In this document: in pieces, positions 1 to 59,712 of the stretch
Position numbering within the stretch: the first letter of the stretch is position 1
Layout: every line of letters begins with the position of its first letter
IMG/VR virus record: IMGVR_UViG_3300036806_000195
Span: 1 to 59,712 of that record
Length of the DNA: 59,712 nucleotides
Source of the DNA: a virus
Taxonomy: Duplodnaviria; Caudoviricetes
Direction: 5' to 3' (one strand)
Program-made: the position numbers and the translations under genes
Notes under the pieces: model-generated
Databases searched by the model: none
The model's input: the letters and a program-made list of their open reading frames with translations, nothing else
Told to the model about the DNA's origin: nothing

Positions 1-127
1 AATTTTTATGTCTCTTATGCCCAGTCCTCTTTCAACTGAGGTCGATTTCAACTCATTCACAGCAAAAAGGGAAGGTGACGTAAACAACTTTGATCTAGCG
101 CCACTTAAACCCAGTCGCTTGATTTTT
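1..127. repeat. Terminal direct repeat identical to 59586-59712 (circular assembly overlap)
   Basis: aatttttatgtctcttatgccc...cgcttgattttt occurs at both ends; 127 bp matches a common assembler k-mer; the ORF reads through the junction. Confidence 0.95.
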
Positions 128-781
128 GCCAGTGAAAGCCTAAAAAGCCAGTCGCTGAATCCTGCCAAGATCAAACAACTGACGGGAGGCGACAGGATAC
201 GAGCTTGTTTTAAGCACAAGAACTTTTTTGAGTACAGACCTCAGTTTAAGGTCTGGATGCTTTCAAACTGGCCTGTGAATGGAGACCCTGAGGATGATGC
301 TTTGTGGGGCCGTGTTCGGGTGATTGAGTTTCCCAATAGTTTTCTAGGCAAGGAAGACAAATCTAAGAAAGAGAGGCTTAGGGACCCAGAAGCTCTAGAA
401 GGTATTCTAGCCTGGGTTATAGAAGGGGCTATAGCGTGGTATGCATTAGGATCATCAGGATTGACTACTCCTGACGTTATAGCAACAACTACTAAGAAAC
501 AGCGTGAAGAGCTAGACTATGTACAGCAGTGGCTAGACGAATGTTGTGAAGAGAACGAAGGGTACTGGACATCGAATGAGGACGTTAGCAAAAGCTATGC
601 TGCATGGTGTAAGGGAAATAACGTGCAATTCCCCAAGGGTCCGAAAGCTCTAGCTCAGAGTCTGCAAGCCAAAGGTTTTATCACCGGTGTGCAAAAAAAA
701 GTTGAGGGTAAAAACAAAAAGGGTGTAAACGGGCTCTACATCTACCCTGAGAGTCATGAAGAATTTGGAGGTAACGGGTAA
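1..781 (+). CDS. C-terminal part of primase-polymerase/D5-like (P4-type) SF3 helicase; gene starts at 58012 and spans the circular junction
   Basis: IKQLTGGDRIRACFKHKNFFEYRPQFK and LWGRVRVIEF are typical D5/P4 helicase motifs; in frame with ATG 58012. Confidence 0.9.
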   Translation, partial: IFMSLMPSPLSTEVDFNSFTAKREGDVNNFDLAPLKPSRLIFASESLKSQSLNPAKIKQLTGGDRIRACFKHKNFFEYRPQFKVWMLSNWPVNGDPEDDALWGRVRVIEFPNSFLGKEDKSKKERLRDPEALEGILAWVIEGAIAWYALGSSGLTTPDVIATTTKKQREELDYVQQWLDECCEENEGYWTSNEDVSKSYAAWCKGNNVQFPKGPKALAQSLQAKGFITGVQKKVEGKNKKGVNGLYIYPESHEEFGGNG

Positions 782-873
782 CGATCCGTAACGTGAGTCC
801 AGGGTTTTTCGCTTTATATATTTTATACGCGAGATCTTATAGGAATGAAACGTTACAAACGTTACCCGTTACC
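770..873. promoter_or_regulatory. Putative replication origin: inverted GTAACG/CGTTAC repeats around an AT-rich core
   Basis: ggtaacgggtaacg (770-783) and cgttacccgttacc (860-873) form a perfect 14-bp inverted repeat, with a third hexamer on each side; directly after the primase-helicase. Confidence 0.6.
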
Positions 874-892
874 ATGAAAAAAGGATAATAAG

Positions 893-1168
893 ATGGCATT
901 CATTTGTGGACTGGTAGACCCAAGGACTGATGAAGTTAGGTATATTGGACAGACAAAATATCAGTACAGACGCTATGAGCAACACATTAAGAACTTGGAC
1001 AAGAAAAATGTAGAAAAACAAGAATGGATAGCAGAACTCAAAGGTGTTGGACTGCTTCCGACGCGCGTCATTCTAGAGAGTGATGTTGAGTGGGAGAAAA
1101 GGTTTGAACGTGAGAAGTACTGGATACGTCATTATCGGGAACAAGGTTTATCGCTAACAAATTTGTAG
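893..1168 (+). CDS. GIY-YIG nuclease family protein
   Basis: FICGLVDPRTDEVRYIGQT...R...H...EKYWI pattern. Confidence 0.7.
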   Translation: MAFICGLVDPRTDEVRYIGQTKYQYRRYEQHIKNLDKKNVEKQEWIAELKGVGLLPTRVILESDVEWEKRFEREKYWIRHYREQGLSLTNL

Positions 1169-1218
1169 CAAATCATATAGTCAATGACTATAGTAAAACA
1201 GGATAGGAGCAAGATTAG

Positions 1219-1515
1219 ATGAAACCAACACAAGTACACTGTAAAAGTGCTCATTATGTAGTAGATGGGAAAGATATCTATATCCCGATTATATGCCTGG
1301 GATGTCAGAAAAAAGGGCTGGTCTTGGTGTATAACCCTGTGGAAGCGAGAATGGAGGCTATGTGCAGCGCAAGAGAGGACCAGATAGGCAGATTTATCAA
1401 AGGGTGCGATAAAGTCTCTTTTGCTGTACCAATGACAGAACACGAGTTCAATACCATTGTAGATGACCCTCACACGACTGACTACTTCTTCTATCTCAAG
1501 ACACTATCGATGTAG
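1219..1515 (+). CDS. hypothetical protein
   Basis: ORF with AGGAG RBS, in operon. Confidence 0.6.
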   Translation: MKPTQVHCKSAHYVVDGKDIYIPIICLGCQKKGLVLVYNPVEARMEAMCSAREDQIGRFIKGCDKVSFAVPMTEHEFNTIVDDPHTTDYFFYLKTLSM

Positions 1516-1528
1516 GAGGGACCCAGCA

Positions 1529-1804
1529 ATGCCAACACTCAGCCAAGCACTCTACAGCCTATCCCAGCACTATGACCTGTCGTTGGTCTACGAGCTAGAG
1601 CCTATACAGACAGAACGCCTCGTAGAGCTTGCATTAACTTGCAATAATCCATCGTGGCGGCGTGCTGACATTGCACTACTAGACCTGTTCATAGCTCCAA
1701 TTGCAGGGAGTGAGGCAAACCATCCACTCTTGCGCAAGAGCAGGTATGAAGACGAATTGAAGGCATTTATAGACTGGCTGGTACCAGAAAGTGAGGCATC
1801 ATAA
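1529..1804 (+). CDS. hypothetical protein
   Basis: AGGAGG RBS before ATG 1529 (start shifted from track). Confidence 0.6.
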   Translation: MPTLSQALYSLSQHYDLSLVYELEPIQTERLVELALTCNNPSWRRADIALLDLFIAPIAGSEANHPLLRKSRYEDELKAFIDWLVPESEAS

Positions 1805-2037
1805 TGGTAAGTCGATTAGAGATGTGGACAAGTTATCCACACTGTGCACAAAAGCGAGACCTGCTGATCAACTACAGCGAAGTCGAGTCCTTCATCACGC
1901 TAGGACGTTCAGCACTTGCACCTGATGAGTTTGTGCGACTGTCGAAGAGATACGCGCTGAGTAGAGAGCAACGCGAAGTAGTGGATAAAGTGAGATTGCA
2001 GGGATGGAATGCACTAGCGAAGGAGAGAGCAGGATGA
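1804..2037 (+). CDS. hypothetical protein
   Basis: overlapping stop/start coupling. Confidence 0.55.
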   Translation: MVSRLEMWTSYPHCAQKRDLLINYSEVESFITLGRSALAPDEFVRLSKRYALSREQREVVDKVRLQGWNALAKERAG

Positions 2038-2471
2038 GCTACGACATTTACATTGGCAATGCAGAACCTTACGAGGAAGAAGAGGACTATCGCGATCAAT
2101 TTACTGTCAATCGGGTAACACTACCTGAAGCACCAACGTTCCCAGGCGATGGGATGACAGGCAATAGCAACAGTCGTCACCCTGGATATATCGGCTGGGG
2201 AAACTTCTGTAACAAAACAAGATTAGGCAATCTTTTCTTTGACGCAAAAACTGGCCTTATGCGTGAACATCCAGGCATTGTTGAGTTGCAAGAAGAGCAT
2301 GCGCAAGCCATAGAAAAAGTTCTTGCTAAGTGGCGAGAGAACCATTCTGATGCTGTGCCTGGATTTGGCAGCGATTTGTATGATCCTATTCTTGCTCGGC
2401 TTATCTGGCTTGACTTCTGGGTGAAATGGGCACTCAAGAATTGTGAACGTCCAGCTATCCATAATCACTAA
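2034..2471 (+). CDS. hypothetical protein
   Basis: ATGA overlap with upstream gene; globular sequence. Confidence 0.65.
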   Translation: MSYDIYIGNAEPYEEEEDYRDQFTVNRVTLPEAPTFPGDGMTGNSNSRHPGYIGWGNFCNKTRLGNLFFDAKTGLMREHPGIVELQEEHAQAIEKVLAKWRENHSDAVPGFGSDLYDPILARLIWLDFWVKWALKNCERPAIHNH

Positions 2472-2483
2472 GGAGCAAGTTTC

Positions 2484-2786
2484 ATGATTACACAAGAGCA
2501 ACTCTTCGAGACAGCAGTAGCGCCACCAAAGCCACCAGTACCGCCAAAGTCTGCAATACTCGCAGAGCCACTCGGCACATGCTGCAAGTGTGAGGAGCCA
2601 GCAACGAGACGCTCTCCAAGCGGAAAGTACATTTACTGCGAGACACATGGTAAATGTGGTGGTAGAACGGCTAAGACAACGGCATTAGGTGTAAGTATGG
2701 ATGTATGCGGTAGAAGTGTTGAAGAGTTTGTGAAGCATCCAACGATAGGTATATGGGTATGTCCGTGTATGTTGGAGGTGAGATAG
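2484..2786 (+). CDS. Cys-rich hypothetical protein
   Basis: AAGGAG RBS; CCKC, CETH, CPC motifs. Confidence 0.6.
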   Translation: MITQEQLFETAVAPPKPPVPPKSAILAEPLGTCCKCEEPATRRSPSGKYIYCETHGKCGGRTAKTTALGVSMDVCGRSVEEFVKHPTIGIWVCPCMLEVR

Positions 2787-3230
2787 ATGAGTGAGCCATT
2801 CCTGCAAGCGACCTTGCCTCTGCCGACTTCAACCAATGCGTCGAGAGTGCCTGTGAATGGCCGTCTCATCTCAAGTAGAGAGCTCAAGCAATTCAAGAGT
2901 GATGCTCACATGCTCCTCATTAAGACAGTCCTTGATATGCCAGATGAGGATAAAAGCGAGTATCTACGAATAAAGAACATGGTACTCGCTGCAAGTAAAA
3001 CGAGGAACAAGAAGATACCCATAGCTCTAGATATCACCGCCTATCTAGAGACGTTGTGGAGGCGCGATACGAGCAATTTTATCAAAGCTCTAGAAGATGT
3101 GGTATTCGAGCATATGGGTATCAACGACAATCTTGTGGTGGATATTCACATCAGGAAAGAAGTTGATAGAGCGCATCCAAGAGTTGAGATAGCTATTCGT
3201 ATTTTTGAGGAGGTAGGTGTAACAGCATGA
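2787..3230 (+). CDS. rusA: RusA-family Holliday junction resolvase
   Basis: LPLPTSTN, RRDTSNFIKALEDVV, INDNLVV, PRVEIAI motifs. Confidence 0.85.
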   Translation: MSEPFLQATLPLPTSTNASRVPVNGRLISSRELKQFKSDAHMLLIKTVLDMPDEDKSEYLRIKNMVLAASKTRNKKIPIALDITAYLETLWRRDTSNFIKALEDVVFEHMGINDNLVVDIHIRKEVDRAHPRVEIAIRIFEEVGVTA

Positions 3231-3562
3231 AAGCAACTGAAGAGATCAAGCCAAACTATGCAGCCGTCTACGCTGCGGCGCTCTATCCTCAGCTCTGTAC
3301 GATTTTTCAGCAACACGGGTATGCTCTCGCTGTACATGGAAGCTTAGCGAGAGACTTTGATGTGATAGCTGTACCGTGGTCCGAGAAGGTAAGCAGACCA
3401 GAGGCTGTGATCAAAGAGATAACGGACGGCTTTGTCATTCATGTGATTGGTGAGCCAACAACAAAGCATCATGGCAGAGTTGCTTATCTCATCTCGGTAG
3501 GATTTGGAGAGTGCGCTATTGATCTGTCATTCTTTCCCAACGTCGAGAATGCGGGTTTTTGA
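3227..3562 (+). CDS. Minimal nucleotidyltransferase-like protein
   Basis: AVHGSLARDFDVIAVPW (GS..DxD) plus downstream IDL. Confidence 0.5.
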   Translation: MKATEEIKPNYAAVYAAALYPQLCTIFQQHGYALAVHGSLARDFDVIAVPWSEKVSRPEAVIKEITDGFVIHVIGEPTTKHHGRVAYLISVGFGECAIDLSFFPNVENAGF

Positions 3563-3667
3563 TGGACGTAGAGAGAAAGAGGCAGCATTGGTAGAGTTAG
3601 ATGACTCAATGGCAGTGCAATTTTTGCTCTCTCAGATTTGGCTGTCAATGCGAAATAGGAGGTATGT

Positions 3668-3883
3668 ATGTCAGGTGGTATTCCTGCCAAATATCCAGGG
3701 ACATGTACGGCGTGTGGACTTCGTTTCAAAGCAGGTACATACATCACGTGGGACCCAGCAACAAAGAAGGCTCAGCACTTCCAGAAATGTCCTAAGCCGT
3801 CGTATGATGGCACTGAGCAGAAGAATACGTTTGATGTGTGGATTGATGCGTTTCAGAAGATGGAAGGAAAGAAAGAATGGTAG
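3668..3883 (+). CDS. small zinc-ribbon hypothetical protein
   Basis: AGGAGG RBS; AKYPGTCTACG...HFQKC. Confidence 0.6.
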   Translation: MSGGIPAKYPGTCTACGLRFKAGTYITWDPATKKAQHFQKCPKPSYDGTEQKNTFDVWIDAFQKMEGKKEW

Positions 3884-4146
3884 CTACAAACAGAGAAGAT
3901 GGTGGAAAGCTTGCTAAGAATGCGCAAATAAGATGGCTGCGCACTCAAGAGGGCTTTCAGCATTCTCAGATAACAACGTGGGAAGAATTGCCTGAAGAGT
4001 GCAAGGAAGAATATAGATGTATATGGGAAGCAATAGCAGTTCCATATTTAGATGTTATTAAAGGAATAAGAGAAGGATTTTCTGAATTGCATGAAGCTAT
4101 TGACATGCTTTCTTTGTTAGAGATAAAAGAAGAAAAGAGTGAGTGA
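3877..4146 (+). CDS. hypothetical protein
   Basis: coupled ORF; WEELPEECKEEYR motif. Confidence 0.55.
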   Translation: MVATNREDGGKLAKNAQIRWLRTQEGFQHSQITTWEELPEECKEEYRCIWEAIAVPYLDVIKGIREGFSELHEAIDMLSLLEIKEEKSE

Positions 4147-4201
4147 GATGCAAGAGGATGAGAACGGGTATCGATTGAGGTTGACGAGTAGGCTATAATG
4201 A

Positions 4202-4229
4202 CTTCAAGATAATTATCCTTATTCTGAAC
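4202..4229. promoter_or_regulatory. dif-like tyrosine recombinase core site (11-6-11)
   Basis: cttcaagATAA-ttatcc-TTATtctgaac, between TATAAT (4194-4199) and the recombinase start. Confidence 0.65.
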
Positions 4230-4255
4230 TGACGACTTCCAGAGAAGAGATTGTT

Positions 4256-5284
4256 ATGCAAGAACTGACTCCACAGGCCTCTACCGAAATATTCACCAAT
4301 TATAGCTACATGCTTGAAAATGGTGAGAATATTGACATATCTTTACCTGCTATCGTTGTAGAACACGATAGCCGTCTTGTAGGTTTGTGGCTCAGCAGCA
4401 AGTCCCTGAAGTCTCAACAGGCTTACGCTCATGAAATCGCTCGTTTCTATCGAATTGCACAAAAGCCTGTACAGCAGGTTATTATCGACGACTTGTATGC
4501 TTTCATGAAACATCCAGAAGTACAGAAATTAAAAGCATCTTCGCAATCACGCGCTCTTGCTGCCGTTAAAAGCCTGCTTACTTATGCCTCTAATGCTGCT
4601 GTTGGCGTTTTGCCCGTCAATGTAGGTGTGGCTATAAAACTTCCCAAAGTTGAGGATACGCTAGCTGAGCGCATTATGAGTGAGCAGAGCATTGATGACA
4701 TGATACGCAAAGAGTCCAATCCAAAGTATCAAGCAATGCTCGAATTGCTTTATTTTGGAGCTTTGCGCGTAGAGGAACTGTGTAACCTCAAATGGAGGCA
4801 TCTGCAAGAACGTGACCAGACAGGCCAAATTGCTGTCTACGGCAAGGGAAAACACACGCGCTATGTCCTGCTCGACAGCGACACATGGGCAAAGATTTGG
4901 GCTTTACGTGCTACCTCGACCAGGACTGGAGCTGAGGACTACGTGTTTAGCTCTCGACAGGCGAAAAAGCGGGCAGGGGAAGATGGAACCGAGATCAGGG
5001 ATTACAGGTTGGATGAGTCGCGAGTTCACCAGATCGTGAGAGCTGCAGCAGACAGAGCAGGCATAGCAATAGGAAAAGTATCACCTCACTGGATGAGACA
5101 TGCTCATGCGACTCATGCTCTAGACAATGGAGAGCCGATTAGTTTAGTGCAGCAGACGCTGGGACACAAGAGTGTCGCGACTACTGGCAGATATTTGCAT
5201 GTAAGGCCAAACGCGAGTACTGCTCTAGGATTAAGGTCAGCGCAAAAGAGAAGGAATGAGGGAAAGAATGCCGAGAGAGAGTAA
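4256..5284 (+). CDS. XerC/D-like tyrosine recombinase
   Basis: catalytic set LRVEE, GKG, HWMRH, LGH, TTGRY; core-binding N-domain. Confidence 0.93.
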   Translation: MQELTPQASTEIFTNYSYMLENGENIDISLPAIVVEHDSRLVGLWLSSKSLKSQQAYAHEIARFYRIAQKPVQQVIIDDLYAFMKHPEVQKLKASSQSRALAAVKSLLTYASNAAVGVLPVNVGVAIKLPKVEDTLAERIMSEQSIDDMIRKESNPKYQAMLELLYFGALRVEELCNLKWRHLQERDQTGQIAVYGKGKHTRYVLLDSDTWAKIWALRATSTRTGAEDYVFSSRQAKKRAGEDGTEIRDYRLDESRVHQIVRAAADRAGIAIGKVSPHWMRHAHATHALDNGEPISLVQQTLGHKSVATTGRYLHVRPNASTALGLRSAQKRRNEGKNAERE

Positions 5285-5666
5285 GTATAAATTCTGGGAC
5301 AAGCACAACAAAGTATGGGTAGGGCCATACACTTTGAAGCAATTAGCAGATGAGGATGCATTCAGCTCTGACAGGGAATGGAAAGCTATTTGCAGTAAGT
5401 GGGAGTGCTATGAGTCAGTTGAGTATACAGGGCTCAAAGACTGCAAAGGACAGGAGATATACGAGTCTGATATTGTGCGCATTAATCATCCTCACGATAT
5501 GACGGGAGACTTTACCAACGCGATTGGAGAAGTATTCTGGTGGAATGAGGAAGGCGGATGGTACCACGGGAATGGGAACGGCAGGCCACCTAAACGCATG
5601 CGGAAGTATGCAGAGGTGATAGGCAACATCTACGAGAACAGCGAGCTCTTGCAGAAGCAAGATTGA
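5268..5666 (+). CDS. YopX family protein
   Basis: EYTGLKDCKGQEIYESDIV and EVIGNIYENSELL. Confidence 0.85.
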   Translation: MPRESKYKFWDKHNKVWVGPYTLKQLADEDAFSSDREWKAICSKWECYESVEYTGLKDCKGQEIYESDIVRINHPHDMTGDFTNAIGEVFWWNEEGGWYHGNGNGRPPKRMRKYAEVIGNIYENSELLQKQD

Positions 5667-5672
5667 CGCAAG

Positions 5673-5795
5673 TGCTACACTGAGGATGCCATCGTAGTGT
5701 GAGTCCGCCGCCTGACTCGAGCAGGTTACAACGAGGGTGTGCAGTGAAAGCGCGGACAAGAGCCTCTCTTTGGGCAACTGAAGAGAGGCTCTTAT
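5673..5795 (+). ncRNA. Candidate structured small RNA with its own promoter and terminator
   Basis: TGCTACACT extended -10 at 5673; gtccgc/gcggac and gcctg/caggt stems; 13-bp hairpin 5758-5793. Confidence 0.45.
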
Positions 5796-5910
5796 TATGC
5801 CCAAATTCATCCTCACCAGAAGCTTCCTAGACCCTCTTACCTCGACACATTGGTACAAAGTACCACCTCTCGCATATGCCTCTCAATCGCACTCAGAGCT
5901 ATGTCAGTGT

Positions 5911-5966
5911 AAAATCTATAGAAATCTACAAGCTTTCACAGAAATATGTAGATTTCTATAGATTTT
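5911..5966. repeat. 20-bp perfect inverted repeat with 16-bp spacer upstream of the RNA cluster
   Basis: aaaatctatagaaatctaca / tgtagatttctatagatttt; TGTTATGCT -10-like element follows. Confidence 0.85.
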
Positions 5967-6061
5967 TCTGTTATGCTTGAGATGAATTCAGATCTTTTGA
6001 TCATAGGTCAGTGTAGCGCATGGGGGAGAGCGTTATGCTGACCTACCATACGAGTAGTTAT

Positions 6062-6146
6062 GTGCATGCCGCTGACGGTAAAGTGGATTACTCATCATGA
6101 AATAAGGGTGAGTACAGTCCTGTAGGTTCGACTCCTGCCATGCACA
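6062..6146 (+). ncRNA. tRNA-like RNA with non-canonical anticodon arm
   Basis: acceptor gtgcatg/catgcac, T-arm gtagg-ttcgact-cctgc, 8-bp stem with 10-nt loop in place of the anticodon arm. Confidence 0.6.
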
Positions 6147-6148
6147 CC

Positions 6149-6209
6149 GTCGCCTATCATGGTGACTCATTGGACGCAATGATGACAGGATCGTGACCTG
6201 CTAGGCGAC
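6149..6209 (+). ncRNA. Degenerate short tRNA-like element
   Basis: gtcgccta/taggcgac closing stem, tcattg/caatga hairpin, cagg-atcgtga-cctg T-like arm. Confidence 0.35.
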
Positions 6210-6222
6210 CGAACTAGATCAA

Positions 6223-6297
6223 GCATGAGTAGCTTAGTTGGTGAAAGCGCTGTCTTCATAAGACAGAGATGCGCGAGTTCAAATCTCGCCTCATGCA
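6223..6297 (+). tRNA. tRNA with CAT anticodon (Met or Ile2); no encoded CCA
   Basis: gcatgag/ctcatgc acceptor, ctgtc-ttCATaa-gacag, gcgag-ttcaaat-ctcgc. Confidence 0.85.
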
Positions 6298-6302
6298 CGT
6301 AT

Positions 6303-6374
6303 TCTCCCTTAGCTCAGTGGCAGAGCGCGAGCGTGAAGACCTCGGCGTCGGTGGTTCAATTCCATCAGGGAGAG
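6303..6374 (+). tRNA. tRNA-Phe(GAA), with a C-C mismatch closing the anticodon stem; no encoded CCA
   Basis: tctccct/agggaga acceptor, gctc-agtggca-gagc D-arm, loop gtGAAga, ggtgg-ttcaatt-ccatc. Confidence 0.75.
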
Positions 6375-6376
6375 CT

Positions 6377-6578
6377 TGGAGAGTGGCGGAAAGTGTGTAG
6401 ACGCTAAGAAAAGAATCCGGCTCAAGAAGTTCTCTGTTAGCCCGCTGTCAGGAGCATAGGCGTGGTTCCGAAAGGGTAAGGCCTGACGACAGAGAAGATC
6501 GCGAGTATCTGCGTAAGGAAAAATCAAGCTGCCGACGCCGGGTAGCAGCATGCAACGTTCAAATCGTTGCCTCTCCAC
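6377..6578 (+). ncRNA. ~200-nt tRNA-like RNA with a large structured insertion replacing the anticodon arm
   Basis: tggagag/ctctcca acceptor, Leu-like D region tggcggaaagtgtgtagacgc, T-arm gcaacg-ttcaaat-cgttgc; internal stems ttctctgtt/gacagagaa and gtcagg/cctgac. Confidence 0.65.
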
Positions 6579-6603
6579 TAAGACAGGAAGTAAGGATAGT
6601 TAA

Positions 6604-7098
6604 ATGTCATCAGGATATAATCAGAATTTATCATCAAATGCATTAGATGTTTGGAGAAAACAGTTATTGGGAAGTCGCAAGAAAAGAATATTCATGACTG
6701 TAGGACTGCCGGCATCAGGTAAGACCACATGGGCTAGAGAATATGTGACAAGCAATCTGAGTACCATCAGAGTGAATAAGGATGAAATAAGGCAAATGCT
6801 TCACAATGGTATCTACTCAGAGGGTCGCGAGGAATTCGTTATAGCGATTCGCAACTCTATCATTAGAACGGCTCTAGATGCTGGCTGTGATGTTATCGTT
6901 GATGATACGAACTTTAATCCTAAGCATCAAATGAGCATATCTGCAATAGCCCATGAATACGATGCTCTCGTAGAGATTAAAAACTTCACTGATGTTCCTT
7001 TGGAGGTATGTTTAGAGCGTAATCATGAGAGAGGATATCCTGTCCCCCAAGAGGCTATTGAACGAATGCATGAGCAGTATGTGAAGGTGGAAGACTGA
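6604..7098 (+). CDS. Polynucleotide 5'-kinase (T4 Pnk kinase domain / AAA_33-like)
   Basis: VGLPASGKTT, VNKDEIR, VIVDDTNF, PLEVCLERN..R..PVP..IERM. Confidence 0.85.
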   Translation: MSSGYNQNLSSNALDVWRKQLLGSRKKRIFMTVGLPASGKTTWAREYVTSNLSTIRVNKDEIRQMLHNGIYSEGREEFVIAIRNSIIRTALDAGCDVIVDDTNFNPKHQMSISAIAHEYDALVEIKNFTDVPLEVCLERNHERGYPVPQEAIERMHEQYVKVED

Positions 7099-7376
7099 TG
7101 ATATCAACTTTAGTAGCAACACGTGAGGGCCATTGGGGTGCCTATGCGCTCTCTGATGAGCAATTGCAGAAGAAAGAGCAGCCAACGTATCTATCGCCAT
7201 ATCTCTATCCTTCTGATGTGTGGCAGGCGATAAAGCCTCTGCTCAGTGAAGGTGAGAGTGATGGATAGGTTGCCAACGCGGTCGCATGGTGTGCAGAGAG
7301 ATAGCGTTGATGCGAGTATCGCCGGATTGCTGGTGTTCTTGGCTGGACTGGCCATCGGAATGATCTTTGAGAAAAG

Positions 7377-7643
7377 GTGGCAGAGGTGAGTGAACGTTGT
7401 CAAAATGAGCTAACAAAGATAGCAGAAAATGACAAACCTGAAAAAGAGTGTGACCATCAAGGCCATTATCGACTTGTGAATGGATTGCATGTAGCTATTC
7501 GCATGTGTGTGCAGTGTGGGAAGTCGTGGCGAATGCCAACACAAGGCGATTACATCTTTGGAGATCATCCAGTAGCAGAGTGGGAGCCAATCAAAGAGGG
7601 CTTAGAAGTTGAAGAGCGCATCTTGCCAGATTATGAAGAGTGA
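7377..7643 (+). CDS. hypothetical protein (CDH...CVQC)
   Basis: ORF upstream of terminase; start uncertain. Confidence 0.5.
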   Translation: MAEVSERCQNELTKIAENDKPEKECDHQGHYRLVNGLHVAIRMCVQCGKSWRMPTQGDYIFGDHPVAEWEPIKEGLEVEERILPDYEE

Positions 7644-7745
7644 ACTATGCAACTTCTGATAGGGCTCGTTGCGGGGATTGTATTGACGGTTGTGTGTGGT
7701 GTTCTACATAGAGCTGAGGGGGAATCCACCGTGGTAGGGTAACTG

Positions 7746-8405
7746 ATGGATGAGGAACGCAAAGTATGGGAACAGAATATAGAGCAAGGGGAGCCTGATC
7801 TCTGGTATGGTCGGTTCGTCAAATTCATGCGCTTGGGAACTAGACGCTCCGTGAACGCTATATTTCAAAAAGAAGCCAAGAAAAGCCAAGAGAAAACAAG
7901 AACGAATGCGGGCCCAGAATGGTACGAAGCTGCAAAACAATGGAATTGGGCTCAAAGAGCAAAAGAGTATGATACATATCAAAGATCGGAAGAAGACAGG
8001 ATTATAGAAGAGGAACGAGAGAAAGTGCTTAGATCTGGCTTTGCTTTGCAGCATAAGCGTATCGAGTTACTTGATAAGCTCTCTCGCAAGTTGATCAGAT
8101 ATGCCAACGATGAGGAAAAGGTATGGATTCCGGAGACGAAAACAACCTCATTTGGAGAGGATAAGTCGCAAGTCGTCGAGAAAGTCACGTTCAATGCTCC
8201 ACTCTTTCAGCAGATTAGGAGTTACCAGGCGGACATAGCCGCTGAAATGGGAGAGCGAGTCAAGAAAACTGAAATCACCGGCAAGAATGGCGGCCCTATT
8301 CAGATGGAACGTGATCCAAACCTACAACTTCTCACAGATGAAGAATTAGCGCAAGCCCAACGTCTTGCAACACAGCTTTCAAGCAGGCAGGAAGGTATTG
8401 AATGA
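7746..8405 (+). CDS. terS: Terminase small subunit
   Basis: position before TerL; W..RA..YD motif; C-terminal EITGKNGGPIQ and LTDEEL. Confidence 0.75.
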   Translation: MDEERKVWEQNIEQGEPDLWYGRFVKFMRLGTRRSVNAIFQKEAKKSQEKTRTNAGPEWYEAAKQWNWAQRAKEYDTYQRSEEDRIIEEEREKVLRSGFALQHKRIELLDKLSRKLIRYANDEEKVWIPETKTTSFGEDKSQVVEKVTFNAPLFQQIRSYQADIAAEMGERVKKTEITGKNGGPIQMERDPNLQLLTDEELAQAQRLATQLSSRQEGIE

Positions 8406-9973
8406 CATCAGTGTTGCAAGACCTAGTAGATAGCCGCAAAATAGCGAATGAAGTGCGTGAACGAGCTCGGGAGTCATTCAATGCTTTTATTCGTCTTGCA
8501 TGGGATGTTGTTGAGCCTGGTGTGCCTCTGCTATGGAATTGGCATATTGATGCAATTGCAGAGCATCTAGAGGCAGTATATAGCGGTGAGATTAATCGAT
8601 TTATCTGTAATATAGCACCTGGCCATGCAAAGTCAACGATCTTCAGTGTGATGTTTCCCTGCTGGATGTGGATCAAGAATCCTACCACGAGATGGCTTTG
8701 TGCCTCTCACAGCCTAGATTTAGCTATTCGGGATAGTCGCAATTGTCGTAATCTTATTGAGTCGGAATGGTTTCAAATGTGCTTTGGAGATATCTTTCAG
8801 CTCTCTGGAGACCAGAATGTAAAAAGCTTCTTTGAAAATAATCACCGTGGCTATCGAATGGCTCTCTCAGTTGGATCAAAGAGCGGAACAGGGAAGCGGG
8901 GCACACATCTGCTTATAGATGATCCAAATAACGCGGAAGCAGGTGAATCCGACATTGAAAAAACCATCAGGTGGTTTGGCAATACATGGATGAGTCGCAT
9001 CAATTCGTACGAAACAGGGGCCATGATAGTTGTTGGGCAGAGGGTAGGTGAAAAAGATCTTACAGGTCATATTCTTGAGCTTGGCGGTTGGGAACATCTT
9101 TGTTTGCCTGAAGAATTTGAGCCTGACCGTAAAAGTTTTACCTGTATCGTGTCCAACTCAAATAGTCCATATGCATGGAAAGGGTGTGACCCTCGCAAGG
9201 AAGAGGGTGAAGTGCTCTGGACTAATAAGTTCCCTAAAGAAATTCTCGATAACCTTAAGAAGTCAGTTGGAAGTTTCACGTATGCATCTCAGTTCCAGCA
9301 ACGCCCTGCACCCGCTGGAGGAGGACATTTCAAACAAGGCTGGTTTAGGTATTTCACCGAAGAGCGTGAGTACTATCAGCTAGAAACGTCTGAAGGCCTG
9401 AAGCGGATACTCAAGACATCCTGCTGGCTCTTTATGACTGAAGACCTAGCAATCTCGCAAAAAACCACAGCAGATTACACGGTCTTTTGCATTTGGGCCG
9501 TGACTCCTGAGAAAGACCTGTTACTCATAGCTCGACTGCGTGCACGCCTAGATAACCCCGAACAACAAAAGCAGACAGAACTATTCTATTATCGGTACCT
9601 CCCTGAATACATAAAAATAGAGTCAATAGCCTATCAATTGGCATTAGTGCAGCAATTGCGTTCACGTGGACTTCCAATCAAGCGATACAATCCAATCAAG
9701 GACAAAGTATCACGTGCTACCACAGCAGCCGTCTATTATGAGGCAGGTAAGGTATTCCATCCTAAACGTGCGAGTTGGCTTGTTGAGTGGGAAGATGAGC
9801 TTCTAGCTTTCCCGTTCGGAGCGCACGACGATCAAGTAGATAATGCGTCAATGGCATGTGATGAGATGGCTAGACCAAGAGGGGGTGGTATAGTTATCGA
9901 TACTGAGCCGGCAAAACAACACCAACAAGAACAACAGCAGTATGAAGAGGAGGATGAATTAGCATGGCGATAA
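8402..9973 (+). CDS. terL: Terminase large subunit
   Basis: NIAPGHAKST Walker A, LLIDDP Walker B, YASQFQQRP, C-terminal FPFGAHDDQVD nuclease motif. Confidence 0.95.
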   Translation: MTSVLQDLVDSRKIANEVRERARESFNAFIRLAWDVVEPGVPLLWNWHIDAIAEHLEAVYSGEINRFICNIAPGHAKSTIFSVMFPCWMWIKNPTTRWLCASHSLDLAIRDSRNCRNLIESEWFQMCFGDIFQLSGDQNVKSFFENNHRGYRMALSVGSKSGTGKRGTHLLIDDPNNAEAGESDIEKTIRWFGNTWMSRINSYETGAMIVVGQRVGEKDLTGHILELGGWEHLCLPEEFEPDRKSFTCIVSNSNSPYAWKGCDPRKEEGEVLWTNKFPKEILDNLKKSVGSFTYASQFQQRPAPAGGGHFKQGWFRYFTEEREYYQLETSEGLKRILKTSCWLFMTEDLAISQKTTADYTVFCIWAVTPEKDLLLIARLRARLDNPEQQKQTELFYYRYLPEYIKIESIAYQLALVQQLRSRGLPIKRYNPIKDKVSRATTAAVYYEAGKVFHPKRASWLVEWEDELLAFPFGAHDDQVDNASMACDEMARPRGGGIVIDTEPAKQHQQEQQQYEEEDELAWR

Positions 9974-12042
9974 GCTTCCCCAACTGGCTACGCATCCCTA
10001 AACGCCGTTCCCGTATAACAGAACGCCCATTCCAAGCACCTGCCTATCCCCCTAACTCTCATACCTCAGAGATGTATGAGCGTAATGTGGGACTCATCAA
10101 CTTTGAAGAGGCAACCAAGAGGAGTGCAAAAGCCCCTGTTTCCAGAGGGCCTAAAAACCTCTCTATGGCATGGGATGATACTTCTTTCGGGCTTGTGCGT
10201 GAGGGCTCTCAGGATGATAGGCAGAAGAAAGAGACCTGCTACTTGGTCTATTGCGGCAACCAGTGGGTTTCAGGGTGCGTAGATACGACTGCTGAGCGCA
10301 TGATATCTGGTGGCTGGGAGACTGTTGAGGTAGAACGAGGCAAGGGTAGTTCTAAAAATCAAGCAAGAGTAAAACAGCTATTTGACTTTGAGGATATAGA
10401 AGAGGATTTCTTACAGTTTTTCAACTCAATTGCAACGGATTTGCTTATATTTGGCGAAGCCTTTGCTGAGATGACATACGGCCCTGACGGCTTGGTAGCG
10501 AACCTCTACACAGTAGACTCTATAACTATGACGACACACTTTGATATGCATGGTGTCATCACAGGGTATACGCAACGCTTAGAGAAGAGTACTGAGGTTG
10601 TAAGATTTGAGCCGCGTGAGATTATCAGATGGTGGCTGCCAGATCCTAAATCGAAAAAGAAAGCGCTCTCTCCCATTGAAAAGCTGAAAGACCCAGTATT
10701 TTTAGATCGATCAATGGTGACGTGGGGTGAAAAGTTCTTTCGCCAAGGCGGGAAACCAAGTTACTGGGTAGGCATGGGGCCAGACTCCAATGAGGTTGAC
10801 GCAAGTAGATATATCAAGTGGTACAAAGAGAATTATACTGGCATGGAGAATGCACATATCCCTCCTGTGATGTATGGTGGGAGTGAGATACACGAATATG
10901 GTAAAGGTTCTATTGAGCTTGATTTTGATAAGAGCCAGGATAACCAGCGTGATAGAGCTTTGGTTGTTTATGGTGTTCCTCCAGCTATGTTGGGTATTAT
11001 CGAGAGTGGGAACATTGGAGGTGGAACGGGAGAATCTCAAAACAAGTCATTTATCTATAATAAGGTCATCCCATTAGAAAACCGTATTCTTGAGAAGCTG
11101 AATTATAGAGCAGTGAAACAAGGACTATTTATTGAGGACTGGAAAGTAAAGACGCGTCATGCGGATTATCGCGATGATAAGGATATTGCGGAAATTGAGA
11201 ACAAAGAGATCGGCAATGGGACGCTCACAAGAAATGAGGCACGCCAAGAACGAGGCCGTACAGAGGTACCAGGTGGCGACGTGCCAACTATCACTACTGG
11301 CAATGCCATCACTCCTGTAGCTCGCTTACAGACAATGGAGCAAGAGCAGACGCAGCATGCTCAACTCTCATTGCAAGGCGCTCAGCAGGCTATGCAGAAG
11401 CTTGCTCAGGGTGACCAGGATAACTCAGACAATCAAGACCAGCCTCCGGAGGATAAGCAACCTCAGCAGAAGGACAAGAATGCCAAGGCAAAAGAGGCTC
11501 TCTATCGCCAATGGCTAAGAGAAGATCTGATCGAAGCGAATAATACTGGGGTCATGGTAGCCTTCTTTTTGAAGCCTAGCGAGGCTCAAGCGCTGGTCTT
11601 AGACACTGGTGAGCCTATAGACGAGCTGCATTGCACGTTGGCATTCCTGGGGGACAAGAGTCAGCTAGGGGATACTGAGGCGCTCAAGAGAGCAGTGCAA
11701 ACCTATGCTGAGAATGCTTTTACTCTGCAAGGGTGCGTATCTGGCATAGGCCGCTTTACGTCAGTACCCGATGGTGAGCCTACTCCTGTCTATGCTTCGG
11801 TAGATGCTCCCGGGCTGCCTGAGTGGCGTCAAGATCTAGTGAAGACCTTGCAAGATGCTGGTTTCCCTCCTGATACCGCACACGGCTATACACCTCATAT
11901 AACCCTCTCGTATATCCCTGTTAGTGATCCTATGCCAATAGAGAGTGTTCCTGCTATTGATCTGAGCTTTGATCTGCTCTGGCTGGCAATTGGTGATGAG
12001 CGATATGCATATGCATTAGAGAGGGAAGAAGATAATGGCTAG
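9964..12042 (+). CDS. Portal protein with C-terminal 2H phosphoesterase domain
   Basis: DLLIFGEAF, VYGVPPAMLG, LTRNEARQERG portal motifs; Q/D-rich linker; LHCTLAF and PHITLSY HxT motifs. Confidence 0.88.
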   Translation: MAISFPNWLRIPKRRSRITERPFQAPAYPPNSHTSEMYERNVGLINFEEATKRSAKAPVSRGPKNLSMAWDDTSFGLVREGSQDDRQKKETCYLVYCGNQWVSGCVDTTAERMISGGWETVEVERGKGSSKNQARVKQLFDFEDIEEDFLQFFNSIATDLLIFGEAFAEMTYGPDGLVANLYTVDSITMTTHFDMHGVITGYTQRLEKSTEVVRFEPREIIRWWLPDPKSKKKALSPIEKLKDPVFLDRSMVTWGEKFFRQGGKPSYWVGMGPDSNEVDASRYIKWYKENYTGMENAHIPPVMYGGSEIHEYGKGSIELDFDKSQDNQRDRALVVYGVPPAMLGIIESGNIGGGTGESQNKSFIYNKVIPLENRILEKLNYRAVKQGLFIEDWKVKTRHADYRDDKDIAEIENKEIGNGTLTRNEARQERGRTEVPGGDVPTITTGNAITPVARLQTMEQEQTQHAQLSLQGAQQAMQKLAQGDQDNSDNQDQPPEDKQPQQKDKNAKAKEALYRQWLREDLIEANNTGVMVAFFLKPSEAQALVLDTGEPIDELHCTLAFLGDKSQLGDTEALKRAVQTYAENAFTLQGCVSGIGRFTSVPDGEPTPVYASVDAPGLPEWRQDLVKTLQDAGFPPDTAHGYTPHITLSYIPVSDPMPIESVPAIDLSFDLLWLAIGDERYAYALEREEDNG

Positions 12043-12379
12043 AATAACTGAACTGAAGAGGATTTATAGACATCGAACTGAGGAAGAGATGCACAATGCA
12101 TTGCAGCAGTTTATCGATGGTAAGCATGAGTTGCGCATTCCTCCCTACGAAGAAGACGCTGATATGGTATTAGGGGATGTGATCAATGAGCTTCTAGAGG
12201 CAAGGAAGAAGCTTGCCGTGCTTAATGCTCTGGTAGAACGGCTGCTTCCTGATAGTCAGGCACGTGAAGATGCGCTAGAACGGGCAAGTTCCGAAAAGGT
12301 GATAGAGCCATGTATAGAACTGCTACAACCTGTGAAGACTCCTTTGTATGACCTAATGCGGGAAGGAAAGAAGGAATGA
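12035..12379 (+). CDS. hypothetical protein
   Basis: coupled ORF after portal. Confidence 0.6.
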   Translation: MARITELKRIYRHRTEEEMHNALQQFIDGKHELRIPPYEEDADMVLGDVINELLEARKKLAVLNALVERLLPDSQAREDALERASSEKVIEPCIELLQPVKTPLYDLMREGKKE

Positions 12380-12573
12380 AACGCGCTATCACATGTGATA
12401 AGATGCATCGTAAGCTTGCTATGATCGATCAAACTTCTATACACTTATATTGCAAGGGATGCAAAGAAGACCATAGCATAGCGCGTGAGGAGATCAATAG
12501 GATGTGGTCCCAATTCGATGAACAACAATCTAAGCAAGAGACTAGTACATCAGAACAACGCGTGCTATACTAG
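12376..12573 (+). CDS. small zinc-ribbon protein, possibly Com-like RNA-binding regulator
   Basis: ITCDKMHRKLA...LYCKGCK; followed by GAGCC repeats. Confidence 0.5.
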   Translation: MKRAITCDKMHRKLAMIDQTSIHLYCKGCKEDHSIAREEINRMWSQFDEQQSKQETSTSEQRVLY

Positions 12574-12580
12574 TGCTAAT

Positions 12581-12669
12581 GGTTGCCTGTAGCTCAGTTG
12601 GTAGAGCGGCGTCGATATGCTTGACAGAGGACGCTCTGTCGTGGGTTCGAGTCCCACCAGGCAACCCCA
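12581..12669 (+). ncRNA. tRNA-like RNA with extended acceptor stem, CCA end and 16-nt anticodon loop
   Basis: ggttgcctg/caggcaacc+CCA, canonical D-arm gctc-agttggta-gagc, T-arm gtggg-ttcgagt-cccac; TGCTATACT promoter at 12563. Confidence 0.7.
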
Positions 12670-12683
12670 ACTGAATACGCAAC

Positions 12684-12740
12684 CATAGAGCCAAGAGCCA
12701 TAGAGCCAAGAGCCAACCTTTCGGGGTTAGGCTCTTTTTT
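12684..12740 (+). terminator. Four GAGCC repeats overlapping an intrinsic terminator
   Basis: (catagagccaagagc)x2, then agagccaacc-tttcg-gggttaggctct followed by a T run. Confidence 0.7.
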
Positions 12741-12758
12741 TATTGTCGAGAGGTACCA

Positions 12759-13916
12759 ATGGAAGACCGCATAGCTAGCATTAAATCCTATTTCTTACAG
12801 GACGATGCCATATCTCTGAATGGCCGTAAATATCCCAAGGAGACTGTTGACCGTCTTTTGCTCCATGCTCAAGAGCAACTTGCAGATCCGAATGCCCTCC
12901 CACTTACCTGCTACCTCTCACATGATGATGCTTGGCTTGACGCAACGCGTAATATCGTTGGCAAGATTGTGGGTATAGGCCGCGAACGAGACTGGCTTTA
13001 CGCTATGATCGATGTACCAGACACTCAGGCAGGCCATGATGCTGCCGAGCTTACCAAGGGTGGCTATATCCGATCACAGAGCTTGCGTGCTATCAATGCT
13101 GAGATGTTCATAGACAAGAACGAGCCTCTTCCTTTGGTCGGTGGTCAAAACATTTGTCTCACTGGCATTGATTTCACTTCATCGCCTGGCATTCCTAATG
13201 CACGCGTAGAATACGTTTCAGAATCATCTGAATCTAAAGAACCTCAAAATATCCGAGAAATCTTTCACACTTCTAAAGACACTCTACTCATTGAAGAATT
13301 CACACGTCAGGAGAGCAAGGATATTCCTGCATCTCCTAAAGAAAAGGAGCAATCTATGACACCAGAGGAAAAAGCTCAGCTCCTGAAGGAGTTCAGGGAA
13401 TCTCTCCTAGCTGAACAGCAACAGCAGAAGGAAGCTGAGAAGCACCCACCGCAAGGGGGCGACGCTACTATTCCTGTTCAGACCAAGCCGACCGCTGAGG
13501 ATGCATTGAAGGTCCTGCAAGAGGCTGGCTACACAGTCGCAGCCCCCAAGACGCAAGAGGAGATCATGCAAGAGAAAGCTGATCAGATGCTTGCGAAGAT
13601 GAGAGAGGAATTCGATCAGAAGCTTGCAGAGGAGATGAAAAAGTTTCAGCCTCGCTTCCCTGCCCAAAGAAAAAGCATGGTTGAAGGCTCAAATGCAGAG
13701 GAGAAGCCAGCGAAGAAGCCCTACTACCGCAATGGGGACTACTTAAAAGAGCAGATGCGGGATGTAAATGTGCGTCTTGATTTACTTGACCGCTCAAAGC
13801 CAAGGCCAGAGTGGTACAACGCCGAACGGATGCTCAAGGAGCTTGAAGTCGAGCTGATGGGTATCATGGATGCTCAGCATAGCTTTGATAATAGCTTACA
13901 GATGGGAGAAGTATAA
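12759..13916 (+). CDS. Prohead protease/scaffold protein
   Basis: N-terminal SLNGRKYP...SH...SLR...GIDFTSSPG protease-like domain, charged coiled-coil C-terminus; precedes MCP. Confidence 0.75.
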   Translation: MEDRIASIKSYFLQDDAISLNGRKYPKETVDRLLLHAQEQLADPNALPLTCYLSHDDAWLDATRNIVGKIVGIGRERDWLYAMIDVPDTQAGHDAAELTKGGYIRSQSLRAINAEMFIDKNEPLPLVGGQNICLTGIDFTSSPGIPNARVEYVSESSESKEPQNIREIFHTSKDTLLIEEFTRQESKDIPASPKEKEQSMTPEEKAQLLKEFRESLLAEQQQQKEAEKHPPQGGDATIPVQTKPTAEDALKVLQEAGYTVAAPKTQEEIMQEKADQMLAKMREEFDQKLAEEMKKFQPRFPAQRKSMVEGSNAEEKPAKKPYYRNGDYLKEQMRDVNVRLDLLDRSKPRPEWYNAERMLKELEVELMGIMDAQHSFDNSLQMGEV

Positions 13917-13917
13917 T

Positions 13918-15369
13918 ATGCCAGCATCGCTTCAAGAAATCAGAGAGGCCTTTAGTCTGGCTTCATCTGGAGGTGCTCTCAATCTTGTTCTGAAACAAAT
14001 TGACAGCGTGCTTACTGATCTACAGAGAAAATGGGGTCCATTGGGGAGAGCTATCCCGCGTCGCACATGGGAAACAGATATCTTTTTCTTCAACAAAAGA
14101 ACAGCACTTCCCCAGCCTCAACATACAACAGAAGCCCCTCCTACCAGTGGCGTGGGCTCAGTAGCAGCAAGCAATTCTGTTTATACTCAGGGGCAATTCC
14201 CGATTAAGCATACAGAATCGATTGGGGATCTCAGTAAATTCACTGTGCAAGTTGCACGTGCCAACGGTAACCTGTTCGATCTCGAATTAGGCGCTCATGC
14301 TAAGGCTATGGAGTGGCTAGAGGAAACGACGCACATTTATGGGTCGTCTCAGGCCACGCTCAACACGAAGAGACCTCAGTGGGACGGGATCGATTTGATG
14401 GTTGCCAATGCTAATAAAATCGATGCCAATACAGCAGTGCTCGCATTGGGCATGATGGACAATGCTATTGATGCAGTGCGTGGTCGCTATGCGCAAGAGC
14501 TTGGCACGGACTACTTTTGGATGATGAGCCCAAAGATGCAATCAGCCGTGAATACTCTTCATGTTCAGAATGCGCATTATGTTCAGCAAATGACTCGCAT
14601 GTTCTTGAGAGACGACTATGGTGATCCAAATGCGCCTGTCGCTGACAATGCTATAGACGGAGGCGTAGAAGTCCAGACTTACCGTAACATTCCGATTGTG
14701 GTTTCTTCGTTTATGGGCAACCAAGGAAGCATGGGTACTGTCTCAACGACTGGCAATACTGGCTCTGGCTCCAGTCTCTTGGCTGCGACCACCTACTACT
14801 ACCGGGTGGAAGCGGTCACGCGCTACGGTTTGACTACTGCTTCTGCGGAGGCTTCACAAGCCCCTTCTGCTGACGGAAAGAACGTCGCGCTTTCCTGGAC
14901 AACCCCACAGACTACCGATGCTGACGGCAATATCATTGATATTATTGGCTATCGCGTATTCCGTGGCACCTCTAGCGGTCAAACCAGCCTTTATGCACTT
15001 GTTGCTGCCTATGACATCACCAGTGATGCAGCTGTTACCTCGTTCACAGATACTGGATTGATTCAAAATCCTGCCTCGTCTACTGGCTCTGCTCTCTACT
15101 GGGCTACCGTCGCTAGTTCTGGCGGAAATGCAGTCTCTGACGAGGTGACCTTCCCACGCGTGCAGACTGGTACTCAGATCGTTGAGGACATCTTCCTCAT
15201 CCCACGTGATCCTGACATCTTGCTCTGCCCAGAAGTGAATCCCATCCAGACAGAGCTCCTTGCCGTTGTGAACGCGAGGTCTCGCCAATTTGCGCTAACT
15301 GCTGACAAGACGCTTGCGTTACGTGCACCGGCCTATGCTGCCAAGATCTCGAGAGTGAGGGCTGCATAA
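13918..15369 (+). CDS. Major capsid protein with internal FN3/Ig-like insertion
   Basis: QWDGID, WMMSP, YRNIPIVVS capsid-like segments; YYYRVEAV...VALSWT...GYRVFRG insert. Confidence 0.8.
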   Translation: MPASLQEIREAFSLASSGGALNLVLKQIDSVLTDLQRKWGPLGRAIPRRTWETDIFFFNKRTALPQPQHTTEAPPTSGVGSVAASNSVYTQGQFPIKHTESIGDLSKFTVQVARANGNLFDLELGAHAKAMEWLEETTHIYGSSQATLNTKRPQWDGIDLMVANANKIDANTAVLALGMMDNAIDAVRGRYAQELGTDYFWMMSPKMQSAVNTLHVQNAHYVQQMTRMFLRDDYGDPNAPVADNAIDGGVEVQTYRNIPIVVSSFMGNQGSMGTVSTTGNTGSGSSLLAATTYYYRVEAVTRYGLTTASAEASQAPSADGKNVALSWTTPQTTDADGNIIDIIGYRVFRGTSSGQTSLYALVAAYDITSDAAVTSFTDTGLIQNPASSTGSALYWATVASSGGNAVSDEVTFPRVQTGTQIVEDIFLIPRDPDILLCPEVNPIQTELLAVVNARSRQFALTADKTLALRAPAYAAKISRVRAA

Positions 15370-15627
15370 GTGGCGAAATATCAGAAGAAAACGGTCATTG
15401 TAGACGCTGTCCAGTTTGATCCTGGTCAAAATCCATGGCCTGAAGGAGTAAAACCCTGGAGAGATAATCAACCTCGTCCAAGGGATATGAGCCATGGGTA
15501 CATAGACACGTCTAAGGGTAGAACATCAGTTGTGGCAGGCGATTGGATTGTTGTGGAACAAGGCAAGAAGTCTGTCTGTAAGCCAGAAGTTTTTGAGGCT
15601 ACTTATGTGCCTGCGGAGGTGATTTGA
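15370..15627 (+). CDS. conserved phage protein
   Basis: KYQKKTVIVDAVQF...GDWIV...CKPEVFEATY pattern. Confidence 0.7.
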   Translation: MAKYQKKTVIVDAVQFDPGQNPWPEGVKPWRDNQPRPRDMSHGYIDTSKGRTSVVAGDWIVVEQGKKSVCKPEVFEATYVPAEVI

Positions 15628-16034
15628 TGTCGATACTTTTCTGTCACCCAGAGAAAGATGATGGATCTGTTGTCATGTCTGAAGAGCGAATCGGAGGACA
15701 GCTTACTCCTGAAAGACGCTATCAGCACATTGGCCATTTCTTAGAAGTTGATGCTCCTCCTAATGCCAGGGAGCATGACATCGAACAGCTTCAGCAGCTT
15801 GGTTATCGATTAGCTACTGCTGAAGAGCAAAACAAGTTCACGAAGCAGAAAAAGAAAAGCCAGACGGTTGATGAAACCCTGCCTCCCAAAAGCGAGGAGA
15901 CTCCTCAAGTTGGAACTGGCGATCAAGGAGAGGATATTCCACCTGTAGTTCCGCCTGAGAATGAGTCTACCAATCCCACGCAGCAAGAAACGCCCACTGT
16001 GGATTCTCTGCCAAAAGATCACAAGAAGAAATAG
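15627..16034 (+). CDS. hypothetical virion-associated protein
   Basis: GGAGG RBS; low-complexity C-terminus. Confidence 0.6.
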   Translation: MSILFCHPEKDDGSVVMSEERIGGQLTPERRYQHIGHFLEVDAPPNAREHDIEQLQQLGYRLATAEEQNKFTKQKKKSQTVDETLPPKSEETPQVGTGDQGEDIPPVVPPENESTNPTQQETPTVDSLPKDHKKK

Positions 16035-16054
16035 CTATCAAAAAGAGGGAAGAC

Positions 16055-16981
16055 ATGCCTAGACTCTATCTCACTCCAAGTGAAATACTCGAAATGCCAA
16101 TCGGTTTGGGGCTGTCTTCTTCTCTCTCCGCTCTCTCTTCTGAACAAATAGGCAAACTTTTAGCACGTGCTAGTCAGAGCTGTGACAGCGAGTGCAGAAG
16201 GAGACTGCAAGCCCCGGGGAGTACCACTCTTGCTCAATCATGTAGTGCTGGAGCAACACAAATTTCTGTTAGCTCAACAAACACCCTTGATGAGTTGGAT
16301 GAGCAAGCTGTGCAGATTGGCACTGGAGGCAACCAAGAGACGATCCTCATAGAGCCAGGCGGGGTAACTGTCACAACCTGGACGGGTTCTTATCCAGGCT
16401 CTATTAATCTCGCAAGTGGATTGCAGTTCTCTCATAGTTCATCCGAGCCTGTAGTCTTTCTCTATAAAGAGACGACAGAAGCTGGGGGATCATCTAGCTC
16501 AGATCCATATGCACAGGCAGCCCTTACACAAGAGACTCAGATTGCAGAGTCTCACATGGGTGGCATGTGGCAAGGTGGTGGACTAACCCGTGTCGTGTTC
16601 CTAAAAGCATATCCAATTATAAATATATCAGCCATAGAACATGCATTCTCGTTTGCAAGTCAATTTAATACAGTTGATGTTAGTGCTCAGGTTCCATTGC
16701 CAAGTGAGGGCTGGTATAGATTTGAGCCCGGAACCATGATCCTGCGCGAAGGTATCATGCGTACAACATACACTGGAGGGTTTCAGACTGTACCGGACGA
16801 CATCAAAGAAGCAACATCGCTCTTCTTTGCGGTTCAGATGAGGCAGATGATCAATCCGTATGGAACGATTGAACTGCATTTGGGGAAACGTAGACAGAAG
16901 TGGGCTGCAACTGGAAATGATAAAGATCCTTTAATAGAGCAGGCTTGTAGCATACTCAAGAAGTACAAGAGAACAGTATGA
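16055..16981 (+). CDS. Head-tail connector/adaptor protein
   Basis: YLTPSE..., TYTGGFQTVPDDIKEAT, ILKKYKR termini; position after capsid genes. Confidence 0.7.
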   Translation: MPRLYLTPSEILEMPIGLGLSSSLSALSSEQIGKLLARASQSCDSECRRRLQAPGSTTLAQSCSAGATQISVSSTNTLDELDEQAVQIGTGGNQETILIEPGGVTVTTWTGSYPGSINLASGLQFSHSSSEPVVFLYKETTEAGGSSSSDPYAQAALTQETQIAESHMGGMWQGGGLTRVVFLKAYPIINISAIEHAFSFASQFNTVDVSAQVPLPSEGWYRFEPGTMILREGIMRTTYTGGFQTVPDDIKEATSLFFAVQMRQMINPYGTIELHLGKRRQKWAATGNDKDPLIEQACSILKKYKRTV

Positions 16982-17280
16982 GTACCTTAACGCATGTCAC
17001 TCAAAAACGCTCTAATATTGTCATCAAAGATAATATTTATGTCCAAATAGATGAAAATGAGGACATGCGCATCAAAAGCAATATGGGAGGTGCTGAACCT
17101 TCCTTCTCGCATTGGATCTATACCATTGGTGGGACGGTTGACATACGGATTGGAGACTTGCTCATAGACCAGAGTGCGGATATTGCAGGTCAAATCAACT
17201 CTTATAGAGTAGCAGGTAGACCTGAGCACTTTGACTTCGACCACTCAGAGATACCTGCAGATCTCATAGGGGGTACGTGA
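16978..17280 (+). CDS. Putative head-closure protein
   Basis: size, position, DIRIGDLL...YRV. Confidence 0.5.
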   Translation: MSTLTHVTQKRSNIVIKDNIYVQIDENEDMRIKSNMGGAEPSFSHWIYTIGGTVDIRIGDLLIDQSADIAGQINSYRVAGRPEHFDFDHSEIPADLIGGT

Positions 17281-17281
17281 T

Positions 17282-17707
17282 ATGTCGGATCTGCTCTCAT
17301 TTAGCTATACAATCGATCCTACAGCACTTACCAAGATCAAGCAATTTGCAGGATGGCAATTGGTTCTTGAGGATGAGCTGTTAAAGGCTCACAAGAAGGG
17401 CACCGAGAGCTTACAAAACGCCGCGAGAGCTAACATGCATTGGAAGAATCCGACGCATAAGCTTGAGGGGAGCCTCAAACCAAAGGTTGAGAATCCATAT
17501 GCGAGCTGGATGGGAACAGATTTGCCATATGCAAAAAGGAGAAACTACGGGTTTTCGGGTAAAAGTGACTCTCTTGGCCGCTATTTTGCCCACGACCCAG
17601 GCCAGTTTTATATGGATAACGCAGTGAAGCAAAAGAAATCTGAAATTGGGTCTATATTCGGTGAAGCTTTAGATGCTGCTCTTGCTCGTTTGAGTGCAGG
17701 AAGTTAA
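17282..17707 (+). CDS. HK97 gp10-like neck/tail component
   Basis: THKLEGSL, TDLPYAKRRNYG, PGQFYM motifs. Confidence 0.6.
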   Translation: MSDLLSFSYTIDPTALTKIKQFAGWQLVLEDELLKAHKKGTESLQNAARANMHWKNPTHKLEGSLKPKVENPYASWMGTDLPYAKRRNYGFSGKSDSLGRYFAHDPGQFYMDNAVKQKKSEIGSIFGEALDAALARLSAGS

Positions 17708-17749
17708 CAGGAGGCATACTATGATGCATACCTCCTCCTGGTTTATTAG

Positions 17750-18736
17750 TTAAAGGAGACGTCCGCCTTGAGGCCATTCATGAGGGAGCTTACTACCTTT
17801 GCTGGTATTGCAAGTTGGACAGGTAATAACCAGATTCCAGGGACCGTTAGATGTCCCCTCCCGTGCCAGCGGAATAATATGATCAACATGATAGGCGTGC
17901 TTGCCTTTTGCAAACTTGGTGCCACAATAGTAGCACTTGTGTTTTTGCCTTTTGAGCTGATCATGAGTATCCTGAGTGGTGTGAGATCCGGGTGCCGACT
18001 TCTTGCGAGCGATGCGGTTGAGTGTCCTCGTACGGGCTTTAATTTTCCAGTCTTCTGTTCGTCTCTTGGCATGCCAGTATGCTTGAATTTCTTCCCGATG
18101 AGATGCGTTGTACATCTTCTTGTATATTCGGTCGCGTTCTCTGTGCAATGCTCTGTAAAGTTTGTGGTACGCTTTATCGCGTTCACTGTTTGCTTTGCGA
18201 TATGCTTTTCTGGCTTCTTTGCCTCCCTTCCTTGCATGATATGCTTTAATAGACTTTTTACTGCATTCTTTGCAGTAATAGGCAAGCCTGTCTTTAGTGG
18301 CTCTTCTGTAACTAAAGTACTCCAATGTTGCAGGAAGCTTCTTGTCGCAGCGAGGACACAACTTGTATTCCTCTTTGGGGTTTATTGTCTTGTCATTAGA
18401 CTTGTTATGTCCTCTGCGATAATCTTTGCGGCATTCTCTACATTGCCTGTTCAGGCAATCAGGGGAAATGTAAGAGGGTACAGCATTAAAGAATTCCTTG
18501 GTGGCAAGCTTGACCTCTTTGCATTCCCTGCAACGCTTATGTCCTTCTGGTGCAGGTGGGAGTTCAGGCGGCTTCTCAGCTTCGCGTTTCGCTTTTGCTT
18601 TGTCGTTTCTGCATTTTTTGCAGTGAGAAGCCAAACGGTCGCTATTCTTCTTGTCAGAGGTAAAGGAATCCTTGGACTTAATCTGCTTGCAGCTAGAGCA
18701 TTGCTTCTGAGAGGTATCTTGAGGTATAGTAGTCAC
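17750..18736 (-). CDS. HNH homing endonuclease with multiple zinc-finger repeats, inserted antisense in the tail operon
   Basis: CYYCG...HVDHIIPL...NLVITCPTCNTSKG; three KxCxxC...F...CxxC repeats; GTG start with AGGAGG. Confidence 0.88.
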   Translation of the reverse strand: MTTIPQDTSQKQCSSCKQIKSKDSFTSDKKNSDRLASHCKKCRNDKAKAKREAEKPPELPPAPEGHKRCRECKEVKLATKEFFNAVPSYISPDCLNRQCRECRKDYRRGHNKSNDKTINPKEEYKLCPRCDKKLPATLEYFSYRRATKDRLAYYCKECSKKSIKAYHARKGGKEARKAYRKANSERDKAYHKLYRALHRERDRIYKKMYNASHREEIQAYWHAKRRTEDWKIKARTRTLNRIARKKSAPGSHTTQDTHDQLKRQKHKCYYCGTKFAKGKHAYHVDHIIPLAREGTSNGPWNLVITCPTCNTSKGSKLPHEWPQGGRLL

Positions 18737-18884
18737 GCGGTAGACCTCCTATGTCTATCGTCACGCCAGCGGTTGTTTCAGCAACGCGCTGGCAAACCCA
18801 TATTTAGATGGGTTAATTTTACCACAAACCCGCTCCAAAGGCCAGCTTATACCTCCTTTAGCTTTGCGAAAGGAGGTGTTTGCC

Positions 18885-19385
18885 ATGCCATTTGACTCAC
18901 CTAACACCACTGCTGTCCTGCAACAGATCAAGACTATGGCTCAAGGTGTCCAGGTTGGGGGCTCGAACTTCTTCCAAGCTGCGAACGTCAAGGCTGGACG
19001 CTTTAAGGATATCAGGGACAACCTCCCAGCATTTGAGGTTGTGCTTGGCCCTAGGGATGAGACCAAACGCCAGACCAGTGGTGGGGCTCCTGTCGTTGGG
19101 GGAAGGATTGATGACAGCCAGGACTACACCTTTGAGGTCACTCTGCCTTATAGCGATGCTGATTCTGAGGAGGTAGAGAGCACAACGTTACCCGGTATCA
19201 GGGATGCTCTCACGAAGATGTTTCACGCATCGGCCAATCTTGGACTGCCTGGCCAGGTTCAAAGTAGCAGGATCACCGGTGATGATGGTGAATACCTCTA
19301 TGTTGTGAGGAATGGTGAGATGTACCGCGTGTATAGAAATGTACTACGCGTGCAATATCAATATAACGTCGTGATGATACCTTAA
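18885..19385 (+). CDS. Putative tail terminator/completion protein
   Basis: AGGAGG RBS before ATG 18885; position and size. Confidence 0.55.
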   Translation: MPFDSPNTTAVLQQIKTMAQGVQVGGSNFFQAANVKAGRFKDIRDNLPAFEVVLGPRDETKRQTSGGAPVVGGRIDDSQDYTFEVTLPYSDADSEEVESTTLPGIRDALTKMFHASANLGLPGQVQSSRITGDDGEYLYVVRNGEMYRVYRNVLRVQYQYNVVMIP

Positions 19386-19393
19386 GGAGAAAT

Positions 19394-19684
19394 ATGAGTA
19401 ACGAAATTCAGCAAGTACCTAGCGTGGGGAGTATGGTCTATTTTGTACTTCCTGAGAGCAGTCGCTATCCAGGAGAGCACAGACCGGCAATCATAGTCAA
19501 GATTTGGGATGAAGAACCGAAACCCGATTCGATGGTGCAGCTTCAGGTCTTTACCGATGGCTCAAATGATGGTGATTTGTACAAGAGTGGCCTGTTCTGG
19601 GCTACATCAGTTCATTATGCAGATCCATCAGAGAACAAGCCTTATTCATGGCACTGGCCTGAATTTGTGCCACAAAGGGGCTGA
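19394..19684 (+). CDS. conserved phage protein
   Basis: PSVGSMVYF...RPAIIVK...VQLQVF...WHWP. Confidence 0.7.
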   Translation: MSNEIQQVPSVGSMVYFVLPESSRYPGEHRPAIIVKIWDEEPKPDSMVQLQVFTDGSNDGDLYKSGLFWATSVHYADPSENKPYSWHWPEFVPQRG

Positions 19685-19688
19685 AACC

Positions 19689-19889
19689 ATGGATGAAAAG
19701 ATAGCCGACGAGAATGGCAAGGTGGACCAACCAGGACATGAGGCGACGTATCCGCCAGGTACAAAAGTCTACTTCCAGAACGGGGTATATGCGGGCCATG
19801 AGACGCCAGAGGAAAAGCCTCAAGAGGAAGAAAAGCCAGCTAAAGTGCAAAAAAAGCAAATAGAGACTCCAATAGAGTCGAAAGAATGA
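19689..19889 (+). CDS. hypothetical protein
   Basis: small acidic ORF before tail tube. Confidence 0.5.
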   Translation: MDEKIADENGKVDQPGHEATYPPGTKVYFQNGVYAGHETPEEKPQEEEKPAKVQKKQIETPIESKE

Positions 19890-19906
19890 ATGAAAGAAGG
19901 TAAGTT

Positions 19907-21631
19907 ATGAGCGGGAACTCGGCATTAGGACGCGTAGGCATTGCGTTCGAGTCAGTTACCAATCCTGGTCTAGTGTTGTTGCTGGGGCCGACGCCCGTAT
20001 CATCTTTACCTGCGTCCCTCACAACACAACCAAACGCTGTGCCAGGTCGATCTATCTTCAGCGGCATGCGTCTCTTGATCGATGTGAGAGGCAACTTCGC
20101 CACGGGAACGATCACGGTCACCGGAAAGGATTTCACCCAGGCTATAGGTGCGCTGGTAAACAGCACGCCTACTATACCCATTGCTGGTACAGCGGCTAAC
20201 CAGCAACCGTATGAATATGTGACTCCCGGTGTCTATTCCACAATAGATGCCTCAGGTGTGGCTGTTACTGGCTTAACAGGCGGTGTTGTGCGCATATGGG
20301 GAATTGTTGCTGCAAGTACGCATGTGCCTGCGATGCTAGAGACTCCTGAGGAAAAGATAGAGAAGCATAGTCCTGAGGAGCAAAGAGGCACGCTTTCCAG
20401 GCACACGAACTTTAAGAACCTCAACAAAGTGGTAGACCTTGGCAAGTTCGACCAGGACCTCTATCTCGACAACTGTGCTGAATGGTTTGGTCGGTCGGTT
20501 ATCGGTAATAGCCCTACTCAGGTCACGATACCGGCCTCGCCTACGGTCTTGAAGACTACCACAGCCGTTGCTACCTTCCCTGTATCTCTCACTACACAGC
20601 CCAATACCATAGGCCCTGGTTCAATCCTAGAGCTTGTGGTCACCGCATCATCGGCAGTTGGCACGGTGACGATCACAGGTACCAACATACTCGGTCAGAC
20701 CATAAGTGAAACCGTGATATGTGGTCTGCCTGCAGCCGCTAACGGAAATGGAACATTCTACACGCAGCAGGTCTTTGCTTCAGTCAATGCTTCTGGTGTA
20801 GCACTCGGCAGCGGTCTTACAGGTGGCTCGGTCGCTATCAATGGCATAATCGGCATCCAGGAGACCTACCAAGTTGGCTTGGCTGGTGTTGGTGCTGGTG
20901 ATGTGCTCAGACCTCTAGTGGTAGAGCAGTATACGGGTGTTGATGCACTTACACACCCTCTCTCATTCTTTGAAGAGGTCACGATCGAGGGTGCATCTGA
21001 GGGGAAAGAGAACAAAATCTCTTGCAAAGGTGGATGCCAGGATCAACTAGCCATAGGGGACCGCACTGTTGCCAATATGGAGAACATCACAGGTAATGTT
21101 CCATTTGGCTCTGTTGGAGGCTTATCTCAGATCTGGCAACCATTTGATGTAGGGCTTGGTGGCTGGCAAACCACGTGGTTTATCGATCCTTTGAGCGGTA
21201 CGGCTGGTACAACCGCATATAGTCAGGTGCTTGACTGGAAGATCTCCTTTAAGAATCCACGTACCAGAAACTACCCAGCAGTCAATAGCCAGCGGCTTCA
21301 ATCTATCACCAGGAAGCAGCGCGAGGTTGAAATCGAATTGACTATCCTCTTTGAGGACCTTGTGCAGTACGAGAAGTATCGCCAGAACGTTAAGCAGCTT
21401 CTACGTGCTCAGTTTGTAAGTCATGTGTATATGGGTACCACAGGGAGTGTTATCTACTTCAAGAACTGGACGTTCGACTTTCCTGCAAAGCTTGTCGAAG
21501 CGAAACGAGACTCAACAAAGCTTGAAAGGGTAGAAGCTAAAGTAAAATTCATGACAGAGTATACCGACTCCCTAGGCTATGAGATCAAGCTTGTCAAGCA
21601 AGTGCAGCTTCCGCCTAACTACGCCGCATAA
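19907..21631 (+). CDS. Major tail tube protein with duplicated inserted domains
   Basis: position before chaperone and tape measure; N-terminal GRVGIAFE; two SLTTQPN...GT(I/V)T(V/I)TG repeats. Confidence 0.7.
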   Translation: MSGNSALGRVGIAFESVTNPGLVLLLGPTPVSSLPASLTTQPNAVPGRSIFSGMRLLIDVRGNFATGTITVTGKDFTQAIGALVNSTPTIPIAGTAANQQPYEYVTPGVYSTIDASGVAVTGLTGGVVRIWGIVAASTHVPAMLETPEEKIEKHSPEEQRGTLSRHTNFKNLNKVVDLGKFDQDLYLDNCAEWFGRSVIGNSPTQVTIPASPTVLKTTTAVATFPVSLTTQPNTIGPGSILELVVTASSAVGTVTITGTNILGQTISETVICGLPAAANGNGTFYTQQVFASVNASGVALGSGLTGGSVAINGIIGIQETYQVGLAGVGAGDVLRPLVVEQYTGVDALTHPLSFFEEVTIEGASEGKENKISCKGGCQDQLAIGDRTVANMENITGNVPFGSVGGLSQIWQPFDVGLGGWQTTWFIDPLSGTAGTTAYSQVLDWKISFKNPRTRNYPAVNSQRLQSITRKQREVEIELTILFEDLVQYEKYRQNVKQLLRAQFVSHVYMGTTGSVIYFKNWTFDFPAKLVEAKRDSTKLERVEAKVKFMTEYTDSLGYEIKLVKQVQLPPNYAA

Positions 21632-21666
21632 TGGGCATTTTACGAAAGATATTCAAGAGGAGAAAC

Positions 21667-22107
21667 ATGAACAATGGATTTAATCCGAACGAAGTAGAGA
21701 GTATACGAGCACCATGGTTCAAACCAGGTGAGTATGTCATTATCAAAACTGTGATGAAAGCAGGTGACGACGCCTGGATACAAGACCAATTGGTTCGAAC
21801 TGAGATAGGGCAGAAGCTCAAAAAGGAGGGGATGAACCTCAAAATCCAAGTTGGGACAACCAAGCTGGCCTCGGTAAAACGCATGGTTAAGGGTTGGAAC
21901 ATTCTCCAGACCGTGAGGCAATCCGATGGATCTGCTATTGAAGTTCCACTCATCTATTCTCCTGAAAATGTAGAAGAACTTCCAAAGACCTACTATGACT
22001 TTATTGCTAAGGAAATCAGTGACCGCAATCCTGACATGGATGAGCAGGAGGAGCAAGATTTTTTGCCTCCTGCCTCGGGTGTTATCGAGGCGAATCCGCA
22101 GAGCTAA
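21667..22107 (+). CDS. Tail assembly chaperone (G-like)
   Basis: GAGGAG RBS; VKGWNI motif; slippery site near the 3' end. Confidence 0.75.
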   Translation: MNNGFNPNEVESIRAPWFKPGEYVIIKTVMKAGDDAWIQDQLVRTEIGQKLKKEGMNLKIQVGTTKLASVKRMVKGWNILQTVRQSDGSAIEVPLIYSPENVEELPKTYYDFIAKEISDRNPDMDEQEEQDFLPPASGVIEANPQS

Positions 22108-22289
22108 TACCTGAGATCAAGGATGCGATTATGTGGCGCATCTATGGTAGCAAAAGCGACTACTTAAACGCACCACGATTAGAAACACAAAGGCAGTGGA
22201 TACGTTACCAAGCTGAACAACAGTATGAGCAAGAGAAGCAAGAGCAGATAGAAAAGAAGCAAAGAGAGGAGTTTGAAAGAAACAAATGA
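22059..22289 (+). other. -1 programmed frameshift site (T TTT TTG) and extension giving the G-T-like chaperone
   Basis: -1 frame FASCLGCYRGES...EEFERNK is open until the TGA overlapping the tape-measure ATG. Confidence 0.8.
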
Positions 22290-25096
22290 CCGACCTCTTT
22301 TTGCGCATCCAACTCCAAGCCAAAGATGCTGCTTCTGCTGCGGTAAAAGCGATAGGTGACAACCTCTCCTCTCTAGGCAATGTTGCAAAGGTTGGTCTAG
22401 GCAACGTCAGCAAAGCAGCATCTTTGGCTGGCACTGATATCTCTAAGCTCTCTAAGAGCCAGATAGATGCGTCCATAGCCGGTAAGCGTCTGGAGGTTGC
22501 TCAAGCAGGTGCTGCCATGGCTCTCAAGAAAGCTGAGGATATAGCGGCTGGGGGAAAGGCTTCCACTGAGCAGCTTACATTAGCTCAGTCCAGAGCCGCT
22601 TTAGCCGCTGAGAAGGTCAAGTCTGCTGAGCACGCGCTTGCTGGTGCTGTGCAGAAAGCATCCTCTGAGATGCAAGGCGGCGCTACCAAGACTATGACGC
22701 TCAAAGAGCACCTTGCATCACTGGAAACCACAGTAAGAAATACAAGCGGCGGATTCCTCAATTTTGCCTCAAAAGCCTCAATGGTCGGCATGGGCGTGGT
22801 CGGCCTGGCGCGAGGCGCTATAGATCTTGGCTCGTCTCTCCTTGAGCCATTGATGTCGTCCGAGCAGCTAGGCATAGCCTTTACTACTCTCATGGGCTCC
22901 GCTGAGGGAGCTGCAAAAGAGATTAAATCACTGAACACGTTCGCTGATATCACTCCATTTGAGCCAGGTCCAGTCCAGGAGTACGCTGCTCAACTCATTG
23001 GAATGGGTATCAGTGCGGATCAAACTATCCCTATTATGACGAGCCTGGGGGATGCTCTCTTTGGTATAGGGCACGGTACTGAAGCTGAGATGTCTTCAGT
23101 TGTCGATCAGATAGGCAAGATACGAGTAGCAGGTGTAGCTACGTGGGGTGATATTTCTCAATTGCAGACGCATGGTATTGATGCTTTAGGCGCTATGAGC
23201 CTGGCAACTGGCAAGACAAAAGAGTCGCTAAGAGACTTGGCTGGTAGTGGTGGCATACCAGCTAAAGATGCGATAGATGCGCTGACTAAAGGAATAGAGA
23301 TGAATCCGCTCTATAAGGGCGGTATGGCTAAGCAGGCTAGCTCGCTAAGTGGGGTTATGTCGACTTTGGCGGGCTATGTAAAGAAAGCAACAAATTCTTT
23401 CCTTGGGCTTAATGAAGGAGGGCAAGTTGTTGCAGGCTCGTTGCTAGACAAGTTAAAAGGTGGCATTTCAGCAGTAGGGGCGGCTGTCCAAAATCCAGCA
23501 TTCCAGAGCTTTGCATCAGGGGCTGGCAAACTGCTAGGTGATATCATCAAGCAAATAGGGGATGTTATCAAGTCCATTGATTGGGGCGCGTTTGCGGGTG
23601 ATTTTGCTTATCTAGGTCAGCAAATTGGTATTGCGGCCCCAAGTGCTAATCAGATGAAAACAGCTATCAGTGACATAGGAGCAGTTTTGAAGACGGTTGT
23701 GACAGATGTGGGTAATTTTGCAAGAGGGTTAGGAGATGTCATCAAGTTCTTCAAAGAGAATGAAATAGCTGGTGATGCACTAAAAGCAGTACTTATTGCA
23801 CTTGGTGTCATCATAGCGCCTATAGCTCTTATCATCGGAGGTCTGTTCGTTGCAAGCATGGTCAGTGCCACGATTTCAGCTATAGGGTTCGTCATATCGC
23901 TTTGGCCTATCTTTTTGGTTGTTGGCATCCTGGCTGCCGTCATCTTCGGAGTTATCCTGGCTATTCAGCATTGGGGACAGATCGTTGCATGGCTCCAAGG
24001 CGTCTGGGGTGCGTTCTCTAGCTGGTTTATGGGTGCATTAGGAGCAGTAGGAAACTTTTTCCACAATATATGGAATGGCATTGTAACAGGATTGACAGCA
24101 GCTTGGAACTTTATCGTCAATATTGTAAAAATTGGAGCGATGCTTGTTCTTGGCGCTATTTTTGCTCCATTTATTGCAATAGGCGCTTTGTTTGTTTGGC
24201 TGTATAACCATAACTACTATTTTAAGGCGCTAGTTGATGCAATAGTTGGGTTCTTCCAATGGTGCTTTATGTGGTTACAAGTTGCCTGGAGTGCCACAAT
24301 TGCTTGGCTGTTTGGTGTTTGGCAAGGTGTAGTGGGAATTGCAGGTGCTGTTTGGGGTGCTGTAAGTGGCGCTATTCGTACTGGCTTTTTTGCCGCTATT
24401 GGTTTCGTTACATGGATCTGGGGAATAATATCATCAACTTTTTCCAGTGCTTGGGGTACATATATTGCCGGTCCTTTAGGGGCTTTGTGGCGCAATGTTT
24501 CAAGTGTTTTTTCTTCCGCGTGGGGAACCTATATAGCAGGGCCTATATCATCTCTGTGGAATAATCTGAGCTCAACGGTTGGAGGATGGGCAACACAAGC
24601 AATTCAGTGGGGAAAAAATTTGATTAATGGCATTATCCAAGGAATAAAAGATGCAGCAGCGGGAGTAGGTAACGCTGTAGCTGGAGCTGCCACCACTATC
24701 AAAAACTTCCTTGGTTTTCACTCGCCAACAAAAGAAGGTCCAGGACGTGAGTCAGGCACGTGGGCACCCAACTTTGTGAAGATGTATGCCAAGGGGCTTA
24801 CTGACAATCTTCCTCTTATTGAGAGTGCTGTAAATAAGCTCTCAACTCCTATCGGTATTAGTGCCCTAAGCTCAAATAACGTCAGTGTTTCAAACAGTCT
24901 TGTTGGCAAGAGCCCAGCGTCTGGGGGAAGCTCGGTCACGGTAGTGAACAATCATTTTAGCGTGACCATCAGCGCCCCCGGGCGCTCTCGCAATGAAGCG
25001 CAAGAGATAGCGGACAAGGTAAAAGACGAACTGACAAAAGAGCTGAATAGAAGTGGTGTCTTAGTGTCCTGGGCATCGGGAGGGAAGTCATCATGA
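22286..25096 (+). CDS. Tape measure protein
   Basis: 936 aa, Ala/Gly-rich, FTTLMGS...TPFE domain, Trp-periodic repeats, FLGFHSPT. Confidence 0.93.
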   Translation: MTDLFLRIQLQAKDAASAAVKAIGDNLSSLGNVAKVGLGNVSKAASLAGTDISKLSKSQIDASIAGKRLEVAQAGAAMALKKAEDIAAGGKASTEQLTLAQSRAALAAEKVKSAEHALAGAVQKASSEMQGGATKTMTLKEHLASLETTVRNTSGGFLNFASKASMVGMGVVGLARGAIDLGSSLLEPLMSSEQLGIAFTTLMGSAEGAAKEIKSLNTFADITPFEPGPVQEYAAQLIGMGISADQTIPIMTSLGDALFGIGHGTEAEMSSVVDQIGKIRVAGVATWGDISQLQTHGIDALGAMSLATGKTKESLRDLAGSGGIPAKDAIDALTKGIEMNPLYKGGMAKQASSLSGVMSTLAGYVKKATNSFLGLNEGGQVVAGSLLDKLKGGISAVGAAVQNPAFQSFASGAGKLLGDIIKQIGDVIKSIDWGAFAGDFAYLGQQIGIAAPSANQMKTAISDIGAVLKTVVTDVGNFARGLGDVIKFFKENEIAGDALKAVLIALGVIIAPIALIIGGLFVASMVSATISAIGFVISLWPIFLVVGILAAVIFGVILAIQHWGQIVAWLQGVWGAFSSWFMGALGAVGNFFHNIWNGIVTGLTAAWNFIVNIVKIGAMLVLGAIFAPFIAIGALFVWLYNHNYYFKALVDAIVGFFQWCFMWLQVAWSATIAWLFGVWQGVVGIAGAVWGAVSGAIRTGFFAAIGFVTWIWGIISSTFSSAWGTYIAGPLGALWRNVSSVFSSAWGTYIAGPISSLWNNLSSTVGGWATQAIQWGKNLINGIIQGIKDAAAGVGNAVAGAATTIKNFLGFHSPTKEGPGRESGTWAPNFVKMYAKGLTDNLPLIESAVNKLSTPIGISALSSNNVSVSNSLVGKSPASGGSSVTVVNNHFSVTISAPGRSRNEAQEIADKVKDELTKELNRSGVLVSWASGGKSS

Positions 25097-27186
25097 CTCT
25101 AACCTGTGTCAATGGCTACGATATATCAAAGTACGTAGAAAATACTATAAACTTTGATCAAGCAATAAATGACCAGATCCCTAAAGCGGATTTTGATGTA
25201 GTTGACGATGGGTGTCTGCTCACGTTTGATTGGGCTATGGAGGTCATTCTCTGGGATGAGAACACATCATCTATCCCTGCTCACAACCTCGTTCCCATGC
25301 CGAATGTGACCCCAACCTGGTCGCTCAACAGTTCTCCGCTCAGTGGATTGTTTTCAGGCTTTCCAGGACTCACGCCAGTTATGACCTTCAGCAACACAAC
25401 GTATAGCGGCGGAAACAATTGGGGACTAGCAACGGCATCCTCACCTACAGGATATATCCATCCTGGCCAGAGCTATATGCTGTCCATGTACCTCACTATC
25501 CCCACGCCGTTAGTGAACGCCCAGGCAATGCTCAAACTGGACTTCTTCGACCTGAATAACAACATCATAGGCGCGGGAAGTGTTCAGATAACGCTAAACA
25601 GTACTACGGCCAATGCTCGACAACGTGTGTCTGTGCAGGGCGTTGCTCCTGCTGGCGCTGCTCTTGTCAAAGGGAGCTTTGGGGGTACTGCAAGCGTAAG
25701 TGGAACCAACTCAGGCTCTATCACGTTTGATACGCCACAGCTTGAGCCGATGTACTTTAGCGACACTTCAGTTGATTGGAACATCAGTTACCCCACACCA
25801 AACTGCAACTATTATCAAGTAGATTGTGCTCAGATGCCGGACGGGACAACAAGCCGTGCATGTCGGATGTTTTCAGGATATATTGATGACTTCGAAGTGG
25901 ATTATGACGGGCCGAATAGGAAGTGGCATATCTCTTGCGCAGGCCCTGGGGCTCAGCTTGAAAATGGGAATATCAACGCGGTCTTCACCGGACAGACCGA
26001 CAGCACGATCCTCACCACACTGGTCAACTCCTATTTCAGTGGCCAGCTCTCGGTTGTCGCACCGAATAGCAGTAGCGCGGCCCCGATTCAGACAGGCATC
26101 GTCGAGGACAACATCACTTATAATGACAATTCTTTAAGAGAAGTTCTCAACGGCTTTACAGATAAATCCGGTTTCGTGGCCTTTATCGACATGTACTATG
26201 CCCTCAGGTATCAGCCTGAGTTCTACAACGTAGCCTCTTTTACTTTATCAGAAACACCAGATGAATCATCTTCTTTCCCGTATTCCGTCTATAACTACAA
26301 AAAAGATGGTACGCAGGTAAAGCGCCGTATCAAGATCACAGGCGGGAAAGGCATTGCTACAGCTTTTAAGCAATTTAGCGGGAATGGCTCTACCAAGATA
26401 TTCACACTAGACTATACACCATATTCTATGAATTCTCTTGTTTCTGCGGGTGTTACTCAGCGTGTCGGCATAAAAGGTAGGGATGGATTTACGGGTCAAT
26501 ATGATGTATTGATGGACAAGATCGCCAAGACGATAGAATTCAATGTAGCGCCGCCAAGTGGCACTAACAACATAACGGCTGTTCATGGCTACGAGGCTCC
26601 CATGAGCACACAGGCTATCATGCAAGGCTCTGGGCTGCCCTCGCTGCCTGCGTATGCCATACCTCTCTTTGATGCGAAAGTCAACGACACGAACATCAAT
26701 TCTCTTGTTAGTGCGACCCAGCGGGGTCTTGCTGAGATAGCCAAGAGTGGGAATCCGCGCGAGATCCTCAAAGCAACCTCTGAGCAGTTCGCACCGGCTG
26801 GTGTGGCTGTCTATATTACGCACACCCGTAGCGGCATCATCAACAAGCCATACGTCATTCAAAGCGTAAAAGGTAGATGCCTTGGCAATGGAATAAACGA
26901 GTATGATTATGTTCTTGGATCTTTTAATCCAAGTATCATTGATCACTTACGGAATGCTAACAAGGCCATGAACCGCTCTACAACGGTAAGCGGCGTAACA
27001 GCACCACAACAGATAGATGTAGTGGCAATTGAGATTATAGCTTATCGAGACTCTATTAGTGCCACACCAGTGGCAAGCTATAGCACAAGTGTTTACGGAA
27101 CTGCGCACTACGGCACGTCGGCTTACGGCGGATCTACAGGTGTTTACGGCACAGCTCGATACGGGCAATCGACAGTTTACGGGTGA
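25093..27186 (+). CDS. Tail tip/baseplate protein
   Basis: follows tape measure; FSGYIDDF; carbohydrate-binding-like insert; terminal YG repeats. Confidence 0.7.
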   Translation: MTLTCVNGYDISKYVENTINFDQAINDQIPKADFDVVDDGCLLTFDWAMEVILWDENTSSIPAHNLVPMPNVTPTWSLNSSPLSGLFSGFPGLTPVMTFSNTTYSGGNNWGLATASSPTGYIHPGQSYMLSMYLTIPTPLVNAQAMLKLDFFDLNNNIIGAGSVQITLNSTTANARQRVSVQGVAPAGAALVKGSFGGTASVSGTNSGSITFDTPQLEPMYFSDTSVDWNISYPTPNCNYYQVDCAQMPDGTTSRACRMFSGYIDDFEVDYDGPNRKWHISCAGPGAQLENGNINAVFTGQTDSTILTTLVNSYFSGQLSVVAPNSSSAAPIQTGIVEDNITYNDNSLREVLNGFTDKSGFVAFIDMYYALRYQPEFYNVASFTLSETPDESSSFPYSVYNYKKDGTQVKRRIKITGGKGIATAFKQFSGNGSTKIFTLDYTPYSMNSLVSAGVTQRVGIKGRDGFTGQYDVLMDKIAKTIEFNVAPPSGTNNITAVHGYEAPMSTQAIMQGSGLPSLPAYAIPLFDAKVNDTNINSLVSATQRGLAEIAKSGNPREILKATSEQFAPAGVAVYITHTRSGIINKPYVIQSVKGRCLGNGINEYDYVLGSFNPSIIDHLRNANKAMNRSTTVSGVTAPQQIDVVAIEIIAYRDSISATPVASYSTSVYGTAHYGTSAYGGSTGVYGTARYGQSTVYG

Positions 27187-27725
27187 TTATGTTTAAGAGA
27201 AGAAAAAACACAATAGAAGAAAATATCAAGGTTGTCGGTATCGTCAAGGTACGTGAGTTGCCTGCTGGGTGCTCACGTGAAGATTTTATGGAATGGTGGC
27301 CGCGTCTCACTGAAAAAGAGAGAGAACGCCACACCGTCTATGAGCATAAAAATATCTTGACGACGGTAGGGCGTAACCAGTTACTCAATTTCATAGCATC
27401 AAATAATGCAGTTATCGGTGCTTTTGCTCAGTTTTTCAGCGTGGGGACCTTGCCTATCACATCAGTTAGTCCTGGGGATACTCAGGTGCAGACGGAAATC
27501 TTCAGGGCCGTGCCGACATTGATCACGCTTACAGGACAGCAAGTGAATATCAGCACGTATTTCGGTCCCAGCCAAGCGAACGGGAATTATTCCAATGGAG
27601 GGTTATACGGCATTAACGCAACCTCTACGCTTGGAACTGGCACACTCATGACACACGCATTATACGTATATAGTAAGCAAAATGGTCAGGCTATAACAAA
27701 TGATTATTTGAATATAGTTCAGTGA
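27183..27725 (+). CDS. Tail/baseplate protein
   Basis: NILTTVGRN...VGT...DTQVQTEIFR resembles tail-fibre N-termini. Confidence 0.6.
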   Translation: MIMFKRRKNTIEENIKVVGIVKVRELPAGCSREDFMEWWPRLTEKERERHTVYEHKNILTTVGRNQLLNFIASNNAVIGAFAQFFSVGTLPITSVSPGDTQVQTEIFRAVPTLITLTGQQVNISTYFGPSQANGNYSNGGLYGINATSTLGTGTLMTHALYVYSKQNGQAITNDYLNIVQ

Positions 27726-27737
27726 GGTTAGACAAAA

Positions 27738-28085
27738 ATGGCTCTTAATACGGTCACAACTGGCAACACAGTTTTGGCAGCCGATATTAACCAATTGGTG
27801 CAGGTTTTACAACGTAGTGCAGGGCAAACAGAAACAGGGAAATACGTCCTTTCCGGTGGCGTTTATGGAAATAATGCAAGTGTTGCAGAGTATTGTGACT
27901 CGCTAAACCGCACTTCGACGCCTTCAAGTATAAGTGTCGACACGGCAGACCAAGCTGCAGGCGGTGGATGTACAGGAGTCGGTACGTCCTTCTTAACCGC
28001 CAATGGGTTCCAAGTATTTGAAACATCCACAACTGGACCAAATACCAATGGGCATGCGGCGGGAAACTATACGATTCAATTTTAG
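27738..28085 (+). CDS. Small tail fibre-like protein
   Basis: TGNTVLAADINQL N-terminus; G/T/S-rich. Confidence 0.55.
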   Translation: MALNTVTTGNTVLAADINQLVQVLQRSAGQTETGKYVLSGGVYGNNASVAEYCDSLNRTSTPSSISVDTADQAAGGGCTGVGTSFLTANGFQVFETSTTGPNTNGHAAGNYTIQF

Positions 28086-28174
28086 TAGAACTGAAAGTAG
28101 AAATAGAGGGTGACAATAAGAAAAAGACAAAATACGATCACAGCAATATGATCAGCAACTTTCATGTATGACAT
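28082..28174 (-). CDS. 30-aa single-TM peptide (not in ORF track)
   Basis: MSYMKVADHIAVIVFCLFLIVTLYFYFQFY; GGAGGAG RBS; TGATAAAAT extended -10 at 28209-28201. Confidence 0.55.
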   Translation of the reverse strand: MSYMKVADHIAVIVFCLFLIVTLYFYFQFY

Positions 28175-28228
28175 GCTCCTCCCCTAAATGTTCTTAGGGC
28201 ATTTTATCATATTAAGTGGAGAATAACA

Positions 28229-28780
28229 ATGTTAGAACAAATAACACAAGAAGGCATGATTCACTGGAAATGTGTGGGGGATGAGGGAGATTGCCAGACC
28301 ATGCTTTCCGCTCATATATCAACCCTTGAATACGTTTTGCCATCTGGATTTGATGGACCCAACGGCGCGACCGTCTCCCTTCCACCTTGCAAGGAGTGCG
28401 ATACACGGTGCTTCTTGAAGGCCGACTATAGCTTGAAAGAACTATTCAAGCTGACATACACGGTTGTGGACCCGATGGGCAATATTAAGGGGTATGCTTT
28501 GCCGTTGTCTCATGTTCGCAATCTCTTAGCGCATCATGCTCTCTATCAACTGGGCAAAGCTGAGCATCCGCCTATACTGCCTATGCCTAATGAGGGCTTT
28601 CTTGAGCAGATGGCACCATTAGGAAACACGGATCTAGCCTACTCGCTCTGGTTTTCTTGGGCACTACTCAAAGAACGTGGGCAGATGATTGCAAGCTTTG
28701 ATCAATTTTATCTGGGAATGGTTGCACCAGTAGTAATTCCTGAGAAAGGGGACTCTCATGCCAATCAAATCCATTCATGA
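28229..28780 (+). CDS. Cys-containing hypothetical protein
   Basis: WKC...C...LPPCKEC; related to next ORF. Confidence 0.6.
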   Translation: MLEQITQEGMIHWKCVGDEGDCQTMLSAHISTLEYVLPSGFDGPNGATVSLPPCKECDTRCFLKADYSLKELFKLTYTVVDPMGNIKGYALPLSHVRNLLAHHALYQLGKAEHPPILPMPNEGFLEQMAPLGNTDLAYSLWFSWALLKERGQMIASFDQFYLGMVAPVVIPEKGDSHANQIHS

Positions 28781-29150
28781 TGATGGGAATATCTACAATA
28801 AATGCGTGAAATGCGGCAAAGAAGTCACATTGCATGTGTCAGATCCGCAGCTCCAATATGTGGAGAACTCGGATATGGTCCAGCTTCCACCATGTGTGTG
28901 TGGCTCAATCACCTCGCTCAGGACAGAATTTACTGATGAGGAGCTGCAAGCTGATAACCTAATCACTTATGGCATGGTCCCAGAGGAAACGACTCTCCCA
29001 CATGCTATCACTGGTGAGCCGGTCCCTGTGCTCATACCAGCCTACAAGCCGATTGGTGCCAACCCTTTTGCAGAACAAGCCAGGGAGTTGAAGAAGCAAT
29101 TAGAGAAGGTGAATAAGAAGCCAAAGAAAGATAAGGACAAGGAGAAGTAG
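28758..29150 (+). CDS. Cys-containing hypothetical protein (paralog-like)
   Basis: KCVKC...LHVS...LQYV...LPPCVC. Confidence 0.6.
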   Translation: MPIKSIHDDGNIYNKCVKCGKEVTLHVSDPQLQYVENSDMVQLPPCVCGSITSLRTEFTDEELQADNLITYGMVPEETTLPHAITGEPVPVLIPAYKPIGANPFAEQARELKKQLEKVNKKPKKDKDKEK

Positions 29151-29311
29151 CTTATACAGGATTGGAGTGATGATGAAGAGATACATATTGAGAGCATTTG
29201 GAGGAATCTTAATAATTGGTGCACCGTCTCCTCCTGTAACTATTCCGCCTACAAATGTGACACTTTACGTTCGGAAGGGCAATATCACACTACGGGTTCG
29301 CGAGGGTGACA

Positions 29312-29677
29312 ATGAGAACAGTAGTCCCAATTGATGATTTTTCACCTATTATGCAGGGTGATACGAAAAATCCATTTTCTGTTCAAATACGCAATACCTA
29401 TGATGGAGAGCCTGTTGATGTGTCAGATGCAACTATATCTATGACTATGCAGAATGTGGCCGATCCTTCAGATATTAAGACTTGCCATGGCACTTGGACT
29501 AAAGATCCTGATGATGGCAGTAAGTTTTTTTATAAATACCAACCAGGAGATGTAAACGAGCCCGGATCTTGGAAGATGCGAGTGAAAGCTTCGTTTGGCA
29601 GTGACCCTGTCCATCCCGACGACGGAAAAGGCAATTTTAAGATCTTGGTAATTTTACCCTTATCAGAAGGAGCATAG
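29312..29677 (+). CDS. BppU N-terminal-like baseplate protein
   Basis: IMQGDT...PVDVSDATI...YKYQPGDVNEPGSW. Confidence 0.6.
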   Translation: MRTVVPIDDFSPIMQGDTKNPFSVQIRNTYDGEPVDVSDATISMTMQNVADPSDIKTCHGTWTKDPDDGSKFFYKYQPGDVNEPGSWKMRVKASFGSDPVHPDDGKGNFKILVILPLSEGA

Positions 29678-29680
29678 CAC

Positions 29681-30304
29681 ATGGCCTTCGGATCTAACCC
29701 AACGACAACAACACAATCAACGTTGCCAGATGATCAAATTTATACGAGTAGCGTTGCTGTACCAAATACTGCTAATGGAGATCTGACAGCACTAGAAGGC
29801 GGTCCTTCCAGCACAGACACCAATGGTAACAAAACCGCGCCCGCTTCGATGTACATCAAAGATGGCGGAGACGTTACGCAGGGTGCAAAAGCAGATACAG
29901 CTATCACAGATGCCACAACAGCAAATACAAAGATGTCCTTTCTTAAGGGCTTAGTCAAGATATTTGCTGATATCTGGGATAGTGTCAACCATCGCTTGGG
30001 GGTAGCAGACATCGAAGCTTCAGGCTATGTCAGTGCTACTAGTCCTCCTGCCACAACAAATGCAGGCAGTGATACTATCTATACCTTCAGCTCACAAGTC
30101 AATCGTGTTATCATCCAGAACAACACTTCAGCTAATCTGAACTTCGATTTTGATCAAGCGGCAAGTGCTGGATCTTTCTTAGCTCTACCAGGAACAATGA
30201 TCATCTACCCAAAGCAATGTACTGTGCTACATCTCTATACAACAGGAGCACAAAACATCAATGGGAGCACAGCAGTGAATATTGTCGTGAGAGGGGCATT
30301 ATGA
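29681..30304 (+). CDS. Putative structural protein
   Basis: T/S/G-rich; late operon. Confidence 0.6.
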   Translation: MAFGSNPTTTTQSTLPDDQIYTSSVAVPNTANGDLTALEGGPSSTDTNGNKTAPASMYIKDGGDVTQGAKADTAITDATTANTKMSFLKGLVKIFADIWDSVNHRLGVADIEASGYVSATSPPATTNAGSDTIYTFSSQVNRVIIQNNTSANLNFDFDQAASAGSFLALPGTMIIYPKQCTVLHLYTTGAQNINGSTAVNIVVRGAL

Positions 30305-30305
30305 C

Positions 30306-31541
30306 ATGGGTGTAACATTCTTCGTTCCAACTATTCCTTCTCCGCAGTACTGCTACTTACCGTCACAATGGGACACCGCGTGGAAGAACGCCAAAGCAAC
30401 GATTGCAAACCAAAAGGTAAGCGTTGTTGGCATTGGGGACTCAATTACGGCAGGGCAGGGATCAACAAATATCTTGTCTGCGTCGTGGTGGGCACTTCTC
30501 AGGTCCGCTATTCTTGCAGCCAATAGCAATTTGCTAGGCGGGGACCATTACGGCATGATCTACGGACCTGCCTCTATCGGCTATAATCCGGCAGGATCAC
30601 CCTTGACCGTTAATGGCGTGAAGGGGACGAATTACGACTGGAATTACAACGCTTTTAATTCGTCTGTGTCCAACACAACGGCGCAGACGCCTTTTATCTC
30701 AGTAACGCCATCGTATGCCGTCATAGGCTTTGATGTCCTCTATCTGGATCTCTCACCTGGCTCACCGGCTTGGACTTACAATATTGACGGCGGATCAAAC
30801 ACCAATGTTGTATGTAGTGGGGATGGAACAGCCGCGAACTCACAAATCAAAAAAGTCTCTATCACTGGTCTCGCGGCTGGCACGCATACACTCAATATTA
30901 ATGCATTTTCTAGCGGCTATCGATGCAATATTGTTGGCGTCACTGCCTATGCTGCAACGTCTGGCTTGTGCTTTGCCAATATGGGCAGCTCGGGTATGGG
31001 TCTGGTCAATGGCTATACCAGCTCGCAGAATAATCTGACCGACACAACGGGGTATCCGCCTGATAGGCTAGCGCTCTACCAAGGCTACACAGGGACAACA
31101 GCAAGCCCATCTGCATTATCAGGTCTCGGATTTCCAACGCAACCCGATTTAGCAATCATAGCATTTGGTGTAAATGATGCTTATAACGGTACAACGCTTA
31201 CACAGATGAGAGATAGTATTGCTCGGCTTGTGTGGTCTCTTCGCTACGGTAAATCCGACGCATGTAGCATCGTCATCGTGGCGATGTTTGCCCCTGATGG
31301 TACTGCCAGTACTTCGACGTCGGTCGCAAATAATGACTATGGCAGCGGAGCCACCGCCTATCGCGACTTGCGTGCAGCCATGCTCCAGGTCGCACAGGCC
31401 GAGATGTGCGCTTTCGTTGACGTACATGGACTTTTTGGACGTTTTGTGGTGACCAACGGATGGATCACAAGTACAAGTGATCTCCACCCAGCGCCAGCGG
31501 GGCATCTAAAAATAGCAAATTTGCTTGGAACGATTGTTTAA
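30306..31541 (+). CDS. SGNH/GDSL hydrolase (likely virion-associated esterase)
   Basis: GDSITAG, NMGSSG, FGVND, DLHP blocks. Confidence 0.85.
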   Translation: MGVTFFVPTIPSPQYCYLPSQWDTAWKNAKATIANQKVSVVGIGDSITAGQGSTNILSASWWALLRSAILAANSNLLGGDHYGMIYGPASIGYNPAGSPLTVNGVKGTNYDWNYNAFNSSVSNTTAQTPFISVTPSYAVIGFDVLYLDLSPGSPAWTYNIDGGSNTNVVCSGDGTAANSQIKKVSITGLAAGTHTLNINAFSSGYRCNIVGVTAYAATSGLCFANMGSSGMGLVNGYTSSQNNLTDTTGYPPDRLALYQGYTGTTASPSALSGLGFPTQPDLAIIAFGVNDAYNGTTLTQMRDSIARLVWSLRYGKSDACSIVIVAMFAPDGTASTSTSVANNDYGSGATAYRDLRAAMLQVAQAEMCAFVDVHGLFGRFVVTNGWITSTSDLHPAPAGHLKIANLLGTIV

Positions 31542-31611
31542 AGAGGTGTCCACGGTGCAATGGGACAGGAAAGTGGTTGTTTAGGGAATAGCGTTAGTAG
31601 GAGGTCTTCAC

Positions 31612-32448
31612 ATGAAATTCGATACCAATGGCTGGCTAGATGGGGCCATAGAGATTGACTATCTCAACAAGTCAATGGATAGACAGGGACACAAAATTAC
31701 CCATCTGGTGATCCATGGCACTGCTGGAGGTTCGTCAGCCCAAGGCATTGCGAATTACTTTGCAACGAGCGATGTCGATGCTTCTGCTCATATTGAGGTA
31801 GATCAAGCCGGCATTATTGCTCAAGGAATTCCACTCTCTCTGGCTGCATGGGCAAACGGAGTTATCACCCCAGGACATGCATCCTACATTCGAGAGGATG
31901 TCAATCCGAATCTCTATACGGCATCAATTGAGTTTGTAAAGTCCTCAACAGACAATTCAAACGCGTTGACACCTATTCAGCAAAAAGTGGGATTTGAGCT
32001 TATCAAGTGCATTTGTGACACCTATAACATTCCTAAACGTGCAGGTGACGCAAAAGGAGGAGTCATAAAGCACGCTGATATTGATCCAGTGAACAGGGCT
32101 CGGTGCCCGGGGAACTTTGATTTTCCTGCTCTATGGACATATCTACAAGGAGGAAATAAACCTATGCCTACACAGCCAACCACAAATCAAGACACTGAAG
32201 CACGATTGTGCTGGGCCAGCTTCTTTACGGCCATAGGGCAAACACCACCACCAACGGGATCGGGTATATTCCAGGCATGGCTCTCGGATTGGGTGAATTC
32301 GGGGAAGCAGTACGGGCCACCGATCACACACGAGTACGATAGCAACGATTGGTCTGGCAACCATATTGTGGCACAAGAGTTCGCACATGCAAGATGCGAG
32401 TGGAATGGTGCTGCGATGTGGTACGGGCCGAACGGGAAGATACAGTAG
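31612..32448 (+). CDS. Endolysin, N-acetylmuramoyl-L-alanine amidase (Amidase_2-like)
   Basis: LVIHGTAG, SAH, SIEFV, KHADI...RARCPG. Confidence 0.9.
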   Translation: MKFDTNGWLDGAIEIDYLNKSMDRQGHKITHLVIHGTAGGSSAQGIANYFATSDVDASAHIEVDQAGIIAQGIPLSLAAWANGVITPGHASYIREDVNPNLYTASIEFVKSSTDNSNALTPIQQKVGFELIKCICDTYNIPKRAGDAKGGVIKHADIDPVNRARCPGNFDFPALWTYLQGGNKPMPTQPTTNQDTEARLCWASFFTAIGQTPPPTGSGIFQAWLSDWVNSGKQYGPPITHEYDSNDWSGNHIVAQEFAHARCEWNGAAMWYGPNGKIQ

Positions 32449-32457
32449 TGAGGCTCC

Positions 32458-32730
32458 ATGCCGGAAAACGGAAGTGACCCACGCGTGGAAAGACATGAAC
32501 AAATCTTAGAAAAGCTGGTAGAACAGCAAATAAGGACAGAGGAACTTTTAAAAGCAACAATCCAGAGGACAACGGATCATGCTCAGGAAATTAAAGATAT
32601 CAAGAAGGAAGGCGTTGATATCGGCAAAATTCTAGAGAAAATGAACTTAAAGTTCAACATCATTCAATGGGTTGTTGTTGCTATTCTTGCCGCTATCATA
32701 TCGTCTATCGTCCCACATGTACTTAAGTGA
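32458..32730 (+). CDS. Coiled-coil plus C-terminal TM lysis-cassette protein (XhlA-like)
   Basis: architecture and position after endolysin. Confidence 0.6.
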   Translation: MPENGSDPRVERHEQILEKLVEQQIRTEELLKATIQRTTDHAQEIKDIKKEGVDIGKILEKMNLKFNIIQWVVVAILAAIISSIVPHVLK

Positions 32731-32738
32731 GGTAAAGC

Positions 32739-33065
32739 ATGTACAGCGTGTCTGATGCAGCTTTGCTCGTAGCAAGCATTATCGGCATCATCCTTCCACA
32801 CCTTTTTTCAAAGACAAAGATTGTTGTGTACTTCGGTGTCGTAACAGTAACTTGTATGTTCCTGTCCTCAATTATAGGAGCTTACATCATACACATGTTT
32901 TCGGACATCGAAGCAAACACACTTTTTACGCGCCTCTTCATCGTGATAGGCATATCGAACGTCGTGTACACCTTTGGCCAATTTGAAATGATGCGACGTA
33001 TGGGTATCACGCGCGAATCGTTTGACGAGGCAAAGAAGAAGTACAAGGAGGAGCATAAATCATGA
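32739..33065 (+). CDS. 3-TM membrane protein (possible holin)
   Basis: three hydrophobic segments, charged C-tail. Confidence 0.55.
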   Translation: MYSVSDAALLVASIIGIILPHLFSKTKIVVYFGVVTVTCMFLSSIIGAYIIHMFSDIEANTLFTRLFIVIGISNVVYTFGQFEMMRRMGITRESFDEAKKKYKEEHKS

Positions 33066-33445
33066 CAACTCAACAAATCGTGCAAATCATTCAAGCTCTT
33101 ATCCAGAACGTTATCTGGCCTCTTGCGCTGTTTCTCTTGCCTTGGCTCTTCGGGAAGGTCATCAGTCATCTCCCGATAGTCCGGCAAATCATTATCACCG
33201 GCATCGTCAAGCATGGTGTACAGATGGTCATGCAGAAATTTGGCAACCTTACACCAGAGGAGAAGAAGAAGAAAGCTGAGGACGCTATCTACACGCTTGC
33301 AAGCTTCTTTGGTATCACGCTCGACCCTGCCGTGGTCAATACCATTCTAGAATCGATCGTCTGGGAGACCAAGCAATCTCAGGTAGTCGAGACGACACTC
33401 ACAACCTCTCCTCTACCTGCAGTTGAGAAACCGAAGCTCGCTTGA
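33062..33445 (+). CDS. Holin (LL-H-like)
   Basis: N-terminal TM, VQMVMQ...EEKKKKA...ILESIV. Confidence 0.65.
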   Translation: MTTQQIVQIIQALIQNVIWPLALFLLPWLFGKVISHLPIVRQIIITGIVKHGVQMVMQKFGNLTPEEKKKKAEDAIYTLASFFGITLDPAVVNTILESIVWETKQSQVVETTLTTSPLPAVEKPKLA

Positions 33446-33836
33446 CCAGACCTGTGCTTGTCCTATAGAATGTGTGTACCAATCCGTTGCCTCCAACGCA
33501 GAAGTTTAAGATTGCTCAGTTTGCACGGATTGGTACCTTCTTTTCGAGAAATTCATGCAAGAACCACCACCATTCTACAGTCTTGAAACAATGCATTCTG
33601 CACCTGTTGTACTTCCTATGCCTTCTACACAGGATGTGCGAATTCAGCCTGCAATGCAGGGACAACACACGTGTCAGTGTCAGCACACTTGTAAATTCAA
33701 ATGGTTTCCTTTTGTGCTTATCCTGCTTGTTGTATTGGCATATATCATGATCATCACAACAATACTCTTTCTGAAGCTGGTTTGAGCAACAAAAAAGAGC
33801 ACCTTTCGATGCTCTCCCATCTCTTCGTCTCGCTGC

Positions 33837-34019
33837 TTAAGCGGCTTGTGCCTCTAGCAGCTTGTTTAACGTCTCGCGTCTAATTCTGTACACTTGACGC
33901 TTGAACTGATGAGGCAAACCAATAGCCTCTAGCACGCCGTATTTAATCCAACGTCGCACAGTTGTCGCGTCAACACGTAAAATTTGAGCTACCTCACTCA
34001 CGGTTAATAAATCGTTCAT
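33837..34019 (-). CDS. Excisionase-like HTH (HTH_17/MerR-like) protein
   Basis: LLTVSEVAQILRVDATTVRRWIKYG. Confidence 0.85.
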   Translation of the reverse strand: MNDLLTVSEVAQILRVDATTVRRWIKYGVLEAIGLPHQFKRQVYRIRRETLNKLLEAQAA

Positions 34020-34200
34020 GATATTCTCTCCTTCTAAGGTTTCTATCTGCTATACAATCTATGCCGTTAGTATAGCAATACTTGTCAACTTATGCATACT
34101 TCTGCTATACTAGCCATGAGGCAATTCCGCCTCGACACAACGAGGAAATAGATATTGCTGCAAAAGAGCTGAGCGCGACTTTCTGCTTGGCTCTTTTGTA

Positions 34201-34857
34201 TTACAGCACAAAATTGACACTGTGCCGTCTCCAGAACGCTATCGCCTCCTCTTGTTGCTCCAAACTCAACCATCTCTCAACATCTCCAGTCCTACCACCA
34301 GGCTTAGGTCGCTCTATCGTCTCAATCCTGTCTCCCTGTATGCCTGACGTACAGTGTCGCCACATTGTTGCTCTATTTACCCCATGCAGAGCTGCAAATT
34401 CAGCCATGAGCAGCGAACCTTCTGGTATTTCATCTGGTATAGCTCTATTTGCAATTGTAGACCTATTCTGAGTCTGTATCTTCTGAGTGTCCTGTGTATC
34501 GTTATCAAAACGATAGAGGCCCTGTTGTGTCTGTGGTGAGTACATAGACTGGCTGTGACTGTCTCTATCAGACTGTGTCTGTTCTAGTTCTGCTACACGT
34601 TTTTCAAGCGCATCGAGCTTAGCTAGTATGTCTCTCTCTGCCTGAGACTGTCTGTCATCTGGTGTCTGAGACTGTCCAAATTGTGCTTTCTCCCGCTCTA
34701 TCTCCAGACGGAAGTGCTCAACTTGCTCTTCAGAGATGAGCAGGCGTCCTGACTCTGAATGCTCAGCTTTGAGCTTACCCTTCTCTACCCATCTCAGCAA
34801 TGTTTTATAACTAATACCTATACGTTTAGCTGCACTGAGGCCATTATGGTACTGCAT
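34201..34857 (-). CDS. HTH + coiled-coil + second HTH DNA-binding protein
   Basis: AAKRIGISYKTLLRWVEKGKL; ILAKLDALEKRVAELE; MAEFAALHGVNRATMWRH. Confidence 0.8.
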   Translation of the reverse strand: MQYHNGLSAAKRIGISYKTLLRWVEKGKLKAEHSESGRLLISEEQVEHFRLEIEREKAQFGQSQTPDDRQSQAERDILAKLDALEKRVAELEQTQSDRDSHSQSMYSPQTQQGLYRFDNDTQDTQKIQTQNRSTIANRAIPDEIPEGSLLMAEFAALHGVNRATMWRHCTSGIQGDRIETIERPKPGGRTGDVERWLSLEQQEEAIAFWRRHSVNFVL

Positions 34858-35027
34858 GTGTCTCTCCCTGTCTCAGTAGTATCGAGTCAGAGATTGCCAT
34901 TACCTCAGCTACGAGTCAAGCCTATTCTTGTGTAATTCTCCATCGTTACGGCATCTGCTCACACTCGTTTTGATTCGCGTACCGTATTTGCATCTATCTA
35001 TCGTATTATTGAAAGGATGTTCTATTC

Positions 35028-35552
35028 ATGAAACGTTACACAGCATTCTTTGCTATCTTGCCGTTACTGCTCATTCTTGCAGCTTGTGGCAAATCGCAGT
35101 CAACAACAACGAATTCAACACGAGCAGGGCAAGCAACGCCTACGGTAGCACCACCACATTTCTACAAGGTTGGTGAGACAGTTACTATGCAACCGTGGGA
35201 GATTACTCTCAAGTCGGCGAAGCCTGCCGATATAGCAACATACTTGCCACCTGACGAGTCCCTGCCAAACACAAAGCCCGATGATCGGCTGCTTGTCCTT
35301 GGGGAACACGTGAAGAACATCTCATCGCAGGTGCAGCCGTGGTCTAACACGCAGATCCATCTGCAAAATGACACTGGAAGTGATGATTATGGCTACATCA
35401 TGGAAGGAAAGGATATTAGAGGGTCGATCTCTCCAACAATGCAGGGAGATGGGCTGGAAGCATATATTATCCCTGGCGATGTCCATCTTTTCTATTGGAC
35501 ATACACAAGCAACGACGGGCTACAACAAGCTCTCTGGCAGATTAACATCTAG
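35028..35552 (+). CDS. Lipoprotein (DUF4352-like; possible superinfection exclusion)
   Basis: lipobox LLLILAAC, T/P linker, YKVGETV...WEITL. Confidence 0.7.
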   Translation: MKRYTAFFAILPLLLILAACGKSQSTTTNSTRAGQATPTVAPPHFYKVGETVTMQPWEITLKSAKPADIATYLPPDESLPNTKPDDRLLVLGEHVKNISSQVQPWSNTQIHLQNDTGSDDYGYIMEGKDIRGSISPTMQGDGLEAYIIPGDVHLFYWTYTSNDGLQQALWQINI

Positions 35553-35646
35553 CTGTCAGGACGCATTGTCCATATGCTATACTGAAGCTACCACTTACGC
35601 TAGCAATTCTATCCAATGGGCTACGAAGCCAGAGCAGTCTCTTTAG

Positions 35647-36513
35647 TTAGGGGCTGCTTTTTACTGTCCTCGCGAGGCACTTGAAGAAATACGGCATCCT
35701 ATTCGGTCTCCCCTGGCTGTTCTGCTTCTTGATGCTCGCCTTTTGTGCTAGTTCTCTCGCTGTTCTCATGGCCTCTATGAAGCTACTTGGGTCGATACCA
35801 GAGTCTCTATAAATCCTATTGGCTTGACTCACGTTCTGTCCTATGTGCTCATTATCTCCTAAGTCACGTGAGAAGTCCTCTATTCGTCCTCTGATGAACT
35901 CTGGAGTGCGTTCGTTTTCCTCTTCAAGAAAATTTTCAGATGGATGGCTAGTTCGAATTACATTCTCATAGGTTATTTCTTCAGGTTGATTCTCGAGTTC
36001 GTTCTTCGATCGATCTGTATAGCTTTCAGGTCTGGACTGAATACTATTCACCTCCATCTGCATAGTATTCAGGTCCCCCTGTATAGTATTCAGATCATCA
36101 TTGACTGATAGCATCTTGAGTTTGTAAGACCTTTTCTTGCGTCCAGGGTCGCTATTATCCTCATCGCACACAAGCAACCCGTGCTCAACTGCTAGTTTTA
36201 GTCCAGCGATAACAGCTTTCTCAGTGAGCCGAATTCCACAATCCATACGAGTTCCATCACGCCGCTTGCGTCCATTCATAAATTCATCGAGAGTGATATG
36301 TTTGAATTGATCGTACTCCTGAAACCCCCACGTGTGTCTCATCACATACATCACTGCTTTCAACTCGGAGAGGTTTTCTATGCTGGCTACTATGTCGATC
36401 CATACGTTAGGGAGGCTTGAATACCCATCGCTTAATATCTCCCAAGGAAAGCCTTCAAATACAGGTCGCTCTCTATTGCGCTTGTCTTGCCTTTTACGTT
36501 TTTCTTCTTCCAT
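35647..36513 (-). CDS. Replication initiator (lambda O-like wHTH N-terminus)
   Basis: GYSSLPNVWID...ELKAVMYVMRHTWGF; internal iterons; NRMPYFFKCL C-terminus. Confidence 0.75.
   Translation of the reverse strand: MEEEKRKRQDKRNRERPVFEGFPWEILSDGYSSLPNVWIDIVASIENLSELKAVMYVMRHTWGFQEYDQFKHITLDEFMNGRKRRDGTRMDCGIRLTEKAVIAGLKLAVEHGLLVCDEDNSDPGRKKRSYKLKMLSVNDDLNTIQGDLNTMQMEVNSIQSRPESYTDRSKNELENQPEEITYENVIRTSHPSENFLEEENERTPEFIRGRIEDFSRDLGDNEHIGQNVSQANRIYRDSGIDPSSFIEAMRTARELAQKASIKKQNSQGRPNRMPYFFKCLARTVKSSP
36015..36094. repeat. Four iteron-like 16-bp repeats at 21-22-bp period inside the initiator gene
   Basis: ctgtatagctttcagg, ctgaatactattcacc, ctgcatagtattcagg, ctgtatagtattcaga at 36015, 36037, 36058, 36079. 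Confidence 0.75.
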
Positions 36514-36595
36514 GATGCTGTCTTCAATCTAGCTATGAGGAGGTTAAAAAGAGGCCAAGGCATTGTTCTACCTTGGCCCTAAATCATCGCGAGGT

Positions 36596-36895
36596 CTATT
36601 TGCTCTGTTTGGCTCGTGCCCATCGCTCAAAATAGCTGGGCACATTCTGAAACTCTATAATTGCGCGTGCGATGTGGCTATCTCCGTCCATTGTCGAGAT
36701 GATGAACTCTACAGCATGCTCATCAATGGCTTTCAGCTCTTCGTAGGCCTGTCCCATGCGCTCCATGTGGAGTGAGATGACGTCATGTTGTGCTGAGCCC
36801 TGTGAGAGGCCGTACAGTCCCGCGTAGGCTGCATCTCGTTCAGCTTGGATCTGCGTTCGAAGGCGGGCAACTTCAGATTTCTGTTGATCTTCCAT
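36596..36895 (-). CDS. hypothetical protein
   Basis: RBS; SEVARLRTQI...GLYGL...HDVI. Confidence 0.65.
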   Translation of the reverse strand: MEDQQKSEVARLRTQIQAERDAAYAGLYGLSQGSAQHDVISLHMERMGQAYEELKAIDEHAVEFIISTMDGDSHIARAIIEFQNVPSYFERWARAKQSK

Positions 36896-36910
36896 GATGT
36901 TCCACTCTCC

Positions 36911-37105
36911 CTACGCATAAATACCGAATGTTTGGATGTATTCATTTCGCTTTTGAGCTGCAAGATGACTTTGCTGTTCGAGTGGGGTCAATTCATACCA
37001 AGACCAGACACCAAAGCGTCCATTGTGCCAAGTTGAAAGGATGCTCTTCTGCTCTTGCTGAGCTTCACGACGTTCGCGGCGGGTTGATAATGAGGCGGAA
37101 TTCAT
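36911..37105 (-). CDS. hypothetical protein
   Basis: AAGGA RBS; first gene of leftward operon. Confidence 0.5.
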   Translation of the reverse strand: MNSASLSTRRERREAQQEQKSILSTWHNGRFGVWSWYELTPLEQQSHLAAQKRNEYIQTFGIYA

Positions 37106-37277
37106 GTAATCTTTCCTTAGTGTTAACTAGAAGTCTTTTAGGCTTCAAACTTAGGCTCGTTCTCTGTTCGTAGCAGAGGCGAGCTTTCTTTTTGTCCTCA
37201 ATTAGGACTCTTCTATAATATATGATAACTTGCATTTTGTCAAGATATTTGTTACGATAATTTTGCTAGAATTATGT

Positions 37278-37310
37278 CTTGACAAATATTCAAAGCTGTG
37301 GTAAGATATG
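37278..37310 (+). promoter_or_regulatory. sigma70-type promoter in divergent control region
   Basis: TTGACA...TGGTAAGAT; opposite-strand TTGACA...TATAG nearby. Confidence 0.6.
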
Positions 37311-37335
37311 ACCATCCTAAAGAAAGGAGGCGGCT

Positions 37336-37605
37336 ATGCCAACTCTAAGAGAACTAAGAGAGCAAAACTACATCAGCAGAAAGGTGTTGGCTAAAGCGGC
37401 TGGTGTCTCTGAATCCACCATCGTGCGGATGGAAGAGGGAGTAAAGCACACAACTGAAGAAGTTGCCGAGAAGGTCTTAGATGCTCTTGGTAAGAAGATT
37501 GGGCGTCAGCTCACGATTAGTGATATTGAGGGACTGAATTTCTACAATGTCATGAGAGATCGGAAGCAAAGGACAAAATCGAAGGGTGACGACGAGGCGG
37601 CATAG
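37336..37605 (+). CDS. XRE/Cro-like HTH regulator
   Basis: LRELREQNYISRKVLAKAAGVSESTIVRMEEG; AAGGAGG RBS. Confidence 0.88.
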   Translation: MPTLRELREQNYISRKVLAKAAGVSESTIVRMEEGVKHTTEEVAEKVLDALGKKIGRQLTISDIEGLNFYNVMRDRKQRTKSKGDDEAA

Positions 37606-37692
37606 CCCCCGGCCCGTGGCATCAGTTAGGCCGATAACCCACGAGCCAGCAACTACTTAGTGAAAGTATAATCGTATTGCAGATATGCTGCA

Positions 37693-38229
37693 ATGGACAG
37701 GTGTTCTAGAAGGATCTATAGCGTGAAATGCCTAGTGTACAAGATTTGCAATAGTGTCAATGATAAGCTCTATATCGGGATTACAAATAACAGTCTCGAC
37801 TACAGATGGGAGCAACATAGGCATACAGCAGGTAGCAGACGTTCTCATACTTCACTTTATGTGGCAATGAAAGAATATGGTAGAGATCAATTCTGGATTG
37901 AGCAGATTGAGGAGAGAGATGGGACCAATGCAGAGATGTTTGGGAGAGAGCAGTACTGGATAAGGCTCTTAAACACAGCAGTCCCGTATGGCTACAATGA
38001 GCATGTACACAAGCTTTCAGACACAGATATCGCTATTATTCGCTACAATTCTTATAGAATGAAGTGTAGGGAGTACGCTGAGTTATTCGGTGTGCAGCTA
38101 TCTATGGTACTTGTGATCAGATCTAAGAAGGAGTATTTGAGGTCACATAAACATGTAACAGAAAAAGATCTCCCTTCAGATCTAGAAGCATATGCAAAAG
38201 CTATGGGCCATGCGCAGACAAGCGGGTGA
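37693..38229 (+). CDS. GIY-YIG endonuclease with C-terminal HTH
   Basis: VYKICN...YIGIT...RWEQH...EQYWI...GYN; start uncertain. Confidence 0.8.
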   Translation: MDRCSRRIYSVKCLVYKICNSVNDKLYIGITNNSLDYRWEQHRHTAGSRRSHTSLYVAMKEYGRDQFWIEQIEERDGTNAEMFGREQYWIRLLNTAVPYGYNEHVHKLSDTDIAIIRYNSYRMKCREYAELFGVQLSMVLVIRSKKEYLRSHKHVTEKDLPSDLEAYAKAMGHAQTSG

Positions 38230-38446
38230 CTCTCTACAACAAAAAAGATGTGGATAGTTATAAAGTCGGAGGTAGGGGGAGAAAACCTGCCAAGGATGAA
38301 AAGCAAGCTAACGCGGCCTAGCCCTCTGGCCTGAGCTCTAGTCCGAGCGAAGGATACAAAGCGCAGGCCAAACAGACTATCGTTATAGAGTATAACTATG
38401 ATTGTAGTATTTATGCAACAAACTAGTGTTCTAGAGAAGGAAGGAG

Positions 38447-38734
38447 GTGAGAATGCAAGATCCCAAAATGGAGCTCTTAGAGAGCCAAATAGCTGGACAC
38501 ATCGAGCATTTGACACAAGAGATGCGAGACTCGTTTCGCCAAGTGAATAGTCGACTTGAGAAGCTTGAGACGGCGGTGACAACTGTTACCAATACGCTCA
38601 CAGATCATCGAGAGACGCTCTTGAGTCATGGACAATTGATCAGGGAACAGAGTCGACGGATGGATGCAATAGATGGGAAGCTCGATCAAATCTTGCAATT
38701 CATGAAGAAACAGCAGGAAGGAGGTGAGCAATAG
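38447..38734 (+). CDS. coiled-coil hypothetical protein
   Basis: AGGAGG RBS; heptad pattern. Confidence 0.65.
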   Translation: MRMQDPKMELLESQIAGHIEHLTQEMRDSFRQVNSRLEKLETAVTTVTNTLTDHRETLLSHGQLIREQSRRMDAIDGKLDQILQFMKKQQEGGEQ

Positions 38735-38959
38735 ATGCAAGGAGCATTCAGCAAGTGCACAATTCGCTTGGTAACGCTGCTGACAGGTATTATAGTGACT
38801 GTGCTAGGCGTGATGCATATAGCGTATCCGAGTATGAGTGCTGTATGGACGCAATGGCAGTTGATGGTAGAGTCGATCTATCTTGGGTATATAGGCGTGT
38901 ATGTTGGCTCCGATTGGTTCGCTGACTCTCTCAAGTCGAGAGAGCAGGAAGCGAGGTGA
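38735..38959 (+). CDS. 2-TM membrane protein
   Basis: GGAGG RBS; hydrophobic segments. Confidence 0.55.
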   Translation: MQGAFSKCTIRLVTLLTGIIVTVLGVMHIAYPSMSAVWTQWQLMVESIYLGYIGVYVGSDWFADSLKSREQEAR

Positions 38960-38960
38960 G

Positions 38961-39167
38961 ATGAGCAGATGGCCGCGTATCGATGTAAAAGGCACGTTTG
39001 GCGCATTGACGCTTATGATTAGTGCTGAGACAGGATGGATGCATTTGTATGATCAGGATGACAATATCGTCCTGACTCAAGAAGACGCCAAGGTGCTCTT
39101 GCCGCACCTTCAGAGATTTGCGGAGACAGGCAAGATTGAGCAACAGGAGGGAAGCAAGGAGCTATGA
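38961..39167 (+). CDS. hypothetical protein
   Basis: GAGG RBS before ATG 38961. Confidence 0.55.
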   Translation: MSRWPRIDVKGTFGALTLMISAETGWMHLYDQDDNIVLTQEDAKVLLPHLQRFAETGKIEQQEGSKEL

Positions 39168-39454
39168 ACAAAGTGCAAGCAGCCATAGCTCGTGAGACGG
39201 CCAAGAAGATCCGGCCTTGGTTCTTCAAGATGGCAAACATGGTACAGTTTCTTGTCGATTTGCCTGACGAGCAGTATGAGCAAATGGATGCTTTTACTGC
39301 TGAAGAGCTCCTCACGGGGAAGTTAGACAACTGCTATGACGAGGTAAAAGCTCTTGTGTCGAATATGCTGCTTGAGATAGCAAAAGGAGGTGAGAGAGAG
39401 TGGGTATACCTCAGAGATATAGGCGCATCAGAAGTGCCTTTGCCGAGAAGTTGA
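39164..39454 (+). CDS. hypothetical protein
   Basis: AAGGAG RBS; coupled. Confidence 0.55.
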   Translation: MNKVQAAIARETAKKIRPWFFKMANMVQFLVDLPDEQYEQMDAFTAEELLTGKLDNCYDEVKALVSNMLLEIAKGGEREWVYLRDIGASEVPLPRS

Positions 39455-39638
39455 TCCCCACGTCATATCTCTTGGAAGAGAAGGCAGAATGGGAACGGCA
39501 ACTTGAGTGCGCACGCAATGGCGAATACGAGAACAACGAAGAGGTTATCGCAGACGCCACTGAAGAGATAGCGAAGTATAACGAGGCATTGGCGCGTCGT
39601 CAGGAGCAAGCGAAGCAGAAGCAGGAAAGGGGTGAGTC

Positions 39639-39905
39639 GTGAAAAGTTTTAGTGAAATTGAAGAGCTGAAATCTCAATGGGAGTCAGATCCTTGTTGGGA
39701 CATTGAGGATACTGAAGGGTTTGAGGACCATGAAGAGGAACTGAAGTTTCATCGCAAGCAGAAAGAGGTTGAATGGCACCTGCAGGCAATGCAAGAAGTA
39801 AAGGACAAGGCTGCTGAGCTTGGTTGTCCTGATAATTTGGAGCTTGCAAGATATGTCATGGCTCTTGAGGCTCGTATTGAGAAGTTGGAAGGAAAGAGCG
39901 AGTGA
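39639..39905 (+). CDS. hypothetical protein
   Basis: LKSQWESDPCWDIEDTEGFE motif; coupled. Confidence 0.65.
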   Translation: MKSFSEIEELKSQWESDPCWDIEDTEGFEDHEEELKFHRKQKEVEWHLQAMQEVKDKAAELGCPDNLELARYVMALEARIEKLEGKSE

Positions 39906-40408
39906 ATGACGCCCTGGGCCGAATCGAGAAGCTCGAAGAAGAGGTACGTAAGCTCAAAGAGCAGCACACTGAGCCCGTCAAGACAGTTCAGAGGCCTGGG
40001 ATTGAGAGCACGCTTGAGAACCATACAGAGCTGCTGAAAGAGATCTCTACCAAGCAGGATGAGCAAGAGCAGCAACTCACGCTTATCTATACTGACGTGG
40101 GTCATATGAAAGCTGATGGAGGAGTGCTCAAACAGCAGGGGCTAGAGACAAGAGCTGACATCACTGCGATAAAGGCTACTCAGAGTGATCATGGTGAATT
40201 GTTGCAAGAGATGCAAAAGACAATCTCTGAGAGCGCTGCAAAGGTGAAAGAGACGCTTGAGGCGTATGATACTCGGCTCGACATTCGAGATGAGAAGTTC
40301 GATAAAGTCGAGCGCAGTCAGAGACAGCAGTCAGAGCAACTCAACAAGCAAGGTGAGATGTTGCAAGAGCTTCTCGACTGGGTGCGAAAGCAGAAAGGAG
40401 AGGAATGA
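39902..40408 (+). CDS. coiled-coil hypothetical protein
   Basis: heptad repeats; similar style to 38447-38734. Confidence 0.65.
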   Translation: MNDALGRIEKLEEEVRKLKEQHTEPVKTVQRPGIESTLENHTELLKEISTKQDEQEQQLTLIYTDVGHMKADGGVLKQQGLETRADITAIKATQSDHGELLQEMQKTISESAAKVKETLEAYDTRLDIRDEKFDKVERSQRQQSEQLNKQGEMLQELLDWVRKQKGEE

Positions 40409-40593
40409 GCAGATTTCACAAACTTATAGTAGAAGACACGATAGAGGCTGAAACTGCACAAGAGTTATCTGACAAAATGGATGACCGCGTTCGGGCTGAG
40501 GGACTTAACCCTGATGATTTTGATTGCAAAAGTTACTGGTGTGATAGATGCAATTGTTATCATCACGTTAGTATCTATCCGTGTAGTGAGTAA
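40405..40593 (+). CDS. hypothetical protein
   Basis: coupled ORF, Cys/His C-terminus. Confidence 0.5.
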   Translation: MSRFHKLIVEDTIEAETAQELSDKMDDRVRAEGLNPDDFDCKSYWCDRCNCYHHVSIYPCSE

Positions 40594-40736
40594 CTGAAGC
40601 GCCCTCTCCTGAAGGCCGGGCAAGCTGATCAGGAGAGGGCTAATCCCATAAGCAAGCTATGGGCCTGGTTTTATAGTAGCAGATACCTGCAACTGATATC
40701 CGGCCCGTCGAACATCGAGAAAGGCCGGATTTTATT

Positions 40737-40940
40737 ATGTCTAGAGATGAATTGAGCTTAGAGGAGAAGGTAGTCATGAAACCAATAAAGGTTATGCAGA
40801 TTGCTCTTACAGTACTGATGGCTTTTATGACTGTTCTGCTCTTAATAGAGCATCAATCATATGGTTATGCAATGGCCGCACTTACGCTTATAGGTTTTAT
40901 GTCAATTTTTGCCAGATATCCAAGTAGAGGGGGGAGATAG
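40737..40940 (+). CDS. small 2-TM membrane protein
   Basis: two hydrophobic helices; first gene of putative transfer operon. Confidence 0.6.
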   Translation: MSRDELSLEEKVVMKPIKVMQIALTVLMAFMTVLLLIEHQSYGYAMAALTLIGFMSIFARYPSRGGR

Positions 40941-40946
40941 TCAGAC

Positions 40947-41447
40947 ATGGGAAAAGAATCGCCACTTGTGCATTTTTGGCATACATTCTGGGCCGGGGTA
41001 TTCTTCCTACTCATATCCTCATACAGCATTGGAAGCACTGAGAGTTGGATAAACGGTGGGGATGCGCAGAACGTGCGACCGTCTTTTAGCGTATTCTGGC
41101 AGCCATATGATTTGTGGAATGGCGTTTATGCAGGACGGGCTGCTATAGCGGTACTTATCGCCTTTTTCTCCTGGTTCTGCTGGACGGGAATCGCCTTTTA
41201 CTTTGAGGCGTACAAGATGCATTTGAACGCAATGCACAAAGGAGCAGGCGGCACATTCATCACTATCACTTGGATATTGGTTGCAGTTGACTCCTATGCC
41301 AATTGGGTAAGTGTTTCGACATGGAATATCGCATGGTACTGGCAAATTGTCATTTCTGTGGCTCTGGGCATGGGACTCATGTACTTGGGTCATTTTGCAA
41401 TTACTCATTTTCTTAAAGGCTTGAACGGAATGAAAGGAGGGAATTAA
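40947..41447 (+). CDS. 4-TM membrane protein (spread/transfer accessory candidate)
   Basis: four hydrophobic segments; immediately upstream of the ATPase. Confidence 0.7.
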   Translation: MGKESPLVHFWHTFWAGVFFLLISSYSIGSTESWINGGDAQNVRPSFSVFWQPYDLWNGVYAGRAAIAVLIAFFSWFCWTGIAFYFEAYKMHLNAMHKGAGGTFITITWILVAVDSYANWVSVSTWNIAWYWQIVISVALGMGLMYLGHFAITHFLKGLNGMKGGN

Positions 41448-41449
41448 TC

Positions 41450-42880
41450 ATGGAAGATAACGGAGAGAAGCTGAAACCGAAAGTCGAGTTGACACCCAAT
41501 GCAAAGGGGGCGCTAGCAACGGGTGGCGGAATTGTTGCGTTCGATGTCTTGACCCATGCCGGTCCAACTGGTCTTCTTCTGGCTGGTATTGGCACATGGA
41601 TCATGGCCCGCCACACGTCAGATTTTATCTATCAGAAGGATAGATTGCTTGCGCATTTTGTGCGGTCACATGCTACAGAAAACGAGCATGTGACACTTGA
41701 GCAAGACCATAGCTTTGCTGATCGTTTGCTTGGTCGTCACCAGAATGTGGATCGTGGCAATGAGAGCCATGCATCTGATGAGCGCAGCCTTGGGGATCGC
41801 CTACTTGGAAGATCTCCTAATCTCAAGAAGAATGTCACCCAGCCGAGAGCACAAGAACAAGTCCCGAATGGAACTATTCTCATTGGCACCGACACAAGGG
41901 AGAGAAGTGTCTATCGGTCATGGGCACAACTTAAAAGCGTGCTTATTCTAGGGCTGGCTGGTCTTGGAAAGTCGAGTACAGCATCCTGGTTGGTAGCGCA
42001 AGCGATCAGGGACGGCGCATCTATTGTCCTCATTGACAAGCATGGCCGCTCTGATGAGTCTCTCACTGCAATGCTTGCTCCATTCGAGAGCTTCTTTGTG
42101 CGTCCGCCTGCATACCGGCCTGATGATGCTTTCAAGAACGCTCAATTCGTGAGCCAAGAGCTTGAAAGCAGGATAGAAGGCGATACATCGTGTGATGCAC
42201 CTCTCGTATTGGTGATTGACGAGTTTTCGGACATTATGCGACAAATCAAGCAAGGGGGCCAGTGGAAAGAGACAGGTCAGGAACTGGCATCACTCATTGA
42301 GGAGATTAATACCCAGGGTCGCAAGTACAACGTCTTTGTGATCGCAATTGGTCAAATCACGAATGCGTCGCGCAGCGGAGGGACTGAGATTAGGGACTTG
42401 TTTAACACGCGGATGCTGCATGCAATGCGAGAAACTCAGGCACAGATGGTACTACCTGAGTATAAACAGCAGGTGGCACGGCTTGAAAAAGGCCAGATCT
42501 TTCTCGACATGGAAGGCAGGGACGAGCCATTCATGGTCCAGGTTCCGCTTCTCTCGGCCAAAGAGATGAAAGCTATCGCCTCACAGTGCCAAACTCGACT
42601 GAAGGAGCAATTGGATGAGGACGATTTTGAGGAGGGCAGAGGCTATGACGATGAAGGTATGGACCCATTGCCGATGAAGCCACCAGTAGTGAAATATGAG
42701 CCTGCTAAGAGGCCAGCTATCGTACTTGCTAGCAAGTACGATAGAGCAATACAGGCATGGAACGATGGAAGCAAGTCAATTAGAAGACTTGCCGAGACGA
42801 TGGAATTAAACTTTAATCAGGCAAGAGATCTGATTAACGATATGCACAACAAAGGATTTATTAACAAGTATGAAAGGTGA
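41450..42880 (+). CDS. FtsK/HerA-superfamily (TraB-like) membrane-anchored ATPase with C-terminal winged helix
   Basis: N-terminal hydrophobic hairpin, GLAGLGKSS Walker A, LIDKH, LVIDEF Walker B, QGRKYNV, IGQ, C-terminal SIRRLAETMELNFNQARDLI. Confidence 0.8.
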   Translation: MEDNGEKLKPKVELTPNAKGALATGGGIVAFDVLTHAGPTGLLLAGIGTWIMARHTSDFIYQKDRLLAHFVRSHATENEHVTLEQDHSFADRLLGRHQNVDRGNESHASDERSLGDRLLGRSPNLKKNVTQPRAQEQVPNGTILIGTDTRERSVYRSWAQLKSVLILGLAGLGKSSTASWLVAQAIRDGASIVLIDKHGRSDESLTAMLAPFESFFVRPPAYRPDDAFKNAQFVSQELESRIEGDTSCDAPLVLVIDEFSDIMRQIKQGGQWKETGQELASLIEEINTQGRKYNVFVIAIGQITNASRSGGTEIRDLFNTRMLHAMRETQAQMVLPEYKQQVARLEKGQIFLDMEGRDEPFMVQVPLLSAKEMKAIASQCQTRLKEQLDEDDFEEGRGYDDEGMDPLPMKPPVVKYEPAKRPAIVLASKYDRAIQAWNDGSKSIRRLAETMELNFNQARDLINDMHNKGFINKYER

Positions 42881-42886
42881 TTATCG

Positions 42887-42967
42887 GTCTGTGTGACTGT
42901 GTGTGTGAAGGATAATTAAGCTCAAAAATCCGAGTTTGCGTCCGCACACACACACAGTCACACAGAC
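42887..42967. repeat. 21-bp perfect inverted repeat of GT-rich units
   Basis: gtctgtgtgactgtgtgtgtg (42887-42907) / cacacacacagtcacacagac (42947-42967). Confidence 0.9.
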
Positions 42968-42987
42968 GCCCGTAGGAGGAAAAGAGT

Positions 42988-44205
42988 ATGAACTATACCG
43001 GATGGCATAGACTTAGGGACTCAAGCTGGGTAACAATCGCGTGGGAATGGCTGCAAAGTCTGTTAGGTCGAGCAGTCGACTTCGTGCTATGGGTCACAAT
43101 GATATTTGCGTGCTACCAGTTGATACCGGGCGCTCCGGTCCCCGCAACTAGTATCAGCGTCTTTATGTTTGTGCTGCAATTCGTAGCACTCGACATAGGC
43201 GGCATGGGGCTCAGGCAACTAGCACAAAGGCATGGGTTGGAAAAGGGTGCCTATACTTATAAAATAGCGAATGCGTGTATTGCTGTTACCTTTGCTACTC
43301 TCATCTTTGCAGGTTTGCAGCACGCCACAACTATTAATCCTGAGCTTACCACGTGGGTTGAGGTTATCCTGGTCATTGCCAGGTCTGGGCTAACGGTTCT
43401 CTATGGCCAAGCAATTCGGGCTCTCAAATTCGTTGAACAGACGGAAGATAACGAGATAGCAGCGCTGCAAGAAGAGATGTCCAATCTTCGTCTTCACGTG
43501 TCCAATGAACAGCAAAGGGTGTCCAGTTTGCAGACGCAATTGGACAGTGAGAAGAAAAAAGTGTCCAGTGTCCAATCAGAACTCGAGAGACGGGTATCCG
43601 ATTTGGTGTCCAGTGGACAGGCAGGGGTGTCCAGTGTCCAACTAGAATTGGACAGAGCAACGACAGAGGTGTCCAGTCTACGCATTCAACTGGACGGGAA
43701 AGAGCAGCAAATTACCAGCCTTCAAGAGGCACTCGGAAGCGGTATGAAACTGCATGAGAATAGCACTCAGCAGATTGTCTCCAGTGTTCAGAGACAGCTA
43801 GATAAAGCTCTTACTGATGTATCGAGCCTTCAAGAGCAGGTGTCCAGTGGACAGCAAGAAATAGTGAATTTGCGCGGCCAATTGGACAGCGAGCGCATGA
43901 AGGTGTCCAGTCTGCAAGATCAACTGGACAGTCAGAGGGTGTCCACTACTCCTCAAAAAGTGTCCAGTTTCGTGTCCAGTGGACAGTCAGAGGGTGTCCA
44001 ATTGGACACTGAGGAAAAGGAGCAAGATATCTCAGAAAGCACCATTGAAGAGCAGATACGCGCTATTCTTGTAGAAGAGCCTGGACTATCGGGTAGAGCT
44101 ATAGCTGCAAGGGTTGGATGTTCACCAACAACAGCGTCTACTTGGAAGAAGGCTATTGAGCAAGAGCTATCCATAGTACCGCATTTACATGTCGTTAATG
44201 AATGA
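42988..44205 (+). CDS. 4-TM + coiled-coil + C-terminal HTH protein (SpdB2/DUF2637-like architecture)
   Basis: four TM helices, ~180-aa coiled coil with VSS/QLD repeats, LSGRAIAARVGCSPTTASTWK. Confidence 0.75.
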   Translation: MNYTGWHRLRDSSWVTIAWEWLQSLLGRAVDFVLWVTMIFACYQLIPGAPVPATSISVFMFVLQFVALDIGGMGLRQLAQRHGLEKGAYTYKIANACIAVTFATLIFAGLQHATTINPELTTWVEVILVIARSGLTVLYGQAIRALKFVEQTEDNEIAALQEEMSNLRLHVSNEQQRVSSLQTQLDSEKKKVSSVQSELERRVSDLVSSGQAGVSSVQLELDRATTEVSSLRIQLDGKEQQITSLQEALGSGMKLHENSTQQIVSSVQRQLDKALTDVSSLQEQVSSGQQEIVNLRGQLDSERMKVSSLQDQLDSQRVSTTPQKVSSFVSSGQSEGVQLDTEEKEQDISESTIEEQIRAILVEEPGLSGRAIAARVGCSPTTASTWKKAIEQELSIVPHLHVVNE

Positions 44206-44351
44206 TATAATTTAGCAAGCACACGGTCCGATTCGCACTCGGGCCTCTCACCAGTAACACCTCTCGTCAGCCTGACTTCCTCTCGTGAGGTGCGCAGTGA
44301 GAATAGCAATAGAGATAAGAGGTAGTAGAACATATGTACTGAAAGGAGAGT

Positions 44352-44606
44352 TTGATGGAAGACTTAGGACTAAAAGAGTATGAGGCATGCTTAAGTTGCC
44401 AGTCACCATCAGATCTGAAGTGCCGATTATGCCAATGCTGGTTCTGTTGGCAGTGTGTTGAACACTATCAGTTTATGAGCATATTTGGAGCATTGCATGA
44501 ATATACGCGGTACCCAAGAATAGGGTACATATGCAAGGACTGCAAGAGGAATGTAGAAATGCACAGGAATATGCTAGCGGGTGTGATGAGTGAAGAGGAG
44601 GTATGA
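44352..44606 (+). CDS. Cys-rich zinc-finger hypothetical protein
   Basis: four CxxC motifs; AAGGAG RBS. Confidence 0.6.
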   Translation: MMEDLGLKEYEACLSCQSPSDLKCRLCQCWFCWQCVEHYQFMSIFGALHEYTRYPRIGYICKDCKRNVEMHRNMLAGVMSEEEV

Positions 44607-45040
44607 GCTGGATGAAAATCTACCCTATCGGCTATAGCACACCAGGGGCTCGCGAGCGCGTTGCCGAACTACTACAAGACCCTAAAATCTTGCTCATCGA
44701 CACGAGAATTAGCCCCTGGTCTTGGGATGATCAATGGAAAGGTGAGGCACTCAAGGCTCGCTATGGCAAGAAATATCGCTATGCTGGCAAGTATTTGGGT
44801 AACCTCGGCTACAAGAGCGGGTACATCCGGATAGCGGATATTGAGACAGGCATAGACGGGATCATGATGTATCTGTATGAGGGATATGAGCTTATCTTGC
44901 TCTGTCAATGCAAAAAATTCGATAAGTGCCATGTAAGCAGCATTGTAGATGAGTTGCTGTGTAGGTATATAGTTGAGGTGGAACATTTTGGGGAAGATAT
45001 CCAGTGGACGCAACTCTATAACAAGAAAGAGGAAGCCTAG
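44603..45040 (+). CDS. DUF488-family protein
   Basis: IYPIGYS, LIDTRISPWS, LGN, LLC...CH. Confidence 0.75.
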   Translation: MSWMKIYPIGYSTPGARERVAELLQDPKILLIDTRISPWSWDDQWKGEALKARYGKKYRYAGKYLGNLGYKSGYIRIADIETGIDGIMMYLYEGYELILLCQCKKFDKCHVSSIVDELLCRYIVEVEHFGEDIQWTQLYNKKEEA

Positions 45041-45068
45041 GCAATTCTAGGCTTCCTCTTCTTTCTCC

Positions 45069-45260
45069 TCAAGCATACCACTTATCTAAATCTTCATACT
45101 CTTTCAGCACCTCTTGCACGCCTTGTTGTACTTCGCTGTCCATTTGAGATGCGAGCAATGTAACCAGATCACAGAGGATCTTATCTGCATTGCAATGACC
45201 TAATTCTTCGTCTGCATTCTTACAACTTTTCATCTGCTCTAGAAAGTATTGGATGTTCAT
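45069..45260 (-). CDS. hypothetical protein
   Basis: DEELGHCNADKILC...KWYA pattern. Confidence 0.6.
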   Translation of the reverse strand: MNIQYFLEQMKSCKNADEELGHCNADKILCDLVTLLASQMDSEVQQGVQEVLKEYEDLDKWYA

Positions 45261-45613
45261 AGTCCGTCTCCTTCCTGCTCTTGCGCTTTGAAATAGTTGC
45301 GCAGTGCCTCTATTTCCTTCTTGTCAAATCCTAGCCATGATGTGATGAGCTTGCCAGTGGTGATGCTGGCTCTCACGATAATCTGAATTGCAGTGCCTCC
45401 AGTTAATATTTGTGCAGTCCATGTACATGTCTGTTCATCGTCATACTCATCGAGAATACAAAACGTATTCTCTTGTATGGTAACACCTCTCTCATAAATG
45501 AACTTGTCTCTTGAAGCTTGTACAATTTTTGAGTAGGGCATGGTGTTATCTCTCCTTCTTGTGTAATTATTCCAGTTCACGACTATGCTACAATAATAGA
45601 CGGTTTTGGACAC
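45257..45613 (-). CDS. hypothetical protein
   Basis: coupled ORF; start uncertain. Confidence 0.45.
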   Translation of the reverse strand: MSKTVYYCSIVVNWNNYTRRRDNTMPYSKIVQASRDKFIYERGVTIQENTFCILDEYDDEQTCTWTAQILTGGTAIQIIVRASITTGKLITSWLGFDKKEIEALRNYFKAQEQEGDGL

Positions 45614-45658
45614 GAGATGCTGCGGTCTTTTGTCGGAATGCTCATCTCGTGTCCTTGG

Positions 45659-45871
45659 CTAAGCCACACTTTCACCTTTCTCAGGTGCCGTCCAAGGCTT
45701 CTCAAAAACTCTCCTAACCTGCTCAACTTCTTGAGCTGACAAGTAAGTCTTTCTATCTCCTTGGAACTTATGTCCCTTGACTCCAATAATATTCATCCTG
45801 CTATATACAGTTACTCGATTACGTCCAAGCATCTTTGTAACCTCGTCTATCGTGTAGTACTCTTTCTCCAT
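45659..45871 (-). CDS. HTH DNA-binding protein
   Basis: YYTIDEVTKMLGRNRVTVYSRM; AAGGAGG RBS. Confidence 0.75.
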   Translation of the reverse strand: MEKEYYTIDEVTKMLGRNRVTVYSRMNIIGVKGHKFQGDRKTYLSAQEVEQVRRVFEKPWTAPEKGESVA

Positions 45872-46056
45872 ATCTCCTCCTTTCACGATCTGTTTAAGAA
45901 ATGTTCACTTTCCTTAGCTTTAAGATACCATCAAAGTAACGAATTGTCAACCAATTATACAGCAATTGAAATATTCATGATAGAAACTGTTGACAAAGTG
46001 TACAGTTTGGGTTATACTGTGTACATAAGAGATTGAGGAAACGAAGGAGCAAGGAC

Positions 46057-46452
46057 ATGAAAGCAGCCAAAGAAGTTAAAATCATCGCAAGGTACACAAA
46101 CAAAAAGACCGGAGTCGTAAGTTATCTAGTACGCTCCAATGATGGAGAAAGCACGTATTGTACTACTATCATCGATGGTGTAGCTTCTGGATGCTCATGT
46201 CCAAGTCGCAAAGGATGCTACCATAAAACTCAGCTCGTCAAGAGAGAGCAAGAGCGCAAAGAGATTGCTCAGCAGTTCGCAGCCAAGAATGCGCCTAGCT
46301 GGCTGGTAAACTTGGTAACAAGCGGTCAAGTAGCAACTCCTAGGGTTGTCAGCAAGCCTGCTCAACAAGTCAGCTCTCCTAAAATAGTGGACATCTCGAC
46401 AAAAGGAGCTCTTACGAAGAGTAAAGGCTTTTCGGTATTGAGAACAGCATAG
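46057..46452 (+). CDS. SWIM zinc-finger protein
   Basis: YLVRS...Y...CSCP...CYH; TTGACA/TATACT promoter at ~45989-46018. Confidence 0.7.
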   Translation: MKAAKEVKIIARYTNKKTGVVSYLVRSNDGESTYCTTIIDGVASGCSCPSRKGCYHKTQLVKREQERKEIAQQFAAKNAPSWLVNLVTSGQVATPRVVSKPAQQVSSPKIVDISTKGALTKSKGFSVLRTA

Positions 46453-46470
46453 TTAAGAAAGGATATTCTA

Positions 46471-46977
46471 ATGGCACAAGATAAATTAGCACGCTACAAC
46501 GAATTAGCAGCTATGGATACTGACAATCAGACAGATGAGGAGATTACCGAGCAAGTCAGTCTCTACTACGAACTCTTCCATGCTGAGCAAGATATACAAG
46601 ACCTCGACAATGCTGTCAATCCGCTAGAACTGCATGATGATGAGTACGAGGCTTGGATAGAGAAGGTAGCTCACGAGATGGTCGAGAACGGACCAGTGGT
46701 CGTGAGCGAGTGGTGGGAAGGTGAAATGCAAGCCTTGGAAGCGACGCTCACTGATGAGGATAAGGCAGCATATGCAAGATATCTCAAAAGCAGCATTGAC
46801 CCACGAGAGATTGAAGACGAAAAGTTCTACACCTTTGAGATCAAGGGCAAGGAAACAAAGGAGCTCATAGCTGTCGTGATCTATAACTGCACATCTGAGC
46901 AAAAGGCATATGGTCGAGCTGAGAAAGACGCTGCAGGTGATGCCTACGAACTGGTAGAGGTACAACCTGCTATCTAG
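46471..46977 (+). CDS. acidic hypothetical protein
   Basis: AAGGA RBS; very Asp/Glu-rich. Confidence 0.65.
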   Translation: MAQDKLARYNELAAMDTDNQTDEEITEQVSLYYELFHAEQDIQDLDNAVNPLELHDDEYEAWIEKVAHEMVENGPVVVSEWWEGEMQALEATLTDEDKAAYARYLKSSIDPREIEDEKFYTFEIKGKETKELIAVVIYNCTSEQKAYGRAEKDAAGDAYELVEVQPAI

Positions 46978-47073
46978 GCAGGTGTAAGGGAGAGACCAGG
47001 GTGGAAGCTGGCTCTCCTGAGCAGAAAAGTTAGATCGGTATTGCAGCACAATTTTTAGAAAGAGGTAATTATC

Positions 47074-47976
47074 ATGGCACTTCAAATCAAGAAAGCTGTA
47101 AAGTACGGCGCAAAAATGAGACTAGCTCTTTACGGGCCTGCGGGCAGTGGAAAAACCTACACCTCGCTATCCATTGCTCGTGAGATAGCTGGTGATAAGC
47201 GTGTTCTGGTTATCGACACGGAGCGCGGCTCGGCTAGCAAGTACGCTGACACCTTTGACTTCGATGTCATAGAGTTACCAAATTTCCACCCACATACATA
47301 CATCGAAGCTATCAAGATGGCAGTAGCAGCCAAGGAATACAGCGTGCTTATCATCGACTCTGCTACTCATGAATGGGATGGGACGAAAGGCGCTCTTGAG
47401 CTAGCTGGAGAAAAGTTCCAAAATTGGGCTAAAGTTACCCCGATGCATAATGCATTTATTGATGCAATGCTCGATGCTGATATCCACCTGATCTGTACCA
47501 TGCGCGCAAAAGAAGAGCATGTGATGGAGAACGTTGTGGGAAAGGAAAAGCCTCAAGTTCGCTCAATAGGCATTGAGCCCATTCAACGCAAATACATGCA
47601 GTATGAGTTCGATGTGGTTGGATCGTTGGATGTAGATAATAATCTCAGTGTGGTAAAGACCAGGTGCTCAGAGTTGCACGGGTCAAACTTTTACCGGGCT
47701 GGCAAACAAATTGCTGATACTATGCTGAGATGGCTTGACGGTATTCCTGCTCCGCAGCCACAGATTAAGCATGCGGGAGCATTGGAGACTACCCCTATAT
47801 CAGCGGGATCCACTAATGACGGTCCTGCTACAGAGCAGCAAATGCAAACCATTGCGCGGCTTCAGAGCCAACTAGGACTAGAGCCTGCACCACTAGACGG
47901 GCTATCCTTTGCTGATTGCGCTCAGCTCATCAAGGATTACAGCCATCAGATAAACGCGAGAAGGAAAAGTGCATAA
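47074..47976 (+). CDS. AAA_24/Sak4-like ATPase (recombination)
   Basis: YGPAGSGKT, IDTERGS, IIDSATHEW, YEFD. Confidence 0.85.
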   Translation: MALQIKKAVKYGAKMRLALYGPAGSGKTYTSLSIAREIAGDKRVLVIDTERGSASKYADTFDFDVIELPNFHPHTYIEAIKMAVAAKEYSVLIIDSATHEWDGTKGALELAGEKFQNWAKVTPMHNAFIDAMLDADIHLICTMRAKEEHVMENVVGKEKPQVRSIGIEPIQRKYMQYEFDVVGSLDVDNNLSVVKTRCSELHGSNFYRAGKQIADTMLRWLDGIPAPQPQIKHAGALETTPISAGSTNDGPATEQQMQTIARLQSQLGLEPAPLDGLSFADCAQLIKDYSHQINARRKSA

Positions 47977-48024
47977 CAGCAGTACGGGCCTTGCGAGAGT
48001 GAGGCCCTAGGAGGGATTTTCGAT

Positions 48025-48210
48025 ATGTCTAGACACCTTGTCCTGGCGGCCTGTCACATCTGTCATGTTCATGATAGACCGATCAATCTCTACATATGCA
48101 GGTATTGTAGCAAGCCCGTTTGTCGGAAGGACTCGGAGCCTGTAGTGGGTAGCCAATTGAAAACGAGAGTTTGTGCAGAGTGTGTCAAGAAAATTACAAA
48201 AGCGCAATAG
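48025..48210 (+). CDS. small zinc-finger protein
   Basis: CHIC, CRYC, CAEC; GGAGG RBS. Confidence 0.55.
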   Translation: MSRHLVLAACHICHVHDRPINLYICRYCSKPVCRKDSEPVVGSQLKTRVCAECVKKITKAQ

Positions 48211-48248
48211 TACCAGGCTGCTCAGGTAGCCTAGAAAGTGGGTTCGAG

Positions 48249-48467
48249 ATGGAATGGCATGAAGTATTGGAGCTGATTGATGAGCTGATAGGCTTCTATG
48301 ATGAGAAGATAGAAGATAGCCCTGAATGGCCTGTTGATCACCGAGATATCTATATAGCAGCCAAGGAAAAAGTTCTCAAAAAGAGAGAAGCCGTTGTCGC
48401 AAAATTGCAAGAGCAAGACAAGGCTTACGAGCTTATGATGTTTAGGATGGCTCGCAAGAAAAGGTAG
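48249..48467 (+). CDS. hypothetical protein
   Basis: ATG 48249; helical sequence. Confidence 0.5.
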   Translation: MEWHEVLELIDELIGFYDEKIEDSPEWPVDHRDIYIAAKEKVLKKREAVVAKLQEQDKAYELMMFRMARKKR

Positions 48468-48484
48468 AACAGATCATCCAACTC

Positions 48485-48578
48485 TGCTACAATATCAGCT
48501 CGGAATAACGAGAGGAGGTGCTATCATGCGGAGCCCCTAAGAAGGGCACGCAGCCAGCTTGCACAGAGCTGGCTTTTT
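48485..48578 (+). other. Promoter, strong RBS, 4-codon minigene (MRSP, 48526-48540) and terminator
   Basis: TGCTACAAT; AGGAGGT; atg cgg agc ccc taa; agccagct/agctggct hairpin followed by Ts. Confidence 0.55.
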
Positions 48579-48736
48579 GTTATCTCTACCGAACATATAG
48601 CCTCGAATCGCAATCCTTATTATCACAAATGGCCACCTAAAGTACATATGGCTTTTTGTTGGTGGCAACATGAGCATTTTCTCATACTTTGGCTGTGGTA
48701 AGATGAGAGAAAATTCATACATCGAAAGGACGAAAC

Positions 48737-49486
48737 ATGCCACACTCATATGGTTGCTTGCCGGATCAGCCAGACCAGCGAGACCACAAGTACTCCGCGT
48801 CCTGGGAGCACCTAAACAACCTTCCACAAAGCGTTGACTTGCGCTCAGGATTGCCACCAGTAGAAGACCAGCTCGAACTTGGGAGCTGCACGAGCTTTGC
48901 AGCAGGCGCGGCTATCAGGTACGCACGCAAGAAACAAGGGCTGGCGGACTTCGTGACCTCTCACTTGTTTCTGTACTTCTGCTCGCGATTAAGGACTCAG
49001 AAGTACCTTGACACTGGTGCGACGCTCAGGGATACCATCAAAGCGGCTGCGCGGATGGGAGATTGCCCTGAGGCGGATTGGCCTTACGATATCTCAAAAT
49101 TTGCAAGCAAGCCACCCCAAGGCGCATACTTAAACGCCCTGCATGATCGAGCCATTAGCTACCAGAGAGTCACACGGTCCATCGCAGAGATGAAAGGCTG
49201 CTTAGCTTCTGGTTTACCGTTCCTGGCTGGTATAAGCGTCTACGAGTCATTTGAGAGCGATGAGGCGGCAAAGACAGGGATGATACCAATGCCTGGGAGA
49301 GATGAGCAGCTTCTAGGCGGACATGCGATTTTGATATGTGGATACCACGATGAAGATCAAAAGTGGCTTTTTCGCAATAGCTGGAGTTCTAGTTGGGCAG
49401 AAGAAGGATACGGGTTCCTGGATTACTCATATTTGCTCAATAAGGGGCTGGCGTCTGATTTTTGGGTTGTCAAAACTGTAGGCTAA
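48737..49486 (+). CDS. Papain-family (C1A) cysteine peptidase
   Basis: DQLELGSCTSFA (Q/C), GGHAILICGY (H), RNSWSSSW (N). Confidence 0.92.
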   Translation: MPHSYGCLPDQPDQRDHKYSASWEHLNNLPQSVDLRSGLPPVEDQLELGSCTSFAAGAAIRYARKKQGLADFVTSHLFLYFCSRLRTQKYLDTGATLRDTIKAAARMGDCPEADWPYDISKFASKPPQGAYLNALHDRAISYQRVTRSIAEMKGCLASGLPFLAGISVYESFESDEAAKTGMIPMPGRDEQLLGGHAILICGYHDEDQKWLFRNSWSSSWAEEGYGFLDYSYLLNKGLASDFWVVKTVG

Positions 49487-49566
49487 GCAACTCACACGAT
49501 ACCATAGCAAGCACTGGTAGTTGCCAGTGCTTTTTTATTTGCTTAAAAATTGGTCTCTAAAAGACT

Positions 49567-49620
49567 TGACAACAAAATGATGTCATAGTATACTTCTCAC
49601 ATGACAACAAAATGATGTCA
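49567..49620. promoter_or_regulatory. Promoter with two identical 19-bp operators
   Basis: tgacaacaaaatgatgtca at 49567 and 49602; TTGACA/TATACT promoter overlaps. Confidence 0.75.
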
Positions 49621-49642
49621 GTTGATTTAGAGGAGAAAAGAA

Positions 49643-49888
49643 ATGGCAACCCTTCAGATTGTTGGACCTTATAGAGTCAAGAATATTGGAGCCAATGGGG
49701 ATGTGTACAAGGTAGTTGAAATGATCGATCTTGAGAAGAATTCCTATTGTGAGCTAAACCCTGACAGGACTTATCTCAATCGTCAATCCGCATATGGCCG
49801 CTGTCGGAGGCTGAATAAGCGATGGCAAGATGATCATATGTTAGATGACAATTATGATGACATGGTTGCTTATTTTGGAAGTAAATAA
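49643..49888 (+). CDS. hypothetical protein
   Basis: GAGGAG RBS; promoter upstream. Confidence 0.6.
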   Translation: MATLQIVGPYRVKNIGANGDVYKVVEMIDLEKNSYCELNPDRTYLNRQSAYGRCRRLNKRWQDDHMLDDNYDDMVAYFGSK

Positions 49889-49910
49889 TAAGAGAGAAAG
49901 GCAAAGAAAA

Positions 49911-50159
49911 ATGAAAATTCGATCTGATAGACGCAATCATATTATTCGAGGTGCAGATCTTCACGCAGTCGAAGCGATCGTGGGGCATGAGATAAGCAGT
50001 CAGTCTGCTAGAGCAGTGATGTGGCAGACCGAGAAACCTTATTCTGAAGAAGTCGTGAATAGCCTCAAGGAAAAGTTCTGGAGAAGCAAAATTGCACTGA
50101 ACGTGCAATGTGACTATGAGTTTGAGGGAGACAGCTACCTCGATTTGGCTGTCTGGTAA
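49911..50159 (+). CDS. hypothetical protein
   Basis: ATG 49911 with RBS. Confidence 0.55.
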   Translation: MKIRSDRRNHIIRGADLHAVEAIVGHEISSQSARAVMWQTEKPYSEEVVNSLKEKFWRSKIALNVQCDYEFEGDSYLDLAVW

Positions 50160-50197
50160 AATTGCCATAAGCCTCTAGAACCTCCTAGAGGCTTTCC

Positions 50198-50995
50198 TCA
50201 CACTCTCCAATACTTTCTCGTCTCTAGCGACGGCTCTTCACTACTCCTCACAAGTCCGGCGTGCTGTAGCTGCGAGATAGCCGTGTAGGCCTTATTGAGG
50301 CGTGCTTGCCCTTGTGGCACTGAATGGTGCGCATGGAGCAATGACTCGACCTCTGCAAGCGTGTAGCCCTCTCTCTGCGATAGCATCGTGAGCACAGTAT
50401 CCGCCAGCTCATTCGACTTATTCAGCACAGCCACCACGTTCAGATCCAAGCCCTCAGTATTCCTCTCGAACTTGATATCCATCAGGCAAGACGGCGCTCC
50501 ATGTGTCATGCACTCGCGCTCAGCTATCACGGCATGCTCTCCAAAGTGCGTAGCTGCTCCTTCGACCATGCCGCGCATCAGAGGACAGAGCAGCCGGTGA
50601 TGGTCATATCTCAGTAAGAGCCTGCTATAGTCATCTGAGTAGGCACCAAATGGAAAGAGCGGCGTCTGGGCACGTGAGCCATTCATCTGCATGAGAAGAT
50701 CTCGGGCGGATTTTGCCCTCTCCAGGAGATATGCGCAATGCTGATCTATCCATTTGTTGTTGAGGAAATATTGACCGTACTCGCGCAGTAGCACAGGTGC
50801 AAAGATACCCGTGGCCACAGACACGCCTCGAACACCCTGGATGAAGAGCTCATCATTGTAGATGCGCGATGCTACGACCCACTTCGCCTCTATTCCCTCT
50901 AGCTCCTCTATCTTCTGCCTGTAAATGTCCCTCACACTACTTCCATACTTCTCTTCAAGATATTTCTCCCACATCGCTAAAATCAAACCATGCAT
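50198..50995 (-). CDS. H-NOX (HNOB)/V4R-like sensor domain fused to winged helix
   Basis: MHGLI...YLEEKYG, YND, LLREYGQYF, YxxxR, LCPLMRGMVEGAATHF, ECMTHGAPSC; AAGGAGG RBS. Confidence 0.8.
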   Translation of the reverse strand: MHGLILAMWEKYLEEKYGSSVRDIYRQKIEELEGIEAKWVVASRIYNDELFIQGVRGVSVATGIFAPVLLREYGQYFLNNKWIDQHCAYLLERAKSARDLLMQMNGSRAQTPLFPFGAYSDDYSRLLLRYDHHRLLCPLMRGMVEGAATHFGEHAVIAERECMTHGAPSCLMDIKFERNTEGLDLNVVAVLNKSNELADTVLTMLSQREGYTLAEVESLLHAHHSVPQGQARLNKAYTAISQLQHAGLVRSSEEPSLETRKYWRV

Positions 50996-51177
50996 GCTAT
51001 ACCTCCTTGTACGTTTGTTCTAATGCATTACAGCATATTACACAAGAAATGCTGTTTTACCAACAAAGATTGGAATGCATCAATTATAGCACAGAAGAAA
51101 AGGGAGGGTATCCAAGTTGGATACCCTGTGAGTGCTTTGCCTCTGCTATAGTTATCGGAAACCAGACAAGGCCTATT

Positions 51178-51399
51178 GTGCTTCAAGACCTGTTTCCGCT
51201 TCGCTTGAGACAACTCCGCAAAGAAAAGAAACTCACACAACTACAGCTCTCTATAGCCGTTGGTGTGGTGGTGAACTCAGTCAAGCGATGGGAGAAAGGG
51301 AAGAGATTTCCAGATCCCACAGAGATACAGGCAATAGCACAGGCTTTAGGGGTGCCAATCAGAGAACTCTTCTTCTTTCCTGAGCACCCAGATATCTAA
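51178..51399 (+). CDS. XRE-family HTH regulator
   Basis: RLRQLRKEKKLTQLQLS...SVKRWEKGKRFP...IAQALGV; start uncertain. Confidence 0.85.
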   Translation: MLQDLFPLRLRQLRKEKKLTQLQLSIAVGVVVNSVKRWEKGKRFPDPTEIQAIAQALGVPIRELFFFPEHPDI

Positions 51400-51616
51400 C
51401 AACTCAGCTTCTCCGTATGGCTGAGCTTTTTTCGTGTCAAGAAATCTCTACCGCCACGTCTCAATTTTTACCAAATCTCTACAAAGGCCATAACCTCATT
51501 CTTTGACATGTTGTGCGACTATGAAAGACTAACTACTGTGCAATAGACTTATTTCTATCTAGACATGTTGCACAAGTATATATTTACACAAGTAGGCATA
51601 TAGGAGGAGGCAGATT

Positions 51617-52510
51617 ATGGCAACGAGGCCCTTTGATCTCGCGATTATCCTTGCCAAGCAGGGGGACAAGGAAGCGCTCGCAGAGATTTACACGACAATT
51701 AGGCCTCTTTTACTGAGCTATGTCCGCTCTTTGCTGTATTCTGATGACATATCAGAAGATATTGTTTCAGAAGTTCTCTACATTATGGTACGTGATATTC
51801 AAAAAATGCGTCTTTATAATGGGAAAGCGTTTTATGGGTGGCTCAAGACTATTGCCTACAACAAGGCAATGGATCATCTCCGGTCCAAAGTGCGCACAAC
51901 GGACCCGCTAGACCGGAGCAATCCCAGATCTTGGGACGATCCGGCTCTTACTATAGAGACAGCAGAGCGAAACATAATTGTCCATGAGGCAGTTAAGAGC
52001 CTACCAGGCAAAACACGCAACGTTATCATCGGAAGTTTTGTAGATGGACTTCCGACGTGCACCTTAGCTCGCATGGCTGGCAAAAGCGAATCGGCTATCC
52101 GTCAAATCAAATCACGCGGGCTCAAAGTGCTGAGACACATCCTCTCGCCTCGCATGATTGCTGCTATTTTGTCCTGCGGATTACTAACGTCTGGCGGTTT
52201 CCTTTTCTTCTACGAGAGAAGCCTAGCGACTCCACAAGCGACACTTAGCCGTGTGATAGAAATTATCTTTCCTGGTGACAGCCACGGGACAACGCCACGA
52301 CAGATGCCAATGGAAGCCCCTACACTTGCGCCGCGACCCACTGCCACACCGTCACCCAGTCCGTCGCCTACACCAACACCGTTGCCCAGTCCTACACCTG
52401 TAACAACCAGCACAAAATCAGGGAATAAGCAGCCAGTAAGCCAGCCTCCAACTCAATCGATAGTGCCCTTACCATCAGTTTGCGCGCAAGGGATATGCCC
52501 CCTGCGTTAG
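51617..52510 (+). CDS. ECF-type sigma factor with C-terminal TM helix and Pro/Thr-rich tail
   Basis: GDKEALAEIY, SEDIVSE, FYGWLKTIAYNKAMDHLR, region 4 SESAIRQIKSRGLKVLR; AGGAGG RBS. Confidence 0.88.
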   Translation: MATRPFDLAIILAKQGDKEALAEIYTTIRPLLLSYVRSLLYSDDISEDIVSEVLYIMVRDIQKMRLYNGKAFYGWLKTIAYNKAMDHLRSKVRTTDPLDRSNPRSWDDPALTIETAERNIIVHEAVKSLPGKTRNVIIGSFVDGLPTCTLARMAGKSESAIRQIKSRGLKVLRHILSPRMIAAILSCGLLTSGGFLFFYERSLATPQATLSRVIEIIFPGDSHGTTPRQMPMEAPTLAPRPTATPSPSPSPTPTPLPSPTPVTTSTKSGNKQPVSQPPTQSIVPLPSVCAQGICPLR

Positions 52511-52851
52511 CTCTCTATTTGTTCAGAGTCGGCTTTTGTCGGCTCTTTTTTGATTCCTGCGATTTTTATGTCACACTTTTGCACTTTTCCCGTTCTTTAG
52601 AAAAGCAATTTTTCAGGAGGCTTATTGCACACATGAACATATGCAAATACGCACAGATTGATCACAGCATATCAATACGAGTTTACATGGCTTTACGGTT
52701 ATCGTGATGAGTGATTTTTGCCTAGATCGGCCTCTCCGTATGACTGAGGTATATCGATAGGATAAAATGAGTATTTTTACTCTAAAGACAAAATAACCGC
52801 ATCTGAGTATAATTGCTCATAGGCCACACCTACCTTTAGAGGTAGCATCGG

Positions 52852-53100
52852 ATGCAAACGGAGGAAATTTTAATGAGAAGGAAACAGGAAGGAAATTTCC
52901 CTACACCTCGGGAAGAGGACATTCTTCATTTAGTAGCAAACTGCAATAGCTACGAGGATATCTATACTCAATTAGGGTTAAGTAAGAGGACTGTACAAAA
53001 CCAAGTGTACAGATTTATGAAAAAGGTAGGACTACATAAAAAGGAACATCTCATCAAATACGCACAAGACAACGGTTACGGAAAAGGGGTGCCAGCATGA
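52852..53100 (+). CDS. Stand-alone LuxR/NarL-type HTH regulator
   Basis: PTPREEDILHLVA...LGLSKRTVQNQVYRFMKKVG. Confidence 0.85.
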   Translation: MQTEEILMRRKQEGNFPTPREEDILHLVANCNSYEDIYTQLGLSKRTVQNQVYRFMKKVGLHKKEHLIKYAQDNGYGKGVPA

Positions 53101-53238
53101 CCACTATCCTCAGCTCAATCCTCACGCTTCTTGCATCATTGCCAAGAGGCGTCTACGAGCTCCTCTTTTTCTGCTATTGGATGGTTCCAGCTTGGCTACT
53201 AGCAGTGGCCTTATTTGGCGATTGGAGGTCCTCATAAT

Positions 53239-53613
53239 ATGACCATAACTCTCATCAGTGACACAGCTACCAAACTACTGCTGTGGGGGATTGTCATCCA
53301 TCTATTTTGTGACTGGATTTTACAAAACGACTGGATGGCTCGCAATAAATCATCACTCTTGCACCCAGCCGCTTGGGTCCATTCAGGTATCCACTTCATT
53401 GGAATTTGGCTCATCTTTCCAACATGGGTGGCTATCCTCATCTTCATCACACATATCTTGATCGATACACGGGTCCCGCTCGTCTGGTGGCGCAAGTTCT
53501 ACCGACAAACAACCGAGGGTCCTGTTGCGCTTCACGTCGCATTCTGGTCGGATCAAGTTTCGCACATCACTGTACTGGCCATAGCTGCATTATTGACAGG
53601 AGGTATGAAATGA
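53239..53613 (+). CDS. DUF3307-family membrane protein
   Basis: HLFCDWILQ, HSGIH, THILID, DQVSH. Confidence 0.8.
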   Translation: MTITLISDTATKLLLWGIVIHLFCDWILQNDWMARNKSSLLHPAAWVHSGIHFIGIWLIFPTWVAILIFITHILIDTRVPLVWWRKFYRQTTEGPVALHVAFWSDQVSHITVLAIAALLTGGMK

Positions 53614-53801
53614 CCGCAATCTTCAGACTCATAGCAGCCATCCTCATCTCACTCTTCTATTTGCTTATTGTTATCTTGCTGCTCTTAGCCGTGCTGCCAT
53701 TTATCGCGCTCAAAACATCTCTGCAATGCATGCAAGAATATCAGGCAATACGTGCAGCCATAGACGACGAAGAGGAGTACTGGCAAATATACGGATGGTG
53801 A
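53610..53801 (+). CDS. small membrane protein
   Basis: GGAGG RBS; long hydrophobic stretch. Confidence 0.5.
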   Translation: MTAIFRLIAAILISLFYLLIVILLLLAVLPFIALKTSLQCMQEYQAIRAAIDDEEEYWQIYGW

Positions 53802-53908
53802 TGCATGAAAAGAGACGACATCGTGTGCATATGTGCATCAGTCATTATCATCGGCATTGCGCTTATATACGCATCAATGATACTAGCGGAAATGTGTAGG
53901 TAAAGATT

Positions 53909-54130
53909 ATGGACAATATCAAGAGTTTAGAACTACAAAACGAGGTAGAACTTCACACACTCAGACATGCTATCCAGAAGCGCATGGACGCATTGAAAGA
54001 AGAATGCAAAGGATACAAGAGAGAGGACGTTATTGAGTATACAACTCTCTATAACATCATGACTCGCATAAATCCACAACTAGACACTGAAGAGGTACCA
54101 TTCGCGAAGAAGAACGCTTGGATGCTCTAG
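53909..54130 (+). CDS. hypothetical protein
   Basis: ORF in operon. Confidence 0.5.
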   Translation: MDNIKSLELQNEVELHTLRHAIQKRMDALKEECKGYKREDVIEYTTLYNIMTRINPQLDTEEVPFAKKNAWML

Positions 54131-54150
54131 CGAGAGGAAGGAAGATAAAG

Positions 54151-54351
54151 ATGAATGGATTAATTAACGAACAACGCATCATAACAGCACAAAACCTCGC
54201 AAACGGCTATGACATGTTCATAGGCCGACTACTCAGTGATATGTACACCAATCCACATGACGGGCCATTCCTGCTCAATGAGCTCAACATAGCTATTGAC
54301 AGGAAACAAGAGGCTGAACGACTTGCTGAGATAGAGAGGATACAAGGATGA
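54151..54351 (+). CDS. hypothetical protein
   Basis: ORF in operon. Confidence 0.5.
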   Translation: MNGLINEQRIITAQNLANGYDMFIGRLLSDMYTNPHDGPFLLNELNIAIDRKQEAERLAEIERIQG

Positions 54352-54665
54352 GCATAGACGCAAAGATACGAGACGTAGAAGAAGTAGCAGAAGGCTACCT
54401 ACTACATCTAGAGCCGCGATGGGAGCCCAATTACAAGAGTTGGTCTTGCTGTGGACAGAAGCAACTTACTATCATCAATCCGACGTGGAAGCCAGAACCA
54501 GGACTGGCAATCTGGGGCGGAGGCATAGTGCTCATTGAGACAAAACCCAAGGCGCGGGAATACCACCAGTTAGGCTACACGAGGCTATTTGAAACGAGAG
54601 AACAGGCGGACAAAGCGGCTCTATCCTACGGCCAATCCACAAAGAAGCAGGAGACACAAGCATGA
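54348..54665 (+). CDS. hypothetical protein
   Basis: ATGA coupling. Confidence 0.6.
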   Translation: MSIDAKIRDVEEVAEGYLLHLEPRWEPNYKSWSCCGQKQLTIINPTWKPEPGLAIWGGGIVLIETKPKAREYHQLGYTRLFETREQADKAALSYGQSTKKQETQA

Positions 54666-54922
54666 CAATCAATCCAAACAAAGAACAGCAACTCTGGTAT
54701 AAAGGCAAGCTGCATATGGCGCATATTAGCGACCGTGTAGTAGCCAAAAACAAGGTTGAATATGGCACTACTGTCATTGACGGCAAATCTTACAAAGTGT
54801 ACAAAAACCCACTCATCGATGCATGGGAATTTATGAGACCTGAACGCAAGAGTTACTGGTGTGATGAAGGCGATGATAGCATGTTGCGTTTTACGCCCAA
54901 TCAAGGATATGCCGGAATATGA
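54662..54922 (+). CDS. hypothetical protein
   Basis: ATGA coupling, AGGAG RBS. Confidence 0.55.
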   Translation: MTINPNKEQQLWYKGKLHMAHISDRVVAKNKVEYGTTVIDGKSYKVYKNPLIDAWEFMRPERKSYWCDEGDDSMLRFTPNQGYAGI

Positions 54923-55036
54923 GCATCACAGGAGCAACAACCATGAACAACACGATGCTTAGATCGTGCTGAGCTTGTAGCGTATGCAAAGCAGTATATG
55001 ACAGAGCAGGAGAAAGAGGCATAAGGAGCTAGATAT

Positions 55037-55300
55037 ATGAGCAAAGGCACCTCAATTAGCACCGATCCATTCAGGCCACTTGAGATTGAGTGGACCTATC
55101 ACAAGTATCGTTTTGAGCGTCAAGCGGATGACAGCTTCAAACAAACACCACAGCATCACGTGACGCTCAAGTTACCTGCGCTCTCCAATCGTGAGGAGGT
55201 ACGGCTCGTGAATATGGCACCTGGCACAGCACTCAATCTGCTTAAATGGCTGCAAGAAAACGAAGAGCTGATCACTCAACTAGCACAAGAGGAGACATAA
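55037..55300 (+). CDS. hypothetical protein
   Basis: AAGGAG RBS. Confidence 0.55.
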   Translation: MSKGTSISTDPFRPLEIEWTYHKYRFERQADDSFKQTPQHHVTLKLPALSNREEVRLVNMAPGTALNLLKWLQENEELITQLAQEET

Positions 55301-55738
55301 GCTTGAACAATGACAGCTTTGACGAACAGCGCTTCATCCTCGAATGGCACCTCGAATTCTGCTCAGCATGCGGGTGCTTCGTGCAGATGGCTGCACATAC
55401 AGAAGAGCGTTGTGAGCGTACACGAGGCATTATCGGCAATCTCATAGGTGAAGTGCAGAGAACAGAGGTTCCACAAGCGTTTTACAAGGCTTTTGAAGGT
55501 GAGCCACCATTTCAATGCGAGCAGCAATATGATTAGAGATGTGAAAGGAGAGAGTAAATGGTAGAACAGCAAAAAGAGACAGTATCACGAGAAGAGTTCG
55601 AAGCGCTGAAAAAGAGAGTAGCAGGACTTGAAGAGATTGTGGAAGTTCTAGAGCAGTCTGAGCTATCTATGGCGCAAATTATACGTGAGATGGTTAAGTT
55701 TTTTAAAGGCGATAAAGTAGAAAGAAAGAGTAAGTAGA

Positions 55739-56872
55739 ATGAAATACCGAATAAATGACATTGTTGTAGGAGAGAGAAAACGAGAGTCTAGCGACGTTGC
55801 AGCATTGGCTGAAAGCATTAAAGAAATCGGGTTAATCAATCCAATCACCATTAGACCGGATGGCACTCTTAATACTGGGCTGAATCGACTAGAAGCATGC
55901 AGGTCTTTAGGTTGGGATGAGATTGAAGTCAACATCACACAGCTTGAAGACTTGGATGCTGAGCTAGCAGAGATTGACGAGAACCTTATCCGTAACGAGC
56001 TGCACTGGGCAGATAGAGACAAGCAACTCAAGAGACGCAAAGAAATTTATGAGACAAAGCACCCTGAGACAAAACGAGGCAATAACATAGAAAAGACTCT
56101 TTTAAGATCAAAAGAGGAAGTGAATCCGAATAATTCGGATTCACTTCCCGGATTCTCTCAAGACACTGCAAATAAATCTGGACTATCTAGGGACACTATA
56201 GAACAGGGCATCAAACGAGCTACCGCTTTTACAGATGATCAGATGAAAACCTTGAAGCAAGCAGAAGTCACCCAGACAGAAGCAACAAAGATAGCGCGGT
56301 TGCCTCAACCGGAAAGAGAGGAAGTCGTCAAGCAGGTATCCAAGGGTGTCCCCACTGCTCTGCTAACCAGCGAGACCAACGAATGGTATACCCCCCCTGA
56401 GTATGTAGCGATGGCCCGTAAATTGATGAAAGGCATAGACCTAGATCCGGCTAGCAACGCCTACGCAAACGAGAGAGTAGTACAGGCTAAAGACTTTTAC
56501 GATATCCAGGCAAATGGATTAGACAAAGAGTGGCGCGGCCGTGTCTGGTTAAATCCCCCTTACGGACGTGATGAGGGCGGGAGCAATCAAGAGGCATGGT
56601 CACGTCGGCTTATTGAACAATATGAGGCGGGTATCACTAAAGAGGCTATCTTGCTCGTCAATGCCAACACTGAGGCAAAATGGTTTCAGCCGCTCTATAA
56701 CTACCTCATCTGCTTTACTAACCACAGAATACGCTTCTATAACACTGAGGGCACCTCTAGCCAGCCTACACAAGGGAATGCATTCATCTATTTTGGACAC
56801 CAGAAAGACCGTTTTACTGAGCTTTTCAGCACCTTTGGCGTCGTTATACGGAGGATTGATAATGGTTGCTAA
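55739..56872 (+). CDS. ParB-like N-terminal domain fused to phage N6-adenine DNA methyltransferase
   Basis: LAESIKEIGLINPITI...GLNRLEA...DENLIR; EWYTPP, DLDPAS, WLNPPYG. Confidence 0.88.
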   Translation: MKYRINDIVVGERKRESSDVAALAESIKEIGLINPITIRPDGTLNTGLNRLEACRSLGWDEIEVNITQLEDLDAELAEIDENLIRNELHWADRDKQLKRRKEIYETKHPETKRGNNIEKTLLRSKEEVNPNNSDSLPGFSQDTANKSGLSRDTIEQGIKRATAFTDDQMKTLKQAEVTQTEATKIARLPQPEREEVVKQVSKGVPTALLTSETNEWYTPPEYVAMARKLMKGIDLDPASNAYANERVVQAKDFYDIQANGLDKEWRGRVWLNPPYGRDEGGSNQEAWSRRLIEQYEAGITKEAILLVNANTEAKWFQPLYNYLICFTNHRIRFYNTEGTSSQPTQGNAFIYFGHQKDRFTELFSTFGVVIRRIDNGC

Positions 56873-57431
56873 TCTTGCAGACGACTTTAATGCTGCTCTT
56901 GACTACTCTCGCAGGATGCGTGATACCTTCCTGGTCCATTTTTACAAACGATACTCTTTTGATGGTAGATATGTCTTTGTTGACAAGAGCGCATGTTCCA
57001 CACTATTGCAAAAGGAATTAGCCGTCGACACGGTTGCTCAGTGGTCAAACAGAGGCTCTATCTGTATTGAAGAGAAGATAGAGCAGTGGCCTGGGCACCA
57101 ACGGTGGAACTTTGCTCTTGAGACTGAGAGCTGTACAACCCCTGGTAGAGAGCGTAAAGGATGGATGCACTATGCCAAGGCTGATTATCTACTTTATGCA
57201 TTTGCCTTTGATGGCGACATAGGGCTAAATGCTTACCTCATCGACTTCCCCAAACTACGGGAATGGTTTTGGAACCTACCAACACGCTACGAATCATACG
57301 TAATGCCTACGCTCAATCGCACCCGATTTGAGAAAGTCCCTATCCAAGATGTCGCAAAAGCTGTACCGACATGGCACTACATCATCAATAGTGAAGGATG
57401 CAAGTTCATCAAGAAGAGGGCCACAGCATGA
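56862..57431 (+). CDS. Putative PD-(D/E)XK nuclease
   Basis: VDTV...IEEKI...NFALET...GW...ADYLLY; overlaps the MTase stop; ATG 56862 with GGAGG. Confidence 0.55.
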   Translation: MVANLADDFNAALDYSRRMRDTFLVHFYKRYSFDGRYVFVDKSACSTLLQKELAVDTVAQWSNRGSICIEEKIEQWPGHQRWNFALETESCTTPGRERKGWMHYAKADYLLYAFAFDGDIGLNAYLIDFPKLREWFWNLPTRYESYVMPTLNRTRFEKVPIQDVAKAVPTWHYIINSEGCKFIKKRATA

Positions 57432-57547
57432 ACACTACACGCATGAACAAGCTTATGAATTATACGGGCATAACGCTCTCGAATAGATGTTATAGGGGAG
57501 TTACACAAGAAATGAGGCAAAGAGAAAGGGACGAGTATGCCCCGTCC

Positions 57548-57847
57548 CTACGATGCAACGATTATGTCCTGGGGGGACTCTTCTTCAAGCAGCTCTTCGG
57601 ACGTCGGCGCACGATAATCAGTCTCGGCAAAGATCCTTGCCGACTCCTCTGGAGTACATCTCAATGCCCGGCAAATTCTCAGCAAACTATCACGCGATGG
57701 ATTCGATCCGCCATGCATAATTCGGTAGATTTGGCTGTAATTCAGCCGAGCATCAACTGCCAGATGTCCCAATCCGCAACCTTTTTGAACACGAATAGTA
57801 TCAATCCGCATTCCAAGAAGACTCAATTGACTTGTTTTTCTCGGCAT
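57548..57847 (-). CDS. XRE-family repressor divergent from the primase gene
   Basis: LAVDARLNYSQIYRIMHGGSNPSRDSLLRICRAL. Confidence 0.8.
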   Translation of the reverse strand: MPRKTSQLSLLGMRIDTIRVQKGCGLGHLAVDARLNYSQIYRIMHGGSNPSRDSLLRICRALRCTPEESARIFAETDYRAPTSEELLEEESPQDIIVAS

Positions 57848-57869
57848 TTATTCCTTCCCCCGTTATGTC

Positions 57870-57993
57870 TTGACATGCAATATTGCATGGTGTACAATAT
57901 CAATATTGCGCTATATGCAATATATGGTACTTGCAAAGCGCTAAAAAGTCAAGTGGCCATTGGGCACAATTCTTAATAAAAACTGCAATATTT
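57870..57993. promoter_or_regulatory. Divergent promoter with repeated TGCAATAT operators
   Basis: TTGACA...TACAAT; palindrome atgcaatattgcat and further (g)caatat copies. Confidence 0.65.
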
Positions 57994-58011
57994 TTAGTTG
58001 AGAGGCGACAC

Positions 58012-59712
58012 ATGGAAGATGTCATCGTAACTCGTCTCAGGGACCTGAAGCAGTTCCCTCAGTGGGTTTGCTATTCACACAAAAGCAAGGTCCCACTGGA
58101 CCCTCACACAGGGAAGGGTGCTGATTGCAACAACCCCGATGATTGGGGGTCCTACGATCTAGCACGCGCAACCTGGGCTGGCAATAGAGGATGGTACGCA
58201 GGACTCGGGTTTGAGTTTGTCAAAGATCAAGAAATTACAGGGATTGATCTAGACAAGTGCGTAACAGACGGTATTATATCAGACTATGCAAAAGGTATCC
58301 TAGAACGCATTAACTCCTATTCAGAATTCTCTCCGAGTGGCACTGGCATCCATATTCTGGTAAAAGGCAACATTCCTTCTAATCTCGACTCTGATCCGAC
58401 TGGAGTCACCAAGGTCGAGATGTACGATCATCAACGGTATTTTGCTGTTACAGGACGCCATGTCCCTGGAACTCCTGAAACCATTGAAGACCGTCAAGAG
58501 GAATTGACTGCTCTCCATGCTGAGATAGCTGCAATTCGAGCCGCTTCAAAAGCACCTAAGCAGAGGCCAAAGTACATAGAACTGCTTCCTAAGCCCGATA
58601 GTCCCTATGGCAGTCCTTACGGTATCAGCGCTCTACAAGCTGAGTGCGTCAATATGGCAATGGCTGTCAATGGCAGTCGCAACACTCAGCTCAATCGCTC
58701 AGCCTACGCACTTGGTCAACTTCTTACAGGTGGTGAGATACGAGATAGATCCTATATAGAGAGGGAGCTAGGCGCGGCTGCTCAGGGTGTAGGACTTGGA
58801 GACCGTGAAATTGAGCACACTATGAGGAGTGGCTTGGAAGATGGTATGCAAGAGCCTCGTTCAGCACCTCCTACTCTGAAGTCTACAACCTGGAAGGACT
58901 ACGAACCTGAGATGGACACACCCACTGGTAGCAACGGACAGCAGGAACCTCCTAGCAACGATCCACCTCCAAAAGAAATCACAGCAGAAGACCTCTGCAA
59001 ATTCACTGAGGATGATGCCGGCAATGGGGACGCTATGTATGCCTTGTATGGTAAAGACTTCCTCTTCTGCCCTTCTCGCGGATGGTTCCGGTATATAGAT
59101 ACCCACTGGGAGCTTGACGAGGACGGCGCTAGCGTAAAAAGGTATGCTGTAAAGACCTTGCGCAAGCGTAGACACGCTGCTGTGGAGCTAGGAGCTGAGG
59201 CAGTCGTTAAATGCACCAAGGGAGATGCTAATAAGGTAAGTGGCTGTATTGATCGGTTTAGAACTCTTGTCAATGTCAGCATCGATGAGTTCGACAGGCA
59301 TCCTGATATCATCAACTGCAAGAATGGAGTAGTTAATCTGCGCAATGGCAGTATCGAACCACATAGCCGTAGCCAGCGATTTACCTACTGCATGCCAGTT
59401 GCTTATAGGCCAGAGACTGTTTGTCTGGAATGGCTTGACTACCTAGATGGGGTAGTTGGCGGCGGACGGGAAGTTATTGACTACCTCCAAATGGCCCTAG
59501 GCTATTCGATGACTGGTCACACCAGGGAAGAAGTCCTCTTCTACCTCTACGGACCTACAAGAAGCGGGAAAGGTACGATATCAGAAATTTTTATGTCTCT
59601 TATGCCCAGTCCTCTTTCAACTGAGGTCGATTTCAACTCATTCACAGCAAAAAGGGAAGGTGACGTAAACAACTTTGATCTAGCGCCACTTAAACCCAGT
59701 CGCTTGATTTTT
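58012..59712 (+). CDS. Primase-polymerase (AEP) / D5-like helicase, N-terminal part (missing from ORF track because it crosses the end; full protein 784 aa)
   Basis: QWVCY, GIDLDKC, EFSPSGTGIH, EMYD...RYFAVTG; INCKNGVVNL; LYGPTRSGKGT Walker A. Confidence 0.9.
   Translation, partial: MEDVIVTRLRDLKQFPQWVCYSHKSKVPLDPHTGKGADCNNPDDWGSYDLARATWAGNRGWYAGLGFEFVKDQEITGIDLDKCVTDGIISDYAKGILERINSYSEFSPSGTGIHILVKGNIPSNLDSDPTGVTKVEMYDHQRYFAVTGRHVPGTPETIEDRQEELTALHAEIAAIRAASKAPKQRPKYIELLPKPDSPYGSPYGISALQAECVNMAMAVNGSRNTQLNRSAYALGQLLTGGEIRDRSYIERELGAAAQGVGLGDREIEHTMRSGLEDGMQEPRSAPPTLKSTTWKDYEPEMDTPTGSNGQQEPPSNDPPPKEITAEDLCKFTEDDAGNGDAMYALYGKDFLFCPSRGWFRYIDTHWELDEDGASVKRYAVKTLRKRRHAAVELGAEAVVKCTKGDANKVSGCIDRFRTLVNVSIDEFDRHPDIINCKNGVVNLRNGSIEPHSRSQRFTYCMPVAYRPETVCLEWLDYLDGVVGGGREVIDYLQMALGYSMTGHTREEVLFYLYGPTRSGKGTISEIFMSLMPSPLSTEVDFNSFTAKREGDVNNFDLAPLKPSRLIF

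Follow-up and report, generated by a model that had tools for sequence, protein, structure and literature searches.

The window, as we call the whole 59,712-nt stretch analyzed here, is the complete genome of a tailed phage from soil, assembled as a 59,585-bp circle. Its first 127 nt match its last 127 nt exactly (1-127 identical to 59586-59712), which gives a unique genome length of 59,585 and marks the circular junction; IMG/VR classes the record under 'direct terminal repeats'. A Logan contig from run X1 (59,615 nt, that is, 59,585 + 30) carries window positions 1-20000 at 16628-36627 with 0 differences, a permuted placement that bridges the junction of the window. Because run X1 is possibly the source sample, this contig represents an independent assembler and not an independent sample. 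The assembled circle has a depth of 43 in a bulk soil metagenome, and CheckV estimates the completeness of the record at 71 despite the end repeat.

We searched Pfam and PHROGs with the translations of 102 ORFs; genes are on the plus strand unless stated otherwise. A packaging, head and tail module (7746-31541) encodes TerS (7746-8405), TerL (8402-9973), a portal fused to a LigT-like domain (9964-12042), a protease-like protein (12759-13916), the major head protein (13870-15369), a neck protein (17282-17707), the tape measure (22286-25096) and tail proteins up to 31541; no sheath gene was found among the 102 ORFs, and the phage is accordingly described as long-tailed, and as temperate. A lysis module (31612-33445) comprises an Amidase_2 endolysin (31612-32448), small membrane proteins and a holin (33062-33445). 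A divergent regulatory region (33837-37605) contains, on the minus strand, an excisionase-like HTH_17 gene (60 aa, 33837-34019), a MerR/HTH_17 gene (218 aa, 34201-34857) and two further unknown genes and, on the plus strand, an HTH_3 gene of the Cro/CI type (37336-37605). Nine small ORFs of 62-168 aa follow in a run (38447-40940), with no family match and several 4-nt start/stop overlaps; that at 40737-40940 has a membrane helix. Elsewhere, family searches identified a RusA-like Holliday junction resolvase (2787-3230) and an AAA_24/Sak4-like recombination ATPase (47074-47976), and genes for tRNA-Met and tRNA-Phe lie at 6223-6375. With the circular assembly and the integrase and primase-helicase genes described below, these modules bear out the original prediction of a closed, complete phage genome with virion and lysis genes.

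The 784-aa primase-helicase crosses the junction: its prim-pol N-terminus and D5_N domain lie at 58012-59712, and its DUF5906/Pox_D5 helicase with a P4-family primase C-terminal domain at 128-781. About 90 nt upstream of its start, two tandem palindromic 23-mers (CAATATTG...CAATAT; 57878-57923) form a candidate operator or origin, the RNA fold of which is unexceptional (z -1.28). Gene and palindromes both agree with the primase-helicase module originally proposed. A tyrosine recombinase with a SAM-like N-domain (4256-5284) scores best against Xer-type models, yet far below the Xer equivalog cut-offs; it is 49.5% identical to its homologue in the prophage brp13 and 48.5% to that of G022:C521, a Ktedonobacteria-class genome. 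A perfect 20-nt inverted repeat with a 16-nt spacer and two AAATCTA units per arm (5911-5966; -28.8 kcal/mol, z -5.5) is kept, with a compensatory change, beside the latter recombinase, and is a candidate recombinase site or terminator. Hence the Xer-like recombinase was rightly recognized, but not its dif-like site, as these arms and spacer do not form an 11-6-11 core. Most likely, the enzyme serves prophage integration and not the resolution of plasmid dimers; no attB was found, nor any host junction in window 1-20000.

Among 185,579 species genomes, the three best TerL matches are all in Ktedonobacteria (52-53%; next 40-41%), and the integrase, endolysin and cassette ATPase also have their best genome matches there. 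The best named relatives are Ktedonobacteria prophages, and the nearest genome relative, brp13, lies within an 8.88-Mb chromosome, adjoining MFS, GH2 and MalT-like host genes. These matches back the earlier guess at a host; a mycelial bacterium of the class Ktedonobacteria (Chloroflexota) is the likeliest.

The original prediction saw in this phage a phage-plasmid: extrachromosomal, self-transmissible, with two origins and dimer resolution by an Xer-like recombinase at a dif-like site. P4-family primase-helicases serve elements able to live as plasmids, and the same reading draws on the closed circle at depth 43 without a host junction in window 1-20000, on the Xer-type scores of the recombinase and on the conserved inverted repeat adjoining it. 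A circular assembly, however, is equally expected of permuted virion DNA or of a replicating phage. No ParA, ParB, ParM, TubZ or plasmid Rep family occurs among the 102 ORFs, which leaves a plasmid lifestyle unsupported. Two candidates for partition genes were rejected: the AAA_24/Sak4-like gene at 47074-47976 is not a ParA, and that at 55739-56872, in which a ParB_N nuclease-like domain is fused to a Dam-type N6-adenine methyltransferase, is not a partition ParB. The supposed 'O-like initiator' with iterons (42988-44205) was likewise discarded, together with the second replication module, since it matches no Rep or lambda-O family and begins with four predicted membrane helices. In addition, PLSDB holds no related plasmid (TerL best 34%, ATPase no match), the nearest genome relative is chromosomal, and excisionase-like HTH_17 genes are present. 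[quoted passage not shown] As far as descriptions allow comparison, pZL12 and pSLE1 nonetheless replicate as plasmids and have ParA and ParB (excerpt of PMC4487206), neither of which the window has, and extrachromosomal mycobacteriophages are described with parABS in place of the integrase (excerpt of PMC7157519). We therefore regard the phage-plasmid as unlikely: the circle, the phage, the host guess and the cassette of the earlier reading are supported, whereas the plasmid, the pair of replication modules and the O-like initiator are not.

The cassette in question comprises three genes at 40947-44205, in the early/replication half of the genome. The first (40947-41447) encodes a 166-aa membrane protein with about 3 TM segments, whose homologue in L002 (28%, E 3e-11) is also encoded upstream of the ATPase. 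The second (41450-42880) encodes a 476-aa FtsK-superfamily ATPase with an N-terminal helical hairpin (residues 16-70), a P-loop motor (Walker A 168-176, Walker B 252-259) and a C-terminal three-helix HTH (428-467). It scores against PHROG 'FtsK/SpoIIIE-like' (1.4e-13) and Pfam DUF87 (2.2e-6), with no match to Pfam FtsK_SpoIIIE (PF01580). In its AF2 model (pLDDT 72.8 overall, above 90 in the motor region) the ATPase has an FtsK fold, with structural matches to the FtsK motor (6t8b, E 3.8e-11), the pCW3 coupling protein TcpA (6o1x, 2.2e-10), EssC/EccC and HerA. Its C-terminal domain is a generic three-helix HTH without a Foldseek match at E 1e-3; the FtsK-gamma/KOPS structure (2ve9) ranks 29th, at E 1.6. 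A perfect 21-nt inverted repeat with a 39-nt spacer (42887-42967), a very stable hairpin (-52.4 kcal/mol, z -10.1), separates this gene from the third (42988-44205), whose 405-aa product has four TM helices, a coiled coil and a C-terminal HTH_23-like domain and has a homologue in G108:C685 (27% over 392 aa, E 6e-25), likewise encoded after the ATPase.

Inside this third gene lies a plus-strand array of nine GTGTCCAGT direct repeats (43478-44010), a proposed clt-like cis site. The core TGTCCA occurs here in 15 copies plus 8 inverted, in two reading frames. Across the window, GTGTCCAG has 11 copies against 1.66 expected (0/100 shuffles reach 11), nine of them within 43519-43979. None of 2000 synonymous-codon shuffles of the gene reaches nine GTGTCCAGT copies, and nine of its 11 VSS tripeptides are encoded GTG-TCC-AGT, codons with shares of 22%, 9% and 17% in their own sets. 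The 9-mer is invariant inside repeat units otherwise about 30% diverged. The repeats are thus held at the DNA level, not by the protein alone; a protein constraint contributes, since the nine full copies share one frame and their spacings of 21/42/63 nt fit a coiled-coil heptad. The predicted repeats therefore stand, with their nine copies and DNA-level selection, but as iterons of a replication initiator they do not; a clt-like recognition array would explain them better.

Ktedonobacteria genomes harbour homologues of this cassette within integrative elements that are not phages, and a further phage has one too. Of six cassettes with a homologous downstream gene, five carry their own, different 8-mer array in the same place; among 80 control loci, 1.29 Mb in all, only 16 hold any 8-mer array of at least five copies. 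In L002, AGTACACC is present five times and nowhere else in 11 kb (6/2000 shuffles reach the count); in G108:C685, directly 3' of a tyrosine recombinase, TGACGCAT has six copies plus three inverted (0/2000); in G048:C103, CAGGGCCA has five (1/2000). All six plus-strand copies of GGGAGCCA on the 53.6-kb contig G016:C4 fall within one 800-nt window (21/2000); this cassette neighbours a 1139-aa prim-pol gene, a TraG-D_C coupling-protein-like gene and TnsD, with housekeeping genes flanking. The sixth, in phage L003 (of which L004 is a near-identical second record), has the downstream gene and no array (1621/2000 shuffles reach its count), and arrays are likewise absent from the more distant ATPase loci, which have 24-29% identity and other downstream genes.

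These comparisons bear on the possibility that nothing is special here, the ATPase being one of many poorly understood FtsK/HerA-like phage genes, for instance in exclusion, defence or anti-defence, and the repeats the DNA shadow of a repetitive coiled coil that recent duplication or gene conversion has kept uniform. Repeat units of 42-72 nt that are 68-83% alike would fit, as would the single frame of the nine copies, the array-less L003 and the HerA-type ATPases of defence systems such as SIR2/HerA in the Foldseek list. We nevertheless judge this very unlikely, for synonymous-codon shuffles do not reproduce the arrays in five of six genes, the 8-mers of L002 and G108:C685 each occur in two frames and encode different peptides, homologues share the presence of an array but not the protein sequence of the array region, and the window 9-mer is invariant in diverged units.

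The closest likeness is to the TraB/Tra-clt-Spd systems of pSVH1, pIJ101, pJV1, pWTY27 and AICEs. In these, the TraB wHTH binds clt, an array of direct repeats of 7-9 bp and, in pJV1, of nine 9-bp repeats (excerpts of PMC4447253 and PMC3583192), and pWTY27 TraA has two N-terminal TM segments (excerpt of PMC3583192). Both systems combine a membrane-anchored FtsK-fold ATPase carrying a C-terminal HTH (in pIJ101 Tra, FtsK_SpoIIIE at 9e-10, a weak DUF87 match and a MarR-type wHTH), polytopic membrane protein genes after the ATPase, a neighbouring array of 7-9-bp direct repeats, specific to the element, with an inverted repeat, and a mycelial host, which is probable for the window. The predicted TraB/Spd-like cassette is upheld in this architecture but not in sequence: no BLASTP match to pIJ101 Tra, SpdA, SpdB or KilB falls below E 0.4, and hhalign of the ATPase family with Tra reached a probability of 24.8% (E 7.9e-4), over the P-loop only. 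The window also differs in its lack of a PF01580 match, in that no GntR TraR/KorA regulator is seen, and in an array placed inside the downstream membrane-protein gene rather than at the end of tra. AICEs have three core modules, including a tyrosine integrase and a prim-pol/D5 replicase that accompany the cassette in the window as well, but are reported as confined to Actinomycetales (excerpt of PMC3218068), whereas the present carrier is a tailed phage with a probable host in Chloroflexota.

FtsK-like proteins are frequent in phages of filamentous Gram-positive hosts. Excerpted accounts of actinophages describe such genes as common in Streptomyces phages, with a suggested role in replication, and propose that SpdB2 homologues help to spread phage DNA; these excerpts mention no cognate repeat array. 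The window ATPase, in contrast, matches no GenBank phage by tblastn at E 1e-5, with no match in 72,556 plasmids or 50,697 phages. In FtsK-gamma/KOPS and SpoIIIE/SRS, as may hold for the window, the C-terminal HTH of an FtsK-fold motor reads 8-bp motifs to choose and orient its DNA substrate. KOPS and SRS are chromosome-wide with strand skew, whereas the window motif is concentrated in about 500 bp and its ATPase C-terminal domain is weakly gamma-like. Lambda O likewise has repeats inside the coding sequence of a DNA-binding protein, but its ori consists of four 19-bp iterons with an AT-rich flank, against nine to fifteen 8-9-bp repeats, four N-terminal membrane helices and no Phage_rep_O match in the window.

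The cassette may instead serve the intracellular life of the phage, through membrane tethering for replication or segregation or by moving the prophage into spores or daughter compartments like SpoIIIE/FtsK; this is a possible, though rather doubtful, reading. The HTH of the 42988-44205 protein would then bind the array as a tethering or centromere-like site, which is just as doubtful. The TM, coiled-coil and HTH architecture of that protein resembles that of phi29 p16.7, which anchors phage DNA at the membrane by means of a TM segment, a coiled coil and a DNA-binding domain. The location of the array in the protein's own gene, the early/replication position of the cassette, the replication role suggested in the Streptomyces phage excerpts and the brp13 prophage, which pairs a distant FtsK-like ATPase with an actin-like ALP/ParM-type gene, point the same way. 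However, an ATP-driven, membrane-anchored FtsK-type pump exceeds the needs of tethering, and small integrative elements that are not phages carry the same cassette, next to a TraG-D_C coupling-protein-like gene.

We give an even chance to the proposal that these genes form a membrane DNA-translocation cassette with its own recognition array, moving phage DNA between cells of a mycelial host. The small polytopic membrane protein, the hairpin-anchored ATPase, of the hexameric type, and the 4-TM/coiled-coil/HTH protein would together constitute a DNA pump. One of the cassette HTH domains would bind the nine GTGTCCAGT repeats as a cis-acting recognition array, so that the pump would act on the element's own double-stranded DNA, in parallel with TraB on the 8-bp clt repeats of Streptomyces plasmids and AICEs with their Spd-type membrane partners. 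The likely purpose would be to carry the genome, as phage or prophage, through septa or from one hypha to another, and the phage may thus spread by cell-to-cell transfer as well as by virions.

Virion and lysis genes were supported by matches for terminase, portal, head, tape measure, endolysin and holin among 102 ORF translations, a greedy selection from ORFs of at least 50 aa plus alternatives, which we compared with Pfam and PHROGs and, for 18 of them, with NCBIfam. PHROG matches to TerL (2.3e-91), portal (6.4e-48), major head (4.5e-15) and tape measure (6.7e-54), with the Pfam families Terminase_6C, Phage_portal and TMP_3, place the genome among the tailed phages (Caudoviricetes). A plus-strand block at 7.7-33.4 kb encodes TerS, TerL, portal, a protease-like protein, major head, neck and tail proteins, a 936-aa tape measure, an Amidase_2 endolysin and a holin; among the 102 ORFs, neither Pfam nor PHROGs revealed a sheath gene. 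In the divergent regulatory region that follows (33.8-37.6 kb), the minus strand carries HTH_17 excisionase-like and MerR-like genes, and the plus strand a Cro/CI-type HTH gene. The rest of the genome is an early/replication region with small ORFs, an ATPase cassette, a Sak4-like AAA_24 ATPase, a sigma-70 factor, a LuxR-type regulator, a ParB_N-Dam methylase, a primase-helicase, two GIY-YIG endonucleases, RusA and a tyrosine recombinase. Three tRNA genes are present in the window.

Several genes and repeats deserve separate mention. The portal protein (9964-12042) ends in a 2'-5' RNA ligase or LigT-like (2H phosphoesterase) domain at residues ~520-690, an unusual fusion, and a polynucleotide-kinase-like AAA_33 gene (6604-7098) and two tRNA genes (6223-6375) lie immediately upstream of terminase; this combination resembles a kit for repairing tRNAs cut by anticodon nucleases. 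At 12582-12669, ARAGORN predicts a tRNA-His of 88 nt whose anticodon, ATG, is odd (Rfam tRNA, 45.8 bits); a 15-nt tandem repeat of AGAGCCA units follows at 12683-12716. In each of the four soil runs, short contigs of very high depth match this repeat but lack 1 nt at 12701. In the regulatory region, a 288-aa gene (35647-36513, minus strand) has, at 36015-36093, a 21-nt tandem repeat in 3.7 copies, which also forms inverted pairs. An HNOB (haem-NO-binding)/V4R gene (50198-50995, minus strand) adjoins an HTH_3 regulator (50869-51399) and lies near the sigma-70 factor (51617-52510) and the LuxR-type regulator (52852-53100); this group may be a gas- or ligand-sensing switch. The two GIY-YIG homing-endonuclease-like genes and a papain-family (Peptidase_C1) cysteine protease gene, the latter uncommon in phages, occupy 893-1168, 37693-38229 and 48737-49486.

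The first 127 nt of the window are identical to the last 127, which gives a unique circle of 59,585 bp; an open frame spans the junction and, with the overlap removed, encodes a 784-aa primase-helicase. IMG/VR classes the record as having direct terminal repeats, and CheckV estimates its completeness at 71. A Logan contig of soil run X1, produced by another assembler, represents the same circle in 59,615 nt (59,585 + 30) at a depth of 43: window positions 1-20000 correspond to its positions 16628-36627 with 0 differences, and it runs through the window junction, so the circle is indeed closed. X1 may be the source sample of the window, in which case the assembler differs and the sample perhaps does not. 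In X3, a different soil sample, the same sequence occurs in low-depth fragments (31 of 33 contigs at 99% identity or more). Four soil runs were compared with the window, all as assembled contigs; no RNA run was among those listed as containing the sequence. Loose ends at 6122/6306 and 12657-12717 come from tRNA-like or low-complexity matches of other organisms.

Close relatives are absent among GenBank phages and PLSDB plasmids, where TerL identity reaches 36.5% and 34%, respectively, the latter in unrelated taxa. In a collection of 5.8 billion proteins, TerL has named relatives in 'Chloroflexi bacterium' (69%), Ktedonobacteria bacterium brp13 (53%) and Thermosporothrix hazakensis (52%). With one genome taken per species, Ktedonobacteria supply all of the top three TerL loci, at 52-53% against 40-41% for the next, which supports the earlier guess of a host in this class of mycelial, spore-forming bacteria. 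The brp13 TerL gene sits on an 8.88-Mb contig (G001:C1), in a full prophage region where five proteins have counterparts in the window: TerL (53%), tape measure (33%), amidase (50%), RusA (35%) and recombinase (49.5%). One border of this region consists of a 432-aa integrase beside MFS, GH2 and MalT-like host genes, showing that the nearest genome relative of the window is integrated in a chromosome. The closest IMG/VR relatives (TerL 87-89%) are fragments of 4.5-7.7 kb, and the 6.7 kb upstream in one of them, L138, shares no nucleotide similarity with the window; they are therefore uninformative on integration.

Around the brp13 prophage we found no att repeats of 14 nt or longer except a dispersed palindrome. 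The palindrome CCCTTGCAAGGG recurs at several sites in and around the prophage (loci L089-L091, G001:C1 6.89-6.93 Mb) and may be a dispersed REP-like element. The brp13 recombinase homologue (49.5%) directly adjoins a type I HsdM methylase gene (L089 729-3140; G001:C1 6,890,729-6,893,140); instead of being a prophage gene, it may be part of a phase-variable restriction-modification locus. The prophage also carries, beside its integrase, a distant FtsK-like ATPase of 537 aa and an actin-like ALP_N/MreB-like gene (L091 3821-6747, that is, G001:C1 6,933,821-6,936,747), which may form a segregation module in an integrated prophage.

The window recombinase had been described as Xer-like, with a dif-like site. 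It is a tyrosine recombinase to which the NCBIfam Xer models give 123-135 bits, below their cut-offs of 220-335, and the inverted repeat near it has 20-nt arms and a 16-nt spacer, not the 11-6-11 layout of the 28-bp dif core. The repeat (5911-5966) is probably the partner site of the recombinase. It is conserved in a Ktedonobacteria-class genome (G022:C521), some 380 nt downstream of a recombinase with 48.5% identity; there, 19 of 20 arm positions are kept, a G>A / C>T pair is compensatory and the spacer is unrelated. A role as a terminator is the alternative, since the repeat also forms a stable RNA fold (z -5.5). A search for attB with window positions 5667-6603 in 169 Ktedonobacteria-class genomes returned no att-type identity; the matches, in 14 genomes, were tRNA-like similarity (at most 89% over 53 nt), short weak matches and the inverted-repeat homologue.

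The original prediction cast this phage as a phage-plasmid. The one point in favor of an episome is the closed circle, seen without host junctions in contigs of bulk metagenomes over window positions 1-20000, but a circular assembly fits permuted virion DNA or replicating phage as well as it does a plasmid. Neither ParA, partition ParB, ParM, plasmid Rep, relaxase, VirB4 nor VirD4 was found among the 102 ORFs (Pfam and PHROGs; NCBIfam on 18), and ParB_N occurs solely as a fusion to the Dam methylase. The AAA_24 protein was considered as a ParA and rejected: its ParA match (8.3e-5) is far below the cut-off and weaker than its Sak4-like match. Episomal prophages of mycobacteriophages are reported to carry parABS in place of an integrase (PMC7157519), and pZL12 and pSLE1 carry ParAB (PMC4487206). 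The window has an integrase-type recombinase and excisionase-like genes, it lacks relatives among PLSDB plasmids, and its nearest genome relative is chromosomal. We thus consider an episomal life unlikely and integration the rather probable course; the label of phage-plasmid is unwarranted without evidence of episomal maintenance.

The cassette, on the plus strand at 40947-44205, consists of three genes. The first (40947-41447) encodes a 166-aa polytopic membrane protein. The second (41450-42880) encodes a 476-aa ATPase with Walker A and Walker B motifs. Pfam PF01580 does not match it, and DUF87 alone does (2.2e-6); a search of PDB sequences with the ATPase profile gave nothing significant (FtsK, E 0.19), and neither did its C-terminal 57 aa. 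In Foldseek, the AF2 model, whose core is confident, comes closest to the FtsK motor, TcpA (coupling protein of pCW3), EssC/EccC and HerA, with E values of 1e-11 to 1e-8 for FtsK, TcpA and EssC. At the N-terminus, a helical hairpin (16-70 in the model) predicts membrane association and is clearly hydrophobic, again by prediction, in the homologues from L002, G016, L118, L119, L122 and L124. The C-terminus is a predicted three-helix HTH bundle which, modelled alone, shows a weak likeness to generic HTH/wHTH domains: no Foldseek match reaches E 1e-3, and FtsK-gamma/KOPS ranks 29th (E 1.6). The family is metagenomic: a word search found 20 proteins, and a profile search 1,691 cluster representatives at E <=1e-3 and 224 at <=1e-30, with 10 distant clusters named 'hypothetical protein' only.

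The third gene (42988-44205) encodes a protein with four transmembrane helices, a long coiled coil and a C-terminal HTH_23-like domain. It had been taken for an O-like initiator, a reading we reject: it has no match to Phage_rep_O or a related initiator at E <=0.01 in Pfam, PHROGs or NCBIfam, and its four transmembrane helices are N-terminal. Of the two replication modules proposed, the 784-aa primase-helicase therefore stands and the second does not. DUF2637, an Atlas lead for this protein (score 0.76), was also discarded, as a Pfam scan of five family members with E up to 5 revealed no DUF2637; SpdB of pIJ101 likewise has no Pfam family. Between the ATPase gene and the third gene lies a perfect 21-nt inverted repeat, GTGT/CACA-rich, at 42887-42967 (-52.4 kcal/mol, z -10.1), which is not followed by a T-run and has no conserved copy in the other cassettes.

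The same three-gene order is found in viral contigs L002 and L003/L004, and in L003 a holin and an endolysin lie about 5 kb from the cassette. Homology across elements extends to the genes flanking the ATPase, at 28% for the one upstream (E 3e-11) and 27% over 392 aa for the one downstream (E 6e-25). An earlier genome scan with the ATPase profile confirmed none of 47 candidate stretches; a class-wide search matches 10 of 121 Ktedonobacteria-class genomes at E <=1e-10. The best genome match, with 49.6% identity in the motor, has a non-phage setting: on contig G016:C4, housekeeping genes extend up to 39.6 kb and are followed by element genes at 39,842-53,549 (L105/L106). These are, in order, a 1,139-aa prim-pol (NrS-1 HBD; 42% identical to the window prim-pol domain), the ATPase, a 4-TM/HTH gene with an array of GGGAGCCA, a TraG-D_C coupling-protein-like ATPase, an HTH gene and, at the contig end, a Tn7-type TnsD. 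On contig G108:C685, a tyrosine recombinase is directly followed by the ATPase and the 4-TM/HTH gene. The presence of the cassette in phages and on these two contigs identifies it as a mobile-element module common to phages and integrative elements.

The repeats formerly called iterons of a second origin lie in the third gene. Where 1.66 copies would be expected, the window contains 11 of the 8-mer GTGTCCAG; nine of them lie at 43519-43979, all on the plus strand. Its core, TGTCCA, is present 15 times in the array, in two reading frames, plus 8 times inverted, and 34 times in the other 58 kb. GTG-TCC-AGT writes 9 of the 11 VSS tripeptides of the protein; in 16 long phage genes, GTG makes up 22% of Val codons, and TCC and AGT 9% and 17% of Ser codons. 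The Leu and Gln codons beside these tripeptides vary. We permuted synonymous codons inside the gene 2000 times, keeping protein and codon composition constant, and no shuffle had more than 5 copies of any 8-mer. Codon bias and shuffles together show that the repeat is held at the DNA level; the repeats are not iterons of a second origin.

Other cassettes carry arrays of different sequence. L002 has five copies of AGTACACC in two frames and none elsewhere in 11 kb (6/2000 shuffles reach this count); G108:C685 has six copies of TGACGCAT and three inverted, also in two frames (0/2000); and G048:C103 has five of CAGGGCCA (1/2000). In G016:C4, GGGAGCCA is found six times on the plus strand of the 53.6-kb contig, all within one 800-nt stretch over the 3' half of the gene; three copies are in the gene, in one frame, and the shuffle test, which scored the top in-gene 8-mer, GGAGCCAC (four copies), reached this count in 21/2000 trials. 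L003 has no array (1621/2000 shuffles reach its count), nor do loci with only distantly related ATPases. Overall, element-specific 8-mer arrays above synonymous shuffles occur in 5 of 6 cassettes with the homologous downstream gene; as background, 16 of 80 unrelated prophage loci (1.29 Mb) hold any 8-mer array of at least 5 copies. The array-bearing stretch encodes a part of the protein that is unconserved between homologues. Counting the window repeats, at least five element-specific 8-mer arrays accompany a conserved cassette of FtsK-fold ATPase and membrane proteins.

This arrangement recalls conjugation in Streptomyces. The sources consulted describe TraB as an FtsK-like translocase whose C-terminal wHTH binds clt through 8-bp direct repeats (PMC4447253), and its partners as Spd membrane proteins, of which SpdB2 has four transmembrane helices, binds DNA and forms pores. 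As reported in PMC3583192, clt of pJV1 comprises nine 9-bp direct repeats and inverted repeats, that of pWTY27 four 7-bp repeats, TraA of pWTY27 has two N-terminal transmembrane segments, and SCP2 and the plasmid-phage pZL12 require tra plus two adjacent genes. In Streptomyces phages, FtsK-like genes are in themselves described as common. Like clt, the arrays consist of short direct repeats specific to their element and adjacent to the ATPase gene, and the window adds the perfect 21-nt inverted repeat at 42887-42967; judged by this pattern, a putative clt-like role may be assigned to the arrays. Tra of pIJ101 (FtsK_SpoIIIE, 9e-10; weak DUF87; C-terminal MarR-type wHTH) is laid out like the window ATPase, where the FtsK-type motor is seen in the modelled fold and the C-terminal HTH is predicted. 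An hhalign comparison of the ATPase family with this Tra, however, gives a probability of 24.8%, for the P-loop only, so that homology cannot be demonstrated; in BLASTP, the cassette has no match to pIJ101 Tra, SpdA, SpdB or KilB (E >1 for the last three), and the ATPase has no match in PLSDB. Likeness to Spd is one of analogy alone, in that polytopic membrane proteins adjoin the ATPase. The cassette announced as TraB/Spd-like has an FtsK-fold ATPase, membrane partners and an array but no demonstrable sequence homology to the Tra/Spd families; by analogy, it would work like them.

A further parallel is offered by the AICEs, which combine Int, a Rep (RepSA, RepAM or Prim-Pol) and an FtsK/SpoIIIE Tra and which PMC3218068 describes as found only in Actinomycetales. 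The window likewise has a tyrosine recombinase, a prim-pol/D5 helicase and an FtsK-fold ATPase; unlike an AICE, its ATPase lacks the PF01580 match that defines Tra, its probable host lies outside the actinomycetes, and it is itself a phage. The arrangement in Ktedonobacteria phages and integrative elements is TraB/clt-like, outside actinomycetes. We found no description of such a cassette/array system in the open-access literature searched. The observation behind the original prediction is largely real; its interpretation was right on phage, host and transfer-like cassette, wrong on the second replication module, and unsupported on plasmid life.

We may tentatively hypothesize, while regarding it as doubtful, that a tailed phage of mycelial Chloroflexota spreads both as virions and by TraB/clt-type pumping of its own dsDNA genome between hyphal compartments or cells, using a pump shared with small integrative elements of the same hosts. 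Ktedonobacteria are the other well-known mycelial, spore-forming lineage besides Actinomycetales. That a cassette of the same logic occurs in their phages and small integrative elements suggests that the mechanism goes with filamentous life rather than with one phylum. Single-protein dsDNA conjugation by TraB and clt has so far been treated as a speciality of Actinomycetales, at least in the account of PMC3218068. If the hypothesis is true, single-ATPase dsDNA conjugation would not be confined to that order and would have been recruited by a virus. The old idea that phage DNA spreads through the mycelium of such hosts could be tested on the five different 8-mer arrays, each of which is paired with an ATPase and HTH proteins of its own.

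What the first reader, a model, noticed from the sequence alone, without database searches (positions are those of the whole stretch)
6377..6578. ~200-nt RNA: tRNA shell carrying a large folded insert
A perfect 7-bp acceptor stem and T-arm enclose nested helices (6430-6438/6488-6496; 6447-6452/6482-6487), GAAA and GCGA tetraloop hairpins, an A-rich linker and a final hairpin (6528-6546). It is short for tmRNA, lacks the alanine acceptor identity, and shows no group I P7 core that I can see. It may be an unnamed ncRNA class.
Basis: partly seen in the sequence, partly recalled or inferred. Interest (0 to 1): 0.75.

Follow-up and report, generated by a model that had tools for sequence, protein, structure and literature searches.

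The report
Phage tRNA shell carrying folded insert
A soil phage encodes a conserved RNA of about 200 nt that has the ends and elbow of a leucine-type tRNA but carries a folded domain of about 120 nt instead of a working anticodon arm, and it matches no described RNA family.

Summary
Window 6377-6577 has a perfect 7-bp acceptor helix, U8, a class II (Leu-type) D arm and a canonical T arm.

It follows tRNA-Met and tRNA-Phe in a tRNA array of a 59.7-kb soil phage with terminal repeats.

Two full-length homologues (92-94% identical) were found in other metagenomes. Contigs from four further runs also align. Homology starts and stops at the acceptor ends, while the flanks differ.

Four base pairs change on both sides and stay paired. 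One GNRA hairpin changes from UCC-GAAA-GGG to UCUC-GUAA-GAGG. One natural variant replaces the inner 52 nt with a single base and keeps the enclosing helix.

Rfam 15 (E up to 10) and ARAGORN give no family. There is no G3-U70, no conserved tag frame and no canonical anticodon loop. No single in-silico excision (1188 tried) restores a detectable tRNA.

Best reading: a tRNA-scaffolded, non-decoding structured RNA cut out by tRNA-processing enzymes. What the insert does is not known.

The family is small and its members are closely related, so most helices have no covariation test.

The parts
6377..6383 (+). Acceptor 5' strand (UGGAGAG). Either U6377 is position 1, or it is position -1 with G6378 as position 1.
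   Evidence: Pairs perfectly with 6571-6577. Invariant in 3 of 3 homologues. T6376 and T6377 are conserved although the upstream DNA is unrelated.
6384..6404 (+). U8, G9 and a class II-type D arm (stem 6386-6388 / 6402-6404, loop 6389-6401).
   Evidence: Shares the blocks TGGCGGAA and GTAGACGC with E. coli leuV. The D loop is 2 nt shorter in L041 and in runs X5 and X6.
6405..6429 (+). 5' A-rich linker.
   Evidence: No supported pairing. One substitution among 3 sequences (G6426C in L039). 6415-6421 could pair with 6537-6543 (7 bp, invariant, untested; my reading).
6430..6496 (+). Insert stalk Pa (6430-6438 / 6488-6496) carrying a three-way junction cap. The cap is Pb (6447-6452 / 6482-6487), hairpin H1 (6455-6457 / 6462-6464) and a GNRA hairpin (6467-6469 / 6474-6476, loop GAAA).
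   Evidence: Pb has 3 compensatory pairs in L041. The GNRA hairpin is rebuilt as UCUC-GUAA-GAGG. H1 changes from U-G to C-G. A contig of run X6 replaces 6436-6487 with one T and keeps Pa (table 5). Pa itself never varies.
6497..6509 (+). GCGA (GNRA) tetraloop hairpin with bulged U6506.
   Evidence: Read from the sequence. Invariant in 3 of 3, so there is no covariation test.
6510..6527 (+). 3' A-rich linker.
   Evidence: A6516G and G6517U in both homologues. No supported pairing.
6528..6549 (+). Last hairpin. It sits where either the long variable arm or the anticodon arm of a tRNA would be. Its 7-nt loop GACGCCG lacks U33.
   Evidence: Two registers are possible: 6528-6532 / 6545-6549 or 6528-6533 / 6541-6546. 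C6533A in L039 breaks a pair only in the second. Relaxed ARAGORN uses it as the anticodon arm once about 6405-6528 is removed.
6552..6570 (+). T arm: 6-bp stem with loop UUCAAAU.
   Evidence: Canonical G53, T54, T55, C56, A58 and C61 pattern (T-loop scan). Invariant in 3 of 3.
6571..6577 (+). Acceptor 3' strand. A6577 is the last conserved base.
   Evidence: Position 6578 is C in the window and T in L039 and L041. Similarity ends there. Contigs of X4, X5 and X6 stop matching at 6577-6579.
6062..6375 (+). The rest of the tRNA array: a sub-threshold irregular tRNA (6062-6146), tRNA-Met (6223-6298) and tRNA-Phe (6303-6375).
   Evidence: One search gives the tRNA model 25.0 bits against a gathering score of 29 (E 0.0032). 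Relaxed ARAGORN calls 6062-6148 a tRNA-Asp(AUC).

Best explanation
I read this as a natural 'tRNA-scaffold' RNA. It is a non-decoding structured ncRNA, descended from a class II (Leu-type) tRNA gene, in which the anticodon region is replaced or interrupted by a folded domain of about 120 nt.

Inferred steps (none shown experimentally):
- It is transcribed with the neighbouring tRNA genes or the operon.
- RNase P cuts it out at the 5' end, with a conserved U at -1.
- tRNA 3' processing trims it at or next to A6577, and CCA is added.
- The D-loop/T-loop elbow, acceptor helix and T arm give it the stability of a tRNA.

The insert comprises the Pa stalk with an optional three-way-junction cap, the GCGA hairpin, two A-rich single strands and the last hairpin. 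I take the insert to be the working part, most likely binding a host or phage protein in trans as a sponge, decoy or adaptor.

What the comparisons show: a conserved discrete unit, tRNA-like ends, and a folded insert under structural selection.
For: - It is placed as the next gene in a tRNA array, 2 nt after tRNA-Phe. In run X4 a tRNA-Glu-like start follows it 9 nt later (compared with L013).
- The shell is tRNA-like: a 7-bp acceptor helix, U8, a Leu-type D arm sharing sequence blocks with E. coli leuV, and a canonical T loop.
- It is a unit. L039 (94%) and L041 (92%) align from 6376/6377 to 6577, with unrelated upstream DNA. Contigs of X4-X7 break at the same ends.
- The structure is under selection: 4 pairs change on both sides, 140 of 140 cells are paired, and 5 of 500 shuffles reach this. 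A GNRA loop is kept through a rebuilt stem. One variant swaps the 52-nt cap for a single base.
- It does not code for protein. No frame on either strand is kept open in the same register in all three sequences.
- It does not decode. No loop has the U33/R37 pattern, ARAGORN calls no tRNA, and none of 1188 single excisions gives a tRNA at default settings.
- An engineered precedent exists. RNAs placed in the anticodon position of a tRNA scaffold are processed and stabilised in E. coli (PMC3753655, passages read).
Against: - There is no RNA evidence. No listed run holding the sequence is on record as RNA, so expression, ends and CCA addition are all inferred.
- Only 3 full-length sequences are in hand, at 92% identity or more. 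The acceptor, D, Pa, GCGA, last-hairpin and T helices never vary and so are untested by covariation.
- The single-sequence fold is only z = -2.3.
- No partner was found. The adjacent polynucleotide kinase gene is absent from L039 and L041. The Pfam scan of 85 ORFs found no Ro, SmpB, RNA ligase or reverse transcriptase.
- The acceptor plus T stack is 13 bp if U6377-A6577 is kept, which is one more than in ordinary tRNAs and might affect the enzymes I invoke.
- The 52-nt cap is dispensable in one variant, so part of the 'functional insert' may be ornament.
Confidence: 0.55

Rival explanations
1. It is an aminoacylated tRNA-like RNA. The shell would be CCA-tailed and charged, most plausibly with leucine. 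It would then act on the ribosome like tmRNA, serve as an aminoacyl donor, or act as a sink for the synthetase.
For: - The D arm is Leu-type, with A14 and A15, and U6551 is in position for an A15-U48 pair.
- Counting 13 nt from the T loop puts A6577 at position 73. A6577 is also the last conserved base.
- E. coli LeuRS needs A73 and the D/T tertiary contacts, not the anticodon or variable arm. Truncated tRNA-Leu lacking both arms is still charged (PMC9976931, passages read).
- In this register the acceptor plus T stack is 6+6 = 12 bp.
Against: - The window's D loop has GUGUG rather than the GG pair said to be essential (PMC9976931).
- If U6377-A6577 is a real pair, the discriminator is 6578. 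That base is C or U and varies, and C73 abolishes leucylation.
- G3-U70 is absent, no pseudoknots were found, and the only Ala-initiated frame (from 6403) changes length and ending in every variant.
- No SmpB-like gene was found.
Confidence: 0.15
2. It is an interrupted tRNA gene. An intron or inserted element would be removed to give a working tRNA, for example Leu(CAA) using CUCAAG at 6421-6426 and the stem 6416-6420 / 6538-6542.
For: - The shell is complete.
- A CUCAAG motif sits next to a possible 5-7 bp helix (6415-6421 with 6537-6543; my reading).
- GNRA hairpins are typical of self-folding introns (established knowledge).
Against: - ARAGORN with introns of 0-300 nt allowed finds nothing.
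- None of 1188 single-segment removals gives a tRNA at default settings, while the tRNA-Phe control was found.
- At the relaxed setting, removing 6427-6536 gives a Leu(CAA) call that does not use the real 5' end.
- That model leaves 11 nt between the D stem and the anticodon stem. It also puts C at position 37 in L039 (G6426C).
- Rfam finds no group I or group II intron and no self-cleaving ribozyme at E up to 10.
- The insert is about 110-125 nt. From memory, the smallest natural group I introns are about 200 nt.
Confidence: 0.07
3. It is a decaying tRNA gene or an att/recombination relic. On this view the conserved 3' end is the phage attachment core copied from a host tRNA, and the rest is carried along without its own function.
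For: - A tyrosine integrase gene lies 1.1 kb upstream at 4256-5284.
- The 3' 60 nt (6518-6577) has one change in three sequences, while the middle has many.
- One X7 contig shares only 6551-6583 and is unrelated before that, which looks like a breakpoint in the T arm (tables 7 and 8).
Against: - The 5' acceptor strand and D arm are also kept, and homology starts exactly there. An att core would not need them.
- Compensatory changes and a rebuilt GNRA hairpin show selection on RNA structure in the middle.
- The T arm plus acceptor 26-mer, with up to 3 mismatches, was not found in 0 of 5 and 0 of 401 sampled genomes. This is a thin sample.
- The reading is not exclusive: a functional RNA gene can also hold attP.
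Confidence: 0.12
4. It is a cis-acting processing signal. The tRNA-like fold would serve only to attract RNase P and so set the 5' end of the downstream mRNA.
For: - In all three loci a gene starts 14-26 nt after the element.
- It lies at the head of the small-gene, TerS and TerL block.
Against: - The downstream genes differ: a kinase in the window, and small ORFs in L039 and L041.
- The conserved 120-nt insert is unnecessary for that role.
- In X4 the next gene is a tRNA.
Confidence: 0.1

Closest known systems
tmRNA (SsrA)
   Same: It has tRNA-like acceptor and T arms formed by the two ends, with a large structured insert where the anticodon arm would be. Some phages encode one (the phage point is recalled).
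   Different: tmRNA has a G3-U70 alanine identity pair; this RNA has none. It has no conserved tag frame and no pseudoknots were found. It has a true D stem. It is about 200 nt against roughly 260-400 nt (recalled). ARAGORN and Rfam do not call it.
Engineered tRNA scaffold (Ponchon and Dardel; PMC3753655, passages read)
   Same: The acceptor, T and D arms are kept and foreign structured RNA sits in the anticodon position. The shell recruits the processing enzymes and protects the cargo.
   Different: That is a laboratory design. Here the cargo joins through long A-rich single strands rather than a continuous hairpin, and an extra hairpin precedes the T arm.
Class II tRNA-Leu (E. coli leuV, L068)
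   Same: A 7-nt 5' strand, then U8-G9, a 3-bp D stem with a G13/A22 mismatch, and the blocks TGGCGGAA and GTAGACGC. A hairpin lies just before the T arm, where the long variable arm sits.
   Different: There is no anticodon stem-loop. About 122 nt lie between the D stem and that hairpin. The T stem is 6 bp. The D loop is 2 nt longer in the window.
Irregular and allo-tRNAs of soil bacteria and phages (8/4 and 9/3; PMC5389517, abstract and passages read)
   Same: Non-standard acceptor/T stem lengths. They occur in phage tRNA clusters and soil polycistrons, and some were proposed to be regulatory ncRNAs.
   Different: Those are 80-95 nt with anticodon arms and 12-bp stacks. This one is about 200 nt, has a 7/6 or 6/6 stack, and has no anticodon loop.
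Bacterial Y RNA-like YrlA (RF02553)
   Same: An ncRNA with a tRNA-mimicking module. Some are linked to RNA repair genes (PMC4201824, search listing and start of abstract only).
   Different: From memory, in YrlA the RNA ends form the Ro-binding stem and the tRNA-like part is internal. The only Rfam YrlA match (E 6.6) lies on the tRNA-Met/Phe junction, not on the element. Pfam found no TROVE/Ro gene.
T4 stable RNAs C and D (species 1 and 2) in the T4 tRNA cluster (recalled; no text was found)
   Same: Small stable RNAs of unknown function encoded among phage tRNA genes and matured by RNase P.
   Different: Those are about 120-140 nt (recalled).

Membership tests
tRNA (RF00005) | Acceptor stem, D arm and T arm with a canonical T loop | tested here: met
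tRNA (RF00005) | Anticodon stem with a 7-nt loop (U33, purine 37) at the standard place | tested here: not met
   The only 7-nt loop besides the T loop is GACGCCG at 6534-6540, which has A at position 33 and C at position 37.
tRNA (RF00005) | Scores as a tRNA with the family model or ARAGORN | tested here: not met
   No tRNA hit on 6377-6578 even at E up to 10. ARAGORN at default and with introns gives none.
tmRNA | G3-U70 alanine identity pair | tested here: not met
   The pair is G3-C70 in one register and A3-U70 in the other.
tmRNA | Conserved tag reading frame with a resume codon | tested here: not met
   The frame from GCU at 6403 ends differently in the window, L039 and L041. By my own reading of the junction reported, it also ends differently in the X6 variant. 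The changes follow the RNA helices.
tmRNA | Pseudoknots, and detection by ARAGORN or Rfam | tested here: not met
   No call at default settings. At the relaxed threshold only 'permuted' artefacts appear. Rfam gives none.
Group I intron in a tRNA gene | P3-P7 catalytic core matching the Rfam model, and excision that restores a tRNA | tested here: not met
   No Rfam match at E up to 10. None of 1188 excisions gives a tRNA.
Class II tRNA-Leu | Leu-type D arm (3-bp stem, GAA...GUAGA loop) | tested here: met
   Alignment with leuV.
Class II tRNA-Leu | Discriminator A73 | tested here: inconclusive
   It is A6577 if position 1 is G6378. It is C or U at 6578 if U6377-A6577 is pair 1-72. The mature ends are unknown.
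Class II tRNA-Leu | Leucine anticodon and aminoacylation | not testable with these tools
   There is no anticodon arm. Charging needs a bench assay.
YrlA / Y RNA-like | Ro-binding terminal stem, a Ro60 gene nearby, and a match to the Rfam model | tested here: not met
   No match on the element. No TROVE domain in the 85 ORFs scanned.

The most novel reading that the evidence does not exclude
A second kind of aminoacylated, non-decoding tRNA-like RNA after tmRNA. On this reading the mature RNA starts at G6378 and ends with A6577 plus CCA. It has a 6/6 acceptor/T stack (12 bp) and is leucylated by the host LeuRS, which ignores the anticodon arm. It would deliver its folded insert, or its leucine, to the translation machinery or to a defence system during infection.
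Probability: 0.15. Interest if true: 0.85.

Novelty: new variant of a known kind. Interest (0 to 1): 0.62.

Why it matters
If the RNA is real and processed as inferred, phages use in nature the same trick that RNA engineers invented: the tRNA scaffold. That would add a new class to the short list of tRNA-shaped ncRNAs that do something other than decode.

It also sits in a phage that carries several irregular tRNAs, namely Asp(AUC)-like and His(AUG)-like genes with long extra arms, plus polynucleotide kinase and 2H phosphoesterase domains. This is the gene set expected in conflicts over tRNA cleavage and repair.

The element is short, sharply bounded and easy to express, so its ends, charging and partners are directly testable.

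Tried and rejected
- Known families: Rfam at the gathering score and at E up to 10 on 6150-6800 gave nothing on the element.
- ARAGORN at default, with introns allowed, in tmRNA mode and at relaxed thresholds gave only a weak 'tRNA-Ala cgc' at 6503-6576 and 'permuted tmRNA' artefacts.
- blastn against 50,697 phage records matched only tRNA-Phe, in one Vibrio phage.
- Relatives of the kinase (4 loci) and of TerL (32 loci) carry no homologue. The closest TerL relative with upstream DNA (L013, 89%) lacks it.
- Model R1 found only its 3 training sequences in 41 sources. In 26 further loci it gave only short partial matches around the typed 18-mer, at E 0.11-2.4. It found nothing in L069 or L070 and nothing in 17 whole related virus records.
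- Exact-pattern scans of viral contigs gave no hit or chance hits only.
- Exact-pattern scan of metagenome contigs gave 4 loci, 2 true and 2 chance hits in coding DNA.
- Exact-pattern scan of genome contigs gave 25 loci, all chance.
- The L039 90-aa neighbour has no relative in viral contigs.
- Host tRNA or attB test: the 26-mer with up to 3 mismatches was found in 0 of 5 and 0 of 401 sampled genomes.
- No antisense target of 13 nt or more exists in the phage. There is one 12-mer, which is about the number expected by chance.
- The promoter and terminator scan of 5600-7200 found 4 promoter-like sites against 2.5 expected, and 0 terminators.
- No RNA holder is listed among the sequencing runs.
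- The link to the AAA_33 / polynucleotide kinase gene is rejected as a conserved feature. The gene is an insertion relative to L039 and L041.
- An antisense ORF was considered and rejected. Open frames on the minus strand switch register between homologues.
- I read the X7 contig's upstream end as a possible tRNA anticodon arm and then dropped that reading. Its 21-mer occurs inside coding DNA in L071.
- Literature: 3 searches found no description. Supplementary tables of PMC10690425 (10,006 candidate viral RNAs) and supplementary figures of PMC5389517 could not be opened and may bear on novelty.

Full report
**What the window is.** The window is a complete IMG/VR virus record of 59,712 bp with direct terminal repeats and 46.8% G+C. 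It carries RusA, a tyrosine integrase, YopX, terminase, portal, tape measure, an amidase, a sigma factor and a Dam methylase. It is found in soil metagenome runs. Its terminase is at most 36.5% identical to those of Paracoccus, Roseobacter, Aeromonas and Rhizobium phages.

**The observation.**
- A 7-bp acceptor helix, 6377-6383 / 6571-6577.
- A T arm, 6552-6570, with a canonical UUCAAAU loop.
- Helices 6430-6438 / 6488-6496 and 6447-6452 / 6482-6487.
- GAAA (6467-6476) and GCGA (6497-6509) hairpins.
- A-rich linkers and a last hairpin from 6528.

U8, G9 and a D arm (6384-6404) share the blocks TGGCGGAA and GTAGACGC with E. coli leuV, a class II tRNA-Leu.

The element begins 2 nt after tRNA-Phe. 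That gene follows tRNA-Met and a sub-threshold irregular tRNA at 6062-6146. So the element occupies the slot of a further tRNA gene.

**Is it more than chance?**
- The single-sequence fold is only moderately unusual: MFE -68 kcal/mol, z = -2.30, and 1 of 200 shuffles folds as well.
- Laying contigs of four other soil and rhizosphere runs on 6150-6750 gave pieces that match from 6376 to 6577-6579 and then run into unrelated sequence on both sides.
- One metagenome pattern scan returned 4 loci. Two are chance matches in coding DNA. Two are full-length homologues, L039 at 94% and L041 at 92%.
- In the alignment, homology starts at T6376/T6377 and ends at A6577.
- The upstream DNA is a tRNA in the window, the end of an ORF in L039 and a hairpin in L041. 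In run X4 a tRNA-Glu-like start follows the element.

**Structure.** Most differences among the three sequences fall in loops or are compensatory.
- Helix 6447-6452 / 6482-6487 has three double changes in L041: GC to AU, UA to CG, and GC to UA.
- The GNRA hairpin UCC-GAAA-GGG becomes UCUC-GUAA-GAGG in L039 and L041.
- Hairpin 6455-6457 / 6462-6464 changes from U-G to C-G.
- In my nine-helix model, 140 of 140 cells pair. Four pairs change on both sides. Only 5 of 500 column shuffles reach that, and none of the six slid registers does.
- A contig of run X6 replaces 6436-6487 with a single T. This leaves the outer helix as a short hairpin, which is what a modular stalk-and-cap domain predicts (tables 5 and 5c; shorter side 25 nt, one contig).

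The acceptor, D, outer (Pa), GCGA, last-hairpin and T helices never vary, so covariation says nothing about them. The MFE pairings of the linkers are not supported. G6426C in L039 breaks one of them. Two candidate long-range helices are only my reading of the sequence: 6415-6421 with 6537-6543, and 6440-6444 with 6539-6543.

**What it is not.**
- Known families: Rfam 15 has no match at gathering scores or at E up to 10.
- tmRNA: ARAGORN finds none. G3-U70 is absent. The only Ala-initiated frame changes length and end in each variant.
- Interrupted tRNA: ARAGORN with introns finds nothing. None of 1188 single-segment removals gives a tRNA at default settings, with tRNA-Phe as a positive control. 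At a relaxed threshold, removing about 6405-6528 gives a weak cloverleaf that uses the last hairpin as its anticodon arm. That hairpin's loop, GACGCCG, has neither U33 nor a purine at position 37.
- Protein-coding: no frame is kept in the same register.
- Antisense regulator of the phage: no antisense target of 13 nt or more exists in it.

**Context.**
- The downstream gene (6604-7098) is the kinase half of a polynucleotide kinase: Pfam AAA_33 at 5e-23 and PHROG 505 at 6e-33.
- That gene is absent from L039 and L041. The gene following the element in L039, and the second gene downstream in L041 (after a 74-aa ORF), has its homologue at 7098-7289 in the window. So the kinase link is not conserved.
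- The general position is conserved. The element lies ahead of the TerS-like gene in the window and L039, and downstream of a YopX-like gene in the window and L041.
- No Ro, SmpB, RNA ligase of the Rnl or RtcB type, or reverse transcriptase was seen in the 85 ORFs scanned.

**Which register?**
- Counting from the T loop, the 13 nt to A6577 equal 5 + 7 + 1. That makes A6577 position 73.
- By alignment with leuV, the 5' strand is 7 nt starting at U6377.
- The two halves disagree by one nucleotide. C6570 pairs with G6552 and makes a 6-bp T stem.
- So the shell is either 7/6 (13 bp, discriminator C or U at 6578) or 6/6 (12 bp, with G6378 as +1, U6377 as -1 and A6577 as the discriminator).
- This matters because E. 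coli LeuRS needs A73 and the D/T elbow but not the anticodon or variable arm. Truncated tRNA-Leu lacking both arms is still charged (PMC9976931, passages).

**Most likely mechanism.** I favour a natural tRNA scaffold. The shell recruits RNase P, 3' trimming and CCA addition, and protects the RNA, as in the engineered system (PMC3753655, passages). The insert acts in trans, probably on a protein. I put confidence at about 0.55 for this general reading. The partner is unknown.

The rivals are a leucylated tmRNA-like actor (0.15), a relic or att-associated tRNA gene (0.12), a cis-acting processing signal (0.10) and a spliced tRNA (0.07).

- Model R1 and exact patterns found no further member in any of the following: 67 loci; loci L069 and L070; 17 whole related virus records; IMG/VR; one representative genome for each of 185,579 species, searched by one 18-mer.
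- The family is therefore rare and shallow as far as these tools can see.
- No RNA run was listed, so expression is untested.
- Three literature searches found no description. Supplements that might list it could not be opened.

Noticed in passing
window 6062-6146: An extra irregular tRNA opens the array. The Rfam tRNA model gives it 25.0 bits against a gathering score of 29 (E 0.0032). ARAGORN calls it only at a relaxed threshold, as an 87-nt tRNA-Asp(AUC) with a long extra arm. The MFE fold shows an 8-bp stem with a 10-nt loop in the anticodon position.
   Followed up: partly
window 12582-12669: An 88-nt tRNA-His(AUG) with CCA encoded, an 8-bp acceptor helix and 9 extra nt in the anticodon/variable region. 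Rfam shows 24 nt where the model has 15. ARAGORN draws a long variable arm instead. Both this gene and the Asp-like one have A34 where G34/Q34 is usual. From memory, that recalls phage tRNAs that escape anticodon nucleases.
   Followed up: partly
window 9964-12042 (residues about 540-692): The portal protein carries a C-terminal 2H / LigT-like phosphoesterase domain: Pfam 2_5_RNA_ligase2 at 7e-06 and PHROG 14859 'RNA ligase' at 1.4e-22. It could be an RNA-repair enzyme or a packaged enzyme that degrades cyclic nucleotides. The second idea is my inference.
   Followed up: no
window 6604-7098: A kinase-only polynucleotide kinase gene. It matches positions 2-142 of the 295-position PHROG 505 profile and has no phosphatase half. 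It is inserted between the element and the conserved small gene.
   Followed up: partly
window 7098-7289: The homologue of the L041 126-aa protein aligns at 78% over 64 residues, past the stop of the 56-aa ORF 7098-7268. The gene may therefore be truncated or interrupted here.
   Followed up: no
L013 1051-1179: In the closest TerL relative with upstream DNA (L013, 89%), an odd tRNA-like gene stands before two tRNA-Glu genes. It has a 6-bp T stem, an A73-CCA end and two possible 5' strands, one of which gives G3-U70. ARAGORN calls it only at a relaxed threshold, as Val(AAC) at 1101-1178. It is not homologous to the element.
   Followed up: partly
run X7, contig 11, on window 6551-6583: This contig shares only the last 27 nt of the element plus 6 nt downstream. 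Unrelated sequence, probably coding, precedes that stretch. It may mark a recombination or att-type breakpoint in the T arm.
   Followed up: partly
window 6150-6210: An 8-bp inverted repeat (GTCGCCTA / TAGGCGAC) between the irregular tRNA and tRNA-Met encloses an AUGAUGA motif. Rfam gives only chance-level C/D-box matches, at E 2-7.
   Followed up: no
window 50198-50995 (-), 48737-49486, 30306-31541: The phage carries a haem-NO-binding (HNOB) domain protein, a papain-family peptidase and a GDSL lipase-domain protein.
   Followed up: no

Follow-up and report, generated by a model that had tools for sequence, protein, structure and literature searches.

The window analysed here, a 59,712-nt stretch of DNA with 47% G+C, represents a temperate tailed phage of soil origin. 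It encodes a complete virion and lysis gene set, TerS, TerL (8402-9973) and a tyrosine-type integrase (4256-5284). A four-gene membrane module built round an FtsK-like DNA pump (40737-44205; Table 1) lies in the accessory region, with lysis genes on one side and replication genes on the other. The 2-TM gene, the 4-TM gene, the ATPase, the intergenic repeat and the 4-TM/coiled-coil/HTH gene, recognised beforehand in a sequence-only reading of this DNA, were all confirmed at the positions listed. That reading had also held that packaging is already covered by a terminase, as the TerL gene bears out, and that relaxase and VirB4 are lacking; neither relaxase (PF03432, PF03389) nor VirB4 (PF03135) was found in the window. 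Its term "phage-plasmid" is unsupported, because an integrase is encoded; the ParB-like domain forms part of a fusion with a DNA methyltransferase, and ParA was not found among the window proteins scanned.

Table 1. Features of the membrane module and its upstream flank, in window coordinates
Feature	Coordinates	Strand	Remarks
Coiled-coil protein, 168 aa	39902-40408	+	Possible extra module member, just upstream
12-nt perfect inverted repeat (I11)	40601-40640		Upstream of module, likely operon boundary
Small membrane protein, 67 aa	40737-40940	+	One strong and one weaker TM segment
Membrane protein, 166 aa	40947-41447	+	About 4 TM: two strong, two weaker hydrophobic segments
FtsK-type P-loop ATPase, 476 aa	41450-42880	+	Profile, fold and residue evidence
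ATPase C-terminal DNA-binding domain, FtsK-gamma-like HTH (predicted)	42722-42877	+	Last 60 residues
Hairpin/inverted repeat, 21-bp perfect arms	42887-42967	+	3' of ATPase stop codon
405-aa protein	42988-44205	+	4 TM, coiled coil with EVSxLxxQLD repeat, C-terminal HTH
Repeat array	43498-44009	+	14 direct GTGTCCA (9 are GTGTCCAGT), 8 inverted TGGACA

The 67-aa protein has a strongly hydrophobic segment at aa 19-37 (mean KD 2.52) and a weaker one at aa 41-59 (1.45), and its homologue in the phage record L004 is 57% identical over 56 aa. Only four homologues of the 166-aa protein were found in a search of 5.8 billion proteins; its L004 counterpart is 85% identical. Neither protein gave a match in family searches, and the two membrane partners of the ATPase had none among 72,556 plasmid records. 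The 168-aa coiled-coil protein has an L004 homologue in the equivalent position (30% identity over 128 aa, E 9.7e-9) and weak Pfam matches (XhlA, E 0.015). A terminator-like site (40645-40663) follows the 12-nt inverted repeat; in the scan, such sites were not above chance.

The ATPase gene starts 2 nt past the stop of the preceding gene. Its product comprises a hydrophobic N-terminal hairpin (aa 16-70), a disordered linker, the motor (aa ~135-390) and a three-helix HTH (aa 427-467). None of the 20 aligned relatives departs from the Walker A/B residues G168, G173, K174, D257 and E258, and phrog_1358 ("FtsK/SpoIIIE-like") matches aa 138-473 at 1.4e-13. In Foldseek searches with the predicted structure (pLDDT 72.5; most of the motor 84-95, two blocks 66-71), the FtsK motor ranked top (4.8e-11) and TcpA second (1.7e-10), ahead of EccC (6.4e-9), SIR2/HerA (4.7e-8), HerA (1.1e-6) and VirB4 (3.8e-6). 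A family profile of 91 sequences compared with PDB sequences also gave FtsK first (2.8e-11 and 2.2e-7), then DUF87/HerA (4.6e-6 to 3.6e-5), VirB4 (8e-4), TrwB (0.023) and TcpA (0.04). By fold and profile, the protein is placed in the FtsK branch and not with HerA. Pfam FtsK_SpoIIIE (PF01580) did not match the window ATPase and was reached at E <= 0.001 by only 4 of the 91 family members. The sole Pfam family above cut-off was DUF87, the HerA central domain, covering aa 162-199 only.

The protein had been described as membrane-anchored with a winged-helix end. The latter part stood as far as a predicted HTH: the model has C-terminal helices at 427-438, 444-450 and 455-467 (pLDDT 86-89), the best Pfam match to this HTH is FtsK_gamma (E 0.0024; 18 bits, where the cut-off is 30.6) and ranks 2-5 are all winged-helix families. 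The anchor is plausible here and clear only in plasmid relatives, the window N-terminus (model helices 16-35 and 38-70) being only moderately hydrophobic (maximum KD 1.34).

The ATPase family numbers 2037 cluster representatives. A tblastn search of 50,697 phage records with the window ATPase found nothing, and species-representative genomes scanned with two patterns yielded no relative. The module itself recurs in two further tailed-phage records, L002 and L004, and is conserved in 3/3 such records examined, all with a tape-measure gene and with different terminases. The order is 4TM gene, ATPase, hairpin, TM/coiled-coil/HTH gene, with the 2TM gene in the window and L004 only; in the phages examined, one or two small membrane proteins are always encoded before the ATPase and a multi-TM/coiled-coil/HTH protein after it. 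The relative P0016 shares 72% of aa 1-101 and 74% of the last 58 aa with the window ATPase, while its centre is unalignable. In L004 the ends are likewise kept and the motor swapped, with another wHTH type and another downstream protein family. Conservation of anchor and DNA-binding end around an exchanged motor is what a device made of membrane anchor, ATPase and DNA reader predicts.

On plasmids, relatives of the ATPase form the chief cargo of circular rolling-circle replicons of 4.3-4.5 kb. Two kinds of circular contig (L008/L011, 4263 nt; L009/L010, 4470 nt after removal of a 127-nt end overlap) encode little besides a Rep_1 rolling-circle Rep, a small Xre HTH and the family ATPase, which takes 40% of the length of such a small plasmid, a parallel to the small conjugative Streptomyces plasmids described below. 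Plasmid relatives of the contig Rep number 163, most of them annotated as "protein rep" on plasmids of 2-8 kb. The plasmid ATPase is 45% identical to that of the window in the motor and has an N-terminal fusion of 2-3 TM segments and a coiled coil.

Two candidate cis elements lie after the ATPase. The arms of the hairpin (42887-42907 and 42947-42967) are 21 nt long and 100% complementary, and the fold (-54.1 kcal/mol, z -8.6) was equalled in 0 of 200 shuffles. Its apical part carries TTAAGCTCA at 42916-42924, a loop kept at an equal position in all three phage loci (window, L002 and L004) on unrelated stems. Next, behind an AGGAGG ribosome-binding site (42975-42980), comes the 405-aa gene. Its product has hydrophobic segments at aa 24-42, 56-74, 93-111 and 120-138, matches of coiled-coil type in family searches, an HTH_23 match at the C-terminus (27.0 bits, cut-off 24.6) and 80 homologues. 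The claim that 8-bp repeats fill this gene proved correct: GTGTCCAG occurs 11 times in the window (expected 1.66; 0 of 100 shuffles reached 11), with nine copies inside the gene.

The array within this gene includes three copies of TGTCCAGTGGACA, a 16-bp perfect palindrome at 43994-44009 and three 13-bp palindromes, also built from the GTGTCCA word. Fourteen copies of GTGTCCA fall within 512 bp, compared with four in the other 58.5 kb of that strand, and within the gene the opposite orientation TGGACAC occurs once. Synonymous resampling, with the protein kept fixed and codons drawn from 18 phage genes, gave 0.30 copies on average and never more than 4 in 5000 trials. Information content is 1.05-2.0 bits over exactly nine positions, including third codon positions, and below 0.6 bits in the flanks. 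These statistics show that the array is apparently maintained at the DNA level in the window phage. The array is not conserved along with the module, as no comparable heptamer array was found in the two other phage loci (L002, L004) or in three other contexts (L008, L009, L012).

It might be argued that the array simply arose through recent in-frame duplications and has no cis function, the true site, if any, lying elsewhere, for example in the hairpin. Part of the DNA repeat does arise because the coiled coil is repetitive, its VSxL..QLD repeat being conserved in the protein sequence of homologues with as little as 43% identity. Spacings that are multiples of 3 and often of 21, the other module-bearing loci without such arrays, and the apparently free combination of wHTH and downstream protein types seen in L004 also agree with this origin; that a 3284-nt contig is listed under P0020 as well as under P0169 is only a hint in the same direction. 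However, synonymous sites are fixed inside the 9-mer, whereas neighbouring Leu and Gln codons vary freely and even amino acids have diverged. TCC, the rarest Ser codon of the phage (9%), is used in 13 of the 14 V-S dipeptides. Moreover, GTGTCCA recurs in a second frame (V-S-x 11 times, S-V-Q or G-V-Q three times), and the palindromes are made from the same word. On this balance, we consider a mere by-product rather unlikely.

The module is quite probably a membrane-bound dsDNA translocase with a cis site. We tentatively propose, from this analysis, that its four genes may form an operon for a membrane-embedded, sequence-directed dsDNA translocase serving the spread of naked DNA besides virions. 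The ATPase would form a hexameric membrane pore held by the small membrane proteins. With the phage genome in circular form, excised or replicating, one of the two HTH domains would recognise the cis site close by. The motor would then drive the genome, as double-stranded DNA, through a membrane or septum and into an adjoining cell or compartment, giving the phage a naked-DNA route of spread in addition to its virions, following the model of Streptomyces TraB, which moves plasmids and AICEs with Spd membrane proteins. If true, virus particles would not be needed for moving DNA across membranes. What argues most strongly for a TraB-like role is the presence of ATPase and Rep as near-sole cargo of 4.3-4.5 kb plasmids. 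That the purpose is transfer of the phage genome from cell to cell or compartment to compartment is possible but somewhat doubtful, and transfer between hyphae is pure inference on our part. With an integrase and full virion and lysis sets, the phage does not obviously require another way of spreading.

SpoIIIE and FtsK pump chromosomes through septa, as does Streptomyces SffA, which is targeted by the small membrane protein SmeA. The module could likewise be a segregation device that pumps or clears the genome through closing septa, so that none of the daughter compartments or spores is left without it. FtsK itself is the closest match of the motor and FtsK_gamma that of its C-terminal domain, a small membrane protein gene adjoins the ATPase gene, and tethering of DNA to the membrane by the TM/coiled-coil/HTH protein would suit such a task. 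We hold this to be unlikely: inheritance is already assured by integration, high-copy 4.3-4.5 kb rolling-circle plasmids rarely need active segregation, and the window proteins scanned gave no ParA. The kinship with FtsK, ahead of HerA by fold and profile, also speaks against superinfection exclusion or defence, whereby a prophage membrane ATPase, like HerA-type defence ATPases, would expel or block incoming DNA or trigger abortive infection. Such a function would agree with the accessory location, with weak PADLOC matches (mad8, 1.8e-10 over aa 250-329; HerA, ~1e-3, Walker A region only) and with DUF87 as the only Pfam family above cut-off, though over its short segment. Nevertheless it seems improbable, since no nuclease, Sir2 or other effector partner was found, a defence gene would be an unusual main cargo for a 4.3-kb plasmid, and repeats in cis, carried by the element itself, are better suited to recognising self than to recognising foreign DNA.

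A helper at the infection stage, pulling the rest of the genome through the cytoplasmic membrane in a two-step entry or organising replication or packaging there, would make use of a membrane dsDNA motor, a DNA reader and a one-way cis array, and the module lies among early-type genes. However, the ATPase family is also found on plasmids, which never inject DNA, the motor would be needed before the DNA that it pulls in, and TerL and TerS are already there for packaging; this role is very improbable.

FtsK and SpoIIIE are the best structural and profile match for the window motor, and share with it a gamma-like C-terminal HTH and membrane anchoring, plausible in the window copy. They recognise short oriented words (KOPS/SRS), to which the window array would be a candidate counterpart. 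The window ATPase differs in being much shorter, with FtsK alpha and 4TM domains not detected and PF01580 not reached, and in being encoded by a mobile element with dedicated membrane partners. Phage-encoded FtsK motors with a divergent gamma-like DNA-binding end, of unknown role, occur in Cluster J mycobacteriophages and in the Gordonia phages Bowser and Schwabeltier (PMC3706429, PMC4982277). The Cluster J proteins lack a membrane domain and are ~60% identical to host FtsK, whereas the window family is far from cellular FtsK and has a membrane hairpin and membrane partners. TcpA of pCW3 and TdtA of Thermus ICEth1 are FtsK/HerA-superfamily hexameric ATPases that push DNA from the donor, the latter as a membrane-bound hexamer on an integrative element (PMC5365140). 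TcpA, the second-best fold match, works with a relaxase and a T4SS-like apparatus, and the HerA-like TdtA is partnered by the nuclease NurA; no such partner was found in the window.

The "Streptomyces-type" label of the sequence-only reading was not upheld. DUF2637 was not found in the module, no similarity to Spd proteins was seen, the G+C content is 47%, and membership in the Streptomyces TraB/Spd group is not shown by our sequence comparisons. Like the 405-aa protein, SpdB2 spans the membrane with four TM helices, contains a coiled coil, is ~400 aa long and has its gene next to that of the translocase; it is proposed to aid DNA in crossing septa. Putative Spd homologues are reported in actinophages phiC31 and VWB. 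The coiled coil of SpdB2, however, occupies aa 1-99, while the 405-aa protein has TM segments, a coiled coil and then a specific-looking HTH. The analogy is one of architecture alone, because the two membrane partners in the module have no similarity to any plasmid-borne protein. As cited in two sources, the Streptomyces plasmid-phage pZL12 combines a lytic phage cycle and tra-dependent conjugal transfer in one element (PMC3583192, PMC4487206); it is an actinomycete plasmid-prophage with ParAB, while the window phage has an integrase, and the plasmid search found no sequence relation between pZL12 and the window ATPase.

With TraB/TraA, the sequence relation is remote only: the single, weak match among Streptomyces plasmids has 24% identity (E 2e-4; hhalign probability 93%). 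The window ATPase has 476 aa against 688-772 aa, and its carrier is a 47% G+C soil temperate tailed phage and not a high-G+C actinomycete plasmid or AICE. The excerpted sources describe TraB-type transfer for mycelial actinomycetes only and state that Tra plus clt suffices for small conjugative Streptomyces plasmids (PMC3583192, PMC12857230). In the clt loci, short repeats, direct and/or inverted, are located within the tra gene or next to it (PMC3583192), an arrangement with which the short repeats and inverted repeat directly downstream of the window ATPase agree. As far as the same excerpts describe them, the TraB/TraA systems with clt of pSVH1, pIJ101, pJV1 and pWTY27 resemble the module in the absence of relaxase and T4SS, the FtsK-like motor, the N-terminal membrane segments (two TM helices in pWTY27 TraA), the C-terminal winged HTH reading short repeats (predicted in the window), the cis repeats in or beside the transfer gene (candidates in the window) and the small rolling-circle plasmids that need little else, on which the family ATPase is also found (PMC3583192, PMC4447253, PMC12857230).

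Every element that the sequence-only reading had listed at 40737-44205 of the window was found: a 2-TM gene, a 4-TM gene, an ATPase gene, an intergenic repeat and a 4-TM/coiled-coil/HTH gene. The first three genes are separated by gaps of 6 and 2 nt. Relaxase (PF03432, PF03389) and VirB4 (PF03135) families have no match in the window at E <= 0.1, which bears out for these families the claim that neither function is encoded there. The carrier is, as judged from its predicted genes, a temperate siphovirus-type phage. Its 59,712 bp have direct terminal repeats at the ends and form a complete or near-complete virus record, with a G+C content of 43-50% throughout and a TerL at most 36.5% identical to those of the nearest named phages. 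Four soil-metagenome runs (X1-X4) contain the stretch, and two of these may be where it came from. A 59,615-nt circular contig from run X2 is identical to the window across the 3.6 kb compared, and low-depth pieces identical to it occur in two further runs; the pieces compared from X2-X4 all agree with the window, and X1 holds one 37-nt piece with 7 differences.

Features of the phage genome and of its membrane module
Feature	Position	Strand	Remarks
Tyrosine integrase	4256-5284		
TerS	7746-8405		
TerL	8402-9973		
Tape measure	22286-25096		936 aa
67-aa membrane protein	40737-40940	+	1 strong and 1 weaker hydrophobic segment (hydropathy)
166-aa membrane protein	40947-41447	+	2 strong and 2 weaker hydrophobic segments (hydropathy)
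476-aa ATPase	41450-42880	+	FtsK-type motor
Hairpin	42887-42967		
405-aa TM/coiled-coil/HTH protein	42988-44205	+	four clear hydrophobic segments (hydropathy)
GTGTCCA array	43498-44009		inside the 405-aa gene
Portal, protease, major head protein, amidase endolysin, sigma factor	in window		
ParB-like domain fused to DNA methyltransferase	in window		
Primase-helicase	across window ends		
Sak4-like ATPase	in window		

A 265-aa protein (50198-50995, -) combines an H-NOX domain (haem-NO-binding, PF07700, 1.8e-12) with a V4R-like part, which is unusual for a phage, and a papain-family cysteine protease (48737-49486, +; PF00112, 3.4e-14) is found amid early/replication genes. The portal gene (9964-12042, +) has a C-terminal extension (aa 521-689) matching PHROGs annotated as RNA ligase or head maturation protease. 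One 88-nt tRNA-His (12582-12669, +) was detected by ARAGORN (Rfam tRNA 45.8 bits), its length and its ATG anticodon being odd. GIY-YIG homing-endonuclease genes are present a few kb upstream of the module both in the window (37693-38229, +) and in L002, a second tailed-phage locus (L002:6580-7059, -). Downstream of the module, a DUF488-like protein of 145 aa (44603-45040, +; PF04343, 9.7e-5) has a weak match to the candidate defence protein PDC-M45B (8e-5).

The ATPase belongs to the FtsK branch of the FtsK-HerA P-loop ATPases. Pfam gave generic P-loop matches only (DUF87, aa 162-199; FtsK_gamma at E 0.081), with no match to FtsK_SpoIIIE (PF01580) at E <= 0.1, and PHROGs returned 'FtsK/SpoIIIE-like' (1.4e-13, aa 138-473). 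An AlphaFold model built with 20 relatives (pLDDT 72.5; 84-95 over most of the motor, 66-71 in two blocks) was compared with the PDB by Foldseek, and FtsK motor domains came out on top (4.8e-11, TM 0.52 by target), followed by TcpA, the pCW3 coupling protein (1.7e-10), EccC (6.4e-9), a SIR2/HerA complex (4.7e-8), HerA (1.1e-6) and VirB4 (3.8e-6). A profile built from 91 members of the family also placed FtsK first among PDB sequences (2.8e-11 and 2.2e-7), above DUF87/HerA (about 1e-5; HerA 9.2e-6), VirB4 (8e-4), TrwB (0.023) and TcpA (0.04). FtsK thus ranks above HerA by both methods, and the grouping with HerA-type ATPases that the earlier reading had held open as an opposing outcome was not obtained. 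The Walker A and B residues G168, G173, K174, D257 and E258 are invariant in 20/20 and 91/91 family sequences. PPR matches returned by a narrow profile against PDB sequences were spurious.

Both ends of the ATPase carry additional domains. At the N-terminus there is a moderately hydrophobic, Gly-rich stretch (maximum KD 1.34 over aa 27-45), modelled as helices 16-35 and 38-70 (pLDDT 63-73); in plasmid relatives the TM segments are clear. In the AlphaFold model the last 60 residues fold as three helices (pLDDT 86-89). Scanned alone, this C-terminal domain has FtsK_gamma as its top Pfam family (E 0.0024; 18 bits, below the 30.6-bit cut-off), with four other winged-helix families ranking after it, and a PDB sequence search gave nothing meaningful; we infer that this HTH is probably winged. 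The ATPase of the tailed-phage locus L004 has in common with the window protein only aa 1-96 (72%), its centre being unalignable. In the metagenomic relative P0016, aa 1-101 (72%) and the last 58 aa (74%) match the window ATPase and the centre is different. The N-terminal hairpin is accompanied by the 2-TM and 4-TM proteins; at the C-terminus, HTH types have been shuffled. Judging by these alignments, the ATPase appears to be built of three exchangeable parts, as would be expected of a device composed of membrane anchor, NTPase and DNA reader. In P0016, two further metagenomic relatives (P0018 and P0020) and L004:5749-7197, the N-terminal hairpin and C-terminal HTH are kept, and a P-loop domain that cannot be aligned (GIRRSGKT ... 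FLDEAQ ... LTQR) takes the place of the motor of about 320 aa. No PDB sequence matches this domain, and a PDB sequence search with P0016 returned nothing.

At least 80 homologues of the 405-aa protein were found, and just 4 of the 4-TM protein. An alignment of 12 members of the 405-aa family showed strong conservation of the 4-TM N-terminus and of the C-terminal HTH (…EPGLSGRAIAARxGCSPTTASxWKK…), and between them lies a coiled coil in which the unit EVSxLRxQLD recurs. In Pfam scans of N-terminal domains no family covers the TM domain. DUF2637 (PF10935), a weak lead from the protein atlas (score 0.76), is absent from these scans and matches 0 of 4 records at E <= 1. Searches of 72,556 plasmids (PLSDB) by tblastn with the 405-aa and 166-aa proteins gave no match at E <= 0.1, the low-complexity filter possibly masking the coiled coil. 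Structure prediction of a complex of the 2-TM protein, the 4-TM protein and ATPase aa 1-100 made no call on contact either way.

A word-indexed search found 20 relatives of the ATPase, all metagenomic, and an exhaustive profile search found 2037 cluster representatives (50% clustering) at E <= 0.001, of which 997 are at <= 1e-10 and 215 at <= 1e-30. Among 91 members scanned, DUF87 is matched by 34 and FtsK_SpoIIIE (E <= 0.001) by only 4; this family is effectively undescribed. DNA was recovered for few members, and the contexts read are those of three phage loci and two plasmid types. A search for the cassette elsewhere, as the sequence-only reading had proposed, located the module in two further tailed-phage records, G001 (containing L002) and G002 (containing L004), and the ATPase family also on small plasmids. 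The window, G001 and G002 all have a tape-measure gene, and their terminases are unrelated. In L002, a 4-TM protein of 195 aa and an ATPase with 49% identity in the motor are encoded together with a multi-TM/coiled-coil/HTH protein of 507 aa. In L004 the 2-TM (57%) and 4-TM (85%) proteins are followed by the ATPase and a 429-aa TM/coiled-coil/HTH protein, and the 2.5-kb fragment L012 has the ATPase and then a 341-aa protein with the architecture of the 405-aa protein. The G+C content of the relatives is 48-56%. A metagenome scan yielded 8 loci, 3 of them from the same phage as L002, whose sequence recurs in L003 and L005-L007. L006 and L007 lie on one metagenome contig of 195,973 nt, where two copies of the L002-type module lie 97,867 nt from each other; this contig is probably a concatemeric assembly of a circular genome of about 98 kb, and the 75.5-kb IMG/VR record would therefore be a fragment. 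No close relative was found among 50,697 phage records by tblastn and blastn, nor any relative in GTDB species genomes by two pattern scans.

Four small contigs fall into two pairs with the same ORFs permuted, L008/L011 and L009/L010, with unit lengths of 4263 and 4470 nt, respectively. Terminal overlaps of 127 nt in three of these contigs indicate circularity, and the G+C content of the four is 52-53%. Their contents are essentially a rolling-circle Rep of the Rep_1 family (Pfam: L009 34.0 bits, cut-off 33.2; L011 32.0, just below), a small Xre-type HTH protein in L009 (69 aa; 25.7 bits, cut-off 23) and the family ATPase; L008 has a 65-aa ORF. Plasmid relatives of the Rep number 163; most are labelled 'protein rep' and belong to plasmids of 2-8 kb, many phyla are represented, and 32 are Streptomyces records. 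The plasmid ATPases (566-577 aa) are 45% identical to the window ATPase in the motor, with 2-3 TM segments and a coiled coil fused at the N-terminus, and the one from L009 had no match in the plasmid search. We regard these minimal plasmids as the best single argument that the ATPase family moves its own replicon. Small repeat clusters are present near or inside their ATPase genes. At L009 3583-3651, in the 3' part of the gene, GTTCACGGGTG occurs twice in tandem with an inverted copy, and at L008 1368-1406 and 1574-1582 AATTGGGTAACAC occurs three times with an inverted copy upstream. These clusters could be clt-like or Rep sites.

The intergenic repeat proved to be a perfect 21-nt inverted repeat that starts 7 nt after the ATPase stop, before the 405-aa gene. 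The spacer after the ATPase gene folds into a hairpin in all three phage loci that have one (window -54.1 kcal/mol, z -8.6; L004 -28.4, z -5.9; L002 -19.3, z -2.1). The stems are unrelated in sequence, and all three carry in their apical part TTAAGCTCA, which is found exactly once per phage sequence (59.7, 20.7 and 16.0 kb) and is not present in L008, L009, L011, L012 and L013. The hairpin has no T tail and was not called as a terminator; a promoter and terminator scan of 40300-44700 gave nothing above shuffles. The circular X2 contig is cut exactly at the 3' arm (window 42959-42988), most likely an artefact of assembly caused by the inverted repeat. The runs listed as containing the stretch include no RNA run. 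The hairpin, kept with the module unlike the repeat array, is a second candidate cis-element, which may act as DNA or as RNA.

The repeats noted earlier in the 405-aa gene stood up to statistical examination. Against an expectation of 1.66, the window holds 11 copies of the 8-bp GTGTCCAG, a count reached in 0 of 100 shuffles, and 9 of the 11 copies are inside this gene. Of the 18 copies of its heptamer GTGTCCA on the + strand, 14 fall within 43498-44000 (a density of 11.5 per kb vs 0.07 per kb elsewhere), where TGGACA occurs 8 times. The array lies 0.6-1.1 kb downstream of the ATPase stop codon. Since V-S and L-D recur in the protein, its repeat explains part of the array, but not the choice of codons. 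TCC is the rarest Ser codon (9% in 18 phage genes), yet it is used in 13 of the 14 V-S dipeptides; 11 of these 14 are GTG TCC and 10 of 12 S-S dipeptides are TCC AGT, while Leu and Gln codons vary within the repeat units. In 5000 trials of synonymous resampling, with the protein unchanged, GTGTCCA had a mean of 0.30 and a maximum of 4 vs 14 observed, and GTGTCCAGT a mean of 0.06 vs 9 observed. Alignment on the 14 V-S sites gives an information content of 1.05-2.0 bits at each of exactly nine positions, among them third codon positions, against less than 0.6 bits directly flanking these nine. Three copies are in a second frame (AGT GTC CAA and GGT GTC CAA). The word also makes up TGTCCAGTGGACA palindromes (three), TGTCCA-N15-TGGACA pairs (three) and a single perfect palindrome of 16 bp, GTGTCCAATTGGACAC. 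We conclude that the GTGTCCA words are maintained at the DNA level.

A comparable array occurs in none of L002, L004, L008, L009 and L012, which counts against a general role of the array. Since the pieces compared from X2-X4 are identical to the window, the runs offer no population variation for a test of constraint on the GTGTCCA words. Pattern scans of viral contigs, for the hairpin loop as well as for the heptamer array, returned unrelated DNA, with 0 of 118 loci listed encoding a module protein in either case. In L012:1832-1895 three tandem 24-nt repeats (protein ETVPPA...) are inside the TM/coiled-coil/HTH partner gene. The wHTH types of the ATPase appear to combine freely with the types of downstream protein, a hint that the GTGTCCA words may be read by the 405-aa protein's own invariant HTH rather than by the ATPase.

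These features point to a membrane translocase of double-stranded DNA with a cis site, which we consider probable. The ATPase would form a hexameric pore, the system would recognise the element's own DNA, and the motor would pump double-stranded DNA across a membrane or septum. As to purpose, transfer to neighbouring cells or compartments is a serious possibility that we put forward tentatively, and the minimal plasmids, where the ATPase accompanies little more than a Rep, are in line with it. The same motor may serve to clear septa or to segregate DNA into compartments or spores, which the FtsK ranking of the fold would suit, but we hold this to be unlikely. Exclusion or defence is a more doubtful role: PADLOC HerA matches the ATPase at about 1e-3, over aa 164-200 only, FtsK ranks above HerA, and no effector (nuclease, Sir2 or similar) is encoded among the module neighbours. 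Help with genome entry or with membrane-bound replication would agree with the membrane context and seems very improbable.

Because an integrase is present and the ParB domain is fused to a methyltransferase, the phage-plasmid proposed by the sequence-only reading is disfavoured, and the phage is better pictured as an integrated element of AICE-like kind which makes virions as well. A wider scenario, rather doubtful as a whole, is that a soil lineage outside the actinomycetes of high G+C, possibly mycelial Chloroflexota, has its own single-ATPase conjugation of double-stranded DNA. Its minimal form would be the Rep and ATPase plasmid of 4.3-4.5 kb, and temperate tailed phages would have captured it with membrane partners and could therefore spread not by virions alone but also between connected cells as naked DNA; the recognition words, written into the partner gene, would have shaped its coiled-coil repeat. 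The mycelial Chloroflexota host is a guess from G+C content, habitat and atlas leads only, Chloroflexota and Cyanobacteriota both being atlas leads and nothing further. HIP1 words are typical of many cyanobacteria; none occurs in the window and five loci, a count too uninformative to exclude a cyanobacterial host.

The idea of virion-independent transfer of phage DNA is not without precedent. The Streptomyces plasmid-phage pZL12 is cited, in the excerpts of PMC3583192 and PMC4487206, as having a lytic cycle and tra-dependent transfer. FtsK-like genes without assigned function are recorded in Cluster J mycobacteriophages and some Gordonia phages (PMC3706429, PMC4982277), and those of actinophages have been noted for more than a decade without explanation (PMC3706429). 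Literature searches of the main texts of a limited collection gave no description of this ATPase family or module. New here are a large undescribed FtsK-like family outside Streptomyces and actinophage hosts, a membrane module of four genes in three unrelated tailed phages, the presence of the ATPase family on minimal rolling-circle plasmids and two candidate cis-elements. Such a family, with membrane partners and candidate cis sites, is testable material for two questions, whether phage genomes spread independently of virions and whether single-ATPase conjugation is wider than thought, and the minimal plasmids would offer the simplest system in which to study such a pump by experiment. If the array consists of binding sites inside a gene, it would clearly exemplify a protein repeat shaped by constraint on the DNA.

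In TraB-type transfer, one FtsK-like pump moves double-stranded DNA without relaxase or pilus. This type is described only for mycelial actinomycetes in the excerpts of PMC3583192 and PMC12857230. The window ATPase has one weak match among plasmids (24% identity, E 2e-4), to an 821-aa FtsK-like Streptomyces plasmid protein whose gene adjoins one for a 'conjugal transfer protein'; hhalign gave 93% for this pair, a comparison with a protein other than a named TraB sequence. SpdB2, as described in the excerpts of PMC4447253, is a protein of about 409 aa with four TM helices and a coiled coil; it binds double-stranded DNA and adjoins traB. The 405-aa protein likewise has four TM helices and a coiled coil beside a translocase gene, but its domain order differs from the one described there. 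Because neither it nor the 4-TM protein has a plasmid match (72,556 plasmids, E <= 0.1), the resemblance to SpdB2 is one of architecture only. The label 'Streptomyces-type' is not supported either, since TraB is found on plasmids and AICEs of mycelial actinomycetes, whereas the module is carried by a tailed phage with 47% G+C. Like TraB systems, by presence only, it has a candidate cis locus, composed of the hairpin and the repeats, beside the ATPase gene.
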